A stretch of DNA of 64,000 nucleotides from an uncultured Desulfobacterales bacterium. GTDB lineage: Bacteria; Desulfobacterota; Dissulfuribacteria; Dissulfuribacterales; QOAL01. The position numbers were made by a program, and so were the translations under genes. A model generated the notes under the pieces. That model made no database searches, was not told the origin of the DNA, and worked only from the letters and a program-made list of their open reading frames with translations. The stretch covers positions 6,886 to 70,885 of the forward strand of contig CAZXAK010000041.1 of assembly GCA_964638145.1 (NCBI GenBank). The letters are read 5' to 3'. This document shows, one piece after another, positions 1 through 64,000 of this stretch. Within the stretch, counting starts at the first letter, position 1. The number at the start of each line of letters is the position of its first letter.

Positions 1-3000
1 ACTGCAAAGATCAGTGCAGTGCTGGAAAATATCGTCTCGTATGAAAATGTCTCATACTCTGCCTCTGACAATGCCAACCTCGTATGGCGGAAGAGGGTGC
101 TACTGCCCATGACAATCCTGAATTTTGGGATGAGTGCATGGGCATCCTGTTATCCCTCCGATGGTTCCAGGGTGACTGACGAGGCCTTTCTGGGCCGCTC
201 TCTCGAGGAGCACGTCTTTTTTTATAAAGGATTTTCCACGCTTTTCATGACAGAGAAGCAGGGAGGTTCACCGTCTTCCATAGATGGCGACATGGCCCTC
301 CCTGCTGATTATAACGGGCTTTCAGTATACTGGAATCAGGACCGGCATTACGGTATTGTCTTTTGGTCTGCTCATGGTAGCAAGACAGCCATATACCGTA
401 AGTATCTGCCAGCAGACCGTGATTGTCCCATAAGTAACAACCTGTTCTATATCAGTCAGCCTGGTTCAGACATTAACAGTACGCATCCGGCGTTTGTTAT
501 CTCAAGTTCCTGCAACATTGGTTATCCAGAGGATAGTGACAGCCTTGGTTTTGAGTTGCTACACGGTGGTGCCGTAGGGGTTTTGGCCTCTTCGAGGACT
601 TCATGGTACTACGAGGGGAATTTTGCTGCAGGGCCTGATTTTGTCCCCAAGTCCATTGAATCTGAAGATATCAGGGCTACCTGTTACTACTTTGCCAAGG
701 ATTTGGCCACAAACATCCCGGCAGGAGATGCACTTTTTCGTGCCAAAGCGGCAAAAGATCTGTCGCGGGCCATGGCCTGGACCAACAACTTTGTGGCAAA
801 CCTCTACGGGGATCCTTCGCTCTCCATACTTCCATTTGCCACTGATGGCCCTGACAGTGATGGTGACGGCATCAGCGACAATGAGGAACTGTACGTCTAT
901 AACTCTGATCCCAACTCCCTGGACACTGATGGCGACGGCGTGTCAGACAGTGATGAACTCTATTACATGACCGGGGACTGGATGGTTGATCAGGATGGTG
1001 ACGGACTGAATGCCCTTAATGATTCCGATTCGGACGGTGACGGACTGTCAGATTTCATGGAGATAAATGTATTCCATACCAGGCCTGCACTTGCCGATTC
1101 GGACCATGATGGTCTTAGTGATTACGATGAGGTGAACAGGGATGGCGATCCTGCTGACCATACCCAGGGGGTTGATTCAGACCCGAACAACCCTGATACT
1201 GACCAGGACGGGGTCATGGATGGTGCAGATGCCAATCCCGTGGACCCGTCAGACAACAGGCCAAAGGCCAGTGCAGGGCCTGATCAATTTCTATCTGCCC
1301 GGGAGGACGGGACCGTGGTGAGCCTTGACGGGTCAGGCAGTATGGATCCCAACGGGGATACACTCCTGTACAGTTGGAGGATTATAAACAGTGTGAGTGA
1401 GCAACCAGGTACTATTTCTCCAAACTGTGCCATAACAGCAGTTTCAGCCCGGTTTGTGGCAAGGGTGGCGGCAGATTATGTGGTGAAACTCAAGGTGCGT
1501 GATGAAAATGTGTGGAGTGAGCCTGATCAGGTGATTATTCACATAAGACCTGTGATCCGGTCTGTTGAACCTGCTTCAGCGGGATGGGGCGATACTGTCA
1601 CCATTCATGGGTTTGGGTTCGACAGGGATGCCGGTGATAACAGTGTCACCGTAGATGGAAAGGTGGCAGAGATAACCTCAGCCGCATATGACACGATTCA
1701 GATTACCCTCCCCCCTGGCTGTCTCAATGGCCATGTGGTTGTGACTGTAAACGGGGTATGCTCTGAGCCCGCACATCTTCAGGTTGAATTACCTCCTGGC
1801 ACCTTTGTGCAGGCCCCTGCTGGCACTATTCCTGAGATAGAGACCTGTAGCCGGTCTGTGGCTATGGGTGATGTGGACGGTGATGGTGATCTGGATATGG
1901 TAGTGGCCAACATGGGCGGTTTGTCCCAGGATATTATGGACTATGATGATCCTGAGTGCAGTCTGATGGATCCTCAAAACAGGCTCTATCTCAATGATGG
2001 TACAGGCGTATTCATGGACATGACCTTTGGAGAGGATGGCCAGCCCATGACATCAGACGATAGGCTCCCTGTGGATACGGACCAGACTACAGATATAAAG
2101 CTGGTGGATATTGATGGAGATGGTGATCTTGACATGGTGACCGCAGTGCTGGGCAGGTACAGGCAGTGGGAGACGGATACGGATATGGATTACCGTAAAG
2201 AGTGTGTTGGCCAGGGTGGACAGAACCGTCTGTTGATAAACGATGGTTATGGCCACTTTGTTGATGAGACAGCCACCCGTCTCCCGGCACTTCTGGATCC
2301 TACCGTAAAGATCGCCATAGGTGACTTTGATGGGGAGCATGGTCCTGACATAGTATTTGGCAACTTCAAGGAGTGTGTTCCTGCCCAGGACAAGTGGCCG
2401 CAAAACGATGAGTGCTGCATGTACTGTGCAGACTGTTCTGATGCAAACTGCATGGACTATCCTTGGCTTCCGTGCTGCACAGGTGAGTGCGATTATTGTC
2501 AGTGTTGCCAGGACTGTTCCCTGTGCCCTGGTAACCCCGGCTGCCAGGACTACTATACCCCTGCCCCGTCTGTGGACCGCTTCTGTCTCAATGATGGCTC
2601 TGGTCATTTTACCGATGTTACCAGTGAGGTGTGCAGCGCATGCGGAGAGAGCGAGACATCGGCACTTGCCCTTGAGGATATGGATGGCGACGGGGATATT
2701 GACCTGCTTCGCTATGACACTAAGTATCACTGTCTGTATGTGTACAGTAATTTGGAAGGTGTGTTCATCCCTGATCTTCTGTACTCCATGGCCATTGCAG
2801 GGGCCATTTGGGTATCTGATCTGAACAGGGACCCAGAAGACCTTTCTGACATATTTGCTGTAGCCATAAATGGCTATCCTACATACATGGTGCAGGAGGA
2901 CAGCGGGTTTGTGGATCATTCAGTGGGTTCTCGTGATGACTGGCTTCCCCCTGACCTGGAGTGGAGTGATGTCGAGGGTGCAGAAACAGGCGTGCTGCTT

Positions 3001-3375
3001 GATGCAGACATGGACGGCGATCTCGATGTGGCCATTGGCACCGGAGGCGGCAGACCAAATATCCTGCTGCTCAATGACAACCTTGAGCCTGGCCATTTCA
3101 TCTTGGGCCATGGAATGCCATCAGGTGTTGAGACAGATACCCGTGGTATGGCAAGTGGAGATGTAAATAATGATGGAAGCCCTGATCTGTTTTTGGCAAA
3201 CCATGGCCGGAACATCCTGCTCCTTAATGTTACGCAGGTCTCGTCAGAGTTTGATCTTGATCATGACAGAGACGTGGATGGGGCTGATCTGTCCATTGCC
3301 ATACGGCAGTCCATGGGTACTGTGCCTGAAAAGGTCAAAGGGCTTGCTGCACTTTTGGGTCACACAGGTCTTTGA
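1..3375 (+). CDS. Large multidomain extracellular protein, 5'-truncated by the window: C25 (gingipain-like) peptidase domain, TSP3-like Ca-binding repeats, PKD-like and IPT/TIG domains, FG-GAP/VCBS repeats, C-terminal dockerin/EF-hand-like motif
   Basis: Frame is open from base 1 (track ORF starts at GTG 19). WSAHGS and SSCNIG match the C25 His/Cys dyad; repeated DxDGDGxSD; ASAGPDQ PKD start; repeated GDVDGDGDLD; terminal DLDHDRDVDGADL. Confidence 0.8.
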   Translation, partial: TAKISAVLENIVSYENVSYSASDNANLVWRKRVLLPMTILNFGMSAWASCYPSDGSRVTDEAFLGRSLEEHVFFYKGFSTLFMTEKQGGSPSSIDGDMALPADYNGLSVYWNQDRHYGIVFWSAHGSKTAIYRKYLPADRDCPISNNLFYISQPGSDINSTHPAFVISSSCNIGYPEDSDSLGFELLHGGAVGVLASSRTSWYYEGNFAAGPDFVPKSIESEDIRATCYYFAKDLATNIPAGDALFRAKAAKDLSRAMAWTNNFVANLYGDPSLSILPFATDGPDSDGDGISDNEELYVYNSDPNSLDTDGDGVSDSDELYYMTGDWMVDQDGDGLNALNDSDSDGDGLSDFMEINVFHTRPALADSDHDGLSDYDEVNRDGDPADHTQGVDSDPNNPDTDQDGVMDGADANPVDPSDNRPKASAGPDQFLSAREDGTVVSLDGSGSMDPNGDTLLYSWRIINSVSEQPGTISPNCAITAVSARFVARVAADYVVKLKVRDENVWSEPDQVIIHIRPVIRSVEPASAGWGDTVTIHGFGFDRDAGDNSVTVDGKVAEITSAAYDTIQITLPPGCLNGHVVVTVNGVCSEPAHLQVELPPGTFVQAPAGTIPEIETCSRSVAMGDVDGDGDLDMVVANMGGLSQDIMDYDDPECSLMDPQNRLYLNDGTGVFMDMTFGEDGQPMTSDDRLPVDTDQTTDIKLVDIDGDGDLDMVTAVLGRYRQWETDTDMDYRKECVGQGGQNRLLINDGYGHFVDETATRLPALLDPTVKIAIGDFDGEHGPDIVFGNFKECVPAQDKWPQNDECCMYCADCSDANCMDYPWLPCCTGECDYCQCCQDCSLCPGNPGCQDYYTPAPSVDRFCLNDGSGHFTDVTSEVCSACGESETSALALEDMDGDGDIDLLRYDTKYHCLYVYSNLEGVFIPDLLYSMAIAGAIWVSDLNRDPEDLSDIFAVAINGYPTYMVQEDSGFVDHSVGSRDDWLPPDLEWSDVEGAETGVLLDADMDGDLDVAIGTGGGRPNILLLNDNLEPGHFILGHGMPSGVETDTRGMASGDVNNDGSPDLFLANHGRNILLLNVTQVSSEFDLDHDRDVDGADLSIAIRQSMGTVPEKVKGLAALLGHTGL

Positions 3376-3539
3376 TGTGTTGGAGAGATACTTGCAGGAA
3401 ATTTTTCCACTTTCAGACCAAAAGGTTGTCACCTCCTTGCTGAGCAGGCCGTTACTTACTATCTTCCAAATCATGAATATGCATAAAATGTCATAGACGA
3501 ACGGTGCACCGGACAAGGGCACAGAAAGGAACATTACCC

Positions 3540-3821
3540 ATGAAGACAAAACGTCAAGAGATAATAGATATTCTGAAACTTCGGTCCCTGAGCGCAAAAG
3601 AGATATCCCGCAATCTCGGTCTGTCAGAAAAGGAGGTTTATGCCCATCTGGAGCATATCAGACGCTCTCTTCGCTCTGAGGGGCTGAAGTTAAGCGTTGA
3701 GCCTGCCGTGTGTCTCGACTGTAATTATGAATTTTCAAAGCGTGACAGGCTGCAGCCACCAGGACGCTGTCCAAGGTGCAAGGGAACGCACATCAAGGAT
3801 CCTGAGTATTTTATAAAATAG
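3540..3821 (+). CDS. Predicted transcriptional regulator, HTH fused to Zn-ribbon (COG3357-like)
   Basis: RQEIIDILKLRSLSAKEISRNLGLSEKEVYAHLEHI HTH followed by CLDC...RCPRCK; ATG 3540 preceded by AAGGA. Confidence 0.8.
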   Translation: MKTKRQEIIDILKLRSLSAKEISRNLGLSEKEVYAHLEHIRRSLRSEGLKLSVEPAVCLDCNYEFSKRDRLQPPGRCPRCKGTHIKDPEYFIK

Positions 3822-3967
3822 GCTACTAAAAAGGCGGGTTTGGGAAAGTTGCATGAATAATGATTGTGCCCCTCGCTGGTTTGCCTGGTATGCAAGGGCA
3901 ATGAGACAGGCTACGCACTTTTCATGTCCTGAGGGGCAACCCTGTTGTCTCTGCTCACATGGTACCA

Positions 3968-4050
3968 GATTTGCTGCCTCGGAGTCTTAATTTACCTGTC
4001 TGGTACCTGAAGTACAGGTAGTATATCTGCATACCCCCCGCCTTGTATCT
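3968..4050. repeat. Interspersed repeat, internal module X only, no terminal repeats seen
   Basis: Reverse complement of 3997-4050 aligns to 22816-22868 at 41/53 positions with one gap (hand count); GATTTGCTGC at 3968 matches the GATCTGCT(G/T)C motif of the other copies. Confidence 0.75.
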
Positions 4051-4181
4051 GTAGCACCCTGCAAGCAGACAGATTTCAGACGGTTGTGCGATAATACCCG
4101 CAAATAACCCTGGGAGGAGTTACTGGACCCCCTGCAAATGTTGGGCAGGAAGGTCCTGATCACATGAACATTCAGGTTCTT

Positions 4182-4595
4182 TTAGAACGGTACATCGTCC
4201 TCGATGGGAGGTTCGGGTGGTTCGAGATCGCCGCCTGACGTTCCACCGCCAGTGCCTCTGTCCGCCCTGCCGCCAAGCATGAAGATGTCGCGTGCAATGA
4301 TCTCTGTGGTCCACCTTTTGTTTCCGTCACGGTCCTCCCATGAACGGGTCTTCAGGCGTCCTTCCACATATACCAGTGTGCCCTTGTTCATGTATTCGCC
4401 TGCCACCTCGGCGAGCCTGCGCCAGGCCACTACGCGGTGCCACTCGGTCTCTTCCTCCCATGTGTCTCCGCGTTTGATGGGAGAGCTGGTTGCAACGCTG
4501 AGTGTCGCAACCGGGGTGCCATCCTGGGTGTAGCGGATTTCTGGGTCCTGTCCAAGCCTTCCTATCAACATTACCTTGTTAAGATCTCGTGCCAT
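4182..4595 (-). CDS. ssb: Single-stranded DNA-binding protein
   Basis: LNKVMLIGRLGQDPEIRYT, EETEWHRVVAW, C-terminal DDVPF; start moved to ATG 4595 (AGGGAG upstream). Confidence 0.97.
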   Translation of the reverse strand: MARDLNKVMLIGRLGQDPEIRYTQDGTPVATLSVATSSPIKRGDTWEEETEWHRVVAWRRLAEVAGEYMNKGTLVYVEGRLKTRSWEDRDGNKRWTTEIIARDIFMLGGRADRGTGGGTSGGDLEPPEPPIEDDVPF

Positions 4596-4818
4596 GTCTC
4601 TCCCTTGTTTTGTTTGTGAGCATGTTACAGGACACCTCAAATAGAGAATCTGCTGACAGAGGGGTTTTGCAACTTGTAAGTTTTAAACGCATGGGAAAAG
4701 TACCATCTGCGTCTATGTGTCCTGTAGCATGATTTGTGAGATTAATGTTTGCAGAGTGCCATTTTACCATAGAGCAGGTGAGTTACACTACATTTCTATC
4801 CTATATGGCCATGCCACG

Positions 4819-5808
4819 CTATATGAATTTGAACTCACCCTTGCCCAGGAGGTCGTGAAGGTGCACTATGCCCACCAGCCTTGCGTTGCCCTGGACCACC
4901 GGAAGCACTGTTATCAGGTGGCGCTCCATCAGTGACAGGGCGTCTGCCGCCATGGTATCAGGTGTGACCCGTTTTGGGTCATGGGTCATGACATCTTCCA
5001 CTCTGAGGCCGCCAAGCTCACCCTTGAAGCGTAGCACCGCACGTCTCAGGTCCCCGTCTGTCACTATGCCTGCCACCCTCTCCTCTCCATCCAGCACGAG
5101 CACTGCACCGAGGCGTTTGGCATCCAGTTCCCGCATGGCCTCATCCATGGAGGTGCCTGACTTCACCACAGGGATGTCCGGGCCGGTGAGCATCACCTGG
5201 CCCACTGATACCTTGAGCCTTTCACCAAGGGAGCCTGACGGGTGGTTCCGTCTGAAGTCCTTTTCGCTGAACTCCCTGAGCTTCAGAAGTACCACTGAAA
5301 GGGCGTCTCCCACGGCAAGGGTGGCGGTGGTGCTGGCCGTTGGGGCAAGTCCAAGGGCGCATGCCTCTTTTTCCACTCCGGTATCAATCACCACCTTGCT
5401 GAGATGGCTCATGGTAGAGGTGATTCCCCCAGTCAGGGCTATTACAGGTATGTTCCTTGCTCGGAACGCAGGGAGCAGAGAGTTCAGTTCTGCTGTTTCA
5501 CCACTGTTTGATATGGCAAGCACAACGTCTCCGCTCATGACCATTCCCAGGTCCCCGTGCATTGCTTCCACCGGATGCAGAAACACAGACGGAGTACCCG
5601 TGCTGGCCAGTGTGGCGCTTATCTTTCGGCCCACAAGGCCTGATTTGCCAATGCCCGTTACCACCACCCGGCCTTTGGCATGGAGTATTAGCCGTACAGC
5701 CTCCACAAATTCAGGTCCGAGTTGAGCCTTTACCCGGTTGAGGCCCTGAATTTCGATGTCAATGGCCTGTCGCGCACTCTCCAGTATGGCGTCTTCTGTC
5801 AGGTGCAT
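4819..5808 (-). CDS. kdsD: KpsF/GutQ family arabinose-5-phosphate isomerase (SIS + 2 CBS)
   Basis: GIGKSGLVGRKISATLASTGTPS, EAMHGDLG, APTASTTA, C-terminal CBS pair; start at MHLTED is a best guess. Confidence 0.92.
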   Translation of the reverse strand: MHLTEDAILESARQAIDIEIQGLNRVKAQLGPEFVEAVRLILHAKGRVVVTGIGKSGLVGRKISATLASTGTPSVFLHPVEAMHGDLGMVMSGDVVLAISNSGETAELNSLLPAFRARNIPVIALTGGITSTMSHLSKVVIDTGVEKEACALGLAPTASTTATLAVGDALSVVLLKLREFSEKDFRRNHPSGSLGERLKVSVGQVMLTGPDIPVVKSGTSMDEAMRELDAKRLGAVLVLDGEERVAGIVTDGDLRRAVLRFKGELGGLRVEDVMTHDPKRVTPDTMAADALSLMERHLITVLPVVQGNARLVGIVHLHDLLGKGEFKFI

Positions 5809-5818
5809 GGTTTTATGG

Positions 5819-7282
5819 TTACTCTTCAAGCAGGAACTTTCCTGTATGCGAATCGGGTTCAAGGGGGTATTTGCCATTGAAACATGCCATGCAGAATCGG
5901 TCCGGGTTGCCGCCGGCAGCCTCTACCATGGCATCTATGCTGAGATAGTGCAGGCCATCCAGACCCAGGAACTGCCTTATCTCCTCAACGCTTTTTTTTG
6001 CTGCTATCAGCTCTTCTCTTGTGGGAAAATCTATACCGTAGAAACAGGGATAACGGGTGGGAGGGCAGCTCACCACCATCACGATCTCCTTTGCCCCTGC
6101 GTCCCGGATCTCCTTTACCCTGGTTCGGCTGGTGGTGCCCCGAATTACCGAGTCCTCCATGATGACGACCTTCTTGCCCCTTAGTACCTCACGCACCGGA
6201 TTGAGCTTTATACGCACGGAGAAATCGCGCATGGACTGGCTTGGCTGGATAAAGGTGCGTCCCACATAGTGGTTTCTTATGACAGCAAGTTCAAGGGGCA
6301 GGTTGGCCGCCTGAGCATAGCCTACTGCCGCATAGTTTCCTGAGTCAGGAAATGGCATTACGAAGTCAGCATCCATTGTTACCTCTTTGGTGAGGGCGGC
6401 CCCAAGGTCCTTCCGGAACTGGTAGACGTTCCTGCCAAAGATGTTGCTGTCAGGGCGGGCAAAGTATATGAATTCAAAGATGCAGTTTGACCTGTTCGGG
6501 GCCTGAAGGCCCTGTATGGACTGGAGGCCGTTGTGGTCGATGATGACTATTTCTCCACGCTCCACATCGCGCACATACTCTGCCTGTATGAGATCAAGAG
6601 CACAGGTTTCAGATGCCAGTACGTAGGCGTCGTTCATCCTGCCTATCACAAGAGGTCTGAAGCCAAGGGGGTCTCTGAAGCCGATTATCGCCTTTTCTGT
6701 CTGCATCACCACGGAGTAGGCCCCCTTGATGAGCTTCATGGCATTGATTATGGCCTCGTCGAGCCCTTTGGCAGATGCCTTTGCCAGGAGATGCACTATG
6801 ATCTCACTGTCCATGGTTGTCTGGAATATGGAGCCGTAACGTTCCAGCTCCTGCCTGATGGAATGGGCGTTCACCAGGTTGCCGTTATGGGCAACGGCCA
6901 TGGTGCTGCCTGCGTGATGCACGCAGAACGGCTGGGCGTTCTGGAGGATGGACGATCCTGTGGTGGAGTACCGGACATGGCCGATTGCGGCATGGCCGGT
7001 GAGTTCATGGAGGATATTCTCGTTGAATACCTCGCTAACCAGCCCCATGGCCTTGTGCTGGCGTATGGTCCTGCCGTCTGAGGCAACGATCCCGGCGCTC
7101 TCCTGTCCCCGGTGCTGAAGTGCGTAGAGTCCAAAATATGTCAGTTTTGCAGCTTCCGGATGACCGTATACCGCGAATATCCCACACTCCTCTGCTGGTC
7201 CTCCTGGACCACGGAACCACGGGGCTGGAAGGGTACATGAAGAGCAGCAATGGTTGTGAACTGTTTGATATCTGCCGTTCAT
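5819..7282 (-). CDS. purF: Amidophosphoribosyltransferase
   Basis: Propeptide then EECGIF, QHRGQESAG, GHVRYST, PRT loop EDSVIRGTT, C-terminal CMACF. Confidence 0.97.
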   Translation of the reverse strand: MNGRYQTVHNHCCSSCTLPAPWFRGPGGPAEECGIFAVYGHPEAAKLTYFGLYALQHRGQESAGIVASDGRTIRQHKAMGLVSEVFNENILHELTGHAAIGHVRYSTTGSSILQNAQPFCVHHAGSTMAVAHNGNLVNAHSIRQELERYGSIFQTTMDSEIIVHLLAKASAKGLDEAIINAMKLIKGAYSVVMQTEKAIIGFRDPLGFRPLVIGRMNDAYVLASETCALDLIQAEYVRDVERGEIVIIDHNGLQSIQGLQAPNRSNCIFEFIYFARPDSNIFGRNVYQFRKDLGAALTKEVTMDADFVMPFPDSGNYAAVGYAQAANLPLELAVIRNHYVGRTFIQPSQSMRDFSVRIKLNPVREVLRGKKVVIMEDSVIRGTTSRTRVKEIRDAGAKEIVMVVSCPPTRYPCFYGIDFPTREELIAAKKSVEEIRQFLGLDGLHYLSIDAMVEAAGGNPDRFCMACFNGKYPLEPDSHTGKFLLEE

Positions 7283-7287
7283 GATAT

Positions 7288-10200
7288 CTACCCCCTCTGC
7301 TCCCTGTTGTAGTACTCCTGCACAGGCTTGACCCTGAGCGTCTGGGATCTTAGTGCTGTTATGGCCATGGCCGCAGCCTTTGCCCCTGCAATGGTGGTGA
7401 AATACGGGATCTCAAACTCCAGGGCAGTGCGTCTGAGCAGGTAGGAATCCGACACGGTGTTCTTGCCACTCGGCGTGTTTATCACCAGGTCGATCTCTCC
7501 ATTTTTCATAAGGTCAACCACATTGGGCCGGCCCTGGGACACCTTGAATACACGCCGGTTTTCTACCCCCTTTGTCTTCAGATACTCCCATGTGCCGCGG
7601 GTGGCGATTATTTCAAAGCCGTTGTCCCTGAGGCTTCGCGCGATCTCCACAGAGGCCTCCTTGTCCCGGTCCCTGATGCTCAGGAAGGCGATGCCGCGTA
7701 CCGGCAGGTTCTGACCGGCAGCGAACTGGCTCTTGGCAAAGGCCATTCCGAAACTGGAGTCAATGCCCATGACCTCTCCGGTTGACTTCATCTCAGGTCC
7801 AAGAAGGGTGTCCACGCCGGGAAACTTCATGAAGGGAAATACCGATTCCTTCACTGATATGTGCTCTACCACCGGATCTTCCGTGAGGCCCAGGTCTTTC
7901 AGTTTTCTGCCTGTCATCACCTTGGTGGCGATCTTGGCAAGGGGTATGCCGGTTGCCTTGCTCACAAACGGCACTGTACGGGATGCCCTGGGATTTACCT
8001 CTATGACATAGAGCTGGTCGTCCTTTACTGCATACTGGACGTTCATGAGGCCAATGACGTTCAGTTCTGCCGCCATTGCCCTTGTGGCCTCCTTGATGGT
8101 ATCTATCATTGAGGGCTTGAGGCTGTATGGGGGAAGCGCACAGGCAGAGTCTCCTGAGTGGATACCTGCCTCCTCCACATGCTCCATGATGCCTCCGATG
8201 ACCGTGATGTCACCGTCTGATATGGCATCCACGTCAATCTCTGTGGCGTCTTCGAGGAACTTGTCTATGAGCACGGGATGCCCCTGTGACACGTCCACGG
8301 CCTCTGCCATGAACTCCGTCAGCTCGTCTGCGTCAAAGACTATGCGCATTGCCCTGCCCCCAAGTACAAAGGAGGGCCTTACCACCACGGGATAGGAGAT
8401 GGTGCGGGCGATTTCCAGGGCCTCCTCAAGTGTACGTGCAGTGCCGTTTGCAGGCTGGACCAGCCCCAGCTTGTTGAGCATGGCCTGGAACCGTTTTCTG
8501 TCCTCGGCCTTGTCAATACTGTCAGGGCTTGTGCCTATGATCTTTGCCCCTGCCTTCTCAAGGGCCCCTGCCAGGTTGAGGGGGGTCTGGCCGCCAAACT
8601 GGACTATGAGGCCGTCAGGCCTCTCTGTGTCAACTATGTGCAGCACGTCTTCCAGGGTGAGCGGTTCAAAGTAGAGTTTGTCAGATGTGTCGTAGTCTGT
8701 GGATACCGTCTCGGGATTGGAGTTTACCATGATGCTTTCAATCCCCTCCTCTGCAAGGGCAAAGGAGGCATGGACACAGCAGTAGTCAAACTCTATGCCC
8801 TGGCCGATACGGTTGGGGCCGCCGCCGAGGATCATGATCTTTTTCCTGTCTGTGGGGCGGCTCTCGTCCTCTGTCTCATAGGTGGAGTAGTAGTAAGGGG
8901 TGTATGCCTCAAACTCGGCAGCACATGTGTCGACCAGTTTGTAAACCGGCCTGATCCCCAGGTCCATTCGGCTTTGCCGTACCGTGTCTTCAGAAACTCC
9001 TGTGAGGTGGGCGATCTGAAAGTCTGAAAAACCCTCACGTTTGAAGTGGTACATGGCATCCCTGTCCTTCAGGACAGCATCTGTCCCTGCCTCCTTTGCC
9101 CTCTTCTTGATCAGATTGCCCTCCTGCCTGATCCTGTCTATCTGAAACAGGAACCACGGGTCGATGCTGGTAAGCTCGTAGAGTTCTTTGATGCTGAAGC
9201 CCTGCTGAAGTGCGAGCACTATGTAGAATATCCGTCTTGAGTTGGGGGTGCGGAGCCGGTTTATGATCTCGTTACGTTCCGGCAGCCTTCCGGACTTGTC
9301 CCACAGGTCCTGGCCATCAAAGGACATGCCGTAGCGGCCTATTTCAAGGGAACGCAGGCCCTTTTGAAATGCCTCCCTGAAGGTCCGGCCAATGGCCATG
9401 GTCTCACCTACGCTCTTCATGGAGGTGGTGAGCAGGTCTTCTGCAGCCGGGAACTTTTCAAAGGTCCAGCGGGGTATCTTTACCACACAGTAGTCAATGG
9501 TGGGTTCGAAGGATGCCATTGTCTCCCGCGTGATGTCGTTGGGTATTTCATCAAGGGTGTAGCCAATGGCGAGCTTGGCAGCGATCTTCGCAATGGGAAA
9601 GCCTGTTGCCTTTGAGGCCAGGGCTGAAGAGCGGGACACCCTTGGATTCATCTCTATGACTACGATGTCACCGTTGTCCGGGTTGACTGCAAACTGTATG
9701 TTGGAGCCCCCTGTCTCAACACCGATTTCCCTTATTATCGCGAGGGATGCATCCCGCAGTCGCTGGTACTCCCGGTCTGTCAGTGTCTGGGCCGGGGCCA
9801 CAGTGATACTGTCTCCGGTATGCACGCCCATGGGGTCCAGGTTCTCTATTGAGCAGATAATGACGCAGTTGTCGTTGCGATCCCGCATTACCTCAAGCTC
9901 AAACTCCTTCCACCCAATGACAGACTCCTCAAGCATCACCTCGTGTATCATGCTGAGGTCAAGCCCCTGCTTGCATATCTTCCTGAGGTCATCCTCGTTG
10001 TAGGCGATTCCGCCACCGCTGCCGCCAAGGGTGAAGCTGGGCCGCACGATCAGTGGATATCCGATCTTGTTGGCAGCCTCTATGGCCTGGTCCATGGAGC
10101 GTACTATCTCGCTCTCAGGGATGCGCAGGTTGATGTTGTGCATGGCCTGCCTGAACTGTTCCCTGTCCTCGGCCTTGTGGATGACCTGGCGGCTGGCGCC

Positions 10201-10548
10201 AATCATCTCCACTCCAAGTTCGTCGAGAACACCTGAGTCAGCCACCTTTACCGCGGTATTCAGGCCGGTCTGTCCCCCAAGAGTGGGGAGTATGGCGTCA
10301 GGACGTTCCTGTCGGATTATCCGCTCCACCACCTCAGGGGTGATGGGTTCGATATAGGTCCTGTGTGCTGTCTCAGGGTCTGTCATGATGGTGGCAGGGT
10401 TGGAGTTTACCAGAACCACCTCATATCCCTCTTCCTTCAGGGCCTTGCAGGCCTGGGTGCCTGAGTAGTCGAATTCGCAGGCCTGGCCAATGACTATAGG
10501 TCCGGAACCTATGATTAATATTTTTTTTAGATCTGTACGCTTAGGCAT
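7288..10548 (-). CDS. carB: Carbamoyl-phosphate synthase large subunit
   Basis: [30 protein letters not shown], duplicated ATP-grasp halves, MGS domain. Confidence 0.99.
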
Positions 10549-10559
10549 GGTTGATTTTT

Positions 10560-10691
10560 CCTAAATTGAGCCCTTCAAATCATGTGTAATTTGGTATGAT
10601 CTGCTGCGTTTAGGGCACTTGAGGTACTCCTGTACGTCAGTGTGTCCTCTGGCCTGCATCTCATGGGAACCTGGGAATCGTCCAATTTAGG
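10560..10691. mobile_element. 132-bp MITE-like element (end A + module X + end B) between carA and carB
   Basis: Terminal inverted repeats CCTAAATTG (10560-10568) and CAATTTAGG (10683-10691); its reverse complement aligns to 22786-22890 at 77/104 positions (hand count). Mobility is inferred. Confidence 0.7.
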
Positions 10692-10723
10692 TCTCTGTAA
10701 TGTGGGGTTTTGAGCAGTCATGA

Positions 10724-11857
10724 TTATGCCATCATCTTGGCAAAACGGTCAAAGAGATACTCTGAATCGTGTGGGCCCGGGGCATTTTCCGGATGGTACT
10801 GGACAGAGAAGGCAGGCAGCTTTCGGTGTCTTATGCCCTCTACCGTGTTATCGTTCAGATTTATGTGAGTTATCTCCACGTCGGAGGGAAGGGTGGACTG
10901 ATCCACTGCAAAGCCGTGGTTCTGCGCGGTTATCTCTATCCTTCCTGTGGAAAGGTCCTTCACCGGCTGGTTTCCACCCCGGTGACCGAATTTAAGCTTG
11001 TAGGTCGAGGCCCCTATGGCAAGGGACAGTATCTGGTGTCCAAGGCAGATGCCAAAGATGGGTACCTTTCCAACTAGTTCCTTGACGGTGGTGATGACCT
11101 GCTTTACAGCCGCAGGGTCTCCGGGGCCATTTGAGATGAATACACCGTCAGGACGCGTGTCAAGTATCTGCCCTGCCTGTGAGTCAGCGGGAAATACCAG
11201 GCATTTGGCCCCACGATTCGTAAAGAGTCTGAGCTGATTGTATTTCAGGCCGCAGTCGATTACCGTGATCCTGAATGATGCCCCTTGGGTCCAGCCCGTG
11301 CCGTTGCGGAATTCATCGAATATCCGCTGATCGCATGGGGCAGGAGCATTGTCCCTCCAGTAGTACGGTTCTTTGACGCTTACGATGGATGCCAGATCAG
11401 CGCCTTGCAGCCCTTGACTCTGTCTTGCCTTTTTCACCAGTGAATCCGCGTCAAGGTCTTCTGTGGACATGGCGGCCTTCATGGCACCTGCAAGACGTAT
11501 ATGCCTGGTGATCGCTCGTGTATCCACCTGCTCAATGCCCATTATGCCACGATCCTTGAGGTAGGATTCAAGTCCGCCCTTGGCCCGCCAGTTGCTGTAC
11601 TGGGCTTCGTGCTCGCGCACTACAAATCCGCTGAGATGGATGCCTGCGGACTCCTCATCTTCGTCGTTCACACCATAGTTGCCAATCAGGGGATATGTCA
11701 TTGTTACGATCTGACCCTTGTAAGAGGGGTCGGTCAGGATCTCCTGATAGCCGGTCATGCTGGTGTTGAAAACTATCTCACCAGTGGTCTCACCTCTTCC
11801 GGTAAACGATCTTCCCTCAAAGACCCGTCCGTCCTCAAGGGCGATTAATGCCTTCAT
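10724..11857 (-). CDS. carA: Carbamoyl-phosphate synthase small subunit
   Basis: GEIVFNTSMTGYQEILTDPSY, SNGPGDP, GICLGHQ, QYHPE triad. Confidence 0.99.
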   Translation of the reverse strand: MKALIALEDGRVFEGRSFTGRGETTGEIVFNTSMTGYQEILTDPSYKGQIVTMTYPLIGNYGVNDEDEESAGIHLSGFVVREHEAQYSNWRAKGGLESYLKDRGIMGIEQVDTRAITRHIRLAGAMKAAMSTEDLDADSLVKKARQSQGLQGADLASIVSVKEPYYWRDNAPAPCDQRIFDEFRNGTGWTQGASFRITVIDCGLKYNQLRLFTNRGAKCLVFPADSQAGQILDTRPDGVFISNGPGDPAAVKQVITTVKELVGKVPIFGICLGHQILSLAIGASTYKLKFGHRGGNQPVKDLSTGRIEITAQNHGFAVDQSTLPSDVEITHINLNDNTVEGIRHRKLPAFSVQYHPENAPGPHDSEYLFDRFAKMMA

Positions 11858-12241
11858 GTCAATATGCCTCTCCGGGAATTTTTTTGTCTGGTATTGAGGA
11901 GTGATTTTCTTGTGATGGTGATCAGCTCAAGATTCCCTCGGTTAAAATGGATCAAACTTTCATCTACGGTACTCCACCGGGCATGAAAAGTTACCGTGGC
12001 CAGCAGGCGTTTTTTGTGGTTCAGGGACTGAGCCTGTCATGCAGACAGGCAGGCTTTACACATCCGCCCCGATGCCTGTGTCTGGAATCCCCTGTTTAAT
12101 CTGAAAATTGCACGTTTATGTTTACACTTACAGGGCACGGAAACTATAAACGGGCAGGTTTGGCGCGTCAATAGCAGGGGCCTTGCTATTGGGCAAAGGC
12201 CTTGTCTATGAATGGTGGGCCTGTTTTGCCATGCATGGATG

Positions 12242-12272
12242 TTGACAACAAGACGAATGGATAATATATGAT
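12242..12272 (+). promoter_or_regulatory. Putative sigma70 promoter for tRNA-Pro
   Basis: TTGACA at 12242-12247; TATATG at 17-bp spacing or TATGAT at 19-bp spacing; tRNA starts at 12289. Confidence 0.5.
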
Positions 12273-12288
12273 ATCCACTTCGTCGTGT

Positions 12289-12365
12289 CGGGACGTGGCT
12301 CAGTCTGGTAGAGCACAGCGTTCGGGACGCTGGGGTCGGAGGTTCAAATCCTCTCGTCCCGACCA
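12289..12365 (+). tRNA. tRNA-Pro, anticodon CGG
   Basis: Complete cloverleaf: acceptor CGGGACG/CGTCCCG, D arm GCTC/GAGC, anticodon arm CAGCG-TTCGGGA-CGCTG, T loop TTCAAAT, encoded ACCA end; 77 nt. Confidence 0.98.
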
Positions 12366-12633
12366 CCCTTTATTCCCGCCCCTTAATCGTCTCCCCTGCT
12401 ACAGCAGATGATGAGATGATGCGCTTATCCTGTAACCTCTCCATGATTTGCCGCAGACACATACAGATATCCACAGGCTTTTTCTTTATGCCCGGTAGGG
12501 TATGAAGAAATCTCCATTTTCCCTGCACAAACAGTTTACAAATTCCATGATGTTCCGATATAAGAGATATTATAATGCTCTTGTTGTGTTATAGGACACC
12601 TGTTTTCCACAAATACAGGGAGGTGTATCCATC

Positions 12634-13419
12634 ATGATCCAGACTGGTGTACTGGTTTTTCTTGCGCTCGCTTTTCTTGTCTCTTCCGTAAAGGTTCTGA
12701 ATGAATATCAGCGAGGAGTCATCTTCCGCCTGGGACGTGTTATTGCCGCAAAGGGACCGGGCCTTATCATTCTCCTGCCTATCATTGATAAGATGATAAA
12801 GGTGGACCTGCGGACCATCACCCTTGATGTACCGCCGCAGGACATCATCACCAGGGATAATGTTTCGGTCAAGGTGAGCGCTGTGGTCTACTTCAGGGTG
12901 CTTGAACCAGTGAAGGCTGTGATAGAGGTTGAGAACTTCCTGTTTGCCACCTCGCAGCTTGCCCAGACTACACTCAGGAGCGTGTGCGGACAGGCAGAGC
13001 TTGACGAGCTGCTTGCCGAGCGAGAGAAGCTCAACAGCCGTATACAGACCATACTGGATATGGACACGGAACCCTGGGGGGTAAAGGTGAGCAAGGTTGA
13101 AGTCAAGGAGATAGACCTGCCTGATGAGATGAAGCGGGCAATGGCAAAACAGGCAGAGGCAGAGCGTGAGAGACGTTCCAAGATCATCAATGCAGAAGGT
13201 GAGTACCAGGCAGCCACGAAGCTTGCAGAGGCTGCGGAGATAATCGACAAGGCCCCTGCAGCCTTGCAGCTCCGCTATCTGCAGACCCTGAGAGAGGTAG
13301 CGGCAGAGAACAACTCCACTACCCTCTTCCCTATTCCCATAGACCTCTTCAAGCCCTTTGTAAAGATGATGCGCCAGAAAGATACAGCACAGCCTGAGCA
13401 GGACAAGACGGAAGCATAA
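12634..13419 (+). CDS. SPFH/stomatin (slipin) family membrane protein
   Basis: [56 protein letters not shown]; GGGAGG SD. Confidence 0.95.
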
Positions 13420-13428
13420 CCTATCGGC

Positions 13429-14271
13429 ATGATACTTCGATCCCGAAAACTCCTTGCCATTGACTGGCAGAGTGACGAATTTCCCACACTGCCCGGTGTG
13501 GCCAGGAAGGTCCTGTCCCTTCAGGGGGCTGAGGATGTGACACCCTCAGACCTGGAGGAGATCATTGGCCAGGATCCTGCCCTGACCATGAAAATCATGC
13601 AGGTGGTAAATTCCGGTTACTACAACCTGACCAGGCAGATCACATCTGTCCGTCATGCAATTACCCTGCTTGGCATAAAGCCTGTGATAGACCTGGCCCT
13701 GGGGGCAATAATGGCCAGGCGTTTCATGACAGTGCCAAGAGAGATGGAGCCATACGCCAAGAGGCTGTACAGGCACTGTATCACAACGGCCCTGTTTGCC
13801 AGGGACATGGAGTATGAGTTAGATGAGCCTGATCCTTATACACTTGGCCTGTTGCACGATATTGGATGGCTTCCCCTGATGTCCCAGGCCCCTGATGTGT
13901 TCATTTCCATGTTTGATGACAGCAACCTTGAGCGGGAGGAGCTTGAAGGCGCATGGGGTACGGATCACCAGCTATGGGGGGCAAAGCTCGCAGAGATATG
14001 GGATCTTCCTGATGCCTTTATGCTTACTGCCTACAGGCATCACAACCCCCTTCTGGAAACTGCACCGCCGTCTTTCCTGCTTCTCATAACCATGGCCCAT
14101 CACCTTGCAGATGCCGCTGGTCAGACCCTCTTCCTGAACGATGTGGAGCAACTTTCACCAAAGATTCCCGAGCTTGCAGGTATTGATCAGGAGACCTTTT
14201 ATGAGATGGAGGCTGCTGCGGTTAATGAGAAGGACAGGATAGCCACCCTGTGCAGCGTCATGCTGGCGTGA
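13429..14271 (+). CDS. Stand-alone HDOD domain protein
   Basis: PTLPGVA, IGQDPALTMKIMQVVNSGYY, ITSVRHAITLLG, GLLHDIG, HQLWGAKLAEIWDLP. Confidence 0.9.
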   Translation: MILRSRKLLAIDWQSDEFPTLPGVARKVLSLQGAEDVTPSDLEEIIGQDPALTMKIMQVVNSGYYNLTRQITSVRHAITLLGIKPVIDLALGAIMARRFMTVPREMEPYAKRLYRHCITTALFARDMEYELDEPDPYTLGLLHDIGWLPLMSQAPDVFISMFDDSNLEREELEGAWGTDHQLWGAKLAEIWDLPDAFMLTAYRHHNPLLETAPPSFLLLITMAHHLADAAGQTLFLNDVEQLSPKIPELAGIDQETFYEMEAAAVNEKDRIATLCSVMLA

Positions 14272-14398
14272 TTGGTATGGTTCATGTCTTTGGGGCGCAG
14301 TTATAGCTTGGCCCAAGATGCCTTTTGATGGCAAGGTAATGCTTATGGCCGTTTGTGAGGTATGGGTCTGACAGTAATTCAAGTTGAGAGCGGTCGTT

Positions 14399-15109
14399 AT
14401 GGACAATTGTCATAATGGTACTTGTTCGCTGCACCTCCCTTCTGTCCTCGTCTGGACCGCGCCATTTGTCCTGTATCTCCTGCTGACCAAGGCCATTTCT
14501 GTTGCGTCTGAGACCTGCTATCCCCTGCTTTATACCGTATGCGTACTGGTTACAGGCTCTGTTACCGTCTATCTCATGGTCACTGCAAGACCGGTAAGGC
14601 CCCATACACGAATCATTCCCGGTGTGATGTTCGGTCTCATAGGCATAGTCCTGTGGATATACCTGGACCGCCTTGGCGTGGAGCAGACCTTTTACAGGTT
14701 GCTCCCTGCTTGGCTGCTTCCTGATGCAAGGGTGGCGTTCAATCCCTTTGAGCAGATCAGGGATCCTGCGGTAAGGTGGCTGTTCATCCTTGTGAGAACC
14801 GCAGGTTTGGTGTTGCTGGTACCCCTTGCAGAGGAGCTGTTCTGGCGTGGATGGCTCATGAGGTGGATTATCTCCCAGGAGTGGGAACAGGTGCCTGTTG
14901 GCAAGTTTACCCTTGGTTCCTTCCTGGGGGTAACGCTTCTTTTCACCCTGGCTCACCCTGAGTGGCTTGCTGCTGCCGTTTGGTGTGTCCTGATCAACCT
15001 GCTTCTGTACTGGCGGAAGGATCTGTGGAACTGCATGGTTGCCCATGCTGTTACCAATCTGTGCCTTGTGGTCTATATAATGGTTTTTGATGTATGGAGC
15101 CTGTGGTAA
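14399..15109 (+). CDS. CPBP/CAAX prenyl protease-related intramembrane protein
   Basis: Multi-TM; FNPF...VPLAEELFWRGWLMR, FTLAHPEW, AHAVTNL. Start uncertain (TTG 14384 or ATG 14399). Confidence 0.85.
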   Translation: MDNCHNGTCSLHLPSVLVWTAPFVLYLLLTKAISVASETCYPLLYTVCVLVTGSVTVYLMVTARPVRPHTRIIPGVMFGLIGIVLWIYLDRLGVEQTFYRLLPAWLLPDARVAFNPFEQIRDPAVRWLFILVRTAGLVLLVPLAEELFWRGWLMRWIISQEWEQVPVGKFTLGSFLGVTLLFTLAHPEWLAAAVWCVLINLLLYWRKDLWNCMVAHAVTNLCLVVYIMVFDVWSLW

Positions 15110-15147
15110 CAGAATCCGCTGGTGGCCGGAAGGGAGATCACTCCGGC

Positions 15148-15693
15148 CTACTGTCCGTTTACGTTATCCTGGCCAAGAAAGAGAATGCCCTTGTACATGT
15201 AGTGCAGGCCCGATGCCATTGTGAACAGGCCGGTTATATAGAATGCTATATCCAATATGCGTCCGTCCCAGCCGGCTGCAAGGTTTACCAGCACCAGAAA
15301 TATGGTGGCAAGCTGTACCAGTGTGGTGCACTTGCTGAGCACGGTGGGATGAATTTCAACCCCCCCCTGAAACAGTATGAGTATGAGTACGCCGAATAGT
15401 ATTATAACATCCCTGCTGATCACTATTACTGCGAGCCATTCCGGAACAGGTCCTATTATGGCCAGTGTAATATAGGAGCAGGCCAGCAGGAGCTTGTCTG
15501 CTATGGGGTCCAGGATAGCTCCGATCCTTGTCTTCTGTTTCATAAGGCGTGCAATGGCGCCATCAAGCGCGTCACTGACACCGGCAGCGGCAAAGACCAG
15601 CAGCGCCTCTGCATAATCATGCCTTATCAGCAGGATTACCAGTATGGGAGTTAGCAGAATACGGCAGAGTGTGAGCAGATTAGGGATATTCAT
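15148..15693 (-). CDS. CDP-alcohol phosphatidyltransferase (PgsA/cardiolipin synthase-like)
   Basis: NIPNLLTLCRI, SDALDGAIAR, GAILDPIADK signature. Confidence 0.93.
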   Translation of the reverse strand: MNIPNLLTLCRILLTPILVILLIRHDYAEALLVFAAAGVSDALDGAIARLMKQKTRIGAILDPIADKLLLACSYITLAIIGPVPEWLAVIVISRDVIILFGVLILILFQGGVEIHPTVLSKCTTLVQLATIFLVLVNLAAGWDGRILDIAFYITGLFTMASGLHYMYKGILFLGQDNVNGQ

Positions 15694-15700
15694 CAGACTT

Positions 15701-16651
15701 TCACAGGGCAGCGCAGCGACGGGCTATCTGCGGCCATATATTTTCAGATTCAAGGAGCCGGTCAGGATGAAACCACTGGATGTTCCGCTGGCCACGGAAC
15801 CATGTGATCTGGCGCTTGGCATAGCGCCTTGTGTCACGTTTTATCGCCTCAACTGTCTCGTCCATACTGGCCCGACCTTCAAGAAGCCGGATAATATGCC
15901 GATATCCAAGAGACTGCAAGGGTTTCAGGTGAGGAGAAAATCCGCTGTTCAAAATGGCTTCCACCTCCTGTACAAACCCTTTTTCCATCATGATGTCCAC
16001 CCGTGTTTCAATCCTGCGGTAAAGTTCATCCCGGGGGCGTATGAGGGCCACTCTGATACAGGCCATCCCGCTGTACCGTCTGCTCCCCTTGTGCAGTTCG
16101 TGCCACTGTGACAGTGGAAGTCCTGTGGATAATATGACCTCTATGGCCCGGATCACCCTGAAGGTATCGTTTACGTGGAGTCTTGCCGCAGCCTCAGGGT
16201 CCTGTTTCGCCAGCAGGTCGTGAAGGGCCTGCTCGCCATGCTTGCGGCAGAAACGTCTGAGCGTCATTCGAAGCGCAGGGTGTGCGCCACTGCACGGCGC
16301 GAGTCCCTGGAGCAGGGCGTTCAGGTATAGCCCTGTGCCCCCTGAAAGTATGGGGCAGCGTGCCCTCTGCCGTATCCTGACAATCGCACGCCTGGCCGCA
16401 GAGGCAAAGTCAGCCGCGTCAAAGGGTTCGTCAGGTTCCCGGATATCTATGAGGTGGTGCCTTACGCGGCGCAGCTCATCGCTCTCAGGTTTGGCAGATC
16501 CTATGTTGAGCCTGCGGTATATCTGGATGGAGTCCACGTTTATGATCTCGCCGTGGATTTCCTCTGCAAGGCGCAGGCACAACTCGGTCTTGCCTACTGC
16601 GGTAGGCCCCATCACCGCTATTGGAGGGAAGAGGGCAGGAGGTTGCATCAT
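15701..16651 (-). CDS. miaA: tRNA dimethylallyltransferase
   Basis: GPTAVGKT, DSIQIYRRLNIGSAKP, GGTGLY, TRRYAKRQITWF. Confidence 0.97.
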   Translation of the reverse strand: MMQPPALFPPIAVMGPTAVGKTELCLRLAEEIHGEIINVDSIQIYRRLNIGSAKPESDELRRVRHHLIDIREPDEPFDAADFASAARRAIVRIRQRARCPILSGGTGLYLNALLQGLAPCSGAHPALRMTLRRFCRKHGEQALHDLLAKQDPEAAARLHVNDTFRVIRAIEVILSTGLPLSQWHELHKGSRRYSGMACIRVALIRPRDELYRRIETRVDIMMEKGFVQEVEAILNSGFSPHLKPLQSLGYRHIIRLLEGRASMDETVEAIKRDTRRYAKRQITWFRGQRNIQWFHPDRLLESENIWPQIARRCAAL

Positions 16652-18408
16652 GTCCTCCTGAAGTTTTTCTGTATCTCACTTAACCCTATCAACTGGGTTA
16701 CAGGGCGGCCGTGCGGGCAGTGGTGTATATCTTCCTCAAGGATCTGCTGGATAAGGGCCTGCATCTCCTGCAGGTTCAGCTCCTGTCTGGCCCTTATGGC
16801 ACTGTGGCAGGCAAGTGAGGCAAGGGTCTCGTGAATGATGTTTGAGGCGTCTGTGGCCGGGGTGTCAAATATCCTGTCAAGTATGTCCCGCAGGGCCGAG
16901 GAGGCATTCTTGTGGCCTGATAGGAAGTCCGGCATGCTTCTGACAGAGATCTGTGACGGCCCGAACTGTTGGGCCTCTATGCCTAATTTTTCAAGAATGG
17001 GTAAAAGTTCATGAATGCGAGCCGTATCTTCAGGTTGTACTTCTATGACTTCCGGAAAGATCAGTGGCTGGGCTGTGACAGCTCCCCTCTCCCGGAACTG
17101 CTTTAAGAGACGTTTGAACAGGATACCTTCATGGGCGGCATGCTGGTCTATGATCACAAGACCGTCAGGGCCTTCAGCAAGGATATAGCTGCTGTCAAGT
17201 TGTCCTATGGCCCTCAGGGGACACCGGGCGTCGTGGCCAATATCCTCTTCAGTCCCTGCCGTGTCAGGCTGAAGCGTCTCTGATACCATGTCATGTCCTG
17301 CCATGTCAGTGGCTTCTTCCCATGGAAGCGGTACGTGGGTGTGGGGTCTGGTTTCAGTGGCCGGTTTTTGAGTGTCTGTGCCAGCAGGTAACGCAGGGCC
17401 TTGGGTGCGGGGCTGTTTCATGCCTTTTTCCAATGCGCGCCTCACGCTGTGATAAACAGCTCGATATACTGCGTCTGTGCTGTGAAAGCGGACCTCCTGC
17501 TTGGTGGGGTGGACGTTTACATCCACGTCTTCAGCACTGACTTTCAGGAAAAGTGCCCCTACCGGATAGGTTTTGGACATATATAGCCCTTTGGTGGCCT
17601 CGTTTAGCGCCTTCCAGAGCATTCGGTTTCCGATGTTGCGTCCGTTCAGGAAGAAATAAAATGCCCTTGAAGACGATCGTCCCTGGTCAGGAGGCGTAAT
17701 GAATCCATACACCTCTATTCCAGGTCCCTGGCCCTGCACGGGCAGGAGGCAGTCAATGAGTTGTCTGCCGAGAAGTGGCCAGAGGGCATTGGGATATGAA
17801 GGCTCTCCAGATGTCTGCAACACCTGACGGCCATCACTTTTTATTGAGAACCTTATGTGCGGATACGCCACGGCGTGCAGGCGTACCTGCTGGAATACAT
17901 GTCCTGCCTCTGTCTGGCGGCGTTTTAGGAACCGGAGCCTTGCGGGTATCTTCAGGAACAGGTCCTCAACATCCACGGTGGTGCCCGCCGGACAACCTGC
18001 CGGCTCGATACGTCTGTTTTGGCCAAAATCCACCCTTATGCGCCATCCGGAATCTTCTCCCCTTGCCCGTGAGGTCATGGTGAACCTGGATACAGAGGCC
18101 ATGCTGGGTATTGCCTCTCCCCTGAAGCCAAGGGTGCGTATGGCAGACAGGTCGTGCTCGCTGTATATCTTGCTGGTGGCGTGTCGCTCCACGGCAAGCT
18201 CCATGTCCTCACGGTCCATGCCGCAGCCGTTGTCCGTTACGCGGATGAGACGTTTTCCCCCATCCTGCAACTCTACACGAATGTCAGTAGCCCCTGCGTC
18301 AATGGCGTTTTCAAGCAGTTCTCTCACCACCGAGGCCGGCCGTTCCACCACCTCTCCTGCGGCGATCTGGTCAGCTATGTGTGTTGGGAGCCTACGTATC
18401 CTTCCCAT
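16648..18408 (-). CDS. mutL: DNA mismatch repair protein MutL
   Basis: QIAAGEVVERPASVVREL, GFRGEA, DVNVHPTK, DQHAAHE, ACHSAI, CPHGRP. Confidence 0.98.
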   Translation of the reverse strand: MGRIRRLPTHIADQIAAGEVVERPASVVRELLENAIDAGATDIRVELQDGGKRLIRVTDNGCGMDREDMELAVERHATSKIYSEHDLSAIRTLGFRGEAIPSMASVSRFTMTSRARGEDSGWRIRVDFGQNRRIEPAGCPAGTTVDVEDLFLKIPARLRFLKRRQTEAGHVFQQVRLHAVAYPHIRFSIKSDGRQVLQTSGEPSYPNALWPLLGRQLIDCLLPVQGQGPGIEVYGFITPPDQGRSSSRAFYFFLNGRNIGNRMLWKALNEATKGLYMSKTYPVGALFLKVSAEDVDVNVHPTKQEVRFHSTDAVYRAVYHSVRRALEKGMKQPRTQGPALPAGTDTQKPATETRPHTHVPLPWEEATDMAGHDMVSETLQPDTAGTEEDIGHDARCPLRAIGQLDSSYILAEGPDGLVIIDQHAAHEGILFKRLLKQFRERGAVTAQPLIFPEVIEVQPEDTARIHELLPILEKLGIEAQQFGPSQISVRSMPDFLSGHKNASSALRDILDRIFDTPATDASNIIHETLASLACHSAIRARQELNLQEMQALIQQILEEDIHHCPHGRPVTQLIGLSEIQKNFRRT

Positions 18409-20224
18409 GCAAAAAGTCGTATATCCTGTTAGCCACGTCTGCTGGAATGCCCTTTACTGACTGCAATGTGTGGAGGGATGCCCTGTATACCCCATCCATG
18501 CTTCCAAAGGTTTCAAGAAGGAGTTTCTGTCTTGCCGGTCCAACGCCAGGTATGTCTGACAGACCGGAGATGCTGCGTCTCCTGTCTCTGCGCCTCCTGT
18601 GGGCCGTGATGCCAAAGCGGTGTGCCTCATCCCTCATCCGTTGAAAAAACAGGAGCACAGGATCGGTACTGCTTAACATGAGAGGCGTTTTCCTGCCATG
18701 TACATATATCTTTTCCCCCTCACCTTTCCGTTCTTTTGCAATAGAGATCACCTGCATACCGCATTCAGCGTCAAGCTGGTTTACCGCGTCTATGGCAGCG
18801 GAGAGCTGGCCCCGCCCCCCGTCTATGAGGAGGATGTCCGGCAGGTCGCCTTTTTCCCTGGCCCGTTCCATGCGGCGGCTTACCACCTGGTGTATCATCG
18901 CAAAGTCGTCCATGCCCTCAATGCCATTTATGTTGTAGATACGGTACCCCTGTTTCCATGCCTCTCCGTATCTGAATGCCACAAGACTCCCCACAGGCAG
19001 TTCACCACCGGTTGTGGAGATGTCAATGCACTCCATGGATATGGGTGGTCTGGACAGTTCAAGCGTACTGGCAATGGCGTCTGCAATCCCCTTCCATCTC
19101 CTGCGTCGTATCTCTGTCTGTTCCACGTCCTGCCTGGCATTTTCCTGGGCCATGGCAAGAAGCCTCTTCCTGTCACCACGTTCAGGAATGCTGATGCCAA
19201 CCCTGTAGTTCCACAGTTGGCTGAGCCACTGGACTATCCATTGTGCATCCTTCGGAAGTTCCGGTACGAGTATCTCTCTTGCCGGAGCGGCATCCTGATA
19301 GTAGCTCAGCATGAATGCCTTCAGTACCTCAGCGGCAGGTTCCTGGGTCTGTAGGGATATCCTCCTGGTCTCACACCCTGTGACCATTCCCTCCCGTATC
19401 CTGAGTACAGCTACAGATGCGTTACCTGAGTGGCTGTGAAAGCCGATGCAGTCCCAGGACGCGTGGAGTTTGGAAACAACCGACTGCCTTTCAAGTACCT
19501 TTTGCAGGGCAGTTATCCTGTCTCTCAACCGGGCTGCCCTTTCAAACTCCAGGGCCTCGGCGGCCTGGTGCATATCCTCTCTTATCTGTTTGATGACATT
19601 TGAGCTTTTTCCTGCGAAGAAGTCCAGTACCTGTCGTACCTTTTGCCTGTACTCCTGGCTGGAAACAGCCCCTACGCATGGGCCTGAACACTTGCCGATC
19701 TGGTACTGGAGACAGGCACGGCTCCTGTTCTTCATTGCCCTGTTGGTACAGGTCCTTATGCCGAACGTGGTGGTTATAAGGCGGATGGTCTCCCTGAGAG
19801 CGCCGGATGATGGATATGGGCCAAAATACTCTGCGCTGTCCCGCCTCCTGCTTCGTACTATGCTGATCCTGGGCCAGGTCTCGCCGGTGCTGATCCTAAG
19901 GAACGGGTAGGCCTTGTCATCCCTGAATACTATGTTGTACCTTGGCCGGTGCCGCTTTATCAGTGTGGCTTCGAGGATCAGGGCCTCCTTTTCGCTCGGT
20001 GTTACAATGACCTCGAACGTGCGGGCATGCCCTATCATTATTGCTGTGCGTGCAGGCACACCTGATCCTTTTCTCAGATAGGAGGCAAGACGTTTTCTCA
20101 GGTCCCTTGCCTTGCCCACATAAAGCACTTCATTGGCGCTGTCCCTGAATATGTAGACTCCAGGGGCAGCAGGGATGTCAGAGAGCCTTAACTTGCAGGA
20201 ATCTGAACAGTCATATACAGGCAT
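18392..20224 (-). CDS. uvrC: Excinuclease ABC subunit C
   Basis: GIY-YIG N-terminus (PGVYIF, YVGKARDLRKR), CLQYQIGKCSGPC, LIDGGRGQL, RDEAHRF, HhH tail. Confidence 0.98.
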   Translation of the reverse strand: MPVYDCSDSCKLRLSDIPAAPGVYIFRDSANEVLYVGKARDLRKRLASYLRKGSGVPARTAIMIGHARTFEVIVTPSEKEALILEATLIKRHRPRYNIVFRDDKAYPFLRISTGETWPRISIVRSRRRDSAEYFGPYPSSGALRETIRLITTTFGIRTCTNRAMKNRSRACLQYQIGKCSGPCVGAVSSQEYRQKVRQVLDFFAGKSSNVIKQIREDMHQAAEALEFERAARLRDRITALQKVLERQSVVSKLHASWDCIGFHSHSGNASVAVLRIREGMVTGCETRRISLQTQEPAAEVLKAFMLSYYQDAAPAREILVPELPKDAQWIVQWLSQLWNYRVGISIPERGDRKRLLAMAQENARQDVEQTEIRRRRWKGIADAIASTLELSRPPISMECIDISTTGGELPVGSLVAFRYGEAWKQGYRIYNINGIEGMDDFAMIHQVVSRRMERAREKGDLPDILLIDGGRGQLSAAIDAVNQLDAECGMQVISIAKERKGEGEKIYVHGRKTPLMLSSTDPVLLFFQRMRDEAHRFGITAHRRRRDRRRSISGLSDIPGVGPARQKLLLETFGSMDGVYRASLHTLQSVKGIPADVANRIYDFLHGKDT

Positions 20225-20260
20225 GGATTGTGAAAAGAGTCCATGTGTCAGGACTATAGG

Positions 20261-20995
20261 TCAGTGGTGCATGGTTACAGTCCTGAGGATTTCGTCCGAG
20301 GATATTACCCCCTGCCTGATGATCTTTACGGGGACAGTTGTCATGGCACCCTGCTGATGTACCGGCGTGGTGTCTGTTACATCAACAATGGTGGAGCAGG
20401 CCCCACTTGCCAGTCTTCCCCCGTCAAGCACAAAATCAGGGGCAGGAGAGACAAGCTGGCGCCTGACCTCTTCTGCGCTGACAGCAGCGGAACTGCCTGA
20501 TACATTGGCGCTGGTGGCCGTTATGGGTCTTCCAGCCGCGTGTACAAGGGCTGTTGCCCAGGGATTGCTGGAGATCCTTACTCCTATCTTTCCGGTCCCG
20601 CAGTGGAGTGGATAGGCGAGCCCCCGGGCCACTGGAAAGAGAATGGTGAGTGGTCCGGGCCAGAACCTGTCCATCAGCCTCTTTGCCATGTCTGGTACGG
20701 AATCCACTATGGAAGAGAGGTCTCCGATGTGGTCAATCAGCACCAACAGGGGCTTGTCCGCAGGGCGTTTCTTTATCTCGTAGATGTGTTTCAGCGCCTG
20801 GGGGTGGTCTGCCCCAGCACCCAGCCCGTAACTGGTTTCGGTAGGGAATGCCACCACGCCTCCCTGACGCAGCACCTCTGCCGCCTGTGATACAGCCTGC
20901 GTGTCAACAGGCCCTCCTGGACATGGTATCTCTTTGCAGTCCATCACGGCCGGGCCTCTGCGACTACGCACCGTTTCGTATACGTCCACTGTCAT
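20261..20995 (-). CDS. tsaC: L-threonylcarbamoyladenylate synthase (YrdC/Sua5 N-domain)
   Basis: [40 protein letters not shown]. Confidence 0.93.
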
Positions 20996-22764
20996 AGTTC
21001 CCTGTTTAGTTTTTCGATGTTGGCAGCCTGCGCAGCCCGAAATTCTTGTATTCGTCTTGCCACCTGTTCGTCAGTCACTGCTATGATCTGGGCTGCCAGC
21101 ATGGCGGCGTTTTTTGCCCCTGCCTTTCCAATGGCCATGGTTGCCACAGGAATGCCTGGTGGCATCTGGGCCGTGGAGAGCAGGGCATCCATTCCTCCAA
21201 GCGGCGATGCGTCAATGGGTACGCCTATGACCGGAAGCGTGGTATGGGCCGCAATGGCACCGGCGAGATGAGCGGCCATGCCGGCACCTGCAATCAGCAC
21301 CCTGATGCCCCTGTCCCGTGCGGTCTCTGCGAACTCTGCCGCAAGGGCGGGCGTCCTGTGTGCCGAGGCTATCCTGGTCTCATACGGGATACCCATGTCT
21401 TCCAGGACCTCCTGTGCACCTGCCATCACCTCCCTGTCACTCGGGCTTCCCATGACTATCCCTACCTGCGGGGCATCACCTGTGTGCCGCAGGGCCTTCT
21501 GGCCAATGTCCTTTCTGTAGTGCATGCCCTCCCAGGATATCTTTTCCACTGCCTCATAGGCCAGGTCGATGGCATCCTTTATGGTGTCACCAAGGGCCGT
21601 TACACCCAGCACCCGGCCGCCTGCCGTAACGTAGTCGTTGCCTGACCGGGCGGTACCGGCGTGAAATACCATGACATCATCCATGCCAGCCACCCTGTCT
21701 AATCCCTCAATCACCTTGCCCTTCTCGTAACTTCCGGGATAACCTTCAGACGCCAGTACCACGCATACTGCAGCACGTGGGTCCCACTCTATCTCAAAAT
21801 CGTGGAGCCGGCCTTCAATGGCCGCCTCTATTACATCTATGAGGTCACTCTTCATGCGCATAAGAATGGGCTGGGCCTCAGGGTCTCCAAAACGGCAGTT
21901 GAACTCGATGACCTTTGCCGTACCGTTCTTTATGATCAGGCCGCCGTACAGCACCCCTTCATAGGGACGGCCAGCGTCAGCCATTGCCTTTACCGTGGGG
22001 TTCATGATCATGTTCATGATCTGATGGAACAGGTCCGGATTTACCACAGGCGCAGGAGAGTATGCGCCCATGCCCCCTGTATTGGGGCCCCTGTCAAAGT
22101 CGAATACCGGTTTGTGATCCTGGGAGGTGGCAAGAGGGAGCACGTGTTTTCCATCGGTTATGGCCATGAAGGACGCCTCTTCGCCTGTGAGGAACTCTTC
22201 CACGATCATACGCTTGCCTGCGTCGCCGAATGCCCTCTGACGCATTATGGTATCAATGGCCTTTTCAGCCTCTTCAAGGGTGCTGGGGATGATAACCCCC
22301 TTGCCTGCGGCAAGACCGTCGGCCTTAAGGGCAACAGGTACGCCGGTGATGTTTTTTACATAATCCAGCGCCTCGTCAGGGTCTTCAAATACCTTGTATC
22401 TCCCTGTTGGGATCCCGGCGTTGCTCAGCAGTTCCTTGGTGAATACCTTGCTTGCCTCAATAGCTGCGGCCTTGGCAGAAGGACCAAATACCACCAGTCC
22501 CTTCTCCCTGAAGTAATCGGCGATTCCGTTTGCCAGCGGGTCTTCAGGCCCAACAATGGTGAGTCCGATCTGTTGATCAGATGCAAACTGGGCAAGGGCC
22601 TTCATGTCTGATGCCTTTATGTCCACACACTCCGCGTGCTGGCTGATACCAGCATTGCCTGGTGCGCAGAACACCTTCTCCACCCGCGGGCTTGCGGCAA
22701 GTTTCCAGCACAGGGCATGCTCTCTGCCGCCAGAGCCCACAACAAGAACTTTTCTGCAATCCAT
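20992..22764 (-). CDS. purD: Fused phosphoribosylamine-glycine ligase / N5-CAIR mutase
   Basis: PurD ([45 protein letters not shown]) continues in frame into PurE ([35 protein letters not shown]). Start moved to ATG 22764. Confidence 0.96.
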
Positions 22765-22785
22765 TTCCTCTATTCTCCTCTGAAA

Positions 22786-22890
22786 CCTGAATTGAGCGAT
22801 TCCCAAGTTTGCGTGAGGTGCAAGGCGGATGATACGCAGACGTACTGTTGTACTTCAGGTATCCGACAACGAAGCAGATCAAGCGAAATT
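22786..22890. repeat. Repeat copy (end B + module X, reverse orientation, end A absent) upstream of purD
   Basis: 22786-22805 CCTGAATTGAGCGATTCCCA is the exact reverse complement of 34222-34241; 77/104 identity to the reverse complement of the 10560-10691 element. Confidence 0.8.
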
Positions 22891-23034
22891 GGGAATCCAG
22901 CACCGGCCAGTCAATCTGCTTATACTACACCAGTTTTGCTGGGAATCAAACCGGAGGCATGAGTCTGGGGACATTATCCCCTGGCTTGAAGGTATCCATA
23001 ATGGTACTGGTTGGAGAGTAGGCCTGCTATACGT

Positions 23035-24111
23035 TTATGACGCCTGTCTCGGGCCTGAGTCCCTGACTTCACGGGTATTCTGGCCAAACAGCAGGTCTTT
23101 CAGGAAGATGACATCACAGGCCGCGTATGTGATGCTCACTATGAAGGCGGTAAGTATGAAGTTGTGGAGTGTGTGTTTTGAGCCAGTGGCCCAGCAGTAA
23201 ACCAGGGGCAGGAAGGCTGCAGGTACAAAAAATCTCTCTTTCCATCTGGTAAGGGTGGGGTGTCCCTGCTGCACTGCCCACATGTCCATGCCCTGTGAGC
23301 AGAATTCTACTGCTACAGCGGCAGTTATTATGCCTGCCATTGCCTGGGAGACCCCGGGGATGACAGCAAGCAGCGTAAGCGGCAGGGCAACAGATATGAA
23401 CAGGCCTGCAACAGCACCTGTCCCCCTTCTGATGCACATGGGAAGGGTGGCACGCACATACTGTGCGCCTGATGCCAGGGTGATAGCCAGTAATACCGCG
23501 CCGTAGATCACATTGGTGGTCTCTGTGGAGAAGAAGAGAAGGGGGAGCAGGCCGACTATCAGGAAGGTCATGGCTATGTAGAGCCGGGGGGGGACCCTCC
23601 CTGTTTTCATGCAGAACCAGGCTATGGCGCAGAATGTTCCGGCTATGGCGGCTGTGAGCAGGAAGTAGCTTACTGACTTGTCAGGAAAGGTGGCAGTGAG
23701 GAATATCAGGCCTATGCCTGTCATCTGCACGGTTGTCTTTATCTTTGCAAGTTCTGTGACCTTGAGTTCATTTCTGCCCGGGGTGAGGAATCTCCGCAGC
23801 TCCGTTACCACGAATTCCCTTAGAAAGATTGGCCATACCACCCACAGGGGCAGTATGCCGAGATGCAGCAGGGGGAGCAGTGTGACTGCTACGAATATCT
23901 TGTCTGCTATGGGGTCCAGCAGTCTGCCAAGGGGTGTGGTGCCGTATTTCCGCGCAAGGAGGCCGTCAAAGTAGTCTGTGAATCCAAGCAAGAACAGGAT
24001 TATCACTGCTGCCACCCTGGCGTTCTGGCCCTGGTATACTAGGAACCACGGCAGTGGCATGAGCAGTATGCGCAGAGAGGTGAGCTGGTTTGCAGTGATT
24101 ATCATCTTCAC
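23035..24111 (-). CDS. Extended CDP-alcohol phosphatidyltransferase family protein (358 aa)
   Basis: ANQLTSLRI, TDYFDGLLARKYG, GRLLDPIADK, REFVVTELR, KIKTTVQM, followed by about 170 extra hydrophobic residues. Confidence 0.88.
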   Translation of the reverse strand: MKMIITANQLTSLRILLMPLPWFLVYQGQNARVAAVIILFLLGFTDYFDGLLARKYGTTPLGRLLDPIADKIFVAVTLLPLLHLGILPLWVVWPIFLREFVVTELRRFLTPGRNELKVTELAKIKTTVQMTGIGLIFLTATFPDKSVSYFLLTAAIAGTFCAIAWFCMKTGRVPPRLYIAMTFLIVGLLPLLFFSTETTNVIYGAVLLAITLASGAQYVRATLPMCIRRGTGAVAGLFISVALPLTLLAVIPGVSQAMAGIITAAVAVEFCSQGMDMWAVQQGHPTLTRWKERFFVPAAFLPLVYCWATGSKHTLHNFILTAFIVSITYAACDVIFLKDLLFGQNTREVRDSGPRQAS

Positions 24112-24659
24112 GCCGCAGCCCTTTTCCTCTCGTAGAGTTGGTAAAAGGCCTGCAACAGTTCTGCCCTGGCATGTCCCATGTACTGGACATCCTGGGTGAA
24201 CTCTCGGAATTTTCTCGCAGGGCCTATCTCGATCTGAAGCAGGAGCGGGTCACAGAAGTACCACGTGCAGCGGTACGGCCTCTGTATTCTGGGCAGTGTG
24301 CATCCCCTTTCACCCATGAACTGACACATGGCCCTCTCGTCCACTGACAGGTCATATTCAGGCAGCTTTCCTACCATTGCGATTATTGCCACCACATCGG
24401 CAAATTCCGGGAAACCATGTTTGTTGCAGCAGCATACATTTCCACAGTACGGGCAGACCTTGGCCGTGTACTCCTGGATCAAAGGGTCGATTTCGGCAAA
24501 TGCCTGTTTGAACTGCAGTGCCTTGGCGTTGACCTCTTCCATTTCCCCCTGATGTTCCCGGAAGAATGTCTTTATCTCCTCAACAGTCCTCCAGAACTCA
24601 GGAGGATTTCGGAAGTCGAGTTTGGGAAAGACTGTTGCATCAAATCCTGTGATCATCAT
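24108..24659 (-). CDS. Cysteine-cluster protein, YkgJ/CxxCxxCC-like
   Basis: CPYCGNVCCC...CQFMGERGC...RPYRCTWYFC; overlaps both neighbours by 4 nt. Confidence 0.7.
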   Translation of the reverse strand: MMITGFDATVFPKLDFRNPPEFWRTVEEIKTFFREHQGEMEEVNAKALQFKQAFAEIDPLIQEYTAKVCPYCGNVCCCNKHGFPEFADVVAIIAMVGKLPEYDLSVDERAMCQFMGERGCTLPRIQRPYRCTWYFCDPLLLQIEIGPARKFREFTQDVQYMGHARAELLQAFYQLYERKRAAA

Positions 24660-25765
24660 AGATAACTTTTGAAACCCCTCTTCTTCAACTCTTTCACCAG
24701 TTCACCCACCTCGTTCAGCCTGTGGCGTGGGCATACCAGTACCGCGTCTCCTTGGGCAATGACCGCCATGCCGTTCAGGTGGGCCGCTGCTACGAGAGTG
24801 CCATCATGCCCAAGTATGAGACACTCCTTGCAATCCACAGCCACTGCCGTGCCGTTCACCGCATTTTGCTCTTTGTCTTTTTGGGCCAGTTGGTAGTACG
24901 TCTCCCACACCCCCATGTCATACCAGTAGAAATCGAACGGGAACATCACCAGCTCAACGCCCTTGTACTGGCAGATGGTGGGAATACGTTCAAGCAGTCC
25001 CTTGTCAATGGAGTCACAGGGCATGCGGCTGTACTGTGATTCTATGAAGGAGAAGTCATATGCCGATCTGTTTTCCATAAGGTCGTTCAGAGACTTCCAT
25101 GCCTCTGGCATGCATCCGTCCAGGGCCTTGAACAGGGTCTCTGGTGCAAAGGCGAATATGCCGCTGTTCCAGTAGAATGATTCCCTGCTGACATACTCCT
25201 CAGCGGTCTTGATACACGGTTTCTCATGAAACCTGCATACCTCATAGCAGGGAAGCGACGTGTTCGCATCTATTTTTTCACCTACCTGTATATATCCGTA
25301 TGCCGTCTCTGGCCGGTCAGGCTTGATGCCAAACATCACTATGACAGGATTGCTGGCCGCATAGGCCAGGCCCGCTGACAGGACCTCCCTGAACTGTTCC
25401 CTGTCCTCGATGATGTGGTCTGAGGGCAGTACTGCTATTGCGTCAGGAGAGGCCGTCTTTTCTATGATGGTCACTGCCCATGCAATGGCAGCGGCTGTAC
25501 CCCGCGGGCAAGGTTCTGATATAACATGGTTGTCAGGCAGTTCTGGCAGGTGGTCATGTATATCTTCCCGGTGGGCCGGCTTTGCTATGACCCATATCTT
25601 TTCCCACGAGAACATTGGACGAATCCGGGCTATGGTCCGTTCCAGCATGGATTCTGAGCTCTGGAGCCGCAGGAACTGTTTTGGTTTGAGCCTGCGGCTT
25701 TTGGGCCACAACCTGGTACCAAGCCCACCGGCAAGTATGAGTACGTGTTGATTGAGATCAGACAA
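24656..25765 (-). CDS. manC: Mannose-1-phosphate guanylyltransferase, no C-terminal cupin isomerase domain
   Basis: LILAGGLGTRLWPKSR..PKQF, EPCPRGTAAAI, PSDH, ETAYGYI, FHEKP, WNSGIF, WYDMGVW. Confidence 0.9.
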   Translation of the reverse strand: MSDLNQHVLILAGGLGTRLWPKSRRLKPKQFLRLQSSESMLERTIARIRPMFSWEKIWVIAKPAHREDIHDHLPELPDNHVISEPCPRGTAAAIAWAVTIIEKTASPDAIAVLPSDHIIEDREQFREVLSAGLAYAASNPVIVMFGIKPDRPETAYGYIQVGEKIDANTSLPCYEVCRFHEKPCIKTAEEYVSRESFYWNSGIFAFAPETLFKALDGCMPEAWKSLNDLMENRSAYDFSFIESQYSRMPCDSIDKGLLERIPTICQYKGVELVMFPFDFYWYDMGVWETYYQLAQKDKEQNAVNGTAVAVDCKECLILGHDGTLVAAAHLNGMAVIAQGDAVLVCPRHRLNEVGELVKELKKRGFKSYL

Positions 25766-26519
25766 GTTTTCCTCCAGATGTGAATCTGTCCTGGCAGACA
25801 GCTGCTACCTGTGCCGCAGCGGCAATGGCCGCTGTCTCAGCGCGGAGTATCCTGCTGCCAAGTGAGCAGGCAAGAAAGCCTCTGTTCAGACACGCGGACA
25901 CCTCGTCAGGCGTAAATCCGCCCTCCGGGCCAATGAGGATGCCCATGGTCCTCTTCGGCACTCTGGCCTGCAAATGTGAAAACATGGATCTCTCTTCTGT
26001 TCCCTCCCACAGCATTATTTTGAACAGTTCTCTTGTGCTGTCAAGCAGTTCCTCAAGGTGAACAGGCGCCTGTATTTCCGTGAGCCTGTTGCCTGAGCAC
26101 TGCTTCAGTGCCTGTACCGAGATGTCCCTCCACCTCCTGATTCTCTGCCTGTCATTACCGGGTCTTGCCACAGTCCTGCTGGTGATCACCGGCCGTATCT
26201 CCCGAACGCCAAGTTCACAGGCCTTCTGGACGAGCCAGTCCATCCGTTTGCCTTTGATTATCGCAGGCATCAGGCACAGCGGGAGCGTGTCGTCAGGGCA
26301 TGGCACCTGGCTTGTGATCTGGAACAGGACGGTTTCACCATGCACAGATATAACCTGTGCAGAAAATGCCTTTCCAAGCCCGTCCTTGATGATGGCATTG
26401 GCCCCTGGCCTGATGCGTCTTACCTTGGCAAGGTGGCGGCCTTCAGGGCCTGAAATGCTGAGTTCCCCATCTGGAGCGTCAAGTAATGAGGTATGGACAA
26501 TCACCTCAAACCGGGCCAT
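25758..26519 (-). CDS. rsmE: 16S rRNA m3U1498 methyltransferase
   Basis: HLAKVRRI, LVQKACELGV, IGPEGGFT, LGSRILRAETA. Confidence 0.96.
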   Translation of the reverse strand: MARFEVIVHTSLLDAPDGELSISGPEGRHLAKVRRIRPGANAIIKDGLGKAFSAQVISVHGETVLFQITSQVPCPDDTLPLCLMPAIIKGKRMDWLVQKACELGVREIRPVITSRTVARPGNDRQRIRRWRDISVQALKQCSGNRLTEIQAPVHLEELLDSTRELFKIMLWEGTEERSMFSHLQARVPKRTMGILIGPEGGFTPDEVSACLNRGFLACSLGSRILRAETAAIAAAAQVAAVCQDRFTSGGKLV

Positions 26520-26597
26520 GTCAGACCTTTGTGTCTCTCAGTACTACACGATACCTGAGATGCAGGAGCAATTGGCAAAGGTGGATGGTGCCTTTTT

Positions 26598-27515
26598 TCA
26601 TGGCCTTGACCCGGAGCAAATCATTGTTATACATGCCCACTCCTCACTGTCCGAATCCCCTGCCCCGCTGCCGCTGGAGGAACGTACCAGTGATAATCCA
26701 AGGTTACTGAACACACCTGCAACCTCTGACTGCTGGTTTTTCAGTATGCCAGAGATCATGAGGATGCCGTTCTGTACCAGACGATCCGTGAGTTCCGGGG
26801 CAAGCCCTTTCAGGGTGTCCCTGTCGATGTTGGCAAGGACCAGGTCAAATGAACGGGAAAAGGAGTGTAACCGGGTGTCACTCACGTTCATAATGTGCTC
26901 GACCCGGTTCAATGCGGCATTTTCCGAAGCGGTACGCACAGCCTCAGGGTCTATGTCAACTGCCTCCACAAGGCAGGCCCCTTTTTTGGCCGCTGCGATG
27001 CCAAGTATGCCTGTACCAGTACCCACGTCAAGAACAGCAGGCCTTCTGCCCTGGAGCATGTGGTTCCATACCCACTCTATGCCTTCAAGCATCAGTGCCG
27101 TAGAGGCATGGGTGCCCACGCCAAATGCCTGGCCTGGATCTATCTCTATGACTATGTCTCTCTCTTCAGCTTCAAATGGTTCCCATCTGGGTTTGATCAC
27201 AAACTGCTTGCCAACGCGCACTGGCCTGAAAAACTCTTTCCATCTCTCCGCCCAGTCCTGGTCCTCTACCATTTCGTGACATACCTCTACCGCCTTTGCG
27301 TCATGCCCCGGCGTGTACGATAGGCCCTTTGCGAACTCCTCTATTTCATGGAGGAGCCCTGTTTCCATCTCTTCCTGCGTGAGCCAGGCAGTGACAGAGC
27401 ACAGATCCGAACTGTCATCCACCTCAACCCCTCTTGATGTGGCGGAGATGATGAATTCAGAGACAATGTCAACAAGATGGCCCGGGATGTCTATGGTGAT
27501 CTTTTCCCATTTCAC
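26598..27515 (-). CDS. prmA: Ribosomal protein L11 methyltransferase
   Basis: DQDWAERWKEFF, IDPGQAFGVGTHAST, LDVGTGTGILGI, DLVLANI, SGIL, EEW. Confidence 0.96.
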   Translation of the reverse strand: MKWEKITIDIPGHLVDIVSEFIISATSRGVEVDDSSDLCSVTAWLTQEEMETGLLHEIEEFAKGLSYTPGHDAKAVEVCHEMVEDQDWAERWKEFFRPVRVGKQFVIKPRWEPFEAEERDIVIEIDPGQAFGVGTHASTALMLEGIEWVWNHMLQGRRPAVLDVGTGTGILGIAAAKKGACLVEAVDIDPEAVRTASENAALNRVEHIMNVSDTRLHSFSRSFDLVLANIDRDTLKGLAPELTDRLVQNGILMISGILKNQQSEVAGVFSNLGLSLVRSSSGSGAGDSDSEEWACITMICSGSRP

Positions 27516-27518
27516 TGC

Positions 27519-27998
27519 CTAATGTCTCCCAGTTGACTGCCTGATGCTGTGTGGGTCTGACTGCAGCCTGTCGTCACGTTCACGCATGAGCCAGTAAACT
27601 ATGCCGAGGGACATGAGCACTGCCGCCAGCGAAAAGATGGTGACAGGTGGTGTGGATTTGATGTCCAGGATTATCATCTTTCTGCTTATGGCAAGGATCG
27701 CGATGAGAAGCACGGTCTTTACCTGCACGATGCTCTCCTGATCCACGATGACCTTGACTATGGAGTGTTTGAACTCCAATGCGATCAGCACCACCATTAT
27801 CATACCGAATACCGCCTTGAAGGATTTGTGTTCCACCGGATCCAGCCCTTTTTTGAAGAATAGCTCAAAGATGTGGTATCCTAATTTGTAGGTGGCATAG
27901 ATTATGATCAGTGCTACAAAAAATGAGAGTATGAGGCATATCACCTTTTCGAAACGCTCGTATAACCCCAGTAACTTCCACTCCTCTGAAAATTTCAT
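27519..27998 (-). CDS. PsiE-like (phosphate-starvation-inducible) membrane protein
   Basis: Four TM segments; FGMIMVVLIALEFKHSI, VKTVLLIAILAISRKMIILD. Confidence 0.85.
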   Translation of the reverse strand: MKFSEEWKLLGLYERFEKVICLILSFFVALIIIYATYKLGYHIFELFFKKGLDPVEHKSFKAVFGMIMVVLIALEFKHSIVKVIVDQESIVQVKTVLLIAILAISRKMIILDIKSTPPVTIFSLAAVLMSLGIVYWLMRERDDRLQSDPHSIRQSTGRH

Positions 27999-28783
27999 GT
28001 TCCCTCCGTGTCAGTCTCGGATTTGCCCACTCGTTCCATATACTCCCTGAATGCGGAAAGCAGGTTTGATTCTGGTCTTTGAAGCATGGTAGATAAATTC
28101 CCATATTCCGCAACCCTGCCCTGTTCAATGACTACAGCCTGCCTGCACAGCGACAGGACCTCATATGGATCGTGGCTGATCAGTACTACTGTAATACGGT
28201 TTTCTTGGGCAAGTCCCTTTATTTTACTTATAATGCTATTTTTTATGGTGATATCAAGTCCGTTAAAGGGTTCATCGAGAAACAGGAATTCAGGCCTTGT
28301 GGCAAGTGCCCTGGCAAGGGCAAGTCTCTGCTGTTCCCCGCCTGATAGTTGTCCTGGATACTTTGAGGACAGGTGGTCAATTCCACAGATAGACAGGCTC
28401 CGGTCTGCCTGGTGGTGAGAGTCCTCTGTGTCAGGAAGGCACAACAGGACGTTTTCCATTACTGTGAGGTTGGGCCATAGGGCCAGATCCTGGAATACCA
28501 TGGATATCCTACGGTTACGCGGCGCTACGAATATGGTCTTTGGGCCAGATACCCTCTGGCCGTGCAGGTAGATATTGCCTGAGTACGGGGCCTCAAGACC
28601 TGCGAGGAGCCGCAGCAGAGTGGATTTCCCGCTCCCGGAATTTCCAAGGATCCCCCACCCGCAGCCAGGCGTTATGGTACACGAGAGCCTGGAGAATACC
28701 TCGTCTGACCCAAACCTCATACCCACGTCTTCCATTCTGAAGCCTGAAGTCCATTCGTTGCTGGCAGTGTTGGGGCTGATCAT
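27995..28783 (-). CDS. ABC transporter ATP-binding protein with no partner genes nearby
   Basis: Walker A GNSGSGKS, Q-loop FQDLALWP, LSGGE signature, Walker B FLDE, H-loop SHD. Confidence 0.9.
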   Translation of the reverse strand: MISPNTASNEWTSGFRMEDVGMRFGSDEVFSRLSCTITPGCGWGILGNSGSGKSTLLRLLAGLEAPYSGNIYLHGQRVSGPKTIFVAPRNRRISMVFQDLALWPNLTVMENVLLCLPDTEDSHHQADRSLSICGIDHLSSKYPGQLSGGEQQRLALARALATRPEFLFLDEPFNGLDITIKNSIISKIKGLAQENRITVVLISHDPYEVLSLCRQAVVIEQGRVAEYGNLSTMLQRPESNLLSAFREYMERVGKSETDTEGT

Positions 28784-29117
28784 CTGTTTCCGGCTTTCCT
28801 CCCCGTGGTTTCTCTTGGTATGGTAACATGATGTTCAGGATACCGGGACGGACAGTGCAAAAAAGAATCAAGTTGCCCCTGGATTGTTCCGATCCATACA
28901 CCAGGATGTCTTAGGGACAGGGATTTTTATCATGGTTGTGAAGCTCATTTGTCGATATCGGTAATTATGATTTTGGTTCGCGGCCATAACCATGGGAAAA
29001 GCTCCCTCCCCCTGTCAATTGTTGCTGGATATCATCTGTTTCGCAATGAGGCCCTGATTAACAGATCATAGCATAACTTTCCAAACTTTCATGTCATGTG
29101 TGGAAGAGGTGTGGTCA

Positions 29118-29315
29118 ATGCAGGTGAATGGTACGTCAAATGTTAGTATGTCCATAATGAATACGGCCAATAAACAGCCAGTTGCGGCGTTGGAACTTTT
29201 GATGCGGACACTTCAGGAGGGTTCAGGGGCTGGAACCCTCCACCAGCCTGCCCAACCTGTGGCGCCTGTACCTTCTGCTGACCACAGGGGGAGTGTAGTT
29301 GATGTAATGGCCTGA
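29118..29315 (+). CDS. Small protein resembling the YjfB/putative motility protein family
   Basis: 65 aa, GAGGT SD; MSIMNTANKQPVAALELL...GSVVDVMA resembles the YjfB C-terminal GxxxDxxA pattern (from memory). Confidence 0.55.
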   Translation: MQVNGTSNVSMSIMNTANKQPVAALELLMRTLQEGSGAGTLHQPAQPVAPVPSADHRGSVVDVMA

Positions 29316-29440
29316 GATGTGTCTGCGTTATACGTTTGAAAGAACCGCGTTTTTCTACCTGTTTCTCCAGCAGTGATTCCTTTGTTCAGGATAAGGCCCT
29401 GCTACTCGTGTGATTACAGTAGATATGAGGCGGCGGTTGC

Positions 29441-30100
29441 CTACCTGCCGGCAGCCGCCTTCAGGGCCTGGATGGTTGCCGCATAGTCTTCTGTACCGTA
29501 GACAGCGGAACCTGCCACGCAGATGGAGGCCCCGGCAGCCACGACATCGTTTATGGTTTCAAGGTTTACCCCGCCGTCAATCTCTATTGGTATGTTGATC
29601 CCTCGCTCGGCCATCATATCCTTCAGTGCCCTGATCTTTCTGAGCGTGGAGTGGATGAATCCCTGGCCCCCGAATCCAGGATTGACACTCATGAGCAGTA
29701 CCAGATCAAGGTCTTCCAGGACATAGTCGATTGTTGTGAGTGGTGTCGCAGGGTTCAGTACTGCGCCTGCCCTGCCCCCCAGTGCCTTGATCGCCTGGAT
29801 GGTGCGGTGAAGGTGAGTACACGCCTCTACGTGGACCGTGATCCAGTCGGCGCCTGCCCTGGCAAATGCCTCTATGTAACGGTCAGGGTCAGAGATCATC
29901 AGGTGGCAGTCCAGTGGCAGGGTGGTTGCCGGCCGTATGGCCTTTACCACCAGTGGTCCCAGGGTGATGTTTGGCACGAAGTGGCCGTCCATCACATCCA
30001 CATGGATGACGTCTGCCCCGGCCTCTTCCACCGCCTTTACTTCAGCGGCAAGTCTCCCAAAGTCAGCGGACAAAATGGATGGTGCAATCTGTACTTTCAT
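29441..30100 (-). CDS. rpe: Ribulose-phosphate 3-epimerase
   Basis: IAPSILSADF, HVDVMDGHFVPN, MSVNPGFGGQ, IEIDGG, VAGSA. Confidence 0.98.
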   Translation of the reverse strand: MKVQIAPSILSADFGRLAAEVKAVEEAGADVIHVDVMDGHFVPNITLGPLVVKAIRPATTLPLDCHLMISDPDRYIEAFARAGADWITVHVEACTHLHRTIQAIKALGGRAGAVLNPATPLTTIDYVLEDLDLVLLMSVNPGFGGQGFIHSTLRKIRALKDMMAERGINIPIEIDGGVNLETINDVVAAGASICVAGSAVYGTEDYAATIQALKAAAGR

Positions 30101-30260
30101 AATGGATGGATTATAGTCTTTTTTAATCAGTCCCGAAACAGAAAACCTTTCTGGAATTCCATACTCCAGGACATCTCTGCACTCTTTGTCTGTTGTTTCT
30201 GTATTTCAGGTGTTCTGGAGTGTGCCGGAATTTAAGAGTGGCAAAGTGGAGGCAAGGAAT

Positions 30261-31454
30261 ATGAGTGACCAGAACACCGCTGTGGCAGCAAAGATGATGG
30301 AGTTCATGGAGCGTGCTTCATGGATAAGGAAGATGTTTGAACAGGGTGCAGCCCTGAAGGCAAAGTATGGCGCGGACAGGGTGTGTGATTTCAGCCTTGG
30401 AAATCCGGATCTCGTACCGCCTGAGACCTTTCAGGACGCGCTTGAGAAGATAGCCTCTGACAGATCACCAGGTGCCCACGCGTACATGCCAAACGCCGGA
30501 TATCCAAAGGTAAGGGAAGAGGTGGCAAGGCACGTGGAGAGGGATCATGGCGTCACACCGCTTACTGACGGAATCATAATGACAGTAGGGGCTGCAGGCG
30601 GGCTGAATATCATCTTCAAGGCCCTGCTCAATCCTGGAGATGAGGTCATCGTGCCAAAGCCCTACTTCGTGGAGTACGGTTTTTACGTGGACAATCATGG
30701 AGGCAGGCTGGTAGCCGTTGATTCGAATCCTGATTTCTCACTCAACCTCGACAATATCGAGGCAGCCATAACCCCTGCGACCAGGGCGGTGCTGCTGAAC
30801 TCGCCAAACAATCCCTCCGGGGCTGTATACAGTGAACAGGAGTTGAAGGCACTGGCAGGGCTTCTCTCAGATGCTGAAGACCGGGTGGGGCATCCAATCT
30901 TTCTTGTGTCTGATGAGCCATACAGGCGGCTTGTTTTTGACAACATGGTGGTGCCTCCAATACTCAAGATATTCAGAAACGGTATTGTAACCACCTCGTT
31001 TTCAAAAGACCTTTCCATTCCTGGCGAACGCATCGGATATGTGGCAGTACATCCTGAGGCAGATGGCGGCCCTGCCCTTCTCGGTGCCCTCACCCTTGCC
31101 AACAGGATCCTCGGTTTTGTTAATGCGCCGGCACTCATGCAAAAGGTAGTGGCCGAGTCCATTGACAGTGTGGTTGACGTGAGTATCTATCAACGCAGGC
31201 GGGACCGCCTCGCTGAGATACTGAAGGATGCGGGTCTGGAGTTTGAGATGCCCAAGGGGGCGTTCTATTTTTTCCCCAGGACCCCTATTGAGGATGATGC
31301 AAAGTTTGCCGCAATCCTGCAGGAACAGTTGATACTTACTGTGCCTGGCCGGGGATTTGGCTGCCCAGGCCATATAAGGATCGCGTTCTGTGTGCAAGAT
31401 GAAGTTATAGAGCGGTCGGCTGAGGGATTCCGAAAGGCAATGGCATCGCTGTAA
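30261..31454 (+). CDS. Class I PLP-dependent aminotransferase (aspartate aminotransferase family)
   Basis: SWIRKMFE, DFSLGNPD, NSPNNPSG, SDEPY, SFSKDLSIPGERIGY; start moved to ATG 30261. Confidence 0.93.
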   Translation: MSDQNTAVAAKMMEFMERASWIRKMFEQGAALKAKYGADRVCDFSLGNPDLVPPETFQDALEKIASDRSPGAHAYMPNAGYPKVREEVARHVERDHGVTPLTDGIIMTVGAAGGLNIIFKALLNPGDEVIVPKPYFVEYGFYVDNHGGRLVAVDSNPDFSLNLDNIEAAITPATRAVLLNSPNNPSGAVYSEQELKALAGLLSDAEDRVGHPIFLVSDEPYRRLVFDNMVVPPILKIFRNGIVTTSFSKDLSIPGERIGYVAVHPEADGGPALLGALTLANRILGFVNAPALMQKVVAESIDSVVDVSIYQRRRDRLAEILKDAGLEFEMPKGAFYFFPRTPIEDDAKFAAILQEQLILTVPGRGFGCPGHIRIAFCVQDEVIERSAEGFRKAMASL

Positions 31455-31642
31455 CGGGACCTGCATTGCAGGTACGAAAATGATCACAGGGTGCATGGCC
31501 AGTATGGTGCCCCTGTTTTTTTCCCGTGAAAATAGGGGCCGTGGCCGAAGATTTTCAGGGCTGGGGGATACCAACGGTGTAGCGGTGTAACATGAAAGTT
31601 TAGGTGGGGGCCTGCCCTGTGTGGGAGAGTCATCCCAGGTGA

Positions 31643-33109
31643 TCAGTATTTTTTTCTGAAGACCGCGGCAAAAAAGCCGTCAGGTCCCTTTGGTTCAGGC
31701 AGGATGCGCAGGAATCCCTGGTCAGCTACGTACTTATGGCTGATATGCGGTAAGAGATGGTCTGCTCGCACCAGTTCCCATGAACCTGTTCCAAATTCGA
31801 AAAATTTTTCCACTACGCCGGTACCCTCTTCCCGTTCTGTGGTACATACTGCATAGACCAGGGTGCCCCCTGGTCTTAGCAGAGGCGCAGTGTCCGCAAG
31901 TATCTTGAGTTGCGTCTCCGAGAGCCTGCGACTGTCTTCAGGGGTCCTGTTCCACTTTATGTCAGGGTGTCTCCTTATGACGCCGAGTCCTGTACACGGG
32001 GCATCCACCATGATTCTGTCATAGATAGGGGCGGAGGAGGCCTTTTTTGCATTGAAGTCCGTGTGCCCCAATATGTTGATGCTTTCAAGTTGCAGTCTGG
32101 AGATATTTTCCGCAAGGAGCTTCAGCCTCTTTTTGCTGGTGTCATATGCGTCGATGCGGGCCTTGTCGCCTGTTATTTCGGCAATGTGGGTGGTCTTTCC
32201 CCCAAGGCCTGCACACACATCGAGTATCCTGTCTCCTGGTGCAGGGGTGAGCAGCAGGGAGATTAGTTGGGCCGATACATCCTGCACCTGAAAATATCCC
32301 TTTTCAAAGCCTGGAATTGATACTGGATTGCCTCTGAAGTCAGGAAGTATCAGGCCGTCAAAGGAGAGGGTTGAGGCCACTGCGTGTATGCCTGCCATGG
32401 CCAACTGCTCAATGGCCTTTTTTCGCGAAATTCGCAGACGGTTCACCCTGAGTGTTACAGGCGGTTGCTGATTCCCTGCCATGCAGATCTGTTCTGCTGT
32501 GTCCATGCCAAACTGCTGGCCCCACCTTTTGACCATCCAGGTAGGGAAGGAGTGGATGAGGGCAAGGCGTTCTGCCGCATCCCTGCCCTGCCTGGCCGCA
32601 TCATGAATCAGTGCCTTGCTGCCTATGCTGTCGATGTCGCGCAGAATCTGACGCAGCACCGCGTTGGTAAGGCCTGAGGCCCATGCCGCACCGCAGGTGC
32701 GACACGCCTTCACTGCCTCGTCCACAGCGGCAAAGGCCGGTATCCTGTCCAGAAAGAGTATCTGGTAAAGGGCTGTGATAATTATGGCCTTTACTATGGC
32801 AGGGAGCTTCGCGGGCTTTTTTAGCCTGTCATACGTAATGGTGGTAAGGAGCCGCAGGTGGCGGACGCAGCCTGTGACAACTTCCCCAAGCAGTGCCCTG
32901 TCCTCAGGGGAATCTGCCGGTATGCGGGTTGCCGCATCCTGTATCAGGACGTTCAGCGGAGGCCGATCTGACGTATTGGTCTCCTGCCATCTGGACAGGA
33001 GTCTTGCCGCAAGAGTACGGGCATTTGTTCCTGGCGTGGGTTTTGGTGATGTGCCAGCCGCCCTTGGGGAGAGCTTTCGGCCCTTTTTCCTACTCAAACC
33101 TCTCCCCAA
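31643..33109 (-). CDS. rsmB: 16S rRNA m5C967 methyltransferase (NusB-like + SAM domain)
   Basis: AAVDEAV, QVQDVSAQ, LDVCAGLGGKT, DAPCTGLG, YAVCT, DGFF. Confidence 0.95.
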   Translation of the reverse strand: MGRGLSRKKGRKLSPRAAGTSPKPTPGTNARTLAARLLSRWQETNTSDRPPLNVLIQDAATRIPADSPEDRALLGEVVTGCVRHLRLLTTITYDRLKKPAKLPAIVKAIIITALYQILFLDRIPAFAAVDEAVKACRTCGAAWASGLTNAVLRQILRDIDSIGSKALIHDAARQGRDAAERLALIHSFPTWMVKRWGQQFGMDTAEQICMAGNQQPPVTLRVNRLRISRKKAIEQLAMAGIHAVASTLSFDGLILPDFRGNPVSIPGFEKGYFQVQDVSAQLISLLLTPAPGDRILDVCAGLGGKTTHIAEITGDKARIDAYDTSKKRLKLLAENISRLQLESINILGHTDFNAKKASSAPIYDRIMVDAPCTGLGVIRRHPDIKWNRTPEDSRRLSETQLKILADTAPLLRPGGTLVYAVCTTEREEGTGVVEKFFEFGTGSWELVRADHLLPHISHKYVADQGFLRILPEPKGPDGFFAAVFRKKY

Positions 33110-34040
33110 CCTTTATGGGACGTCCCCTGAGAAATTCGGCGCAAGCAAGCCGTTTCTTGCCAGGCCACTGGAGTTCCTTCAGGGCAAGGCACTGTTCCCC
33201 GGTGGTAACTACTATACGGTCTTTCTCCACCTTGCAGATTGTTCCCGGTTGGGCATTGCCAGCGGGTATGTCCGTCATTGCAGGGCTGTATAGCCTGAGT
33301 CTCTGGCCTTTCCACATGGTATAGGCGCCAGGTGTTGGGTCCATTGCCCTGACTATGCGGTGGATCTGCTGTGCAGGCATCTTCCAGTCCACCCTTGCCA
33401 TCTCCTTCTTTATGGGCGGGGCCATTGTGACGCCCTCTTCAGGCTGGCTGATGGCCTCTAATTTACCCTCTGAGAGCAGGTCAAGGGCCTGGATGATCAT
33501 TTTTGCACCGAGATCGGCCATTCGTCGGTACAGGTTTCCAAAGGTTTCGTCCGGTCCGATATCAATGGCCTCCTGGAGCAGCATGGGGCCGGTATCCATG
33601 CCAGCGTCCATCTTCATGATGGTGATGCCTGTACGGGAAAGGCCATTGATTATGGCCCACTGTATTGGGGCTGCCCCCCTGAGGGCCGGCAGCAGGGACC
33701 CGTGGATGTTGATAGGCATGATGGACGGGATGTCGAGCAGTGACTGGGGAAGTATCTGGCCAAAGGCCGCCACCACCAGGAGGTCAGGGGCCATTTCTCT
33801 GATGGTATGGAGGAATTCAGGCTCCCTTACCTTTTCAGGCTGCAGGACCTTGAGCCCTGCCTCTTGGGCAGCGGTCTTTACCGGGGTAGGCGTGACCTTT
33901 CTGCCCCTGCCCTTTCGGCGGTCAGGTTGACTGACCACGGCACATATCTCATGCCGGCTGTCTGCAAGGGCATTGAGCGCCGGGACCGCGAATTCCGGGG
34001 TGCCCATGAAGACTATCCTGTAGTTCTTTTGTGATGTCAT
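33090..34040 (-). CDS. fmt: Methionyl-tRNA formyltransferase
   Basis: RIVFMGTPEFA, SQPDRRKGRG, NIHGSLLP, MDAGMDTG; start either 34040 or 34085. Confidence 0.97.
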   Translation of the reverse strand: MTSQKNYRIVFMGTPEFAVPALNALADSRHEICAVVSQPDRRKGRGRKVTPTPVKTAAQEAGLKVLQPEKVREPEFLHTIREMAPDLLVVAAFGQILPQSLLDIPSIMPINIHGSLLPALRGAAPIQWAIINGLSRTGITIMKMDAGMDTGPMLLQEAIDIGPDETFGNLYRRMADLGAKMIIQALDLLSEGKLEAISQPEEGVTMAPPIKKEMARVDWKMPAQQIHRIVRAMDPTPGAYTMWKGQRLRLYSPAMTDIPAGNAQPGTICKVEKDRIVVTTGEQCLALKELQWPGKKRLACAEFLRGRPIKVGERFE

Positions 34041-34124
34041 GCCCAACCTCCTGCGCCTCGGTTTTCTGCTCATCTTGAATGGCATCTATATACCGGATGG
34101 CCTTGACCCGGAACGATATTTTTC

Positions 34125-34241
34125 CCTGAATTGAGCGTTTCAAATCATGTGAAATCTTGTTTTGTCTTTAATTACAGTAAACTAATGCTGTTTTTTGTAA
34201 AATTGCCCGTCACCCAACGGGTGGGAATCGCTCAATTCAGG
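34125..34241. mobile_element. 117-bp MITE-like element (end A + module Y + end B) between def and fmt
   Basis: Perfect 13-bp terminal inverted repeats CCTGAATTGAGCG (34125-34137) and CGCTCAATTCAGG (34229-34241); 78/90 identity to the reverse complement of 39780-39869. Mobility is inferred. Confidence 0.75.
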
Positions 34242-34259
34242 TTTTTATTTCGGTACGGA

Positions 34260-34787
34260 CTATTTGCCGGATTCCGCCTTTTTCTGAAGTGCTGCGGCAC
34301 GCAGTTTGGCCCATTTTTTCCTGAACAGCGCCTTCTTTACCGGCCCCAGTCTGTCCACAAAACAGATGCCGTTGAGGTGATCTATCTCGTGTTGCAGGCA
34401 ACGGGCCACAATGCCGTTGCTCTCTATGACCAACTCCTTTCCGTTACGGTCAAAGCCCTTGACCTCCACCTTTGCGGCACGTTTTACATGGGCGTTGAAG
34501 TCTGGCACACTGAGGCAGCCCTCTTCTGCACTTTCCACACCTTCACTGGCTGTGATTATGGGGTTTATCAGTACTACTGGCGTGCGTGGGACCCCTTCGG
34601 CCTGGTTGCAGTCCATGACAAGGAGCTGCTTCAGTGCCCCGACCTGGTTTGCAGCAAGGCCAATACCCTTGGCCCGGTACATCATGGCTATCATGTCATC
34701 GATAAAGCGCTGAAGCTCGCCATCGATTTGTTCAACAGGACTGGCCTCAGTTCGTAAAATTTCATGGGGATAGATTAAAATTTCCAT
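34260..34787 (-). CDS. def: Peptide deformylase
   Basis: GIGLAANQVG, EEGCLS, QHEIDHLNG. Confidence 0.98.
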   Translation of the reverse strand: MEILIYPHEILRTEASPVEQIDGELQRFIDDMIAMMYRAKGIGLAANQVGALKQLLVMDCNQAEGVPRTPVVLINPIITASEGVESAEEGCLSVPDFNAHVKRAAKVEVKGFDRNGKELVIESNGIVARCLQHEIDHLNGICFVDRLGPVKKALFRKKWAKLRAAALQKKAESGK

Positions 34788-34883
34788 ATCGGGGATAATA
34801 AAGTTTTAATTGGTTCCAGGCAAGCATATTTATGGCAGTGCCTGCACAGTGCATTTTGGTACCAGATTCACTATGATTGTTCC

Positions 34884-35576
34884 ATGCAATGCGAAAGGAT
34901 CCGAACAGATATCTGTGCTTCAGCAGCACAGGATTACAGGTATCTGCTCTCAAGGGCATATCCGGCAAAGTCGGCACTGGAGTTCGTGGGTAATCACTTC
35001 CAGTTGAGGCGTGAAGAACGGGACTTTCTCTTTCGCGCCGTGTGTTCACCCGAAAGGGCCCTGGAGCGCAGGGCAAAGGCCGTCTCCGTAGAGGATCTGA
35101 GGGGAAGCAGGTTGATAGTGGATGGCTATAACTGTTTTATAACCCTTGAAAGTGCGCTCAGGGGCAGAAGCCTCATAATCGGGGATGACGGTTTTGTGCG
35201 GGACGTTGCCCGTGTCTTCAGGAAATTCCGCCCTACCGAGTACACGAGACAGGCCTACAGGTTGATGGAATCCCTGTTATCCTGCTATCCGCCTGACGAT
35301 ACCATTATCTTCCTCGATGCCAAGATGTCTGCGAGTGGTGAGCTTGCCTGCCGGGTCAACAGGTGGGGGACAGGGGGACAAATGCACATTAGGTGCATCA
35401 CTGTGCGGTGCGCTGAAAAAAGGCTTGCCGCCCTAAAGGGAATCAAGGCCAGTGCCGATTCAGTGATTATAGACGGCGCTGACAGGGTGTTCGATCTGGC
35501 CGGATACATAATCATCAACAGGCTCAGGTCTGCTCCTTTGAGACTGCCGGTTGACGAAAGGCACGGGGTCTCATAA
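34884..35576 (+). CDS. DUF434 domain protein
   Basis: DYRYLLSRAYP..ALEFVGNHFQL, IVDGYNCFITLES, GDDGFVRD, SADSVIID. Confidence 0.8.
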   Translation: MQCERIRTDICASAAQDYRYLLSRAYPAKSALEFVGNHFQLRREERDFLFRAVCSPERALERRAKAVSVEDLRGSRLIVDGYNCFITLESALRGRSLIIGDDGFVRDVARVFRKFRPTEYTRQAYRLMESLLSCYPPDDTIIFLDAKMSASGELACRVNRWGTGGQMHIRCITVRCAEKRLAALKGIKASADSVIIDGADRVFDLAGYIIINRLRSAPLRLPVDERHGVS

Positions 35577-35587
35577 ATTCATGGGCT

Positions 35588-36301
35588 ATGAGACGTCTTA
35601 TCACATCCATAGTCTTTCCGTTCGTGTTTCCGTTGTCCTTTCTCTGTTTCGGACTTGTTGCCGTTGTGGCCGCAAGGATCAGGGGGTCAAGCTCTGTTGC
35701 CCATACCATTGCGCAGGCCTGGGCAAGGACCGTGTTTGCCATTCTTGGCATAAGGATAGAGACGGCCGGGCTTGAAAACGTCCCTGTGGACAGGCCGGTG
35801 ATATTTGCCTGCAATCACGCAAGTCAGATGGACATACTGGCCCTTTACCTGGCCCTTCCTGTGGAGTTCAGGTTTGTGGTAAAGGAAGAGCTCTTCAGGA
35901 TACCTGTGCTGGGGCTTGCCATGCGTACTGCCGGATATGTACCAATCAACCGTTCTGGCGGGAAGGCGGCCATAAAGAGCCTCCGTGAAGCGGCGGCACG
36001 TATTCGGGAAGGTACCTCAGTGGTAATATTTCCTGAGGGGACCCGGAGCCCTGACGGAAGTCTGGCAAGTTTCAAACCGGGCGGGTTTCTGCTTGCCTCC
36101 AAGTCAGGGTGTCCCATTGTGCCTGTAGCCATCAGGGGAAGTCACAAGGTACTTCCAAAGGGGAGCGCTGTCTGTCGTCCCGGAACCATAACCGTAATGA
36201 CAGGAGAGCCCATCCTCACTGTAAGAGAGGGCAGACCGGTCAAACGGGATATACTTATGAAGGAGACATGGCAGGCTGTAAGTGCCATGCTGAATGCCTG
36301 A
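35588..36301 (+). CDS. plsC: 1-acyl-sn-glycerol-3-phosphate acyltransferase
   Basis: NHASQMD (HX4D), FVVKEEL, IFPEGTRS, PIVPVAI. Confidence 0.93.
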   Translation: MRRLITSIVFPFVFPLSFLCFGLVAVVAARIRGSSSVAHTIAQAWARTVFAILGIRIETAGLENVPVDRPVIFACNHASQMDILALYLALPVEFRFVVKEELFRIPVLGLAMRTAGYVPINRSGGKAAIKSLREAAARIREGTSVVIFPEGTRSPDGSLASFKPGGFLLASKSGCPIVPVAIRGSHKVLPKGSAVCRPGTITVMTGEPILTVREGRPVKRDILMKETWQAVSAMLNA

Positions 36302-36373
36302 AACGGCAGGAGCGCCTGAAATCACAGGCATGAATGTCCTGCAGTTGGCAAGGCCAGCAGGAGGTAATACCTA

Positions 36374-36835
36374 ATGGATGCTCGGATCATCAATCCCTTT
36401 CTCGAGGCCGCAATCAACGTACTTAAAACCATGGCAATGATAGAGGCAACACCTGGGAAGCCCTATCTGAAGAAGGAGAGCAGGGCCATGGGAGACGTGT
36501 CTGGAATCATCGGGATTACAGGGGCTGCTCAGGGTTCAATGTCCATATCCTTTGAAAAGGATTGTATATGTGCTGTAGTAGCCAATCTTTTTGGGACACC
36601 TGTGGATGAGATTACCGAAGAGGTTAAGGATGCTGTGGGTGAGATGACCAACATGATATGCGGTGATGCCAGGAGGAGGCTTGAGGCAGATGGTATAAGT
36701 CTTCAGGCAGGTACCCCTACTGTGGTTGCAGGCCACGACCACTCTATCACCCATATCCATACCGGCCCGTGCCTTGCCATGCCCTTTGAGACCGACAAGG
36801 GTGGATTTACTGTGGAGGTCGCCTTCAACGACTGA
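36374..36835 (+). CDS. cheX: Chemotaxis phosphatase CheX family
   Basis: INPFLEAAINVL, DVSGIIGITG, DAVGEMTNMICG, TPTVV; GGAGG SD. Confidence 0.92.
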   Translation: MDARIINPFLEAAINVLKTMAMIEATPGKPYLKKESRAMGDVSGIIGITGAAQGSMSISFEKDCICAVVANLFGTPVDEITEEVKDAVGEMTNMICGDARRRLEADGISLQAGTPTVVAGHDHSITHIHTGPCLAMPFETDKGGFTVEVAFND

Positions 36836-36912
36836 TCTGCTTCGCCACGCCTCCCTTGTATATCAGTACATATCCGGTGTCCTGTCGTGCTGATGTGCAC
36901 ACCGAGTTTTTT

Positions 36913-37701
36913 TTACAGTGCAGCATGGAGGCCCATGAGGAAGTATATCTCCTTTCGCAGCGTGGCGAGTTCTCCTTTGGCAAGGTCGCGGGGGTGGGGA
37001 TGGTCCAGTTTGATGTCGGCCTTAACGTGTGAGGGGCGTTCGGACATGACTATGATCTGGTCTCCGAGCTGGAGGGCCTCGTCTATATCGTGGGTAATGA
37101 ACAGTATGGTTGAGTCGAACATGGAGTGGACATTCAGCATCTCCTCCCGCATCTGGAGCCTGGTAACAAAGTCAAGGGCCCCGAACGGCTCGTCCATGTA
37201 GAGAATGTCAGGGTTGGTTATCAGTGCCCTTGCCACCTCTGCACGTCTTCTCATGCCGCCTGACAGCTCATGCGGGTAGTGGTCTTCAAATCCCTTCAGT
37301 CCTACCATCTCTATATAGTCCTGTTCCAGAGATGTCCGTTCTTCCGGATCTTTTATGTGTCTGGTTCCAAGGGCAACATTCTGCCTTGCAGTGAGCCAGG
37401 GCAGGAGGCCATCCTCCTGAAAGACGAATATGTGTCTTGAACTAGGGGAGGAAACCTCCTTTCCGTCAATGATCACTCTGCCCTTGTCCGGCCTGTCAAA
37501 TCCTGCAATTATCTGGAGTAGCGTGGATTTGCCGCACCCTGACGGACCGAGAAAGCAGGTGAAGCTTCCTGCCTCCACTGTGAAGTCAATCCCTGCGAGT
37601 ACCTCGCATTTTTCGTGGAAGTTGCAACTATCGGGAGACCTTGCCTTCATGCGGCGTTCCACATAGCTCTTGGTCAGGTTTCGTACCTCAACCTTGTTCA
37701 T
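36913..37701 (-). CDS. NitT/TauT family ABC transporter ATP-binding protein
   Basis: GPSGCGKSTLL, FQEDGLLPWL, LSGGMRRR, MDEPFGALD, FITHDIDEA; start ATG 37701 coupled to the permease stop. Confidence 0.95.
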   Translation of the reverse strand: MNKVEVRNLTKSYVERRMKARSPDSCNFHEKCEVLAGIDFTVEAGSFTCFLGPSGCGKSTLLQIIAGFDRPDKGRVIIDGKEVSSPSSRHIFVFQEDGLLPWLTARQNVALGTRHIKDPEERTSLEQDYIEMVGLKGFEDHYPHELSGGMRRRAEVARALITNPDILYMDEPFGALDFVTRLQMREEMLNVHSMFDSTILFITHDIDEALQLGDQIIVMSERPSHVKADIKLDHPHPRDLAKGELATLRKEIYFLMGLHAAL

Positions 37702-38456
37702 CGCCTCCTCCTGCTCCACTGGACATACGGGATGTTTTCAAGCTGCCTGATGAGCCAGTCGAGACACAGGCCAATGATTCCTATGACGATCATGCCGGCG
37801 ATTACCCTGTCCATGCGCAGTGCGTTGCGGGCGTCAACAATGAGGTATCCCAGGCCTGACTTCACAGCGATCATCTCTGCTGCCACGATCACGAGCCATG
37901 CCGTGCCCAGGGTTATGCGCAGGCCCACCACTATCTCAGGCATGGAGGCTGGCAGTATCACCTTGAGGTATCTTTTGATACCTGTGAGTCCAAAGTTGTC
38001 TGCAACCCTCAGGTAGGTGCGCCGTACGCCCTGCACCCCGCTCATGGTAAAGACCACCATAGGAAAGAATGAGGACAGGAATATCAGAAATATGGCAGGA
38101 CGGTCGCCTATACCAAACCAGATCAGGGCAACAGGTATCCATGCAAGTGGGGATATGGGGCGCAGGAACTGAATCAGCGGATTGAAGACCTTTCGCGCTC
38201 CTGCCCAGCTTCCGAGCAGCAGGCCGAACGGCACGGCCACCAACACGGCAAGGTAATAACCCCATGTTACCCGGAAAAGACTGGCTACCACATGGTCAAT
38301 CAGCTCCCCTGAGGCCCCCATTTCATACAGGGCTACCCCTACCTCACCCGGCCCTGGAAACTTGAATGGAGAGACATGGAAGAATTTTACAGTCAGCTCC
38401 CAGATGGAGATTATTATCACAAATGAAATTATGGAGTCCGTGCGCCTTACTGCCAT
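37698..38456 (-). CDS. NitT/TauT family ABC transporter permease
   Basis: SLFRVTWGY, LRPISPLAWIP, ILPASMPEIVVGLRI, AAEMIA..SGLGYLI. Confidence 0.95.
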   Translation of the reverse strand: MAVRRTDSIISFVIIISIWELTVKFFHVSPFKFPGPGEVGVALYEMGASGELIDHVVASLFRVTWGYYLAVLVAVPFGLLLGSWAGARKVFNPLIQFLRPISPLAWIPVALIWFGIGDRPAIFLIFLSSFFPMVVFTMSGVQGVRRTYLRVADNFGLTGIKRYLKVILPASMPEIVVGLRITLGTAWLVIVAAEMIAVKSGLGYLIVDARNALRMDRVIAGMIVIGIIGLCLDWLIRQLENIPYVQWSRRRR

Positions 38457-39577
38457 GACAGATCAATCATCTCCTTGCCTGACGGGGCATGGGGTAGGAG
38501 GCCCCAGTGTATCATTTCATTGGCAATGGCACTGATCTCTGCCGGGTCAGGGACAAGATTTCTGTAAGACACCCTGTCTTTGGGTGAGGTAAGTACGTAG
38601 TCTATGAGGCCCTCTGGCAGGCCATAGGCAGCAGCCCCTGTCTTTGCTGCGAGGTGGCGGTGGGCCTCGATCCATCGTGCGCTTGCAAAAAATTCCCTGA
38701 TCAGTCTTCGTATGCGTTTACGGGACTTGCGCATGGCGGCCTCTCTTACTATTACCACGCTGGAGATGAAGCCCGGTGCCACATCCTTCATCTGTGCCAG
38801 TACCCTGCCTGTGCCAGAAAGTTCAGCCTGTGCCGCATAGGGTTCTCCTACAATGTAGGCGTCAATACCGCCAGAATCCAGGGCCGAGGGCATGTCTGGC
38901 GGGGGAATCTCCAGTATGTCCATGGTGTTGATATCCACGCCTGCCTGTGTACAAAGCTTTAGAAGTTCCAGATTCTGGGTGCTGAAGCGTATGGGTATTC
39001 CAACCCTCCTGCCTTCAAGCTGGGATATGGTACGGATGCCTGACCTGTTGCTTACCACAAGTGCAGTGCCATCCCTGTGGCCAAGAAGTACGATCTTGAT
39101 CCTAACCCCCTGTTCCCGAAGGGCAATGGCAATGGGGGCAAGGATAAATGCAATGTCGATCTCTCCACCCCTGACAGCATCTATCATGTCCGGCCAGGAG
39201 GAGAACTTTATGGTACGGAATTCCTGGTCGCTTCCCTTAAGCCTTGCCGCTGTTACAGGACAGATGAGGTGACAGGTGATGGGCAGAAATCCCACCCTCA
39301 GCATGGTATCCCTGCTCTCTGGATTGACCGGGCTGGCCCGAAAGGTATGCACAACGGTGATAAGTACAAGCCATGTAATGGCAAGTAGCACTGCCTTTAT
39401 GCCAGGTCCCATGGATTTTAGTTGGGAAAAGGGTTTCATAATAGAGGAATCGGCAAAGATGGAATGTGACTTGAGGTGTTGCAGCGGCAGTAGAGATGCA
39501 CTGGGCCTGTCTATGATATCCTGCCACTGGATACCTGCACTATACGGCAGATGGTGCCTTGCTAATTGTTTTTCCAT
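38447..39577 (-). CDS. NitT/TauT (CmpA/NrtA-like) ABC substrate-binding protein
   Basis: LRVGFLPITCHL, FSSWPDM, GHRDGTALVV, GIPIRFSTQNL, DAYIVGEPY; true start probably near 39439. Confidence 0.85.
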   Translation of the reverse strand: MEKQLARHHLPYSAGIQWQDIIDRPSASLLPLQHLKSHSIFADSSIMKPFSQLKSMGPGIKAVLLAITWLVLITVVHTFRASPVNPESRDTMLRVGFLPITCHLICPVTAARLKGSDQEFRTIKFSSWPDMIDAVRGGEIDIAFILAPIAIALREQGVRIKIVLLGHRDGTALVVSNRSGIRTISQLEGRRVGIPIRFSTQNLELLKLCTQAGVDINTMDILEIPPPDMPSALDSGGIDAYIVGEPYAAQAELSGTGRVLAQMKDVAPGFISSVVIVREAAMRKSRKRIRRLIREFFASARWIEAHRHLAAKTGAAAYGLPEGLIDYVLTSPKDRVSYRNLVPDPAEISAIANEMIHWGLLPHAPSGKEMIDLSWQ

Positions 39578-39779
39578 TTCAGGTGTACTGTAGTATGGCT
39601 ATGGGATAAAGAACGTATCTGCATGTTTACTGTTGCGCTGTTACAGATTATGATAAGGATTTTAGCGTGTTCATGCTGCAGGCGTTTGTTGGGCCCGGCC
39701 CCGCACGGATTTGCCATAGACAAGGGCGGGGTGGGCGGTCCCAGGGCTACCGATCTGCTGTGTAGGTCGGAGTCTTTGC

Positions 39780-39869
39780 TGGGAGACGGGCAATTTTACA
39801 AAACAGCATTAATCCTCTGTAATTACAGATAAGATAAAGTTTCACATGATTTGAAACACTCAATTCAGG
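39780..39869. repeat. Repeat copy (module Y + end A, reverse orientation, end B absent) upstream of hom
   Basis: Reverse complement aligns to 34125-34216 at 78/90 positions plus a 2-nt indel (hand count). Confidence 0.85.
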
Positions 39870-39923
39870 TCAAGGTGATTGCTGCACAGGAAGATCAAGG
39901 AAAACAGATTCAGGATTTGAGAT

Positions 39924-41243
39924 ATGAGTAAACCGATCAATGTAGCCCTTCTGGGGTTTGGAACTGTGGGTAGCGGGACAGCGAAGATACTGCTGGAGCA
40001 GGAGGAACTCCTGGAAAAGAGGGCAGGCTGTCCTGTGCGTCTGAAATGGATATGTGACAAGGACTTGGAGAGTGACAGGGGTTTTCCTGTGCCGCAGGGC
40101 ATACTCACCGATGATCTCGATATGGTGATGGATGACCCGGATGTGCATATACTCATTGAGCTTATAGGTGGTATTGAGCCTGCAAGGACCTTTGTCCTTG
40201 ATGCCATTGGCAGGGGAAAACACGTTGTCACAGCCAACAAGGCCCTGCTTTCAGTACATGGCCATGAGATATTCAAGGCCGCTGCTGATCAGGGAGTAGT
40301 GGTGGGGTTTGAGGCCAGTGTCGCAGGTGGCATCCCTGTGATCAAGGCTGTGAGAGAGGGGCTGGTGGCCAACAATATCCAGACTGTCCTTGGAATACTG
40401 AACGGGACAGCCAACTACATCCTTACTCGAATGACAGACGAAGGTATGCCCTTTGACCAGGTGCTGGCAGACGCACAGGCCAAGGGTTATGCCGAGGCAG
40501 ATCCTACATATGACGTGGAGGGCATAGATACTGCCCATAAACTTGCCATCATGTCCACCCTCTCCTTTGGGGTTCCTGTAAGGCTTGAGGATATCTATAC
40601 CGAGGGAATATCTCGTCTTTCCCCGCTTGATATCGCATTTGCCAGGGAGTTTGGTTACAATATAAAGTTGCTTGCCATTGGCAGGATGAATCACAAGGGG
40701 CTGAGCCTTCGCATACACCCTACAATGGTCCCCTCGAGGCATCTGCTTGCCCAGGTAGGTGGTGCATATAATGCCTGCTATATCGTTGGGGATTCTGTTG
40801 GAAAGATTATGCTCTATGGCATGGGGGCAGGCCAGATGCCAACAGGCAGCGCTGTGGTGGCCGATGTTGTGGATATCGCCAGGGATATTTCCATGGGCTC
40901 TGTAGGGAGGGTCCCGTCCTTTGGCATACCTGTTGACAGTTTGGAGCCCCCCATGTTCATGTCTATGGATGATCTCAGGGGGTGTTACTATTTCAGATTT
41001 TCCGTAAAGGATCGTCCAGGGGTCCTTGCAAGGATTGCAGGCATCCTCGGAGAGAACAATATCAGCATCAACTCGTGTGTGCAGAAGGGACGGGGGGGAC
41101 AGGAAGGCCCTGTACCCATAGTCATGCTTACCCATGAGGCCGTTGAGGCGGATGTCCAGAAGGCCATGAAGGAGATTGATCAGATGGATGTGGTCCTGGA
41201 TAAAACAATGATTATACGTATTGAGGAGCTTGATGCTCTGTAA
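39924..41243 (+). CDS. hom: Homoserine dehydrogenase with C-terminal ACT domain
   Basis: GFGTVGSG, HVVTANKA, FEASVAGGIP, ILNGTANYIL, EADPTYDVEG, ACT motif DRPGVLA. Confidence 0.97.
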   Translation: MSKPINVALLGFGTVGSGTAKILLEQEELLEKRAGCPVRLKWICDKDLESDRGFPVPQGILTDDLDMVMDDPDVHILIELIGGIEPARTFVLDAIGRGKHVVTANKALLSVHGHEIFKAAADQGVVVGFEASVAGGIPVIKAVREGLVANNIQTVLGILNGTANYILTRMTDEGMPFDQVLADAQAKGYAEADPTYDVEGIDTAHKLAIMSTLSFGVPVRLEDIYTEGISRLSPLDIAFAREFGYNIKLLAIGRMNHKGLSLRIHPTMVPSRHLLAQVGGAYNACYIVGDSVGKIMLYGMGAGQMPTGSAVVADVVDIARDISMGSVGRVPSFGIPVDSLEPPMFMSMDDLRGCYYFRFSVKDRPGVLARIAGILGENNISINSCVQKGRGGQEGPVPIVMLTHEAVEADVQKAMKEIDQMDVVLDKTMIIRIEELDAL

Positions 41244-41495
41244 GTGTTAGAAGCGCCTCACCCTGTACACTCATGTCGAGGGTCCACCCATAAATGTTAA
41301 ATTTTGTTCTATGGCAGGGCACGAGGTGGTGGAAGGGTGGAGTGTGCCGGTTTGTATGGGCATCTTCCACCAAGGGGTAATGCAGTCATGGGGCAAAGTG
41401 GCCATTTGCGGAAGGACACTATCTAAGGGGTACGGACAATGAATGCAGAAAAACAGGCAACCCAGGAAGTGTTGAAGGATACTGAACAGGAGAAG

Positions 41496-42755
41496 ATGGA
41501 GCTTCCAAGTTCCAAGTATGTTGTCCTCATCGGAGACGGCATGGCAGATCTGCCATGTGATGAACTGGGGGGAAAGACCCCTCTTGAGGTGGCCAGGACC
41601 CCTGCCATGGATCGTCTGGCCCGGATGGGGGAGTTTGGCAGGGTACGTACCATTCCAGGGGGGTATCCGCCTGGCAGTGACGTGGCCAACATGTCCCTGC
41701 TTGGATATGACCCAAAGAAATATTATACGGGCAGGGGGCCGCTTGAAGCCGCTGCAATGGGCGTTAAGATGAATCCGGAGGACGTGGCCTTCCGCTGCAA
41801 TCTCGTTACACTCTCCTTTCGGGAGGGGCGGGTCTACATGGAGGATTACAGTGCGGGCCACATCAGCAATGAGGAGGCCCGGGCCCTGATCGAGGATCTG
41901 GCACCTCTTGTGGCAAGCCGCTCCTTTGAGCTTATACCAGGTGTGAGTTACAGGCATCTCCTCCTCTGGCGCGGCGGTCCGGAAGGGCTTGCCACTGTTC
42001 CCCCGCATGACTTCACTGGCAAGGATGTTACCGAGGCGTGGCATATCTATGAGGATGAGCCGTTGCTCTATGAGATACTTACCAGGGCCATCACCTTTTT
42101 CCACCGCCATCCCATCAATGACAAGCGAAGGGAAAGAGGACTCAATCCTGCCAATGCCCTGTGGCCGTGGGGCGAAGGCAGGAGGCCGGTGGTTGCCACC
42201 CTTACGCAGCAGTGGGACATAGAGGGTTCTGTCATTGCGGCAGTTGACCTGATCCGCGGCCTTGGTGTATGGGCAGGTCTCGAAGTGGTGAATGTGCCAG
42301 GTGCCACAGGTTATCTTGACACCAACTATCGCGGAAAGGCCGATGCGGCGCTGAAGGAGCTTCAGGACAAGGATCTGGTGGTGGTGCATGTGGAGGCCCC
42401 TGACGAGGCTGGCCATATGGGCAGTCTCAAGGAGAAGATCAAGGCCATTGAAAAGTTTGATCGTGAGGTGGTGGGGCCAGTGACAGATGGTCTGAGGGAG
42501 ATGGGCGGCGCATACCGGATACTGGTTGCTACAGATCATTTCACCCCTGTGAGTTTAAGGACCCACTCCGCAGGTCCTGTTCCGTTTGTGATCTATGACA
42601 GCATGAACCCGGTTGACAATCCTGATGCGGCCTGGAACGAGAAGGCAGCTGCCCAGAGTTCGCTCCTGATTGATGACGGCTACACTATAATGACGAGATT
42701 TATAGGGGTGGAGCCGAGATACGTGGAGCTTGATCCCAAGAAGAAGAAGCAGTAG
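41496..42755 (+). CDS. apgM: Archaeal-type cofactor-independent phosphoglycerate mutase family protein (candidate homoserine kinase)
   Basis: IGDGMAD, GKTPLEVARTP, GSDVANMSLLGYDP, GRGPLEA, VSYRHL, HVEAPDEAGH, TDH; start 41496 (CAGGAG) or 41439. Confidence 0.88.
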   Translation: MELPSSKYVVLIGDGMADLPCDELGGKTPLEVARTPAMDRLARMGEFGRVRTIPGGYPPGSDVANMSLLGYDPKKYYTGRGPLEAAAMGVKMNPEDVAFRCNLVTLSFREGRVYMEDYSAGHISNEEARALIEDLAPLVASRSFELIPGVSYRHLLLWRGGPEGLATVPPHDFTGKDVTEAWHIYEDEPLLYEILTRAITFFHRHPINDKRRERGLNPANALWPWGEGRRPVVATLTQQWDIEGSVIAAVDLIRGLGVWAGLEVVNVPGATGYLDTNYRGKADAALKELQDKDLVVVHVEAPDEAGHMGSLKEKIKAIEKFDREVVGPVTDGLREMGGAYRILVATDHFTPVSLRTHSAGPVPFVIYDSMNPVDNPDAAWNEKAAAQSSLLIDDGYTIMTRFIGVEPRYVELDPKKKKQ

Positions 42756-43183
42756 TGGCCCGCGGAGCAGTAATAGAACTGCAGGAACCTGTGCACAGGT
42801 TGCCATACCGTGTCCTTTATGGAGATACCGACAAGGCCGGTGTGGTGTATTACGGAACCTATATGAGGCTGTTTGAGGCGGGCCGCACAGAGTACCTCCG
42901 GGACCTGTGCGGCATGACCTACTCCGGAATGGAGAGGGAAGGAGTGCTTCTGCCCGTGACAGAGGCGTACTGTCGTTACAAGTCTTCCGCCCGTTATGAT
43001 GAGTTGCTCGAGATACATACTGCCATAGACAGTATCTCCAAGGTCTCCATAAGGTTCAACTACAGGATAGTTCATGAAGACTCTGAACGGTTAGTTGCTC
43101 AGGGTTACACGGTTCATGCGGCAGTAGGAAGTGATGGCAAACTGACACGGCTCCCCCAGTGGGTCCTCAGACTTAAATCCTGA
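42755..43183 (+). CDS. YbgC/4HBT family acyl-CoA thioesterase
   Basis: RVLYGDTDKAGVVYYGTY...EAGRTEY, YKSSARYDE. Confidence 0.9.
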   Translation: MARGAVIELQEPVHRLPYRVLYGDTDKAGVVYYGTYMRLFEAGRTEYLRDLCGMTYSGMEREGVLLPVTEAYCRYKSSARYDELLEIHTAIDSISKVSIRFNYRIVHEDSERLVAQGYTVHAAVGSDGKLTRLPQWVLRLKS

Positions 43184-43200
43184 GGCTGCGCGTTAATCCT

Positions 43201-44475
<1,275 letters not shown>

Positions 44476-44624
44476 CTATCTTTCTTTCCTGTAGTAGTGT
44501 CTCTTTTCTGTTGATGACAGCCTTGGATGGTGTATCTATAGCCAATAATGCCACAATGTTCAATGCGTGTTGTCCTGTATAGTCCCTGTTTCTTGGAGAG
44601 CTGGGTGGTTGATGCGAGCAAGAG

Positions 44625-45323
44625 TCATGGGGCAAGCATCACTCTTCTCGGCCTTAGATGTCCGAGCAGGTCAGCCATGCTTTTCCACTGGGTGTTGGTC
44701 AGGAGGTGTGTCCAGCCGCCAATATGGGCGGTTTTGCAGCATATGCTTGCCACTTTTTCCACGCGGCGGGCCAGGATAAGTTCTCTGCGTTGCCAATCAT
44801 CGGCCCTGAGATATGAAAGAGGGTGGATGATTTCACAGTGGTATGGAGGAGTTACTCTGCCCTTGACACAGTTATAGGCGTATATGCGCCGTTTTTCAAA
44901 GTATTGTTCAAGATCGAAGTCGGGTTCTTCTGTGAGAAGGTGCAGATTCCGCGTGTTAAGCAGTCTGTTGTGCCATCCAGGGAGTTCAGCCCTGGCAAAA
45001 TTGCCAGAATCTACTGGTATGCATCTGATCCCTGCCTCTGTGGCATAGTCACAGGCAGCTACCCATTCCCATGGCATGCGTAATTGACGAGTAAGGAGCC
45101 TGATCTCTGAATGTCCCCTGCGGCGTGGTGGCAGTGAACGGAGGTTACGTTTCAGGATGGTGAGCCATACGGGCATGGCCCTCTGCCTGAACCTTATGGA
45201 GAATCTGCTTATCTCCACAGTGATGACATCGGGTCTGATGTCCAGTAGCAGGCGTTTCAGCGCGGGACCAAGTGCCCTGTCCAGATGAAGGGAGCCGATC
45301 AGACATAACCGTGAGTTTTCCAT
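44625..45323 (-). CDS. Hypothetical protein, possibly TraB/Tiki/ChaN-like fold
   Basis: IGSLHLD, RPDVITVEIS, RRELILARRV, HIGGWTHL resemble the GxxH/PDxVxVE/RxxxM/GxxH pattern; starts 12 nt after the comM stop. Confidence 0.55.
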   Translation of the reverse strand: MENSRLCLIGSLHLDRALGPALKRLLLDIRPDVITVEISRFSIRFRQRAMPVWLTILKRNLRSLPPRRRGHSEIRLLTRQLRMPWEWVAACDYATEAGIRCIPVDSGNFARAELPGWHNRLLNTRNLHLLTEEPDFDLEQYFEKRRIYAYNCVKGRVTPPYHCEIIHPLSYLRADDWQRRELILARRVEKVASICCKTAHIGGWTHLLTNTQWKSMADLLGHLRPRRVMLAP

Positions 45324-45334
45324 GTCATGTTATG

Positions 45335-46867
45335 TCAGACAAGGGTGTTGCGGTCAAGACTTCTGTACTGTACTGCCTCTGCGAGGTGGTGGATCGCTAT
45401 GTACTCCTGACCCGCGAGGTCCGCTACAGTTCGGGCTATCTTTATGATCCTGTGAAAGGCCCTGGCGCTTAGTGCCAGCTTGTTGGCCACCTGCTCAAGG
45501 AAAGTCCGTCCTTCCCTGTCTATAACGCAGAAGGTGTCAATATCGCGGGCAGACATCTGGGCGTTGCTGTGAATGGTGGAGTTTTTGAACCTGCTGGCCT
45601 GCACACGCCGTGCTGCCAGCACCCTCTTGGCTATCTCTTCTGAGGATTCGCCCCGTCTGGACTCTGTGAGTTCATGGTAGGGTACGGCGGGTACCTCCAT
45701 CTGGATATCGATCCTGTCCATCAGAGGGCCTGAGATGCGTCCCCGATACCTCTGTATCTGGGCAGGTGTGCATGAGCACTGGTGGGCAGTATCCCCTGCA
45801 TGTCCGCACGGACACGGGTTCTGCGCGGCCACCAGGGTGAAGCGGGCAGGAAAGGAGACGGTTATGGCAGCCCTTGATATGGTAACAGAGCCATCTTCTA
45901 TGGGTTGGCGCAGACTTTCCAGCACGTTTTTCCTGAATTCAGGCAGTTCGTCCAGAAAGAGTACACCGTTGTGGGCAAGGCTGACCTGTCCTGGTTTGGG
46001 GATGGTGCCACCGCCTATAAGTCCGGCATCAGATATGGTGTGGTGTGGTGTGCAGAACGGCCTTTCCACCACAAGGGGTGTGTCCTGAGACAACAGGCCG
46101 GCCACACTGTATATGGCCGTGGTTTCAAGGGCCTCTTCAAAGGTCAGTGGGGGAAGTATGGATGGGAGCCGGCGTGCCAGCATGGTCTTGCCGGAGCCTG
46201 GGGGGCCGGTCATAAGAACGTTATGGGCACCTGCTGCCGCTACCTCAAGGGCGCGTTTCGCATGTTCTTGGCCGATGATGTCCCTGAAGTCATCTTGATC
46301 CTTCCTCGTTTTGCCAAGGATATCCTGAATGTCCACATCTGTTCTTGGAATATCCCCCTGTCCAGTGAGAAACTCCACCATATCTGCGAGATGTCCCACC
46401 GGATGTACTGCCACCTCCTTTACCACAGCGGCCTCTGAACCATTTTCCCTTGGGATTATCAAGCCATCCACAGGCCATGCCCTTGCCGCAAGGGCAATGG
46501 GCAGCGCGCCACGTGCAGGTTTTATGGTGCCATCGAGGGAGAGTTCACCTGCGCAGCAGAATCTGTCCAGCCGTTCCTGCGGGATGATACCTGCTATACA
46601 CAGGATTGCAGCGGCAATGGGTAGATCCAGCCCTGTGCCCTCCTTCTTTATGTCTGCCGGGGCGAGGTTTACGGTGATCTTCTGGGTGGGAAAGGGATAG
46701 CCACTGTTTTTTATGGCGGCCTTGACCCGTTCGCGACTCTCCCGTACCGGCCCTTCAGGCAGGCCAACCATGTTGAACGCGGGCAGTCCCGGGGATACAT
46801 CCACCTCGATTGAGATGGGAAAGGCCTTGATGCCAATAACGACTCCGCTCTTTGAATATGCAAGCAT
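45335..46867 (-). CDS. comM: ComM/YifB Mg-chelatase-like AAA+ ATPase
   Basis: VRESRERVKAA, NLAPADIKKEG, GPPGSGKTMLARR, SLAHNGVLFLDELPEF, NPCPCG, DRIDI. Confidence 0.93.
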   Translation of the reverse strand: MLAYSKSGVVIGIKAFPISIEVDVSPGLPAFNMVGLPEGPVRESRERVKAAIKNSGYPFPTQKITVNLAPADIKKEGTGLDLPIAAAILCIAGIIPQERLDRFCCAGELSLDGTIKPARGALPIALAARAWPVDGLIIPRENGSEAAVVKEVAVHPVGHLADMVEFLTGQGDIPRTDVDIQDILGKTRKDQDDFRDIIGQEHAKRALEVAAAGAHNVLMTGPPGSGKTMLARRLPSILPPLTFEEALETTAIYSVAGLLSQDTPLVVERPFCTPHHTISDAGLIGGGTIPKPGQVSLAHNGVLFLDELPEFRKNVLESLRQPIEDGSVTISRAAITVSFPARFTLVAAQNPCPCGHAGDTAHQCSCTPAQIQRYRGRISGPLMDRIDIQMEVPAVPYHELTESRRGESSEEIAKRVLAARRVQASRFKNSTIHSNAQMSARDIDTFCVIDREGRTFLEQVANKLALSARAFHRIIKIARTVADLAGQEYIAIHHLAEAVQYRSLDRNTLV

Positions 46868-46922
46868 TTGTTCAGAACTTCCGGTTTGTTTGTTGCAGTG
46901 TACAACTGGCGTGTTGCTGGGA

Positions 46923-46945
46923 CCTGAATTGAGCGTTTCAAATCA
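46923..46945. repeat. Solo end-A motif upstream of comM
   Basis: CCTGAATTGAGCGTTTCAAATCA is identical (23/23) to 34125-34147; no partner end found. Confidence 0.8.
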
Positions 46946-47043
46946 GGGGAATATGGAGATAACGTACAGACTGTTAAAAAAGACAGCCTGTATGACTCAT
47001 CGGGAAAAGGGTTGTGAAACTGGAGCTTGCTGCAGGATTCCAT

Positions 47044-47084
47044 AAAAAAAGCCCCTCTTCCATCAAGGAAGGGGGGCCTTTTTT
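47044..47084. terminator. Intrinsic terminator downstream of groEL, bidirectional shape
   Basis: A7-GCCCCTCTTCC-ATCAA-GGAAGGGGGGC-C-T6. Confidence 0.85.
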
Positions 47085-47124
47085 AAGTTATTTTATTTGC
47101 CTGATATGAGGTATCAGGAGGTGA

Positions 47125-48792
<1,668 letters not shown>

Positions 48793-48841
48793 TCAATAAA
48801 TCTTTTGTTTTCTATATCAGTCTGGTCTGTGCTGCGGCCCG

Positions 48842-49132
48842 CTACTCTTCAATAATTCCCAAAACGTCGTCTTCCCTCATGATGAGGTACTCCTGGCCGC
48901 CAATCTTGATATCAGTGCCGGCATACTTGCCAAAGAGAATCCTGTCACCCTCTTTTACGTCAAGGGGTTTTACCTCGCCGTTTTCTGTGATCTTGCCATT
49001 ACCTACTGCTACCACCTTGCCTTCTACGGGTTTTTCCTTTGCTGAGTCAGGGATTATGATCCCACCAGGTGTCTTGTTCTCCTCTTCAAGACGTTCTACG
49101 AGAATACGATCGTGTAGTGGACGAATCTTCAT
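48842..49132 (-). CDS. groES: Co-chaperonin GroES
   Basis: [33 protein letters not shown]. Confidence 0.99.
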
Positions 49133-49201
49133 GGTTGCAACTCCTTTTTATTAAATAAGATATTTTTTTTGAATTTGGTATCTATTGCCATAGAGGTGTT
49201 G

Positions 49202-49228
49202 TTAGCACCGAACGTTGGCGAGTGCTAA
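49202..49228 (-). promoter_or_regulatory. CIRCE element (HrcA operator) upstream of groES
   Basis: Minus strand TTAGCACTC-N9-CGGTGCTAA versus consensus TTAGCACTC-N9-GAGTGCTAA. Confidence 0.92.
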
Positions 49229-49254
49229 TATAAGCACGAAAATGGAGGGTGCAA
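49227..49254 (-). promoter_or_regulatory. Putative sigma70-type promoter for groESL, overlapping CIRCE
   Basis: Minus strand TTGCAC (49254-49249), 16 nt, TATATT (49232-49227). Confidence 0.55.
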
Positions 49255-49348
49255 GAGGTTTCAGAAAAATTTTTTTATTTTTTTTAAAATGGTCATCCTG
49301 ACCTGTAAATGAACCCGGGCTCAATGTACCTGGAATCCTGCCGTCGGC

Positions 49349-51025
49349 CTATGCGTGGGGAGGGGTAGAAGGGGGGCTGGGCAGGTTTATGGTAAATATC
49401 GTACCGCTTCCAACCTGTGAATCCACCTTGACTGTGCCGCCATGTCTCTCCACTATGCTCTTTACTATGGACAGGCCCAGTCCAGTGCCTCCTGCTCCCT
49501 TGTGGGCCTGATAGAACGGCTCAAACAGGTGTGACAGGTGCTGGGGGTGAATGCCTTGGCCAGTATCCCTGATCCGGATCCGCACTGTGCCATCGCGTTT
49601 TGCATGGGCTGATACCGTGACCTTTCCTCCTGCTGGGGTGTGGCGATAGGCGTTGCTCAGGAGGTTTATGAATACGTCATGAAGTTTTGACCTGTCTGCG
49701 GTGATATTGAGTGAATCAGGTATGGCTATTGTCACGTTCAGCCCTGTCTGAAGGGAGCCAAGTTCAGTGACGCATGTTGCGACAAGCTGATTCAGATTGA
49801 CCTTTTCGGCTTGGAGGGGCATTGCCCCGGTATCTATGCGCACCATCTTCAGCATCTCCTCTACCATGGTGTGCATGTTGTTTACATTCTTGCTCACCGC
49901 TTCCATGATCTCCCTGCCCTCCTGGCCCAGTGATTCAGCATTATAGGTGCGCAGAAAATTTACATTTGCCTTGATGGCCGTGAGTGGGGTGCGAAGTTCA
50001 TGGGATGCCGAACGGAGAAATGCGGCCTTGGCATGGTACATCTGTTTAAGCTCTGTGTATGCTGTTTCAAGTTCGTCCCGGGCCTCGGTGAGTTCGGAGA
50101 CAGACTGCTTCAGTTCTGCTGTCCTTTTCTCCACGGTCTCTTCTAATGACTGGTTGACCTTTTCAAGCTTGTTGTATGCCTGGACGATATCCTTCTTGCT
50201 CTGGTTCACCTGTTCCATCATGTTGTTGAATGCCTCTGCCAGTTCTCCAATCTCGTCCCGGGAGCGTATATCCATCCTGGGTGGAAGTGTGCCTGCTGTG
50301 ATGCATTCTGTGGCCTGCTTGAGTTTCCGCAGGGGCTGGACAATCCAGTGGACCAGAATCAGCGTGATGAGCATGGAGAGTGTGGCAATGCCAATGAGCA
50401 GGAGCAGTGAACGCAACTGCATGGAGTGGAGTATGTCATCCACCCGTTGGAGAGAGATGCCAAGGTAAATGTTTCCAATCCTCTCAGGTGTCGAATGCCC
50501 TATGCATTTTCCGAGTACAAGTTCATCAGGAGAGATATGGCGGGGTGCAAATACGGCTTTCCTTATGATCCATACGTCTGGAAAATGCCTGATAGTCACT
50601 ATTGCAGGCTCATCGGACAGGAGGCTTGATGCACGAAAGAGCTGTTTGAGCATTTCTCTCCTGCCACCTTTCAGGTAGAGGGGGACCTCCTTGTAGTTTG
50701 CCAGTATTTGATCGGAATCATCCTCTATCCAGGCAAACATGACATCCTCATAGTTTGATAGTGAGTTCAGGAGGCCGGACAGGTTGTGTATATTGCGGGT
50801 AAGCAGGCCATAAACACTGTTGGCTGATAGGTTTCTGGAAAGGGAGACGCTAAGTGTCCTGAGATCCGAGTAAAGTATCTCTTTCTGGTGGTGAAACAGG
50901 AAAATGGCAATGCATGCAAAGGTCAGCAGCAGTATGAACGAGACCAGCAATACAAATTTTACTGCGAGTGTGGGGCGTATGGTCTTACTCTCAGTCAGAG
51001 CATATTTCAGCATTTTCAAGCACAC
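49349..51025 (-). CDS. Membrane sensor histidine kinase (HAMP-HisKA-HATPase)
   Basis: Two TM segments, HAMP DEIGELAEAFNNM, H-box SHELRTPL, N-box NLLSNA, DTGQGI, GTGLGLSI; start 51025 or 51013. Confidence 0.95.
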   Translation of the reverse strand: MCLKMLKYALTESKTIRPTLAVKFVLLVSFILLLTFACIAIFLFHHQKEILYSDLRTLSVSLSRNLSANSVYGLLTRNIHNLSGLLNSLSNYEDVMFAWIEDDSDQILANYKEVPLYLKGGRREMLKQLFRASSLLSDEPAIVTIRHFPDVWIIRKAVFAPRHISPDELVLGKCIGHSTPERIGNIYLGISLQRVDDILHSMQLRSLLLLIGIATLSMLITLILVHWIVQPLRKLKQATECITAGTLPPRMDIRSRDEIGELAEAFNNMMEQVNQSKKDIVQAYNKLEKVNQSLEETVEKRTAELKQSVSELTEARDELETAYTELKQMYHAKAAFLRSASHELRTPLTAIKANVNFLRTYNAESLGQEGREIMEAVSKNVNNMHTMVEEMLKMVRIDTGAMPLQAEKVNLNQLVATCVTELGSLQTGLNVTIAIPDSLNITADRSKLHDVFINLLSNAYRHTPAGGKVTVSAHAKRDGTVRIRIRDTGQGIHPQHLSHLFEPFYQAHKGAGGTGLGLSIVKSIVERHGGTVKVDSQVGSGTIFTINLPSPPSTPPHA

Positions 51026-51935
51026 TGGTCGAAATCTTGATGCCCAATATCCTTGCCGTTCGCAAGTTGATCAATGCCTTGATCTTCCTGGGATATGCCA
51101 GAGGGATGGCTGAAATACTGCCTCCCCTTATGATCTCTTTTACCATCTCCGCCGTCTGTTTGCCAATTGCCCGATAGTCACATTCCAGGGCAAACAGTGC
51201 CCCTGCCCGCGTGAAATTTTTGGAAAGTCCCACAAGAGGTATCTTGTGCTCTATGCAGTACATTATGATCCTTGGTGATATCACAGGGTTGTAAATGGTT
51301 CCGTCAGGTATTGACAGAAGGAGGTCTGCGTTACTCTTCAGCGTGTCGAGAATTTTTGGGAGTGTGGAGATGTTGTCGATCATCAGCGGTACTATCACAA
51401 GGCCAAGCCTTTCTGCATCGGGGCGCATCCTGGTGATCCAGTGTTTGGTGGCCCTTGTGTATATGATGCCTATGCGTGTCACTTTGGGGCATATCTTCCT
51501 GATCCATTCAAGCTGGACGGCTGGGGGGATATCTATGAGTACGCCTGTAACCTGGGGGTGGTGAAGAAGATCGTCTGGCGGGTCAAGGACCATTGAGAAT
51601 ACTATGGGTACATGAATATTCATTGCCACTGTTGACATGGTGGCCTTGGTGCCGATGGTCACGATGAGTCCGGTATGGCTGTTCATTATAAGCTTTGCCG
51701 TGGTAACCGGAGAGCTGCGGGAGATATCTTCAACCGCAAGATCAAGGGCCTCCATGTCTGTTGACAGTGATGCCTCAAGTCCGCTGAATGCGGCAAGATA
51801 TGGGGAAAATCTGCTACTTATAAGGATTAGTATCTTGGCTTTCGCAGTCTTTGAGAAGCTCCATGTGGAAAACAGGATGATCGCTGATGTCAGTATTAAT
51901 GTAGCGATGAGATACCTTCTCTTGTCTGTATGCAT
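50991..51935 (-). CDS. ABC-type substrate-binding protein (COG2984-like) preceding the kinase
   Basis: N-terminal hydrophobic anchor, IVTIGTKA, PIVFSMVLDP, RIGIIY, GALFALECDYRAIGKQTA, INLRTARILGI. Confidence 0.85.
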   Translation of the reverse strand: MHTDKRRYLIATLILTSAIILFSTWSFSKTAKAKILILISSRFSPYLAAFSGLEASLSTDMEALDLAVEDISRSSPVTTAKLIMNSHTGLIVTIGTKATMSTVAMNIHVPIVFSMVLDPPDDLLHHPQVTGVLIDIPPAVQLEWIRKICPKVTRIGIIYTRATKHWITRMRPDAERLGLVIVPLMIDNISTLPKILDTLKSNADLLLSIPDGTIYNPVISPRIIMYCIEHKIPLVGLSKNFTRAGALFALECDYRAIGKQTAEMVKEIIRGGSISAIPLAYPRKIKALINLRTARILGIKISTSVLENAEICSD

Positions 51936-51996
51936 AATGATGGGCCTGTGGCAGGAGGAGTCAAATCAAATAAAAAATTGAGTGGTAGTGAATACT

Positions 51997-52014
51997 TGTA
52001 ACATTTATGTTACA
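51997..52014. promoter_or_regulatory. Perfect palindrome, candidate operator
   Basis: TGTAACA-TTTA-TGTTACA in an AT-rich divergent intergenic region, about 60 nt upstream of the SBP start. Confidence 0.5.
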
Positions 52015-52342
52015 TTTCTACAATAGGCGTATTGATCCGATTCAGAAAATATTATTTAGTATGAAAATAGAGGCGGCAGCGTGAACTTTTCATGTTTCCG
52101 CTGCCTGTCCAGCGGGAGTAACATGAAAATTTTGGCGCAAATGTGTACGTTGCTGAAATCAGGTTTTGCAACCATCCGATCTTCATGTTATGCATGGATG
52201 GGAAAGCCCAATTAGTGATTAAGGTAAATATTATACATATATCTTGCCTGCCGCCTTTCAGGTTTTGGTTGTGCCTTGGGTGTCGTGTTGTATGGGTAAT
52301 GATAAGGGCATTGGGGGGCATTCCCCCGGGGTGACTGGCAGC

Positions 52343-52720
52343 ATGATAATCGGTATAGGTACTGATCTGGTTCATGTTCCCCGGCTTAGCCGCATTGTGG
52401 AGAGGTGGGGAGATCGGTTTTTGAACAGGATATTCTGTGAAGAGGAGATTGCCTACTGTTTCAGGTATAAAGATCCTTCCCTCAGTTTTGCCAGCCGGTT
52501 TGCAGCAAAAGAGGCGTGTTCCAAGGCCCTTGGTACTGGCATGAGCAGAGGGGTTACGTGGCGTCAGATGTGTGTGCACAACAGGCAGGCAGGCCAGCCG
52601 GTACTCCGGCTCTCAGGGGTTGCCATGGAGCGGGCCGCAGAGCTTGGAGGCAGGCGCTGGCATCTCAGTCTGACACATGACCATGAATATGCACATGCGG
52701 TTGTTATTCTTGAGGATTGA
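52343..52720 (+). CDS. acpS: Holo-ACP synthase
   Basis: IIGIGTDLV, RFAAKEACSKALGTG, HLSLTHD; start moved to ATG 52343. Confidence 0.96.
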   Translation: MIIGIGTDLVHVPRLSRIVERWGDRFLNRIFCEEEIAYCFRYKDPSLSFASRFAAKEACSKALGTGMSRGVTWRQMCVHNRQAGQPVLRLSGVAMERAAELGGRRWHLSLTHDHEYAHAVVILED

Positions 52721-52991
52721 GTTGACAAGATATGCCACGTGTTGATACACTCCCCTATGGTCTACTATGGAAACACTGCACGGAAAATCAGGCTGTACCA
52801 GGGCCTGTTTTCCCGGTGCCAGAGGGAACCGGTTACCGTTTTACTAATTAAAGCGGTTAATCATTTGATATTTAATAATATTTGGATTGCGGGAAAGTCA
52901 CCTGCACCCAGCATTATTCCAAACTGTTGCACTGTCATGGCGGGGCAACATGAAAGTTTAGTGAGCATTCAGCGCAAGGAGGATGTCGGTA

Positions 52992-55454
52992 ATGAGCGAC
53001 AAACCATTTATTCTGTGGTTTAAAGAAATTGGGATCCAGGATGTGCCATTGGTCGGCGGAAAGAATGCATCTCTTGGCGAGATGTATCAGCACCTCACCG
53101 AAAAGGGGGTCAAGGTGCCAAATGGCTTTGCCATTACTGCCGCAGCATACCAGCACCTTCTGAAGGAGGCAGGTATTGAGCAGGCAGTCAGGGATGCGCT
53201 TGACGGACTGGATACCCACAATATAGAAGACCTTCAGAGAAGGGGAAAGAAAGTCAGGGAAATCATCCTCAATGCCAAGTTTCCTGCAGATCTTGAAGAT
53301 GCCATCAAGGCCGCCTATGCAGAGATGGAAAAGGAGTATGGCCAGGACGTTGACGTGGCAGTCCGTTCATCTGCTACTGCAGAGGATCTCCCTGACGCCT
53401 CGTTTGCCGGCCAGCAGGATACCTATCTGAACATCACAGGGACTGATGCGCTGATTGATGCCTGTCACCGCTGTTTTGCAAGTCTGTTTACCAACCGTGC
53501 CATATCATATCGACATGACAAGGGCTTTGGCCATTTTGACGTATACCTATCAATAGCTGTCCAGAAGATGGTCAGGAGTGACAGTGCCAGTTCCGGCGTC
53601 ATGTTTACAATGGATACCGAGAGTGGATTTAATGACGTTGTTTACATTACCGGTGCATGGGGCCTGGGAGAAAATGTCGTGCAGGGCGCTGTGAACCCTG
53701 ATGAGTTTTATGTCTTCAAACCCACGCTGAAAAAGGGATTCAGGCCCATTGTCAGCAAGAAGCTCGGTCTCAAGCAGAAGAAGATGATCTATTCTGACAA
53801 TTCCAAGGATCCGGTAAAAAATATTGAGACAACTCCGGCAGAACGGGCTCGCTACGTATGTACGGACGATGAGCTTCTCACCCTTGCCAAGTGGGCATGC
53901 ATAATTGAGGAGCATTATGGCAAGGGCATGGATATTGAGTGGGCCAAGGATGGTGATGGTGAAAAGGTGGGGACCGGCGACCTGTTCATAGTCCAGGCAA
54001 GGCCCGAGACCGTACATTCACAGAAGGATGTCAACTTCATGGAGACCTATGTCCTGAAGGAGACAGGAGAGGTGCTTGCCACAGGCAAGGCCGTTGGTGG
54101 CAAGATCGGCCAGGGAACTGTGAATGTAATCAAGGATGCTACTGAAATCACCGAGTTTAACAAGGGGGAGGTGCTTGTAACCGACATGACTGACCCCGAC
54201 TGGGAGCCTATCATGAAGATAGCTTCTGCCATTGTAACCAACAGGGGTGGAAGGACCTGCCATGCCGCAATCGTTTCCCGTGAGCTTGGAATCCCCTGTA
54301 TAGTCGGTACTGAGGATGGCACAGAGCGTCTTGCAACAGGTATGGACGTTACTGTCTCATGTGCCGAGGGTGAAGAGGGCAGGGTCTACAAGGGCCTTCT
54401 CAAATACGAGGTTGAGAGGATCGATTTCTCCAATGTGCCCAAGACCAAGACCAAGATTATGATGAACGTGGGTATTCCGGAGCAGGCGTTTGTACAGGGC
54501 CAGATCCCAAATGAGGGTGTAGGGCTTGCCAGGCTGGAGTTCATTATCAACTCTTACATAGGTATCCATCCCCTTGCCCTTCTCAACTACCATGAACTCA
54601 GGAAGGTGGCTGATGAGATGGAGAAGTATGGCCTTGAGGCAGGGCCTGGCGCACCGGATATCAGGGAGATCCTTGCAGCAATAGACGAGAAGACAGCAGC
54701 CTATGACGACAAGGCCCAGTTCTTCGTGGATCAGCTTGCCCAGGGTATTGCCACCATTGCCGCGGGTTTCTATCCCAAGGATGTCATAGTGAGAATGTCC
54801 GATTTCAAGAGCAATGAGTATGCAAATCTAATAGGCGGGCAGCTCTATGAACCTGAGGAACACAATCCCATGATCGGATGGCGTGGTGCGTCACGTTATT
54901 ATGCGCCGGTTTTCGAGCCTGCATTTGAGCTTGAGTGCAGGGCCATGCTCAAGGTGCGTGATGAAATGGGTCTCTCCAATGTGAAGGCCATGATACCATT
55001 CTGCCGTACAGTTGATGAGGGCAAGAAAGTTATAGGCGTAATGGAGAAGTATGGTCTAAAACAGGGCGAAAATGACCTTGAGATCTACGTGATGTGCGAG
55101 ATACCATCAAATGTTATCCTTGCAGACCAGTTCGCCGAGGTATTTGATGGATTCTCCATTGGATCAAATGACCTTACTCAGCTTGCCTTAGGCCTTGACA
55201 GGGATTCCGAGCTTGTCTCCCATATCTACGATGAGCGTAATGAGGCGGTCAAGCGTCTGATACGTCAGGTCATCAACACGGCAAAGGAGAAGAAGAGAAA
55301 GATCGGTATATGTGGTCAGGCCCCCAGTGATTTCCCTGACTTTGCAGCTTTTCTCGTTGAGTGCGGTATTGACTCCATGAGTCTTACGCCTGATACAGCG
55401 GTGAAGACCAGATTGCTGGTGGCTGATAAGGAAAAGGAGCTGGGTATTTCATAA
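52992..55454 (+). CDS. ppsA: Phosphoenolpyruvate synthase (pyruvate, water dikinase)
   Basis: VGGKNASLGEM, AVRSSATAEDLPDASFAGQQ, GGRTCHAAI, GVGLAR, SIGSNDL, GICGQ; AAGGAGG SD favours ATG 52992. Confidence 0.97.
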   Translation: MSDKPFILWFKEIGIQDVPLVGGKNASLGEMYQHLTEKGVKVPNGFAITAAAYQHLLKEAGIEQAVRDALDGLDTHNIEDLQRRGKKVREIILNAKFPADLEDAIKAAYAEMEKEYGQDVDVAVRSSATAEDLPDASFAGQQDTYLNITGTDALIDACHRCFASLFTNRAISYRHDKGFGHFDVYLSIAVQKMVRSDSASSGVMFTMDTESGFNDVVYITGAWGLGENVVQGAVNPDEFYVFKPTLKKGFRPIVSKKLGLKQKKMIYSDNSKDPVKNIETTPAERARYVCTDDELLTLAKWACIIEEHYGKGMDIEWAKDGDGEKVGTGDLFIVQARPETVHSQKDVNFMETYVLKETGEVLATGKAVGGKIGQGTVNVIKDATEITEFNKGEVLVTDMTDPDWEPIMKIASAIVTNRGGRTCHAAIVSRELGIPCIVGTEDGTERLATGMDVTVSCAEGEEGRVYKGLLKYEVERIDFSNVPKTKTKIMMNVGIPEQAFVQGQIPNEGVGLARLEFIINSYIGIHPLALLNYHELRKVADEMEKYGLEAGPGAPDIREILAAIDEKTAAYDDKAQFFVDQLAQGIATIAAGFYPKDVIVRMSDFKSNEYANLIGGQLYEPEEHNPMIGWRGASRYYAPVFEPAFELECRAMLKVRDEMGLSNVKAMIPFCRTVDEGKKVIGVMEKYGLKQGENDLEIYVMCEIPSNVILADQFAEVFDGFSIGSNDLTQLALGLDRDSELVSHIYDERNEAVKRLIRQVINTAKEKKRKIGICGQAPSDFPDFAAFLVECGIDSMSLTPDTAVKTRLLVADKEKELGIS

Positions 55455-55824
55455 CCTTTTTATAGGTGTGGCTGCAGGATTCTGCACACAGCACAGCTAT
55501 GTGCAGGGCCTGTGGCCTGGGCATGAATCAGGAAGGTGTGCCGGTAAACATGGAAGAGCCTGCTGGATGTGTTGTATGAGGGGGCGAGACGGTGGTTTTT
55601 TTTGCCGGTATTTTTATCTGATGCAGTTATAAGGTGCCTGGAGTTCGGAACAGGTATTGCAGGTACTTTATTATAGCGAAAGAACGGGGAGGAACCCCTG
55701 GCCTTTCGTATTTGAAGGCATTGTCAGTACGAGCCGGGCAATACCTTCATTTCGGGGCGGGGAACTGTACTGTAAGTGCAGTCGGTAAAAACCACATAAC
55801 TTAAAGGGAGGTTAGAGAAGTATC

Positions 55825-56598
55825 ATGAAGAAAGCATTGGTTTTGTTTGTGGCACTGGTAGGCATGGCGACTCTGTCGCTGTCAAGCGTATGGGCATCAG
55901 GGCATGGTGCAGCTTCAGCATTCAACCCTGCAGAGGCACTGAAGAGGATTGTGGATGGCAACAATGCATTTGTGACCCATCACGCAAAAAAATATTTCAA
56001 GGATTATGCTAATGCCCAGCATCCCTTTGTCACCATGATCACCTGCTCGGATGCCAGGGTCCATCCCACAGTTTTCAATGCCGATCCTGTTGACCATGTA
56101 TTCGTTATCAGGAACGTGGGTAACCAGATCCAGAATTCTTGCGGATCAATTGATTATGGTATCTATCACCTGCACACACCTGTTCTGCTCATTATTGGAC
56201 ACACCCACTGTGGTGCAGTCAAGGCAGCAATGGGTAACTATGTAAACGAGAGCCCCTGCATCATTGCTGAACTCAATGGCCTGCATCTGCCCCTGAAGCA
56301 TGATGATGGCAAGGGCACCTTTGAGGAGAGGTGGCTGCTCAATGTTGAGCGTAATGTTGATTATCAGGTCAACTTCTGCATCAAGAAGTATGCTGATCTG
56401 GTAAAGTCTGGCAAGCTTGCAGTGGTTGGTGCTGTTTATGACTTCCTGAACGCCTATGGTCAGGGTGAGGGCAGGCTTATCATAACCAATATCAATGGTA
56501 TAACTGATCCTGCAATGATCAAGAAGGATCCCCATATGTCACTGGTGGACAGCAAACTGAAAAATGCTATCGTAACCAGGAAGACCAAGGGAATATAA
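55825..56598 (+). CDS. Beta-class carbonic anhydrase with N-terminal signal peptide
   Basis: MKKALVLFVALVGMATLSLSSVWA signal-like; CSDAR, RNVGNQ, HTHCGAV zinc ligands; AGGGAGG SD. Confidence 0.92.
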   Translation: MKKALVLFVALVGMATLSLSSVWASGHGAASAFNPAEALKRIVDGNNAFVTHHAKKYFKDYANAQHPFVTMITCSDARVHPTVFNADPVDHVFVIRNVGNQIQNSCGSIDYGIYHLHTPVLLIIGHTHCGAVKAAMGNYVNESPCIIAELNGLHLPLKHDDGKGTFEERWLLNVERNVDYQVNFCIKKYADLVKSGKLAVVGAVYDFLNAYGQGEGRLIITNINGITDPAMIKKDPHMSLVDSKLKNAIVTRKTKGI

Positions 56599-56627
56599 TT
56601 TCCATTTTTGCATTTTTTGACGCCTCA

Positions 56628-56658
56628 GGGGCATGCTGCAAAACAGGCGGCATGCCCC
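56628..56658 (+). terminator. Probable terminator hairpin after carbonic anhydrase
   Basis: GGGGCATGCTGC-AAAACAG-GCGGCATGCCCC 12-bp stem; weak T tract. Confidence 0.7.
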
Positions 56659-56797
56659 TTCATAATTTCAGACTGTTGAATTTGGTACCTGCCATTTAAC
56701 TTTTCCTTTTAATTTTTTTCTTACATCCGGTATAGTTTACCGAATGCCTGACAGTAATTCGCAACAGAAGAGACATTCTAAACGGACTGACAGGGGG

Positions 56798-57673
56798 ATG
56801 AGTCTGTTTTCACGCAGAATCATCCTGGAAAAGGCGCTTGACATGCAGGTGCCTGCCTTACCCAGGACCGTGCGGTTGATTCATGCCCTGACGGCGGAAC
56901 GGACAGCGGATGCTCGCATAATAGCCAATGCAATCATGACTGATTGCGGACTTACCCTGAAGTTTTTTCGTGTAATGAACTCTGCCTTTTTTTCTCCTTA
57001 CAGGCAGGATATACTGTCAATCCGCCTGATGGTGGTGCTCCTCGGTTTTGATAATACTTCACGAATCATCTCCTCTGTACCCCTGTTGAACCCGGCGGAA
57101 AACCGCATGGTGGCTACAATAATGGCTATGAGCCTCCTTGCGTCCGAGTTTGCCGGTGCGCTGTCTATGGTCACCATGCTCGAGCGGGAGACTGCGGTCC
57201 CATGTGCCATGTTTGCCTCTCTTGGTCATCTTGCCCTGGCTACTGTGGTGCCTGAAGCCTATATCAAGGTCTGGACTGAAGAGAAATTTCCCTGGAGCAG
57301 GGAGTCCTTCAAAAGGACGACTGGTTGGCTGCCGAAGGATCTGGCCCAGCGGATTGCTAAAGCCTGGAATTTGCCAATGCGCATAAGAGAGTGCTTTAAT
57401 CCTCCAGAGAATTTGGATAGGCTGAAGGAAGAAAAACAGGCACTTATGGTGACAGTATCCAGCTTGGAGCAGATGATTTTTTGCGCTGCCCTTATGAAGA
57501 GAAGTGATGCTGTACAGTTACGGTTGCGAGAGAGGATGAGGAGTATCCTCAGGTTGAACAACAGGAAATTTTCATATGCGTTCAGGGAAGGGGTGCGGAG
57601 CTTTGAAAAAAACAATCCATTTTTTTATTCCTTGCTCAAGAAGGAGGGGATTCTGCCACGGCTGATAGTATGA
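56798..57673 (+). CDS. Degenerate HDOD domain protein
   Basis: PALPRTV, IMTDCGLTLKFFRVMNSAFF, IAKAWNLP; HD dyad replaced (MFASLG); start moved to ATG 56798. Confidence 0.75.
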   Translation: MSLFSRRIILEKALDMQVPALPRTVRLIHALTAERTADARIIANAIMTDCGLTLKFFRVMNSAFFSPYRQDILSIRLMVVLLGFDNTSRIISSVPLLNPAENRMVATIMAMSLLASEFAGALSMVTMLERETAVPCAMFASLGHLALATVVPEAYIKVWTEEKFPWSRESFKRTTGWLPKDLAQRIAKAWNLPMRIRECFNPPENLDRLKEEKQALMVTVSSLEQMIFCAALMKRSDAVQLRLRERMRSILRLNNRKFSYAFREGVRSFEKNNPFFYSLLKKEGILPRLIV

Positions 57674-57827
57674 CTGGTTCATCTATTGTCTCTGTTTCCT
57701 GTTTTATCGTGAGGATTACCACTATTGGGCCTGCGCTTTTTCAGTGTGCGCCCTTCATATCCATAAATTGAAACCGTATCCTGCCGGGTATAGCCTAAGG
57801 ATCTGTTACTTTTTTTAGTATCCGTGT

Positions 57828-58616
57828 ATGAACAAAAGAAACAGAAAACGCCTGGAAAAGCTCATCTTTGCGATTCTTGCCAGAAATCCCTATGAATATG
57901 GTATAGTTCCAGATGAAAATGGCTGGATACGGTTGAAAGATCTGCACTACGCTTTGATGCAGGGGGAGGTTTTCCGATCCATTTCCGTCAAGGGGCTGGA
58001 ACAGTATTTTGATCTGTATCGTCCGGACAGGATGGAACTCAGCGGCAGATACGTCAGGGTGTTGCCGGAATTTCAGGCCCCTGGACTTTTGGCGTTTCCC
58101 CAGGTCTCACCACCAGCACGCCTATATGTACCTGTCCGGCCAAGGGCCCACGCCCACGTGCTTAGGCGGGGAATGAGGCCCAATACAGGTGCAAAGTGGA
58201 TCGTGTTGTGGCCGGATATGGAAAAGGCGCTTGTTGCCGGAAGGCGCAGGGACCGTGATCCCTTAGTAGGAATCATAAACACAGATGTGGCCCAGTCCTG
58301 TGGAGGGCTTTTCTTCATGGCAGGGGGTGAGATATTTTTGTCCCAGTGGCTTGAACCGTCATGGCTTGAATTGCCACCTCTTCCGGAGTCAGAGGAGAGA
58401 CAGGCTGTTCAACAGGGCAGGCAGAGATACAGTACCAGAAAAGATGCTGTATCTCAGGACCATGCAAATACGCCAGGTTCGTTTATTCCAACATTCCCAT
58501 CCCAATGGCCGGGGTTGTATGGTGATGGAGATGTAAAAGCCAGGAGGGGGCGCGGTAAAAAAGGGGACAGGAAGAGGAAGAAGGGGGCGTATAGGAGGGA
58601 CAGGCATATCAAATGA
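57828..58616 (+). CDS. KptA/Tpt1 (RNA 2'-phosphotransferase)-like protein with catalytic motifs altered
   Basis: ILARNPYEYGIVPDENGWIRLKDL, PPARLYVP, VLRRGMRP, ALVAGRRR, IFLSQWLEPSWL track the KptA layout; basic C-terminal tail. Confidence 0.7.
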   Translation: MNKRNRKRLEKLIFAILARNPYEYGIVPDENGWIRLKDLHYALMQGEVFRSISVKGLEQYFDLYRPDRMELSGRYVRVLPEFQAPGLLAFPQVSPPARLYVPVRPRAHAHVLRRGMRPNTGAKWIVLWPDMEKALVAGRRRDRDPLVGIINTDVAQSCGGLFFMAGGEIFLSQWLEPSWLELPPLPESEERQAVQQGRQRYSTRKDAVSQDHANTPGSFIPTFPSQWPGLYGDGDVKARRGRGKKGDRKRKKGAYRRDRHIK

Positions 58617-58771
58617 TGTGTCATGATGTCTGGCCTATTGTGTATCCAGGTTCGTTTCCAGTGCAAAATCGGCATTGGGTACCTTTGCTATGCAGCATGC
58701 TGCAGGATACCCATACGCCATGCCGTATTTTTGTCATGTTTTTATTGGCTGTCCAACCCTGAAAGATTGAT

Positions 58772-60256
58772 ATGAGAATACCTTCCTGTTTTGGCCGTTG
58801 GCTTAGAGACATAGCTGAACGTATGCGCATGTTTCATACACCTTTCTGTCGTGTGCTGTCGCTGTTTACAGTATCTATCCTGTTTCTGTCATCTGTACCC
58901 AATGTTCATGCCATTATGTCTGTGGGAGAGGAGCGCAAGATGCGCCAGAAGCTCCTTGCCGAGATAGAATCTCAGGTACCCCTGGTGACAGATCCCGAAG
59001 TGGTGGAGTACGTATCTGACATTGGCCACAACATCCTTGCTGTAATAAATGGTAAATATTTTGATTATCGTTTTTTCGTGATCAAGGATGATGCACTAAA
59101 CGCCTTTGCTACCCCTGGCGGTCTGATATTTGTTCATACCGGTCTGATAGAGGCCATAGATAGTGACAATGAGCTGGCGTGTATCCTGGCTCATGAGTGT
59201 GGCCACGTGCAGGCAAGACATATTGCCAAGCGCATGGACCAGATGAAAGTGGTTAATATCGGTACAGCGGTTATGGCCATCGCCAGTCTGTTTCTTGGGG
59301 GAGGGCAGGGATCTCAGGCACTGCTTACGTCATCCATGGCCCTTGGACAGACCCTTTCGCTTAAATATAGCCGTCAGGATGAGGAGGAGGCGGACAGAAG
59401 GGCTTACCAGTGGATATGCCGCGCAGGTTACGACCCTATGGGACTCGTAACCACCTTGCAGAAGATGACTCGCAACCGTTTTTTGGGCAGTGATACCATT
59501 CCCAGTTATCTTTCCACACATCCAGGTGCCAGCCAGAGAATTACCTATATAGAAGATCTTGCAAAACAGCACCCCTGTCCTGAAAAGAAACAGGAAGACC
59601 ATTTACGGCTACGGCGTATTCAGATCAGGGTAAAGTTGATGACCCAGGATCCAGACAGGCTGGTGGCCTATTATCAAAGGGAACTCAAGGACAAACCTGA
59701 TGACCTGTTGATGCATTACGGTCTTGCCATGGCCCTTATGGCAACACGGGAGTATAGAGAGGCTTTCCGGGAATTTGATACTGTTATGCGGCTTGCTCCT
59801 GACAAAGAGGAGTTCAAGATAGACCTTGGCCGTGCCCTTCTTGCTGCTGGCAGGTACCGGCAGGCCCTTCCCGTGCTCAGGGATTACTGTGAACATTACC
59901 CCACAGACTACGCAGGACGTTACTTTTTGGGCAGGGCCTTTCTTGATAATGGTATGGTGGAGGAGGCTCTTTCAATATTCCGGGGCGTTGAGTCTGAGTG
60001 GCCCGATTATATGAACCTGTATCTCGAGATGGGCAGGGCTTACTCCAGAGAGAACAACAAGGGTATGGCCCACTACTATCTGTTTCAGTATTACAGGAGG
60101 ATCGGTGACAGGCAGAGTGCCATGTATCACAGGGCCATGGCCCTTAAGAGCCTTCCTCCTGACAGTGAGTATTACAAGAAACTGAAAAGGGCAGGAAATG
60201 GGCCAGCCAAGGGAGAGGTTGAGCAGGGTATTGGCAGGACTGGTGATTCAGAGTGA
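58772..60256 (+). CDS. M48 family metalloprotease with TPR repeats (BepA/YfgC-like)
   Basis: LNAFATPGG, LAHECGH (HEXXH), YSRQDEEEAD, YLSTHP, TPR C-terminus; start uncertain. Confidence 0.92.
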   Translation: MRIPSCFGRWLRDIAERMRMFHTPFCRVLSLFTVSILFLSSVPNVHAIMSVGEERKMRQKLLAEIESQVPLVTDPEVVEYVSDIGHNILAVINGKYFDYRFFVIKDDALNAFATPGGLIFVHTGLIEAIDSDNELACILAHECGHVQARHIAKRMDQMKVVNIGTAVMAIASLFLGGGQGSQALLTSSMALGQTLSLKYSRQDEEEADRRAYQWICRAGYDPMGLVTTLQKMTRNRFLGSDTIPSYLSTHPGASQRITYIEDLAKQHPCPEKKQEDHLRLRRIQIRVKLMTQDPDRLVAYYQRELKDKPDDLLMHYGLAMALMATREYREAFREFDTVMRLAPDKEEFKIDLGRALLAAGRYRQALPVLRDYCEHYPTDYAGRYFLGRAFLDNGMVEEALSIFRGVESEWPDYMNLYLEMGRAYSRENNKGMAHYYLFQYYRRIGDRQSAMYHRAMALKSLPPDSEYYKKLKRAGNGPAKGEVEQGIGRTGDSE

Positions 60257-60312
60257 TGTTACAGGCTGCGTATATATAAAGGTAAGCGGTCCTTGAGTCG
60301 TGGGAGAAGATA

Positions 60313-60816
60313 ATGGTGTCAGGATTGGAAAAACGTAAACGGCTGAAGTCAGGTATTATGTTCATGGTGGTGGCCCTGATCATACTGTGTCTTGATCAGG
60401 TCTCCAAGAATTGGGTCCTGCATAACCTGCACCAGTATCAGCGATACCCTGTGATTCCTTCCTTTTTTAATCTCACACTTCTCACCAATACAGGGGCAGC
60501 CTTTGGCCTCATGGCTGGCCAGGAGAGGTGGCGCCACCTGTTTTTTCAGGTGGTAAGTGTCATGGCCCTGTGCGGCCTTTTTTATCTCTATATTACAGCG
60601 AGGGACAAGACCAGGTGGCTGTTCTGGGGCTGCTCATTTGTGTTTGGAGGGGCCTGCGGGAATCTTATAGACAGGATGAGGTTTGGGCATGTCATAGATT
60701 TTCTGGATTTTTATCTGGGGACATATCATTGGCCTGCCTTCAATGTTGCTGACTCTGCAATAACCATAGGTGGCTGTTTCTTGGCCCTGCATTTCCTCAA
60801 TTTGGGAGGTAAATAA
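60313..60816 (+). CDS. lspA: Lipoprotein signal peptidase
   Basis: LDQVSK, NTGAAFG, GNLIDR, VIDFLD, WPAFNVADSAI. Confidence 0.97.
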   Translation: MVSGLEKRKRLKSGIMFMVVALIILCLDQVSKNWVLHNLHQYQRYPVIPSFFNLTLLTNTGAAFGLMAGQERWRHLFFQVVSVMALCGLFYLYITARDKTRWLFWGCSFVFGGACGNLIDRMRFGHVIDFLDFYLGTYHWPAFNVADSAITIGGCFLALHFLNLGGK

Positions 60817-60817
60817 G

Positions 60818-60855
60818 AGAGGGCCGCTGAGGTCTGTACCCCAGCGGCCCTTTCC
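60818..60855. terminator. Terminator hairpin between convergent lspA and MCP genes
   Basis: AGAGGGCCGCTG (60818-60829) pairs with CAGCGGCCCTTT (60842-60853). Confidence 0.75.
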
Positions 60856-60900
60856 GTAACCTTTTCCTCATGCTGATCCGGGGTGATCAGCTCTGGCTCA

Positions 60901-62823
60901 TCAAACCGCCTTGGTCCAACGTTCCATGAGTTCTTCCACCTTCTGGAATATTGGTTCAAGCTGACTGCGCCGTACCTGTTCGATCTTTACCGGGTCAGCC
61001 CCCTGTGTGATAAGATCCTGCAGTATATGTACGGTTTCATGCAGCTCAGCATGAATGGGTTTCAGGTTGTCAATTATATCCCCCTCTATGCTGGTGAGCG
61101 GGCGGTAATCAGATAGGAACCTGCCCAGCGCGCACTTGGTGGCGTCAGTTTCGGCAGTGATTGGCTCATTACTCAGTACAGCGGCCATGACGTCGTTTCT
61201 CCACTGGAAGTGTTGAAACATCAGCGTCTTGATCTTGGATCGTACAGGGGTGTAGTTTACGGCTTCTAAGATGACATTGGGATCAACAGAAACCTGCCTC
61301 ATCAGGGTGTCAGCCTCGTTAGTTATGGATTTTACCGCATTGCTCGCCATCTCCAGGACACCGCTAAGCCTGGCGAAGCGCTCTGCCTCGTGTAACAGGT
61401 GTTCCGCCTTTTCCTGGACCAGATTTGCACCCTTGGCACCTTCGTCCACACTGTAACTTATCTCAGATACCGTGGCGGTCTGTTCTTCAGTGGCACTTGC
61501 AATGGCATTGGCCAGGTCGTTGACCTCTCCTATGACACCTGTTATGGCCTCAACGGAGTGAATGGCCTCGCGGCTGTCTGCCTGTATGGTCTGTATCATG
61601 TCTGTGATTTCATTGGTGGCCTCTGCTGTCTGTTTTGCAAGTTCCTTGACCTCGTTGGCCACAACGGCAAAGCCCTTGCCCGCCTCTCCGGCCCTTGCTG
61701 CCTCTATTGTAGCGTTGAGAGCAAGCAGGTTGGTCTGTTCTGCTATGGAGTTGATGACTTGGATGATGTTGCCAATGGCGTCCGAACTGTCACCGAGACG
61801 GGCAATCACTTCAGCAGTTGCCTGTGCCTGCTCCTGTGCCTCATTGGTCTTCTGTGCCGTGGTAGCAACGCTCTGGGCAATTTCAGTGGTTGCTGCTGTC
61901 ATCTCTTGGGATGCTGCCGCTACAGATGCGAGGCTTCCTGCAGCAGTACTTGCGGATGACGACACGTCCTTTGCCATCTCTTCGAGTTCCGCTGCCCTGT
62001 TCCTTATGTCGTGGCTGGCGTTTGATACCTGTTCAGAGGCTGCTTCGAGTGAGCGGTTCTGTGACATGATGGTTAGGAACTGTCCACCTATGCCTGTAAC
62101 CAAGCTGTTGAACGAGATCAGTAGCTGTCTGATCATGCGCAGCCCTGAAGGAGGAATTGCCTGGTCCAGTTTGCCGTTTCCGCAGTCGTTAATTGCCTTT
62201 ACTGCCCTTGAGAGTGGAGATACTATAAGCTTCGATATTATCAGTTTGGATGCGATAAGCAATGCAATGGAGATTGCGAGCATTATCCCCATAACTGTCT
62301 CAAGGTAGACGATCTTGCCCTTGGAATAGTTTTCAAACGCCTTGGTCAGGGCGTTGGCCTGTTTTAGCAGTGGTATGTTGTGTTCGCTTATGTAGTCCAG
62401 CGCCTCTTTTGCCTGTTTCGAGTTGGGAGGGGCAGCGAGGATCATGAGGATGTTATCCCTGAAGGGGTTCCATATGGCCTTTAGAGATTTCAGTTCCGCC
62501 AGTACTTCAGGAGATTTTATCTTGTTGAGGTGCATCTCCTTGTCGCCGAATTCCAGGGCGGACAGGCTCTTCTCGAACAGGTTTGCGGTTTTTTTCAGCT
62601 CTTCTGCCCACTTCTTCTTTCCCGTTTGAACATAGAACGATGCCTCTTTGGTCATCTTCTGGCTGAGCATACGTTGGCGCCCTGCGATGTTTATGGCTGT
62701 GCCGTCTTCTGCCTGCCCAGACAGAGTTGTTAATGTGGCAATAATGGTTATAAGATTCGCCAGGAAAATACCCCCAATAACCATAGTAAAGACAAAGCTG
62801 ATATTGTTGAATTTTTCCTTCAC
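60901..62823 (-). CDS. Methyl-accepting chemotaxis protein with PilJ/NarX-type periplasmic domain and C-terminal CZB domain
   Basis: [17 protein letters not shown]; [37 protein letters not shown]; HFQW...CALGRF...HAELH; GTG 62823 with AGGGAGG SD. Confidence 0.93.
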
Positions 62824-63029
62824 AGATTTTTCCTCCCTGTTACGTGAAGATGGGTGTACCATTAGCAAGTTCTATGCAGACCCGTCGTTCCAGGAGATTT
62901 ACATAACCTGGCGGGATTGTTTTGAGACTATGACAATGAGCTTGCCATGCTGTATAAACTGTATCGAAATATTGTTCGTTTTTCTTAAAGGAAAATTGTG
63001 AGCGTTTTTTTGCGTCCGAGGAGTCTGGC

Positions 63030-64000
63030 ATGAAGGAAGTTGCTTTCATGATAATGCGTCTCTGCCTGATCATCGCAGTCCCTGTTGTAGCCAATGCGGC
63101 AGATGAGTCCTGCTACACTTTTTTGAAAGGTATAACACACAAGGCATATCCACATGCCCATGCCGTGCTGGCAAGGGAAAGGGAGACAGTGGAATTCCAT
63201 GAAGACGGGACTTCCATGGATACAGATGAGGTATTTTTGACTGTGCTTGACCAGGACGGGGTGCGCCGGAACAGTGTTACAACATTCTATATAAACAGGC
63301 ATTATGCCAGGCTAAAGATCGAGCTTTTCGAGGTGATAGGTCCCAAGGGGCATATTAGTCCGGTGAACCTCGGTCAATATGCGCGGGAGGAGAGTTCAGC
63401 AGAAAACAGCAGGATGAATATATATGACCCGGCATTGAGGGATTTGAAGGTGTTTGTCCCGGAGCTTCATATAGGAGACACGATTCATTACCGTATTGTG
63501 CAGAATAACTTCAAGGCCATGATACCTGGCGAGTTTTTTGGTAGAAAACGGGCCGAGTATACCTTTCCTGTCAAGGATTATTCTGTCACTATCAAAGGGC
63601 CGGAGTCAATGCATCTAAACAAACTGATAAAATATATGAGGCCTGGCACGTGTGTGTCCCGGATCACGAGATCTGGGGGCAAAACAGTCTACAGGTTTAT
63701 GTTTAAAGATGTCCCTGCCCTTGTTCCGGAGCCAGCCATGCCTCCACTTTCAGAGGTCAGTATGCGTCTGCTGTACTCCACCATTGATTCATGGAAGCGT
63801 GTATCAAGGTGGTATAGCAGGCTTGTGGAGCCTCATCTTGCGCCCTCTCCGGCAATTACAGAAAAGGTACAGGAGTTGACCCGAGGCAGGGACAGGGCAG
63901 GAAAGATTGCTGCACTTTTCTATTTTGTGGCCCAAAAGATCCGTTATCTTGGAATAACAGCAGAACGGGACAGGCCTGGCTATGAACCACACGATGTATC
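63030..64000 (+). CDS. DUF3857/transglutaminase-like domain protein, 3'-truncated; absent from the ORF track because it has no stop in the window
   Basis: Manual translation from ATG 63030 (GAGGAG SD): signal-like MKEVAFMIMRLCLIIAVPVVANAA, VFVPELHIGDTIHY, ends FYFVAQKIRYLGITAERDRPGYEPHDV. Confidence 0.85.
   Translation, partial: MKEVAFMIMRLCLIIAVPVVANAADESCYTFLKGITHKAYPHAHAVLARERETVEFHEDGTSMDTDEVFLTVLDQDGVRRNSVTTFYINRHYARLKIELFEVIGPKGHISPVNLGQYAREESSAENSRMNIYDPALRDLKVFVPELHIGDTIHYRIVQNNFKAMIPGEFFGRKRAEYTFPVKDYSVTIKGPESMHLNKLIKYMRPGTCVSRITRSGGKTVYRFMFKDVPALVPEPAMPPLSEVSMRLLYSTIDSWKRVSRWYSRLVEPHLAPSPAITEKVQELTRGRDRAGKIAALFYFVAQKIRYLGITAERDRPGYEPHDV

Follow-up and report, generated by a model that had tools for sequence, protein, structure and literature searches.

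Between genes of the window, the 64,000-nt stretch of DNA analysed here, lie short repeats that share their ends and enclose two different interiors, which raises the question of what they are, what moved them and how their interiors came to differ. Our analysis identified them as genuine, gene-less MITEs of a hydrothermal-vent bacterium that carries about 100 or more copies. Together, the evidence is best explained, with a probability of roughly three in four, by MITEs that are moved by an IS1380-like transposase acting from elsewhere and whose subtypes are internal-deletion derivatives of one insertion sequence (IS). The element type is already well known, and the family itself is new, as a MITE with IS1380-like ends.

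The terminal core CCTRAATTGAGYNNTTC matched the window seven times with at most two mismatches; shuffles gave 0.47 matches and none of 100 reached seven, while allowing up to four mismatches added no further convincing copy in the window. The tips are inverted repeats of about 17 bp, CCTGAATTGAGCG(A/T)TTC. End A lies at 10560, 34125, 39869 (reverse) and 46923, and End B at 10672-10691, 34222-34241 and 22786-22805 (reverse); every coordinate that the initial annotation had given for the ends and modules was reproduced in the sequence check, as were the terminal inverted repeats of the first two elements. Element 1 (10560-10691, + strand, 132 bp) is complete and occupies the carA-carB spacer, with End A at 10560-10582, module X, and End B at 10672-10691. 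Element 2 (34125-34241, + strand, 117 bp), also complete, lies in the def-fmt spacer; in it, module Y separates End A (34125-34147) from End B (34222-34241). Element 3, upstream of a purD/purE fusion gene, had been described in part and proved to be a whole though decayed element (22786-22908, - strand), in which End B (22786-22805) and module X are followed by a decayed far end, TGGGAATCCAGCACCGG, at 22892-22908. Element 4 (39780-39869, - strand) is truncated, with End A (39847-39869) and module Y and without End B, between the divergent ssuA-like and hom genes. Element 5, between groEL and yifB, had been taken for a solo End A at 46923; the position holds, and the solo status does not, as the 25-nt mini-palindrome CCTGAATTGAGCGTTTCAAATCAGG (46923-46947, + strand) bears both tips. 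When the unit is taken as 23 nt (46923-46945), its flanks are TGGGA and GGGGA. Elements thus range from 25 to 132 bp within the window, and from 41 to 255 bp in other genomes, with no gene content. All copies in the window are intergenic, as had been claimed, and sit 11-56 nt upstream of start codons.

That the family moves was evident from its target sites. Among 57 complete inverted pairs from other genomes with enough flank, the flanking 5-mers were identical in 30 and matched at four of five positions in 12, whereas shifted controls gave no identical pair and no signal appeared at k = 3, 4, 6 or 7. The duplication is AT-rich, with the consensus T-W-N-W-A. The earlier statement that no consistent target-site duplication exists therefore fails for the family as a whole, although in the window both complete elements carry decayed copies, which agree at 3/5 for element 1 (TTTTT at 10555-10559, the decayed left copy, and TCTCT at 10692-10696) and 4/5 for element 2 (TTTTC and TTTTT).

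Relatives retain empty orthologous sites, including at the two spacers where the initial annotation had suggested they might be sought. In a sequence-level alignment, the carA-carB spacer measured 39 nt in GCA_053991135.1 versus 175 nt here; relatives lacked 10557-10693, with joints 10556->10694 and 10553->10694 in runs X2-X4, and in relative X4 the empty site held a single 5-mer, TGTCT. The same relative skipped 22773-22911, the region of element 3, and lacked 25 nt at 46920 and 4 nt more at 46946, at element 5. In the syntenic relative L252 the motif was not found in 21 kb covering the element 2 region, and element 4 was absent from its orthologous ssuA-like/hom spacer. With terminal inverted repeats, a 5-bp duplication and empty sites in close relatives, the proposal of a non-autonomous family was sustained.

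The prediction of many copies genome-wide was likewise upheld by the source metagenome, in which 97-153 contigs were placed on each locus. Contig depth over the ends was 4650-5700 versus about 16 for single-copy DNA, and summed contig depth was about 100-300 times the single-copy depth, with about 300 times over the ends. At element 2 depth jumped precisely at 34125, from about 16 to above 2700, and was back to baseline at about 34245; at element 3 it rose above 3000 at 22785/22786 and was at baseline again at 22911. These steps independently support the element boundaries, as does the absence of 10557-10693 from relatives. Among the listed copy-bearing contigs, the 21 with reasonable coverage had depths of 9-18, like the genome of the window, and three short low-coverage records had depths unlike it. 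Beyond this genome, 110 loci yielded 62 inverted motif pairs, spaced by 41-255 bp, whose interiors differ from lineage to lineage; the count includes the two window elements. An identical 17-nt end occurs in Desulfobacterota, Acidobacteriota, Chlorobi, Calditrichota, Fibrobacterota and other phyla, again around lineage-specific interiors.

No transposase is visible in the window, in agreement with the initial annotation, and IS1380 elements, which encode one (PF13701, NF033539), differ from the MITEs in this respect. The most likely source of the transposase is the IS1380 family, within the ISEcp1 clade or beside it. Because the searches turned up no transposase whose ends are exactly these, we infer the family from the CC at the end start, the 5-bp AT-rich T...A duplication, the end identity and a shared hairpin, which are suggestive and not proof. 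ISEcp1 makes a 5-bp target duplication, for example TATGA (PMC2887853). Its IRR, read as CCTAAATTCCACG, equals the common MITE variant CCTAAATTGAGCG at 10/13 positions; the first 8 nt, CCTAAATT, are identical, and positions 9-11 differ between MITE end and IRR (GAG versus CCA). The ends of a sister IS1380 clade, CCTGAAAATTGCGATAG, match the MITE ends at 11/17 positions ungapped. The 14-nt subterminal hairpin TCACCCAACGGGTG (34210-34223, + strand) lies within module Y of element 2, at 87-99 nt counted from the tip of End A. Its counterpart TCACCCAAYGGGTG (also TCACCCAWYGGGTG) is at about the same distance in ISEcp1 (77-89 nt from the IRL) and in an environmental IS of 84% identity (86-98 nt, counted from its left end). 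The motif recurs in a Desulfobacteraceae MITE; in 859 kb it gave eight matches over the two strands together, or about four palindromic sites, two of them inside MITEs. Other IS1380 clades examined are unlike the MITEs, with CCCGC... ends and 4-bp YTAR duplications.

No autonomous element with the exact ends was found in the window, the 110 genome loci, viral contigs, 80 metagenome loci of one IS1380 clade or four further clades. The sole transposase seen between two such ends, at locus L072, has its own CCCGC... ends and a 4-bp CTAG duplication, and was rejected as an unrelated IS that has jumped into a MITE. In the mechanism we propose, a DDE transposase encoded elsewhere would recognise the tips and excise or copy the element, which would reinsert at AT-rich T-N3-A sites, where a 5-bp staggered cut would generate the 5-bp duplication. 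The family would have expanded in this lineage after its split from relatives about 90% identical, coming to occupy spacers between genes and within operons; there its transcripts could fold as long hairpins, and neighbouring genes may be affected.

As for the interiors, module Y aligns between 34125-34216 and 39780-39869 (85% over 92 nt, E 3e-22), and module X between 10588-10695 and 22782-22890 (73% over 109 nt, E 2e-16) and between 3997-4050 and 22816-22868 (76% over 54 nt, E 1e-5). X and Y give no match to each other. The simplest reading of these sequences is that X and Y were left by separate internal deletions in a single parent IS, which kept more of its left (Y) or right (X) part. This reading is favoured because the ends pair as IRL and IRR, Y has an ISEcp1-type hairpin and the variants form a graded series. 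Other Desulfobacterota supplied 18 complete elements in which an A-type end (..GAGCGTTTCA..) is paired with a B-type end (..GAGCGATT[GCT]..); Ends A and B are not equivalent, and their pairing resembles IRL plus IRR of an IS. The parent's left end would be represented by End A plus Y, comprising the IRL and an untranslated leader with the clade's hairpin, and its right end by X plus End B, although X resembled the right end of none of the ISs examined. Graded variants in the source metagenome join End A to End B through T, CT, 20 nt or the last 24 nt of X.

The initial annotation had instead proposed that unrelated cassettes (X, Y and, we add, W) are actively exchanged between fixed ends, which could proceed by inter-copy recombination, nested insertion or the trapping of foreign DNA by a pair of solo ends. 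We give such exchange a small but real chance. It would account for the lack of similarity between X and Y, for identical ends around quite different interiors in other phyla, and for metagenome Y copies, some of which run into different sequence at 34222, where End B is expected. It also draws on locus 6 (3964-4104, + strand), a composite repeat with neither end type, in which an X-type interior (3964-4050) is joined to W (about 4028-4104), a module missing from the earlier description and the most abundant part of the locus; a pure deletion model leaves this junction unexplained. Depth was 150-300 over 3964-4027 and reached 1860 over 4036-4075, and a consensus of loose ends from other X copies in the metagenome matches 3960-3995. 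Against exchange, Y is joined to End A in every window copy and X to End B in both X elements that bear it (1 and 3), the two end types of other lineages combine in the manner of IRL and IRR, the Y hairpin has the offset expected of an IS leader, the variants line up as a series of nested deletions, and X and Y show no internal repeats or duplications at their borders. Shuffling of cassettes is not needed, as end pairing, hairpin and graded variants fit deletion.

A slender chance remains with MITEs derived from and moved by another family that duplicates about 5 bp, such as IS1634, ISH3 or a Tn3/TIME-like element. In the ISfinder family table, IS1634 duplicates 5-6 bp and ISH3 4-5 bp, and both were compared here by duplication size. 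Ends of the Tn3 family measure about 38 bp and begin GGGG, a feature absent here, where ends of about 17 bp begin CCTG. Tn3-like parent transposons and their miniature derivatives do make 5-bp AT-rich duplications (PMC2887853; see also PMC4133298), and TIMEs are non-autonomous, with terminal inverted repeats and possible mosaics. The cognate IS1380 element was not found in the loci searched, which leaves room for another parent, but the end identity to ISEcp1 and its sister clades and the common subterminal hairpin point to IS1380.

Very improbable is a selected cis-element at gene boundaries (operator, promoter, terminator, small RNA or RNA leader) rather than mobile DNA. The nearby start codons would suit it, as would a TTGAAA within End A, an AGGA before the carB start codon that comes from the element 1 tip, and the stable RNA folds of elements 1 (-35.3 kcal/mol, z -2.7) and 2 (-34.8 kcal/mol, z -5.5). 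Yet relatives' orthologous genes are wholly without the elements, duplications flank family members, both orientations occur, the adjoining genes are functionally unrelated, a promoter and terminator scan of element 2 found nothing, and an Rfam search with a cut-off as loose as E<=1 returned nothing. REP/BIME-like extragenic palindromes that owe their spread to a HUH (RAYT) transposase present in single copy, and not to a DDE enzyme, have a practically negligible chance: they too are abundant intergenic palindromes and mosaics of a few modules, and a linked transposase is absent here, but REPs are 20-40-nt hairpins with a 5' GTAG that depend on a RAYT transposase and lack target duplications and long-range terminal repeats, whereas the MITEs have long-range terminal inverted repeats, precise empty sites and a clean 5-bp duplication, which already contradicts this reading, and no IS200-like gene was found in the window.

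Among known MITEs, the Correia elements of Neisseria resemble these in being short, intergenic and numerous, in bearing terminal inverted repeats and in falling into several size classes formed by internal deletion, and are frequently co-transcribed with neighbouring genes as hairpins; to our knowledge they have no cognate transposase. They differ in their 25-26-bp repeats of unrelated sequence, TA duplication and restriction to one genus, whereas the present ends are spread over several phyla. Chunjie, a MITE of Geobacter uraniireducens (former Deltaproteobacteria), also has size-variable, mostly intergenic copies and can insert within an operon and leave it unbroken (PMC10969869). It is 178-235 bp long, with 21-bp repeats and 9-bp direct repeats (PMC3184786), so the MITEs here, with repeats of about 17 bp and a 5-bp duplication, form a different family.

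The core of the terminal repeat, CCTRAATTGAGYNNTTC, matched the window seven times at up to two mismatches, compared with a mean of 0.47 in shuffled sequences (0/100 shuffles reached seven), and allowing four mismatches in the same search added nothing credible. Reading the loci and searching the window bore out the coordinates that the initial annotation gives for its six loci. Here these are taken as element 1 (10560-10691, between carA and carB), element 2 (34125-34241, between def and fmt), element 3 (22786-22908), element 4 (39780-39869), element 5 (46923-46947) and locus 6 (3964-4104). Element 1 consists of End A, module X and End B, and element 2 of End A, module Y and End B, where End A and End B are the two forms of the tip. 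The tips are ~17 bp long, CCTGAATTGAGCG(A/T)TTC, and among the matches listed the motif forms 62 inverted pairs 41-255 bp apart, namely elements 1 and 2 and 60 pairs elsewhere. The window's elements measure 25-132 bp and those of other genomes 41-255 bp, too small for an ORF. The two Y copies (34125-34216 and 39780-39869) share 85% identity over 92 nt, the two X copies (10588-10695 and 22782-22890) share 73% over 109 nt, and a 54-nt piece of X was found again at 3997-4050; self-comparison of the window confirmed that X and Y are mutually unrelated. Housekeeping genes adjoin the copies (carA/carB, a purD-purE fusion, pgsA-like, def/fmt, ssuA-like, hom, yifB and groEL).

To examine the flanks, we used the 57 pairs from other genomes that had enough flanking sequence among the matches listed. 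Flanking 5-mers were identical in 30 of the 57 and matched at four of five positions in 12 more, while shifted controls gave 0 identical; duplication lengths of 3, 4, 6 and 7 showed no signal in these pairs. The duplicated 5-mer was AT-rich, with T first in 26/30 and A last in 23/30. The window's own duplications have decayed to 3/5 and 4/5 matching positions, and the earlier statement that there is no consistent target-site duplication does not hold for the family, across which a 5-bp duplication was found.

Empty sites were observed in relatives. The window derives from a hydrothermal-vent metagenome, and contigs of ~88-91%-identical organisms skip 10557-10693, a gap of 137 nt and so five more than the 132-bp element. 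Also skipped is 22773-22911, and the 25 nt at 46920 are missing. The carA-carB spacer, singled out in the initial annotation as a place to look for an empty site, is 39 nt in GCA_053991135.1 versus 175 nt in the window, an example of how the family inflates intergenic spacers in annotation. Likewise, 21 kb of GCA_054039495.1, syntenic with the window at ~30-43 kb, contained 0 motif copies. Synteny with this relative stops after a 4HBT thioesterase gene (beyond 13152 of its stretch L252, beyond ~43200 of the window); past the break the relative has dnaG and a sigma-70 factor gene, and the window has serS. The def-fmt spacer of L252 is 170 nt long and unrelated to that of the window, where the fmt ORF as listed (33090-34085, minus strand) begins 22 residues ahead of the family profile; the true start may be further downstream, and the def-fmt spacer would then exceed 174 nt. 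The ~90%-identical relative in the metagenomes also skips or replaces 41246-41381, 39485-39602, 4613-4732 and 14272-14437, none of which carries MITE ends; the first and third are intergenic, and the second and fourth overlap the ends of listed ORFs.

Copy number was read from the source metagenome. Summed contig depth rose from ~16 to 2700-4650 exactly at 34125 and came back down at ~34245, and it stood at 3000-5700 from 22785/22786 before coming back down at ~22911. Overall, depth over the repeats was 1300-5700 versus ~16 for single-copy sequence, with 97-153 contigs per locus. Most of the longer copy-bearing contigs had a depth of 9-18, as does the window's genome, and three short low-coverage records differed. 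On the basis of contig depth, the genome holds on the order of 100-300 copies, which fits seven ends in 64 kb and agrees with the earlier expectation of many copies genome-wide. With an order of a hundred or more insertions, this one family breaks the assemblies of the organism and its relatives, and many contigs end at the repeats.

These results indicate that the family consists of transposons. It has every structural hallmark of a MITE except a known partner, and we place the probability of the MITE diagnosis above 0.9. It leaves knowledge of how MITEs work unchanged. Tn3-derived miniature elements (TIMEs), whose ends are ~38 bp long and begin GGGG, were rejected, since the ends here are ~17 bp long, begin CCTG and cease to be conserved after position 17. 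REP/BIME repeats are short self-palindromic units with a 5' GTAG, no target duplication and an associated RAYT; they were rejected because of the 5-bp duplication, the terminal position of the repeats rather than local hairpins, and the lack of an IS200-like gene in the window. Chunjie elements, with 21-bp repeats and 9-bp direct repeats (PMC3184786), were rejected as well, because the family shows a 5-bp duplication only and no signal at other lengths. The Rfam search that had been suggested gave no family match for the repeats, tRNA-Pro being the sole hit in the window both at the gathering threshold and at E<=1. A full-text literature search for the motif string found no description of the end sequence and returned unrelated primer sequences only.

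Scanning one genome for each species (596 Gb) for exact matches to the pattern CCTGAATTGAGCGNTTC gave at least 110 stretches, and none of those listed comes from the window's own genome. By estimate, a 16-base pattern should match a few hundred times by chance in 596 Gb, so the many single matches in coding regions were taken as noise. Among the matches listed, genomes with many matches each included the MAGs Desulfobacterales CAZQCK01 and CAJVYQ01 (labelled Deferribacteres), several labelled 'Deltaproteobacteria' and a Calditrichaceae MAG, as well as MAGs of Acidobacteriota and of Holophagae, Chlorobiaceae, Fibrobacterota and a genome from Brocadiaceae. Interiors were common within a lineage and unrelated between lineages. 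That bacteria of anoxic sediments carry one 17-nt end in several phyla suggests a transposase in wide circulation, not yet matched to its passengers.

The window encodes no transposase, as had been noted: ten further ORFs and an IS1380 HMM yielded none. An autonomous element with matching ends was likewise absent from the window, the at least 110 listed loci, five IS1380 clades and viral contigs. Some accepted MITEs, e.g. Correia, likewise have no known cognate autonomous element. Among 23 translated ORFs beside unpaired motifs, a transposase was found in L072 only, a locus in the Acidobacteriota MAG CBDAPI010000003.1, and the IS1380 HMM matched no other locus across all 2385 ORFs. At L072:5181-7080, two CCTGA(A/G)TTGAGCG ends lie 1.9 kb apart around an IS1380 transposase (NF033539 match, 388 bits), and this candidate autonomous element was rejected. 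The IS itself (L072:5261-7005, 1.75 kb, IS1380 family, duplication CTAG) has its own ends, CCCGC..TTTCTCACC, or CCCGC(C/A)T(T/A)T(C/T)TCACC, which are not MITE ends. In ten independent 85%-identical copies (L192-L201), these own ends came with a 4-bp YTAR duplication, and the outer motif was present in 0/10. The outer halves of L072 constitute a 161-bp MITE that is intact in another locus, L105, and the IS sits in CTAG at the centre of this MITE; it thereby has the look of an autonomous element bounded by MITE ends. A further 80 metagenome loci of the L072-type clade contained no motif. Other long pairs, namely L075 (1.5 kb), L082 (2.0 kb) and L077 (motifs 3.5 kb apart), proved to be ordinary host genes flanked by separate MITEs. 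In L075, from Desulfobacterales MAG CAZQCK01, the gene between the two MITEs (664-2136) is of CDP-alcohol phosphatidyltransferase type; element 3 in the window adjoins a pgsA-like gene (23035-24111). Scanning viral contigs for the motif gave five matching stretches, none with a paired end, and scanning their proteins gave 13 relatives, with no parent among them; almost all of the 13 were ISEcp1 or closely similar to it. Plasmid tblastn matches were dominated by ISEcp1 itself.

What stands out in the family is its abundance, the near-invariant 17-nt end across phyla and an apparent kinship with the lineage of ISEcp1, the IS1380-family element by which CTX-M and CMY beta-lactamase genes are mobilised. 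According to the ISfinder descriptors, IS1380-family ends begin CC and the duplication is 4-5 bp, and the MITE ends (CCTG..) and 5-bp duplication agree with both. The left terminal inverted repeat (IRL) of ISEcp1 is CCTAGATTCTACGTCAG and the right one (IRR), read inward, is CCTAAATTCCACGTGTG, as checked on two plasmids. In a comparison covering IS1380 clades only, the first 8 nt of the IRR equalled the frequent MITE variant CCTAAATTGAGCG, and 10/13 positions agreed. The duplication made by ISEcp1 is 5 bp and of the T...A type, TATGA (PMC2887853). Transposases 84-90% identical to that of ISEcp1 were common in environmental metagenomes (P0123-P0240; L209-L218), including MAGs labelled ANME-2 archaeon and Labilibaculum, and an 84%-identical environmental IS had the ends CTCGCATTCTACGTC and CCGGAATTCCACGTC. 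In ISEcp1 a subterminal hairpin, TTTCACCCA(T/A)TGGGTGAAAG, is found 77-89 nt from the left tip; in the environmental IS the distance is 86-98 nt. The counterpart in element 2, GTCACCCAACGGGTGGGA, is 87-99 nt away from End A, the hairpin in Y being TCACCCAAYGGGTG, and a 232-bp Desulfobacteraceae MITE (L005) has the hairpin TTTCACCCCTTGGGTGAAAAGCG. With both strands counted, the hairpin motif matched eight times in 859 kb, that is at ~4 palindromic sites, two of them inside MITEs. Outside the hairpin, Y gave no convincing alignment. The subterminal hairpin that the environmental relatives share with ISEcp1, TTTCACCCAWTGGGTGAAAG, lies upstream of the gene for the transposase.

The sister clades closest to ISEcp1, at 31-38% identity, had the ends CCTGAAAATTGCGATAG, CCCGAAAATTGCGATAG and CCTGAAAACTGCAACAA. 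Within the same IS1380-only comparison, the end CCTGAAAATTGCGATAG of the P0410/P0257 clade agreed with the MITE end CCTGAATTGAGCGATTC at 11/17 ungapped positions, whereas the ends of the CCCGC-type clade had no identity to MITE ends. Ends in the ISEcp1 clade and three sister clades were similar, and exact MITE ends occurred in none of these or of the other clades examined. Because of the ends, the 5-bp duplication and the hairpin, we consider the family probably IS1380/ISEcp1-related. The likeness of ends and hairpin would tie it to environmental relatives of ISEcp1. No paper on MITEs derived from IS1380 came up when the literature was searched for the two terms jointly. In IS1380 elements of the P0410/P0392 clade (L244-L249, L240, L242), TAATTA was present on both sides of every insertion with both flanks readable; it is a palindromic target of 6 bp or else the terminal repeat extends into it.

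Of the complete elements among the matches listed, 18 combine one end of A type, GAGCGTTTCA, and one of B type, GAGCGATT[GCT], 32 are B-B and 4 are A-A. Such non-equivalence of A and B is as expected if they descend from the IRL and IRR of a parent IS. In the window, Y never occurred apart from End A (elements 2 and 4), End B adjoined X in elements 1 and 3, and element 1 retains only the first ~44 nt of what follows End A in element 2. The source metagenome contained a graded series in which T, CT, 20 nt or the last 24 nt of X stands between End A and End B, and in element 5, a unit of 25 nt, nothing but the two tips is left. The leader-type hairpin in Y, together with the end pairing and the graded series, makes a one-parent deletion model economical. 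Internal deletions of one parent IS would have kept varying amounts of its left part (End A plus Y) and its right part (X plus End B), and we infer that the two interiors arose in this way. X had no resemblance to any IS right end examined. At locus 6, an X-type interior is joined to a further module, W, with neither end present, so some recombination or nesting among copies must also occur.

As element 1 separates carA from carB and element 2 separates def from fmt, each would be transcribed together with its gene pair. RNA folding gave -35.3 kcal/mol (z -2.7) for element 1 and -34.8 kcal/mol (z -5.5) for element 2, with the two tips as the predicted basal stem. The tip of element 1 and its A-rich flank place AGGAAAAATCAACC immediately ahead of the carB ATG, where the relative's empty site has ACAGACTACCAACC. 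A promoter and terminator scan of element 2 predicted nothing, and nothing in these data shows host use of the elements. It is an unlikely, speculative extension that the family is an undescribed pan-phylum 'orphan' MITE superfamily, with 17-nt ends that hardly vary between Desulfobacterota, Acidobacteriota and Chlorobi, whose transposase would be an unrecognised ISEcp1 sister clade or a single-copy unlinked (domesticated) enzyme and whose copies within operons (carA-carB, def-fmt) may have been recruited by the host, either for their RNA hairpins or as ribosome-binding-site donors.

Several further features of the window were observed. Module W (about 4028-4104), which at locus 6 directly follows the X-like fragment on its right, is itself high-copy (summed contig depth up to 1860 versus a baseline of 16), and both End A and End B are absent from it. 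A second MITE family is hinted at by the weak inverted similarity of 3964-3980 to 4088-4104. The fused purD and purE form one 590-aa ORF (20992-22764, minus strand), with TIGR00877 at residues 5-425 and TIGR01162 at residues 434-589. A large ORF at 19-3375 (plus strand) contains repeated DGDGDLD-type units reminiscent of FG-GAP/VCBS repeats, and these units make up the direct-repeat family D1 at 1865-3032.

Follow-up and report, generated by a model that had tools for sequence, protein, structure and literature searches.

The hairpin studied here, X, is the structured, covarying core of MITEs, common to two families of these elements, and its pairing is kept in the source lineages; it probably acts as a portable single-strand module. 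That the same core is carried by two unrelated MITE types was observed directly. In general, MITEs are recognised by their ends, whereas what lies between these is regarded as junk; in the X elements it is the interior which is the conserved part, against this usual end-based view. They represent a concrete and testable case of a portable structured module which would either help mobile DNA to spread or render its insertion harmless. Moreover, they are relevant for annotation, since the element amounts to about 1.4% of the genome, breaks assemblies at contig ends and is present in many promoter and leader regions.

In the window, i.e. the whole stretch of 64,000 nucleotides that was analysed, the X under study occupies positions 22798-22897 and is the ~100-nt hairpin core of a truncated MITE, whose parts are collected in Table 1 together with two further X-bearing elements of the window. 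The copy at 22786-22912 consists of the left terminal inverted repeat (TIR) and X, the right ~140 bp (module Y and the right TIR), usual in most copies, being missing; the 17-nt insert in the 3' loop which is common to most copies in the genome is also absent from it. It lies 21 nt upstream of the purD start, antisense to this gene, and the identical spacer was found in an independent ENA assembly. The copy folds at -36.7 kcal/mol (z = -3.6; 0 of 200 shuffles equal it), compared with -55.5 kcal/mol (z = -7.9) for an intact copy from another genome. It is a 3'-truncated, slowly decaying relic of a non-autonomous transposon of MITE family A, and probably has no dedicated function of its own. The purD gene itself (window 20992-22764, minus strand) is fused to purE, encoding one protein of 590-604 aa with GARS_N, GARS_A, GARS_C and AIRC domains.

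Table 1. Parts of the X copy at 22.8 kb and further X-bearing elements, in window coordinates.
Feature	Positions	Strand	Sequence and basis
Left terminal inverted repeat, family-A MITE	22786..22798	+	CCTGAATTGAGCG, IS1380-type end
5' arm, long outer helix P1/P1b	22798..22821	+	GAUUCCCAA.UUUGC.UGA..UGC; fold and covarying helix-1 pairs
5' purine-rich internal loop	22822..22830	+	AAGGCGGAU, consensus AAGGCGGA; near-invariant alignment columns
Helix P2, 5' strand (stem of the sequence-only reading)	22831..22835	+	GAUAC; sequence and fold
Central hairpin P3	22839..22856	+	GA-C-GUAC UGUU GUAC-U-UC; sequence and fold
Helix P2, 3' strand	22859..22863	+	GUAUC; sequence and fold
3' internal loop	22864..22873	+	CGACAACGAA, consensus GACAAC(R)(M)A; conserved phylum-wide
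P1b/P1, 3' arm	22874..22897	+	GCA..UCA.GCGAA.UUGGGAAUC; fold and alignment
Post-X linker remnant	22898..22912	+	truncation point; compared with full copies
Complete short family-A element, 132 bp, TIR - X - TIR	10560..10691	-	in alignment A1
Family-B MITE, 177 bp, own X core (the ~4000 copy)	3947..4123	-	IS66-type ends GTAACTCCTCCC...GTGAGCAGAGAC

The genome searched is a 3.04-Mb draft in 51 contigs, in which 181 X cores were found, spread over two MITE families, A and B, whose 297 loci make up 1.38% of the genome. Family A has IS1380-type TIRs (CCTGAATTGAGCG...CGCTCAATTCAGG); allowing up to 2 mismatches, 353 CCTGAATTGAGCG ends are present in the genome, and these form 99 facing pairs, with a main size class of 255-276 bp and shorter deletion derivatives of 52-240 bp. 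No transposase ORF was found between the paired ends in these 99 pairs. The 272-bp consensus of the family runs from the left TIR through the X hairpin, a short linker and an AT-rich second hairpin (module Y) to the right TIR, and the target duplications are of 5 bp (TATTA, TTACA, TGTTA, TGGAA and TCACA, identified by eye in over 10 copies). Family B, with its own X core, measures ~177 bp and has IS66-type ends (GTAACTCCTCACAGGG...CCCTGTGAGCAGATAC) as well as 8-bp target duplications, which are perfect in 8 of 34 copies and differ at a single base in several others. Elements consisting of X only are hairpins of 120-132 bp. Both families show the characteristics of MITEs, namely TIRs, target duplications of fixed length, a small, non-coding and multi-copy nature, and ends like those of autonomous IS elements in relatives. 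About 87% of the X cores are intergenic, compared with an estimated 14% of non-coding DNA. An exact 20-mer scan for the TIR in 185,579 species genomes, with the window's own excluded, gave two chance matches only.

The coding potential of X was also considered and rejected: an ATG-led frame occurs in some copies, the start is absent in family B, and the loop lengths vary by 1-2 nt, through indels which are not multiples of three and which shift the frame. As regards the assembly, many contigs start or stop inside these repeats (e.g. C8:56-179, C48:56-179, C21:124-247 and C51:48-188). The MITEs are a main cause of the assembly breaks, and copies of autonomous IS elements may have dropped out of the bin. 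A further observation concerns the 17-nt insert (AGGTAAGCGAAGACTCCG) in the 3' internal loop of X, the sequence of which complements that of the conserved 5' loop (CGGAG/CTCCG). In this genome, 68 of the 84 family-A and 36 of the 50 family-B copies carry the insert, as do 0 of 72 copies from other genomes; within the window, it is found in the copy at 3947-4123 and is absent from those at 22786-22912 and 10560-10691. Since both families have the insert and the rest of the core is family-specific, short-tract exchange between the two MITE families is indicated in this lineage.

The ends of families A and B match those of IS1380 and IS66 elements, respectively, so that X rides two vehicles moved by different enzymes. 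In the relatives G006 and G033, IS1380-family transposase loci (NCBIfam model) are flanked by CCCGGATTATGCAGC-type ends, CCCGGATTATGCAGC being the version of the family-A TIR found in these relatives. A 1,672-bp IS1380-type element of G006 (contig C50, locus L154, 1218-2889) has A-type ends and three in-frame TGA codons in the transposase frame and is probably a decayed autonomous partner. In same-genus genomes, IS66 transposase genes lie inside elements starting with GTAAGCG, and a 2,448-bp IS66-family element of one same-genus genome (G001, contig C132, locus L145, 1306-3753) has GTAAGCGCTT ends and an 8-bp duplication, TATTTTAC. The family-B ends in relatives read GTAAGCGTTTACAGGG, and an IS66-family inverted repeat starting with GTAAGCGT has been described (PMC12888890). 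Profile searches (PF03050, NF033539) detected no autonomous IS1380 or IS66 element in this assembly, and no X was found inside the IS66 copies of relatives.

X folds into three coaxial helices, P1/P1b, P2 and P3, separated by a tandem G.A motif (AGAU/AGAU) and by two purine-rich internal loops, AAGGCGGA and GACAACRMA, both of which keep their sequence phylum-wide in the alignments. In the window copy, the conserved AGAU of the 3' arm faces the 5' arm, and direct reading places GTAC-TGTT-GTAC at 22842-22853. The sequence-only reading had started from three copies and had pointed to compensatory substitutions in one stem, which direct reading confirmed as GATAC at 22831-22835 and GTATC at 22859-22863. 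The changes it described are indeed present: the copy at 10560, on the minus strand, reads GACAC...GTGCC, where T-A has become C-G, plus one A.C mismatch, and the ~4000 copy, likewise in minus orientation, shows GGTAT...GTACC around ATAC-N5-GTAC, where A-T has become G-C, plus one U.G. It had counted about 74-77% identity among the three copies by hand; for the 22.8-kb and 10.6-kb copies, BLAST gave 73.4% over 109 nt.

The main covariation set comprised 73 sequences (alignment A1), aligned without reference to structure and evaluated with a 33-pair structure. Paired cells reached 92.9%, compared with 79.7% after shuffling, cells altered on both sides numbered 272, compared with 73.7, and the covariation score was 0.396, compared with 0.165; 0 of 500 shuffles were as high in each case, and slid controls gave at most 43% of paired cells and a score of at most 0.092. 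Changes on both sides affected 20 of the 33 pairs, among them 5 of the 6 P2 pairs, and RNAalifold, run independently, returned the same three helices. In 24 distant copies from the phylum, both-side changes extended to 30 of the 33 pairs (slid controls at most 0.123), in an alignment which was fitted to the model and is biased to structure. P2 alone takes six different, fully paired versions in the subfamily consensuses (GGAUAC/GUAUCC, GGACGC/GCGUCC, AGGGAC/GUCCCU, GGGCAC/GUGCCC, GGACAC/GUGUCC and GGGUAC/GUGCCC), and P3 appears in other genomes as GUAU/AUAC, GUAG/CUAC, AUAG/CUAU and AUAU/AUAU. Thus, the loops of X retain their sequence across the phylum and the helices alter by compensatory substitution, and real selection on a folded single strand is supported by these changes. 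The covariation noticed in three copies holds, in this way, with many more. A global G-test, APC-corrected and with a tree-based null in the manner of R-scape, applied to 206 copies, found no stem pair at E < 1; it was dropped as confounded, since its top scores were flank columns separating families A and B, i.e. subfamily structure.

To locate the selection, changes were placed by parsimony on a tree built from 206 distinct copies. Under a null with fixed column counts and weight-drawn branches, 21.5 +/- 4.0 co-changes on the same branch are expected and 26 were observed, which is no significant excess; of these double changes, 18 preserve a canonical pair, compared with 0-3 of 16-21 in slid controls. 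On internal branches there are 50 pair-keeping and 28 pair-breaking changes, whereas the terminal branches have 139 and 219, respectively (Fisher odds ratio 2.8, p = 8e-5), the latter including 90 changes from Watson-Crick pairs to GU, 95 to AC and 101 to other mismatches. Moreover, paired and unpaired columns change at the same pace on terminal branches (12.2 vs 12.6 changes per column), from which it follows that inserted copies decay neutrally; as pairs are kept on internal branches only, structure is required of the copies that multiply. Selection acts, then, on multiplying lineages and not on inserted copies. The sequence-only reading had proposed selection on an RNA or ssDNA structure, and this stands for the stems, which covary across genera, families and the phylum, but does not extend to the inserted copies, which are neutral. 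In other words, X has the covarying helices and conserved loops of a functional RNA, without purifying selection on each genomic copy.

The kind of mismatch tolerated points to the strand concerned. On internal branches, changes from Watson-Crick pairs to GU outnumber those to AC by 23 to 9 (two-sided binomial ~0.02, hand calculation), and alignment A1 contains 171 G.U and 64 A.C cells (hand sums of the per-pair tables). This G-U bias indicates that pairing is required on one strand, that reading 5'-CCTGAATTGAGCG. The intact copy folds at -55.5 kcal/mol on this strand and at -46.9 kcal/mol on the other. In many genomes a hairpin CCC-GNAG-GGG is found just 3' of P1 (alignment A2, L100-L121); read on the opposite strand, it would in several genomes be a c(UNCG)g, a classic stable RNA tetraloop, whereas G195 has TTCG as the loop of the X strand. 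The opposite-strand c(UNCG)g conflicts with the strand deduced from the G.U pairs.

The same complementarity could be explained by co-evolution of the two transposon ends with their transposase, both ends needing the same binding site, inverted, in which case no single-strand structure would matter. In fact, P1 is built of TIR-proximal sequence, which in family B is the IS66-type end itself, and much of the helix-1 covariation is the contrast between families A and B. Nevertheless, P2 and P3 lie ~45-65 nt inside the element, and yet all but one of the P2 pairs have changed on both sides; an identical core with conserved loops moves between two unrelated end types; and the asymmetry of G.U over A.C seen on internal branches belongs to a single strand, all of which leaves this explanation improbable. 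Pairing could also be restored without selection, by templated quasi-palindrome correction or arm-to-arm gene conversion at replication. Long imperfect palindromes are known substrates of template-switch mutation, and the 17-nt insert, common to families A and B only in this genome, reveals that sequence does move between copies. However, on terminal branches only 7 changes from mismatch to pair were counted against 212 breaks (hand sum), the paired columns there change as fast as the unpaired ones, and the asymmetric internal loops remain unpaired, with their sequence kept phylum-wide; such a mechanical origin is hardly to be expected.

Outside the genome, a BLAST search with the 272-bp consensus showed that other genomes of the order match only the X part (positions 16-83), in many copies each. 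A covariance model (R1) was built from a MAFFT alignment, and 80 foreign copies were fetched. With R1, X was detected in 49 of 69 genomes of the order, representing 17 of 24 genera, often with at least 52 matches per genome, and in 27 of 251 genomes of a phylum sample, several of them multi-copy and 23 of them additional to the order set. The distant copies retain AGAU...AGAU, CAAGGCG and CAAC..AG.AGAU, and every helix differs in sequence. No family of Rfam 15 matches X: the gathering score is reached in the window by a tRNA alone, and loci with X or of the Geobacter type gave no more than chance-level matches at E <= 10 or E <= 1. X is in none of the RNA or repeat libraries searched.

Among the known systems close to X are Gmet_R1001-R1024 of Geobacter metallireducens, for which the name "predicted short RNA elements" was used (Aklujkar et al. 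2009, BMC Microbiol 9:109, PMC2700814, Additional file 4). Like X, they are multi-copy and intergenic and belong to the same phylum. Their reverse complement has, as X does, a long outer helix, a 5' CAAGGCG and a 3' CAACGCAGAGAU; it also has GGAGG before a central GCGTAGC/GCTACGC hairpin, and one subfamily shows the AGAU/AGAU motif, as X. In 5 of 8 cases R1 aligns full-length at the exact Gmet loci, although as weak matches (E = 0.0013-0.43), with P1, CAAGGCG and CAACGCAG-AGAU in common. An nhmmer comparison of X with the Gmet family gave no significant similarity, and the latter, unlike X, contains extra internal hairpins. The Geobacter type is present in 17 of the 251 genomes of the phylum sample, which also assigns the genome of the window to Geobacter's phylum, and both types coexist as separate loci in some genomes. 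Gmet_R1001-R1024 may well be a distant relative of X.

As to what the core does, X would be a portable module acting as a folded single strand, RNA or ssDNA, of the strand 5'-CCTGAATTGAGCG..., and recognition of the ends by one or the other transposase would not be the source of the constraint on it. X might bind a conserved host factor, which would raise its chance of mobilisation, or might form a stable hairpin in transcripts, by which new insertions would be tolerated. One of these two, host-factor binding or a hairpin making insertions tolerated, is most likely, and the data fit both alike. A conserved factor may recognise the core, as the conserved purine-rich loops and the tandem G.A motif suggest. 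A more far-reaching proposal can be put forward only tentatively: X may be an undescribed functional nucleic-acid module, defined by AGAU/AGAU, the AAGGCGGA/GACAACRMA loop and P1-P3, which as RNA or folded ssDNA binds a factor or is active itself, and which spreads within the phylum (apparently Desulfobacterota) as a passenger of two or more unrelated MITE vehicles, the Geobacter elements being a distant branch of it.

A dedicated host RNA has to be considered in this context, X being then a purD leader/attenuator or a small regulatory RNA at its locus and the repeats paralogous regulatory sites. The copy 21 nt upstream of purD speaks for it, as does the short-RNA role suggested for a Geobacter family that may be related to X (Aklujkar et al. 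2009, PMC2700814). Nevertheless, this copy is truncated and antisense to purD, the copies have target duplications and stand beside unrelated genes, once inserted they decay neutrally, and no conserved neighbourhood was found in genomes with one or two X copies, which makes a role of this type very unlikely. Furthermore, X orientation in co-directional spacers shows no bias (41 sense vs 40 antisense), and this does not fit a host read-through role, unless both orientations work or X has a promoter of its own.

The resemblance to ERIC repeats which the sequence-only reading raised was not borne out, and an origin of X as a divergent branch of the ERIC/IRU family of enterobacteria, which is marked by a 44-nt central inverted repeat, can practically be discounted: of 5,426 E. 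coli genomes, 5,424 contain the true ERIC core, whereas X gave no blastn match in these 5,426 genomes even at E <= 10; the Smith-Waterman score of X against a real ERIC-bearing spacer (L093) lay within the shuffled range, the fraction of shuffles at least as good being 0.05-0.61; the ends differ; and the X elements have 5-bp or 8-bp duplications. The host range of ERIC/IRU (Enterobacteriaceae, Vibrionaceae and relatives) does not fit either, X being absent from E. coli. Of the layout invoked, the size (ERIC/IRU being imperfect palindromes of ~127 bp in transcribed intergenic regions) and the intergenic place do correspond, and a real ERIC copy contains the motifs in question, AACGCAGC and GAAGGCGAC, but in an order different from that in X. 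The likeness is one of kind only, that of a MITE-like, intergenic, imperfect palindrome of ~120 bp.

The reading of X as the covarying core of two MITE families can also be set against other known systems. The Correia/NEMIS elements of Neisseria, the ERIC/IRU of enterobacteria and the RUP and BOX of pneumococcus are, like the X elements, non-coding, 100-300 bp long and provided with TIRs and target duplications, and they are present in hundreds of mostly intergenic copies, with the whole element forming a long imperfect hairpin. Unlike these MITEs, the X elements conserve the interior and not the ends; this interior is common to two MITE families, one with IS1380-type and the other with IS66-type ends, and persists phylum-wide, with covarying stems and sequence-conserved loops. 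REP/BIME, REPIN with RAYT and the IS200/IS605-derived palindromes are dispersed intergenic hairpins as well, in their case read as ssDNA on one strand; they are much shorter, have neither TIRs nor target duplications and are mobilised by a Y1 (HUH) transposase, whereas the X elements have both TIRs and 5-bp/8-bp duplications and do not belong to the REP/REPIN-RAYT or IS200/IS605 type. Integron attC sites resemble X in being imperfect palindromes, recognised as a folded single strand, in which the structure and a few unpaired bases are kept while the stem sequence drifts. However, attC sites are grouped in cassette arrays next to an integrase, and X is dispersed, inside MITEs and without a linked recombinase.

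X also tolerates extra hairpins at one fixed site. Perfect hairpins which differ from one another are inserted at a single X site after CCGA(C), in L068-L072 (G019), in L083 (G025) and in copies on contig C14 of the genome itself, two examples being TCCCGCGCATCGCGGGA and CTGCCTGCCGGCAGGCAGG; such inserts would turn X into a three-way junction, in the manner of variable arms in structured RNAs. The right half of the 272-bp element, module Y, likewise forms a long hairpin, rich in AT and enclosing a smaller stem-loop around TTGGGTGA; it is found in the window at 34125-34241, 39780-39869 and 46918-46965 and also at L003:1501-1772. Module Y is conserved within the order and shows compensatory changes there (TTCAAATTATGTAG/CACATGATTTGAA vs TTCAAATGCCTGAG/CTCAGGCATTTGAA), and it contains a putative outward-facing promoter-like sequence, TTTACA-N19-TGTAAT.
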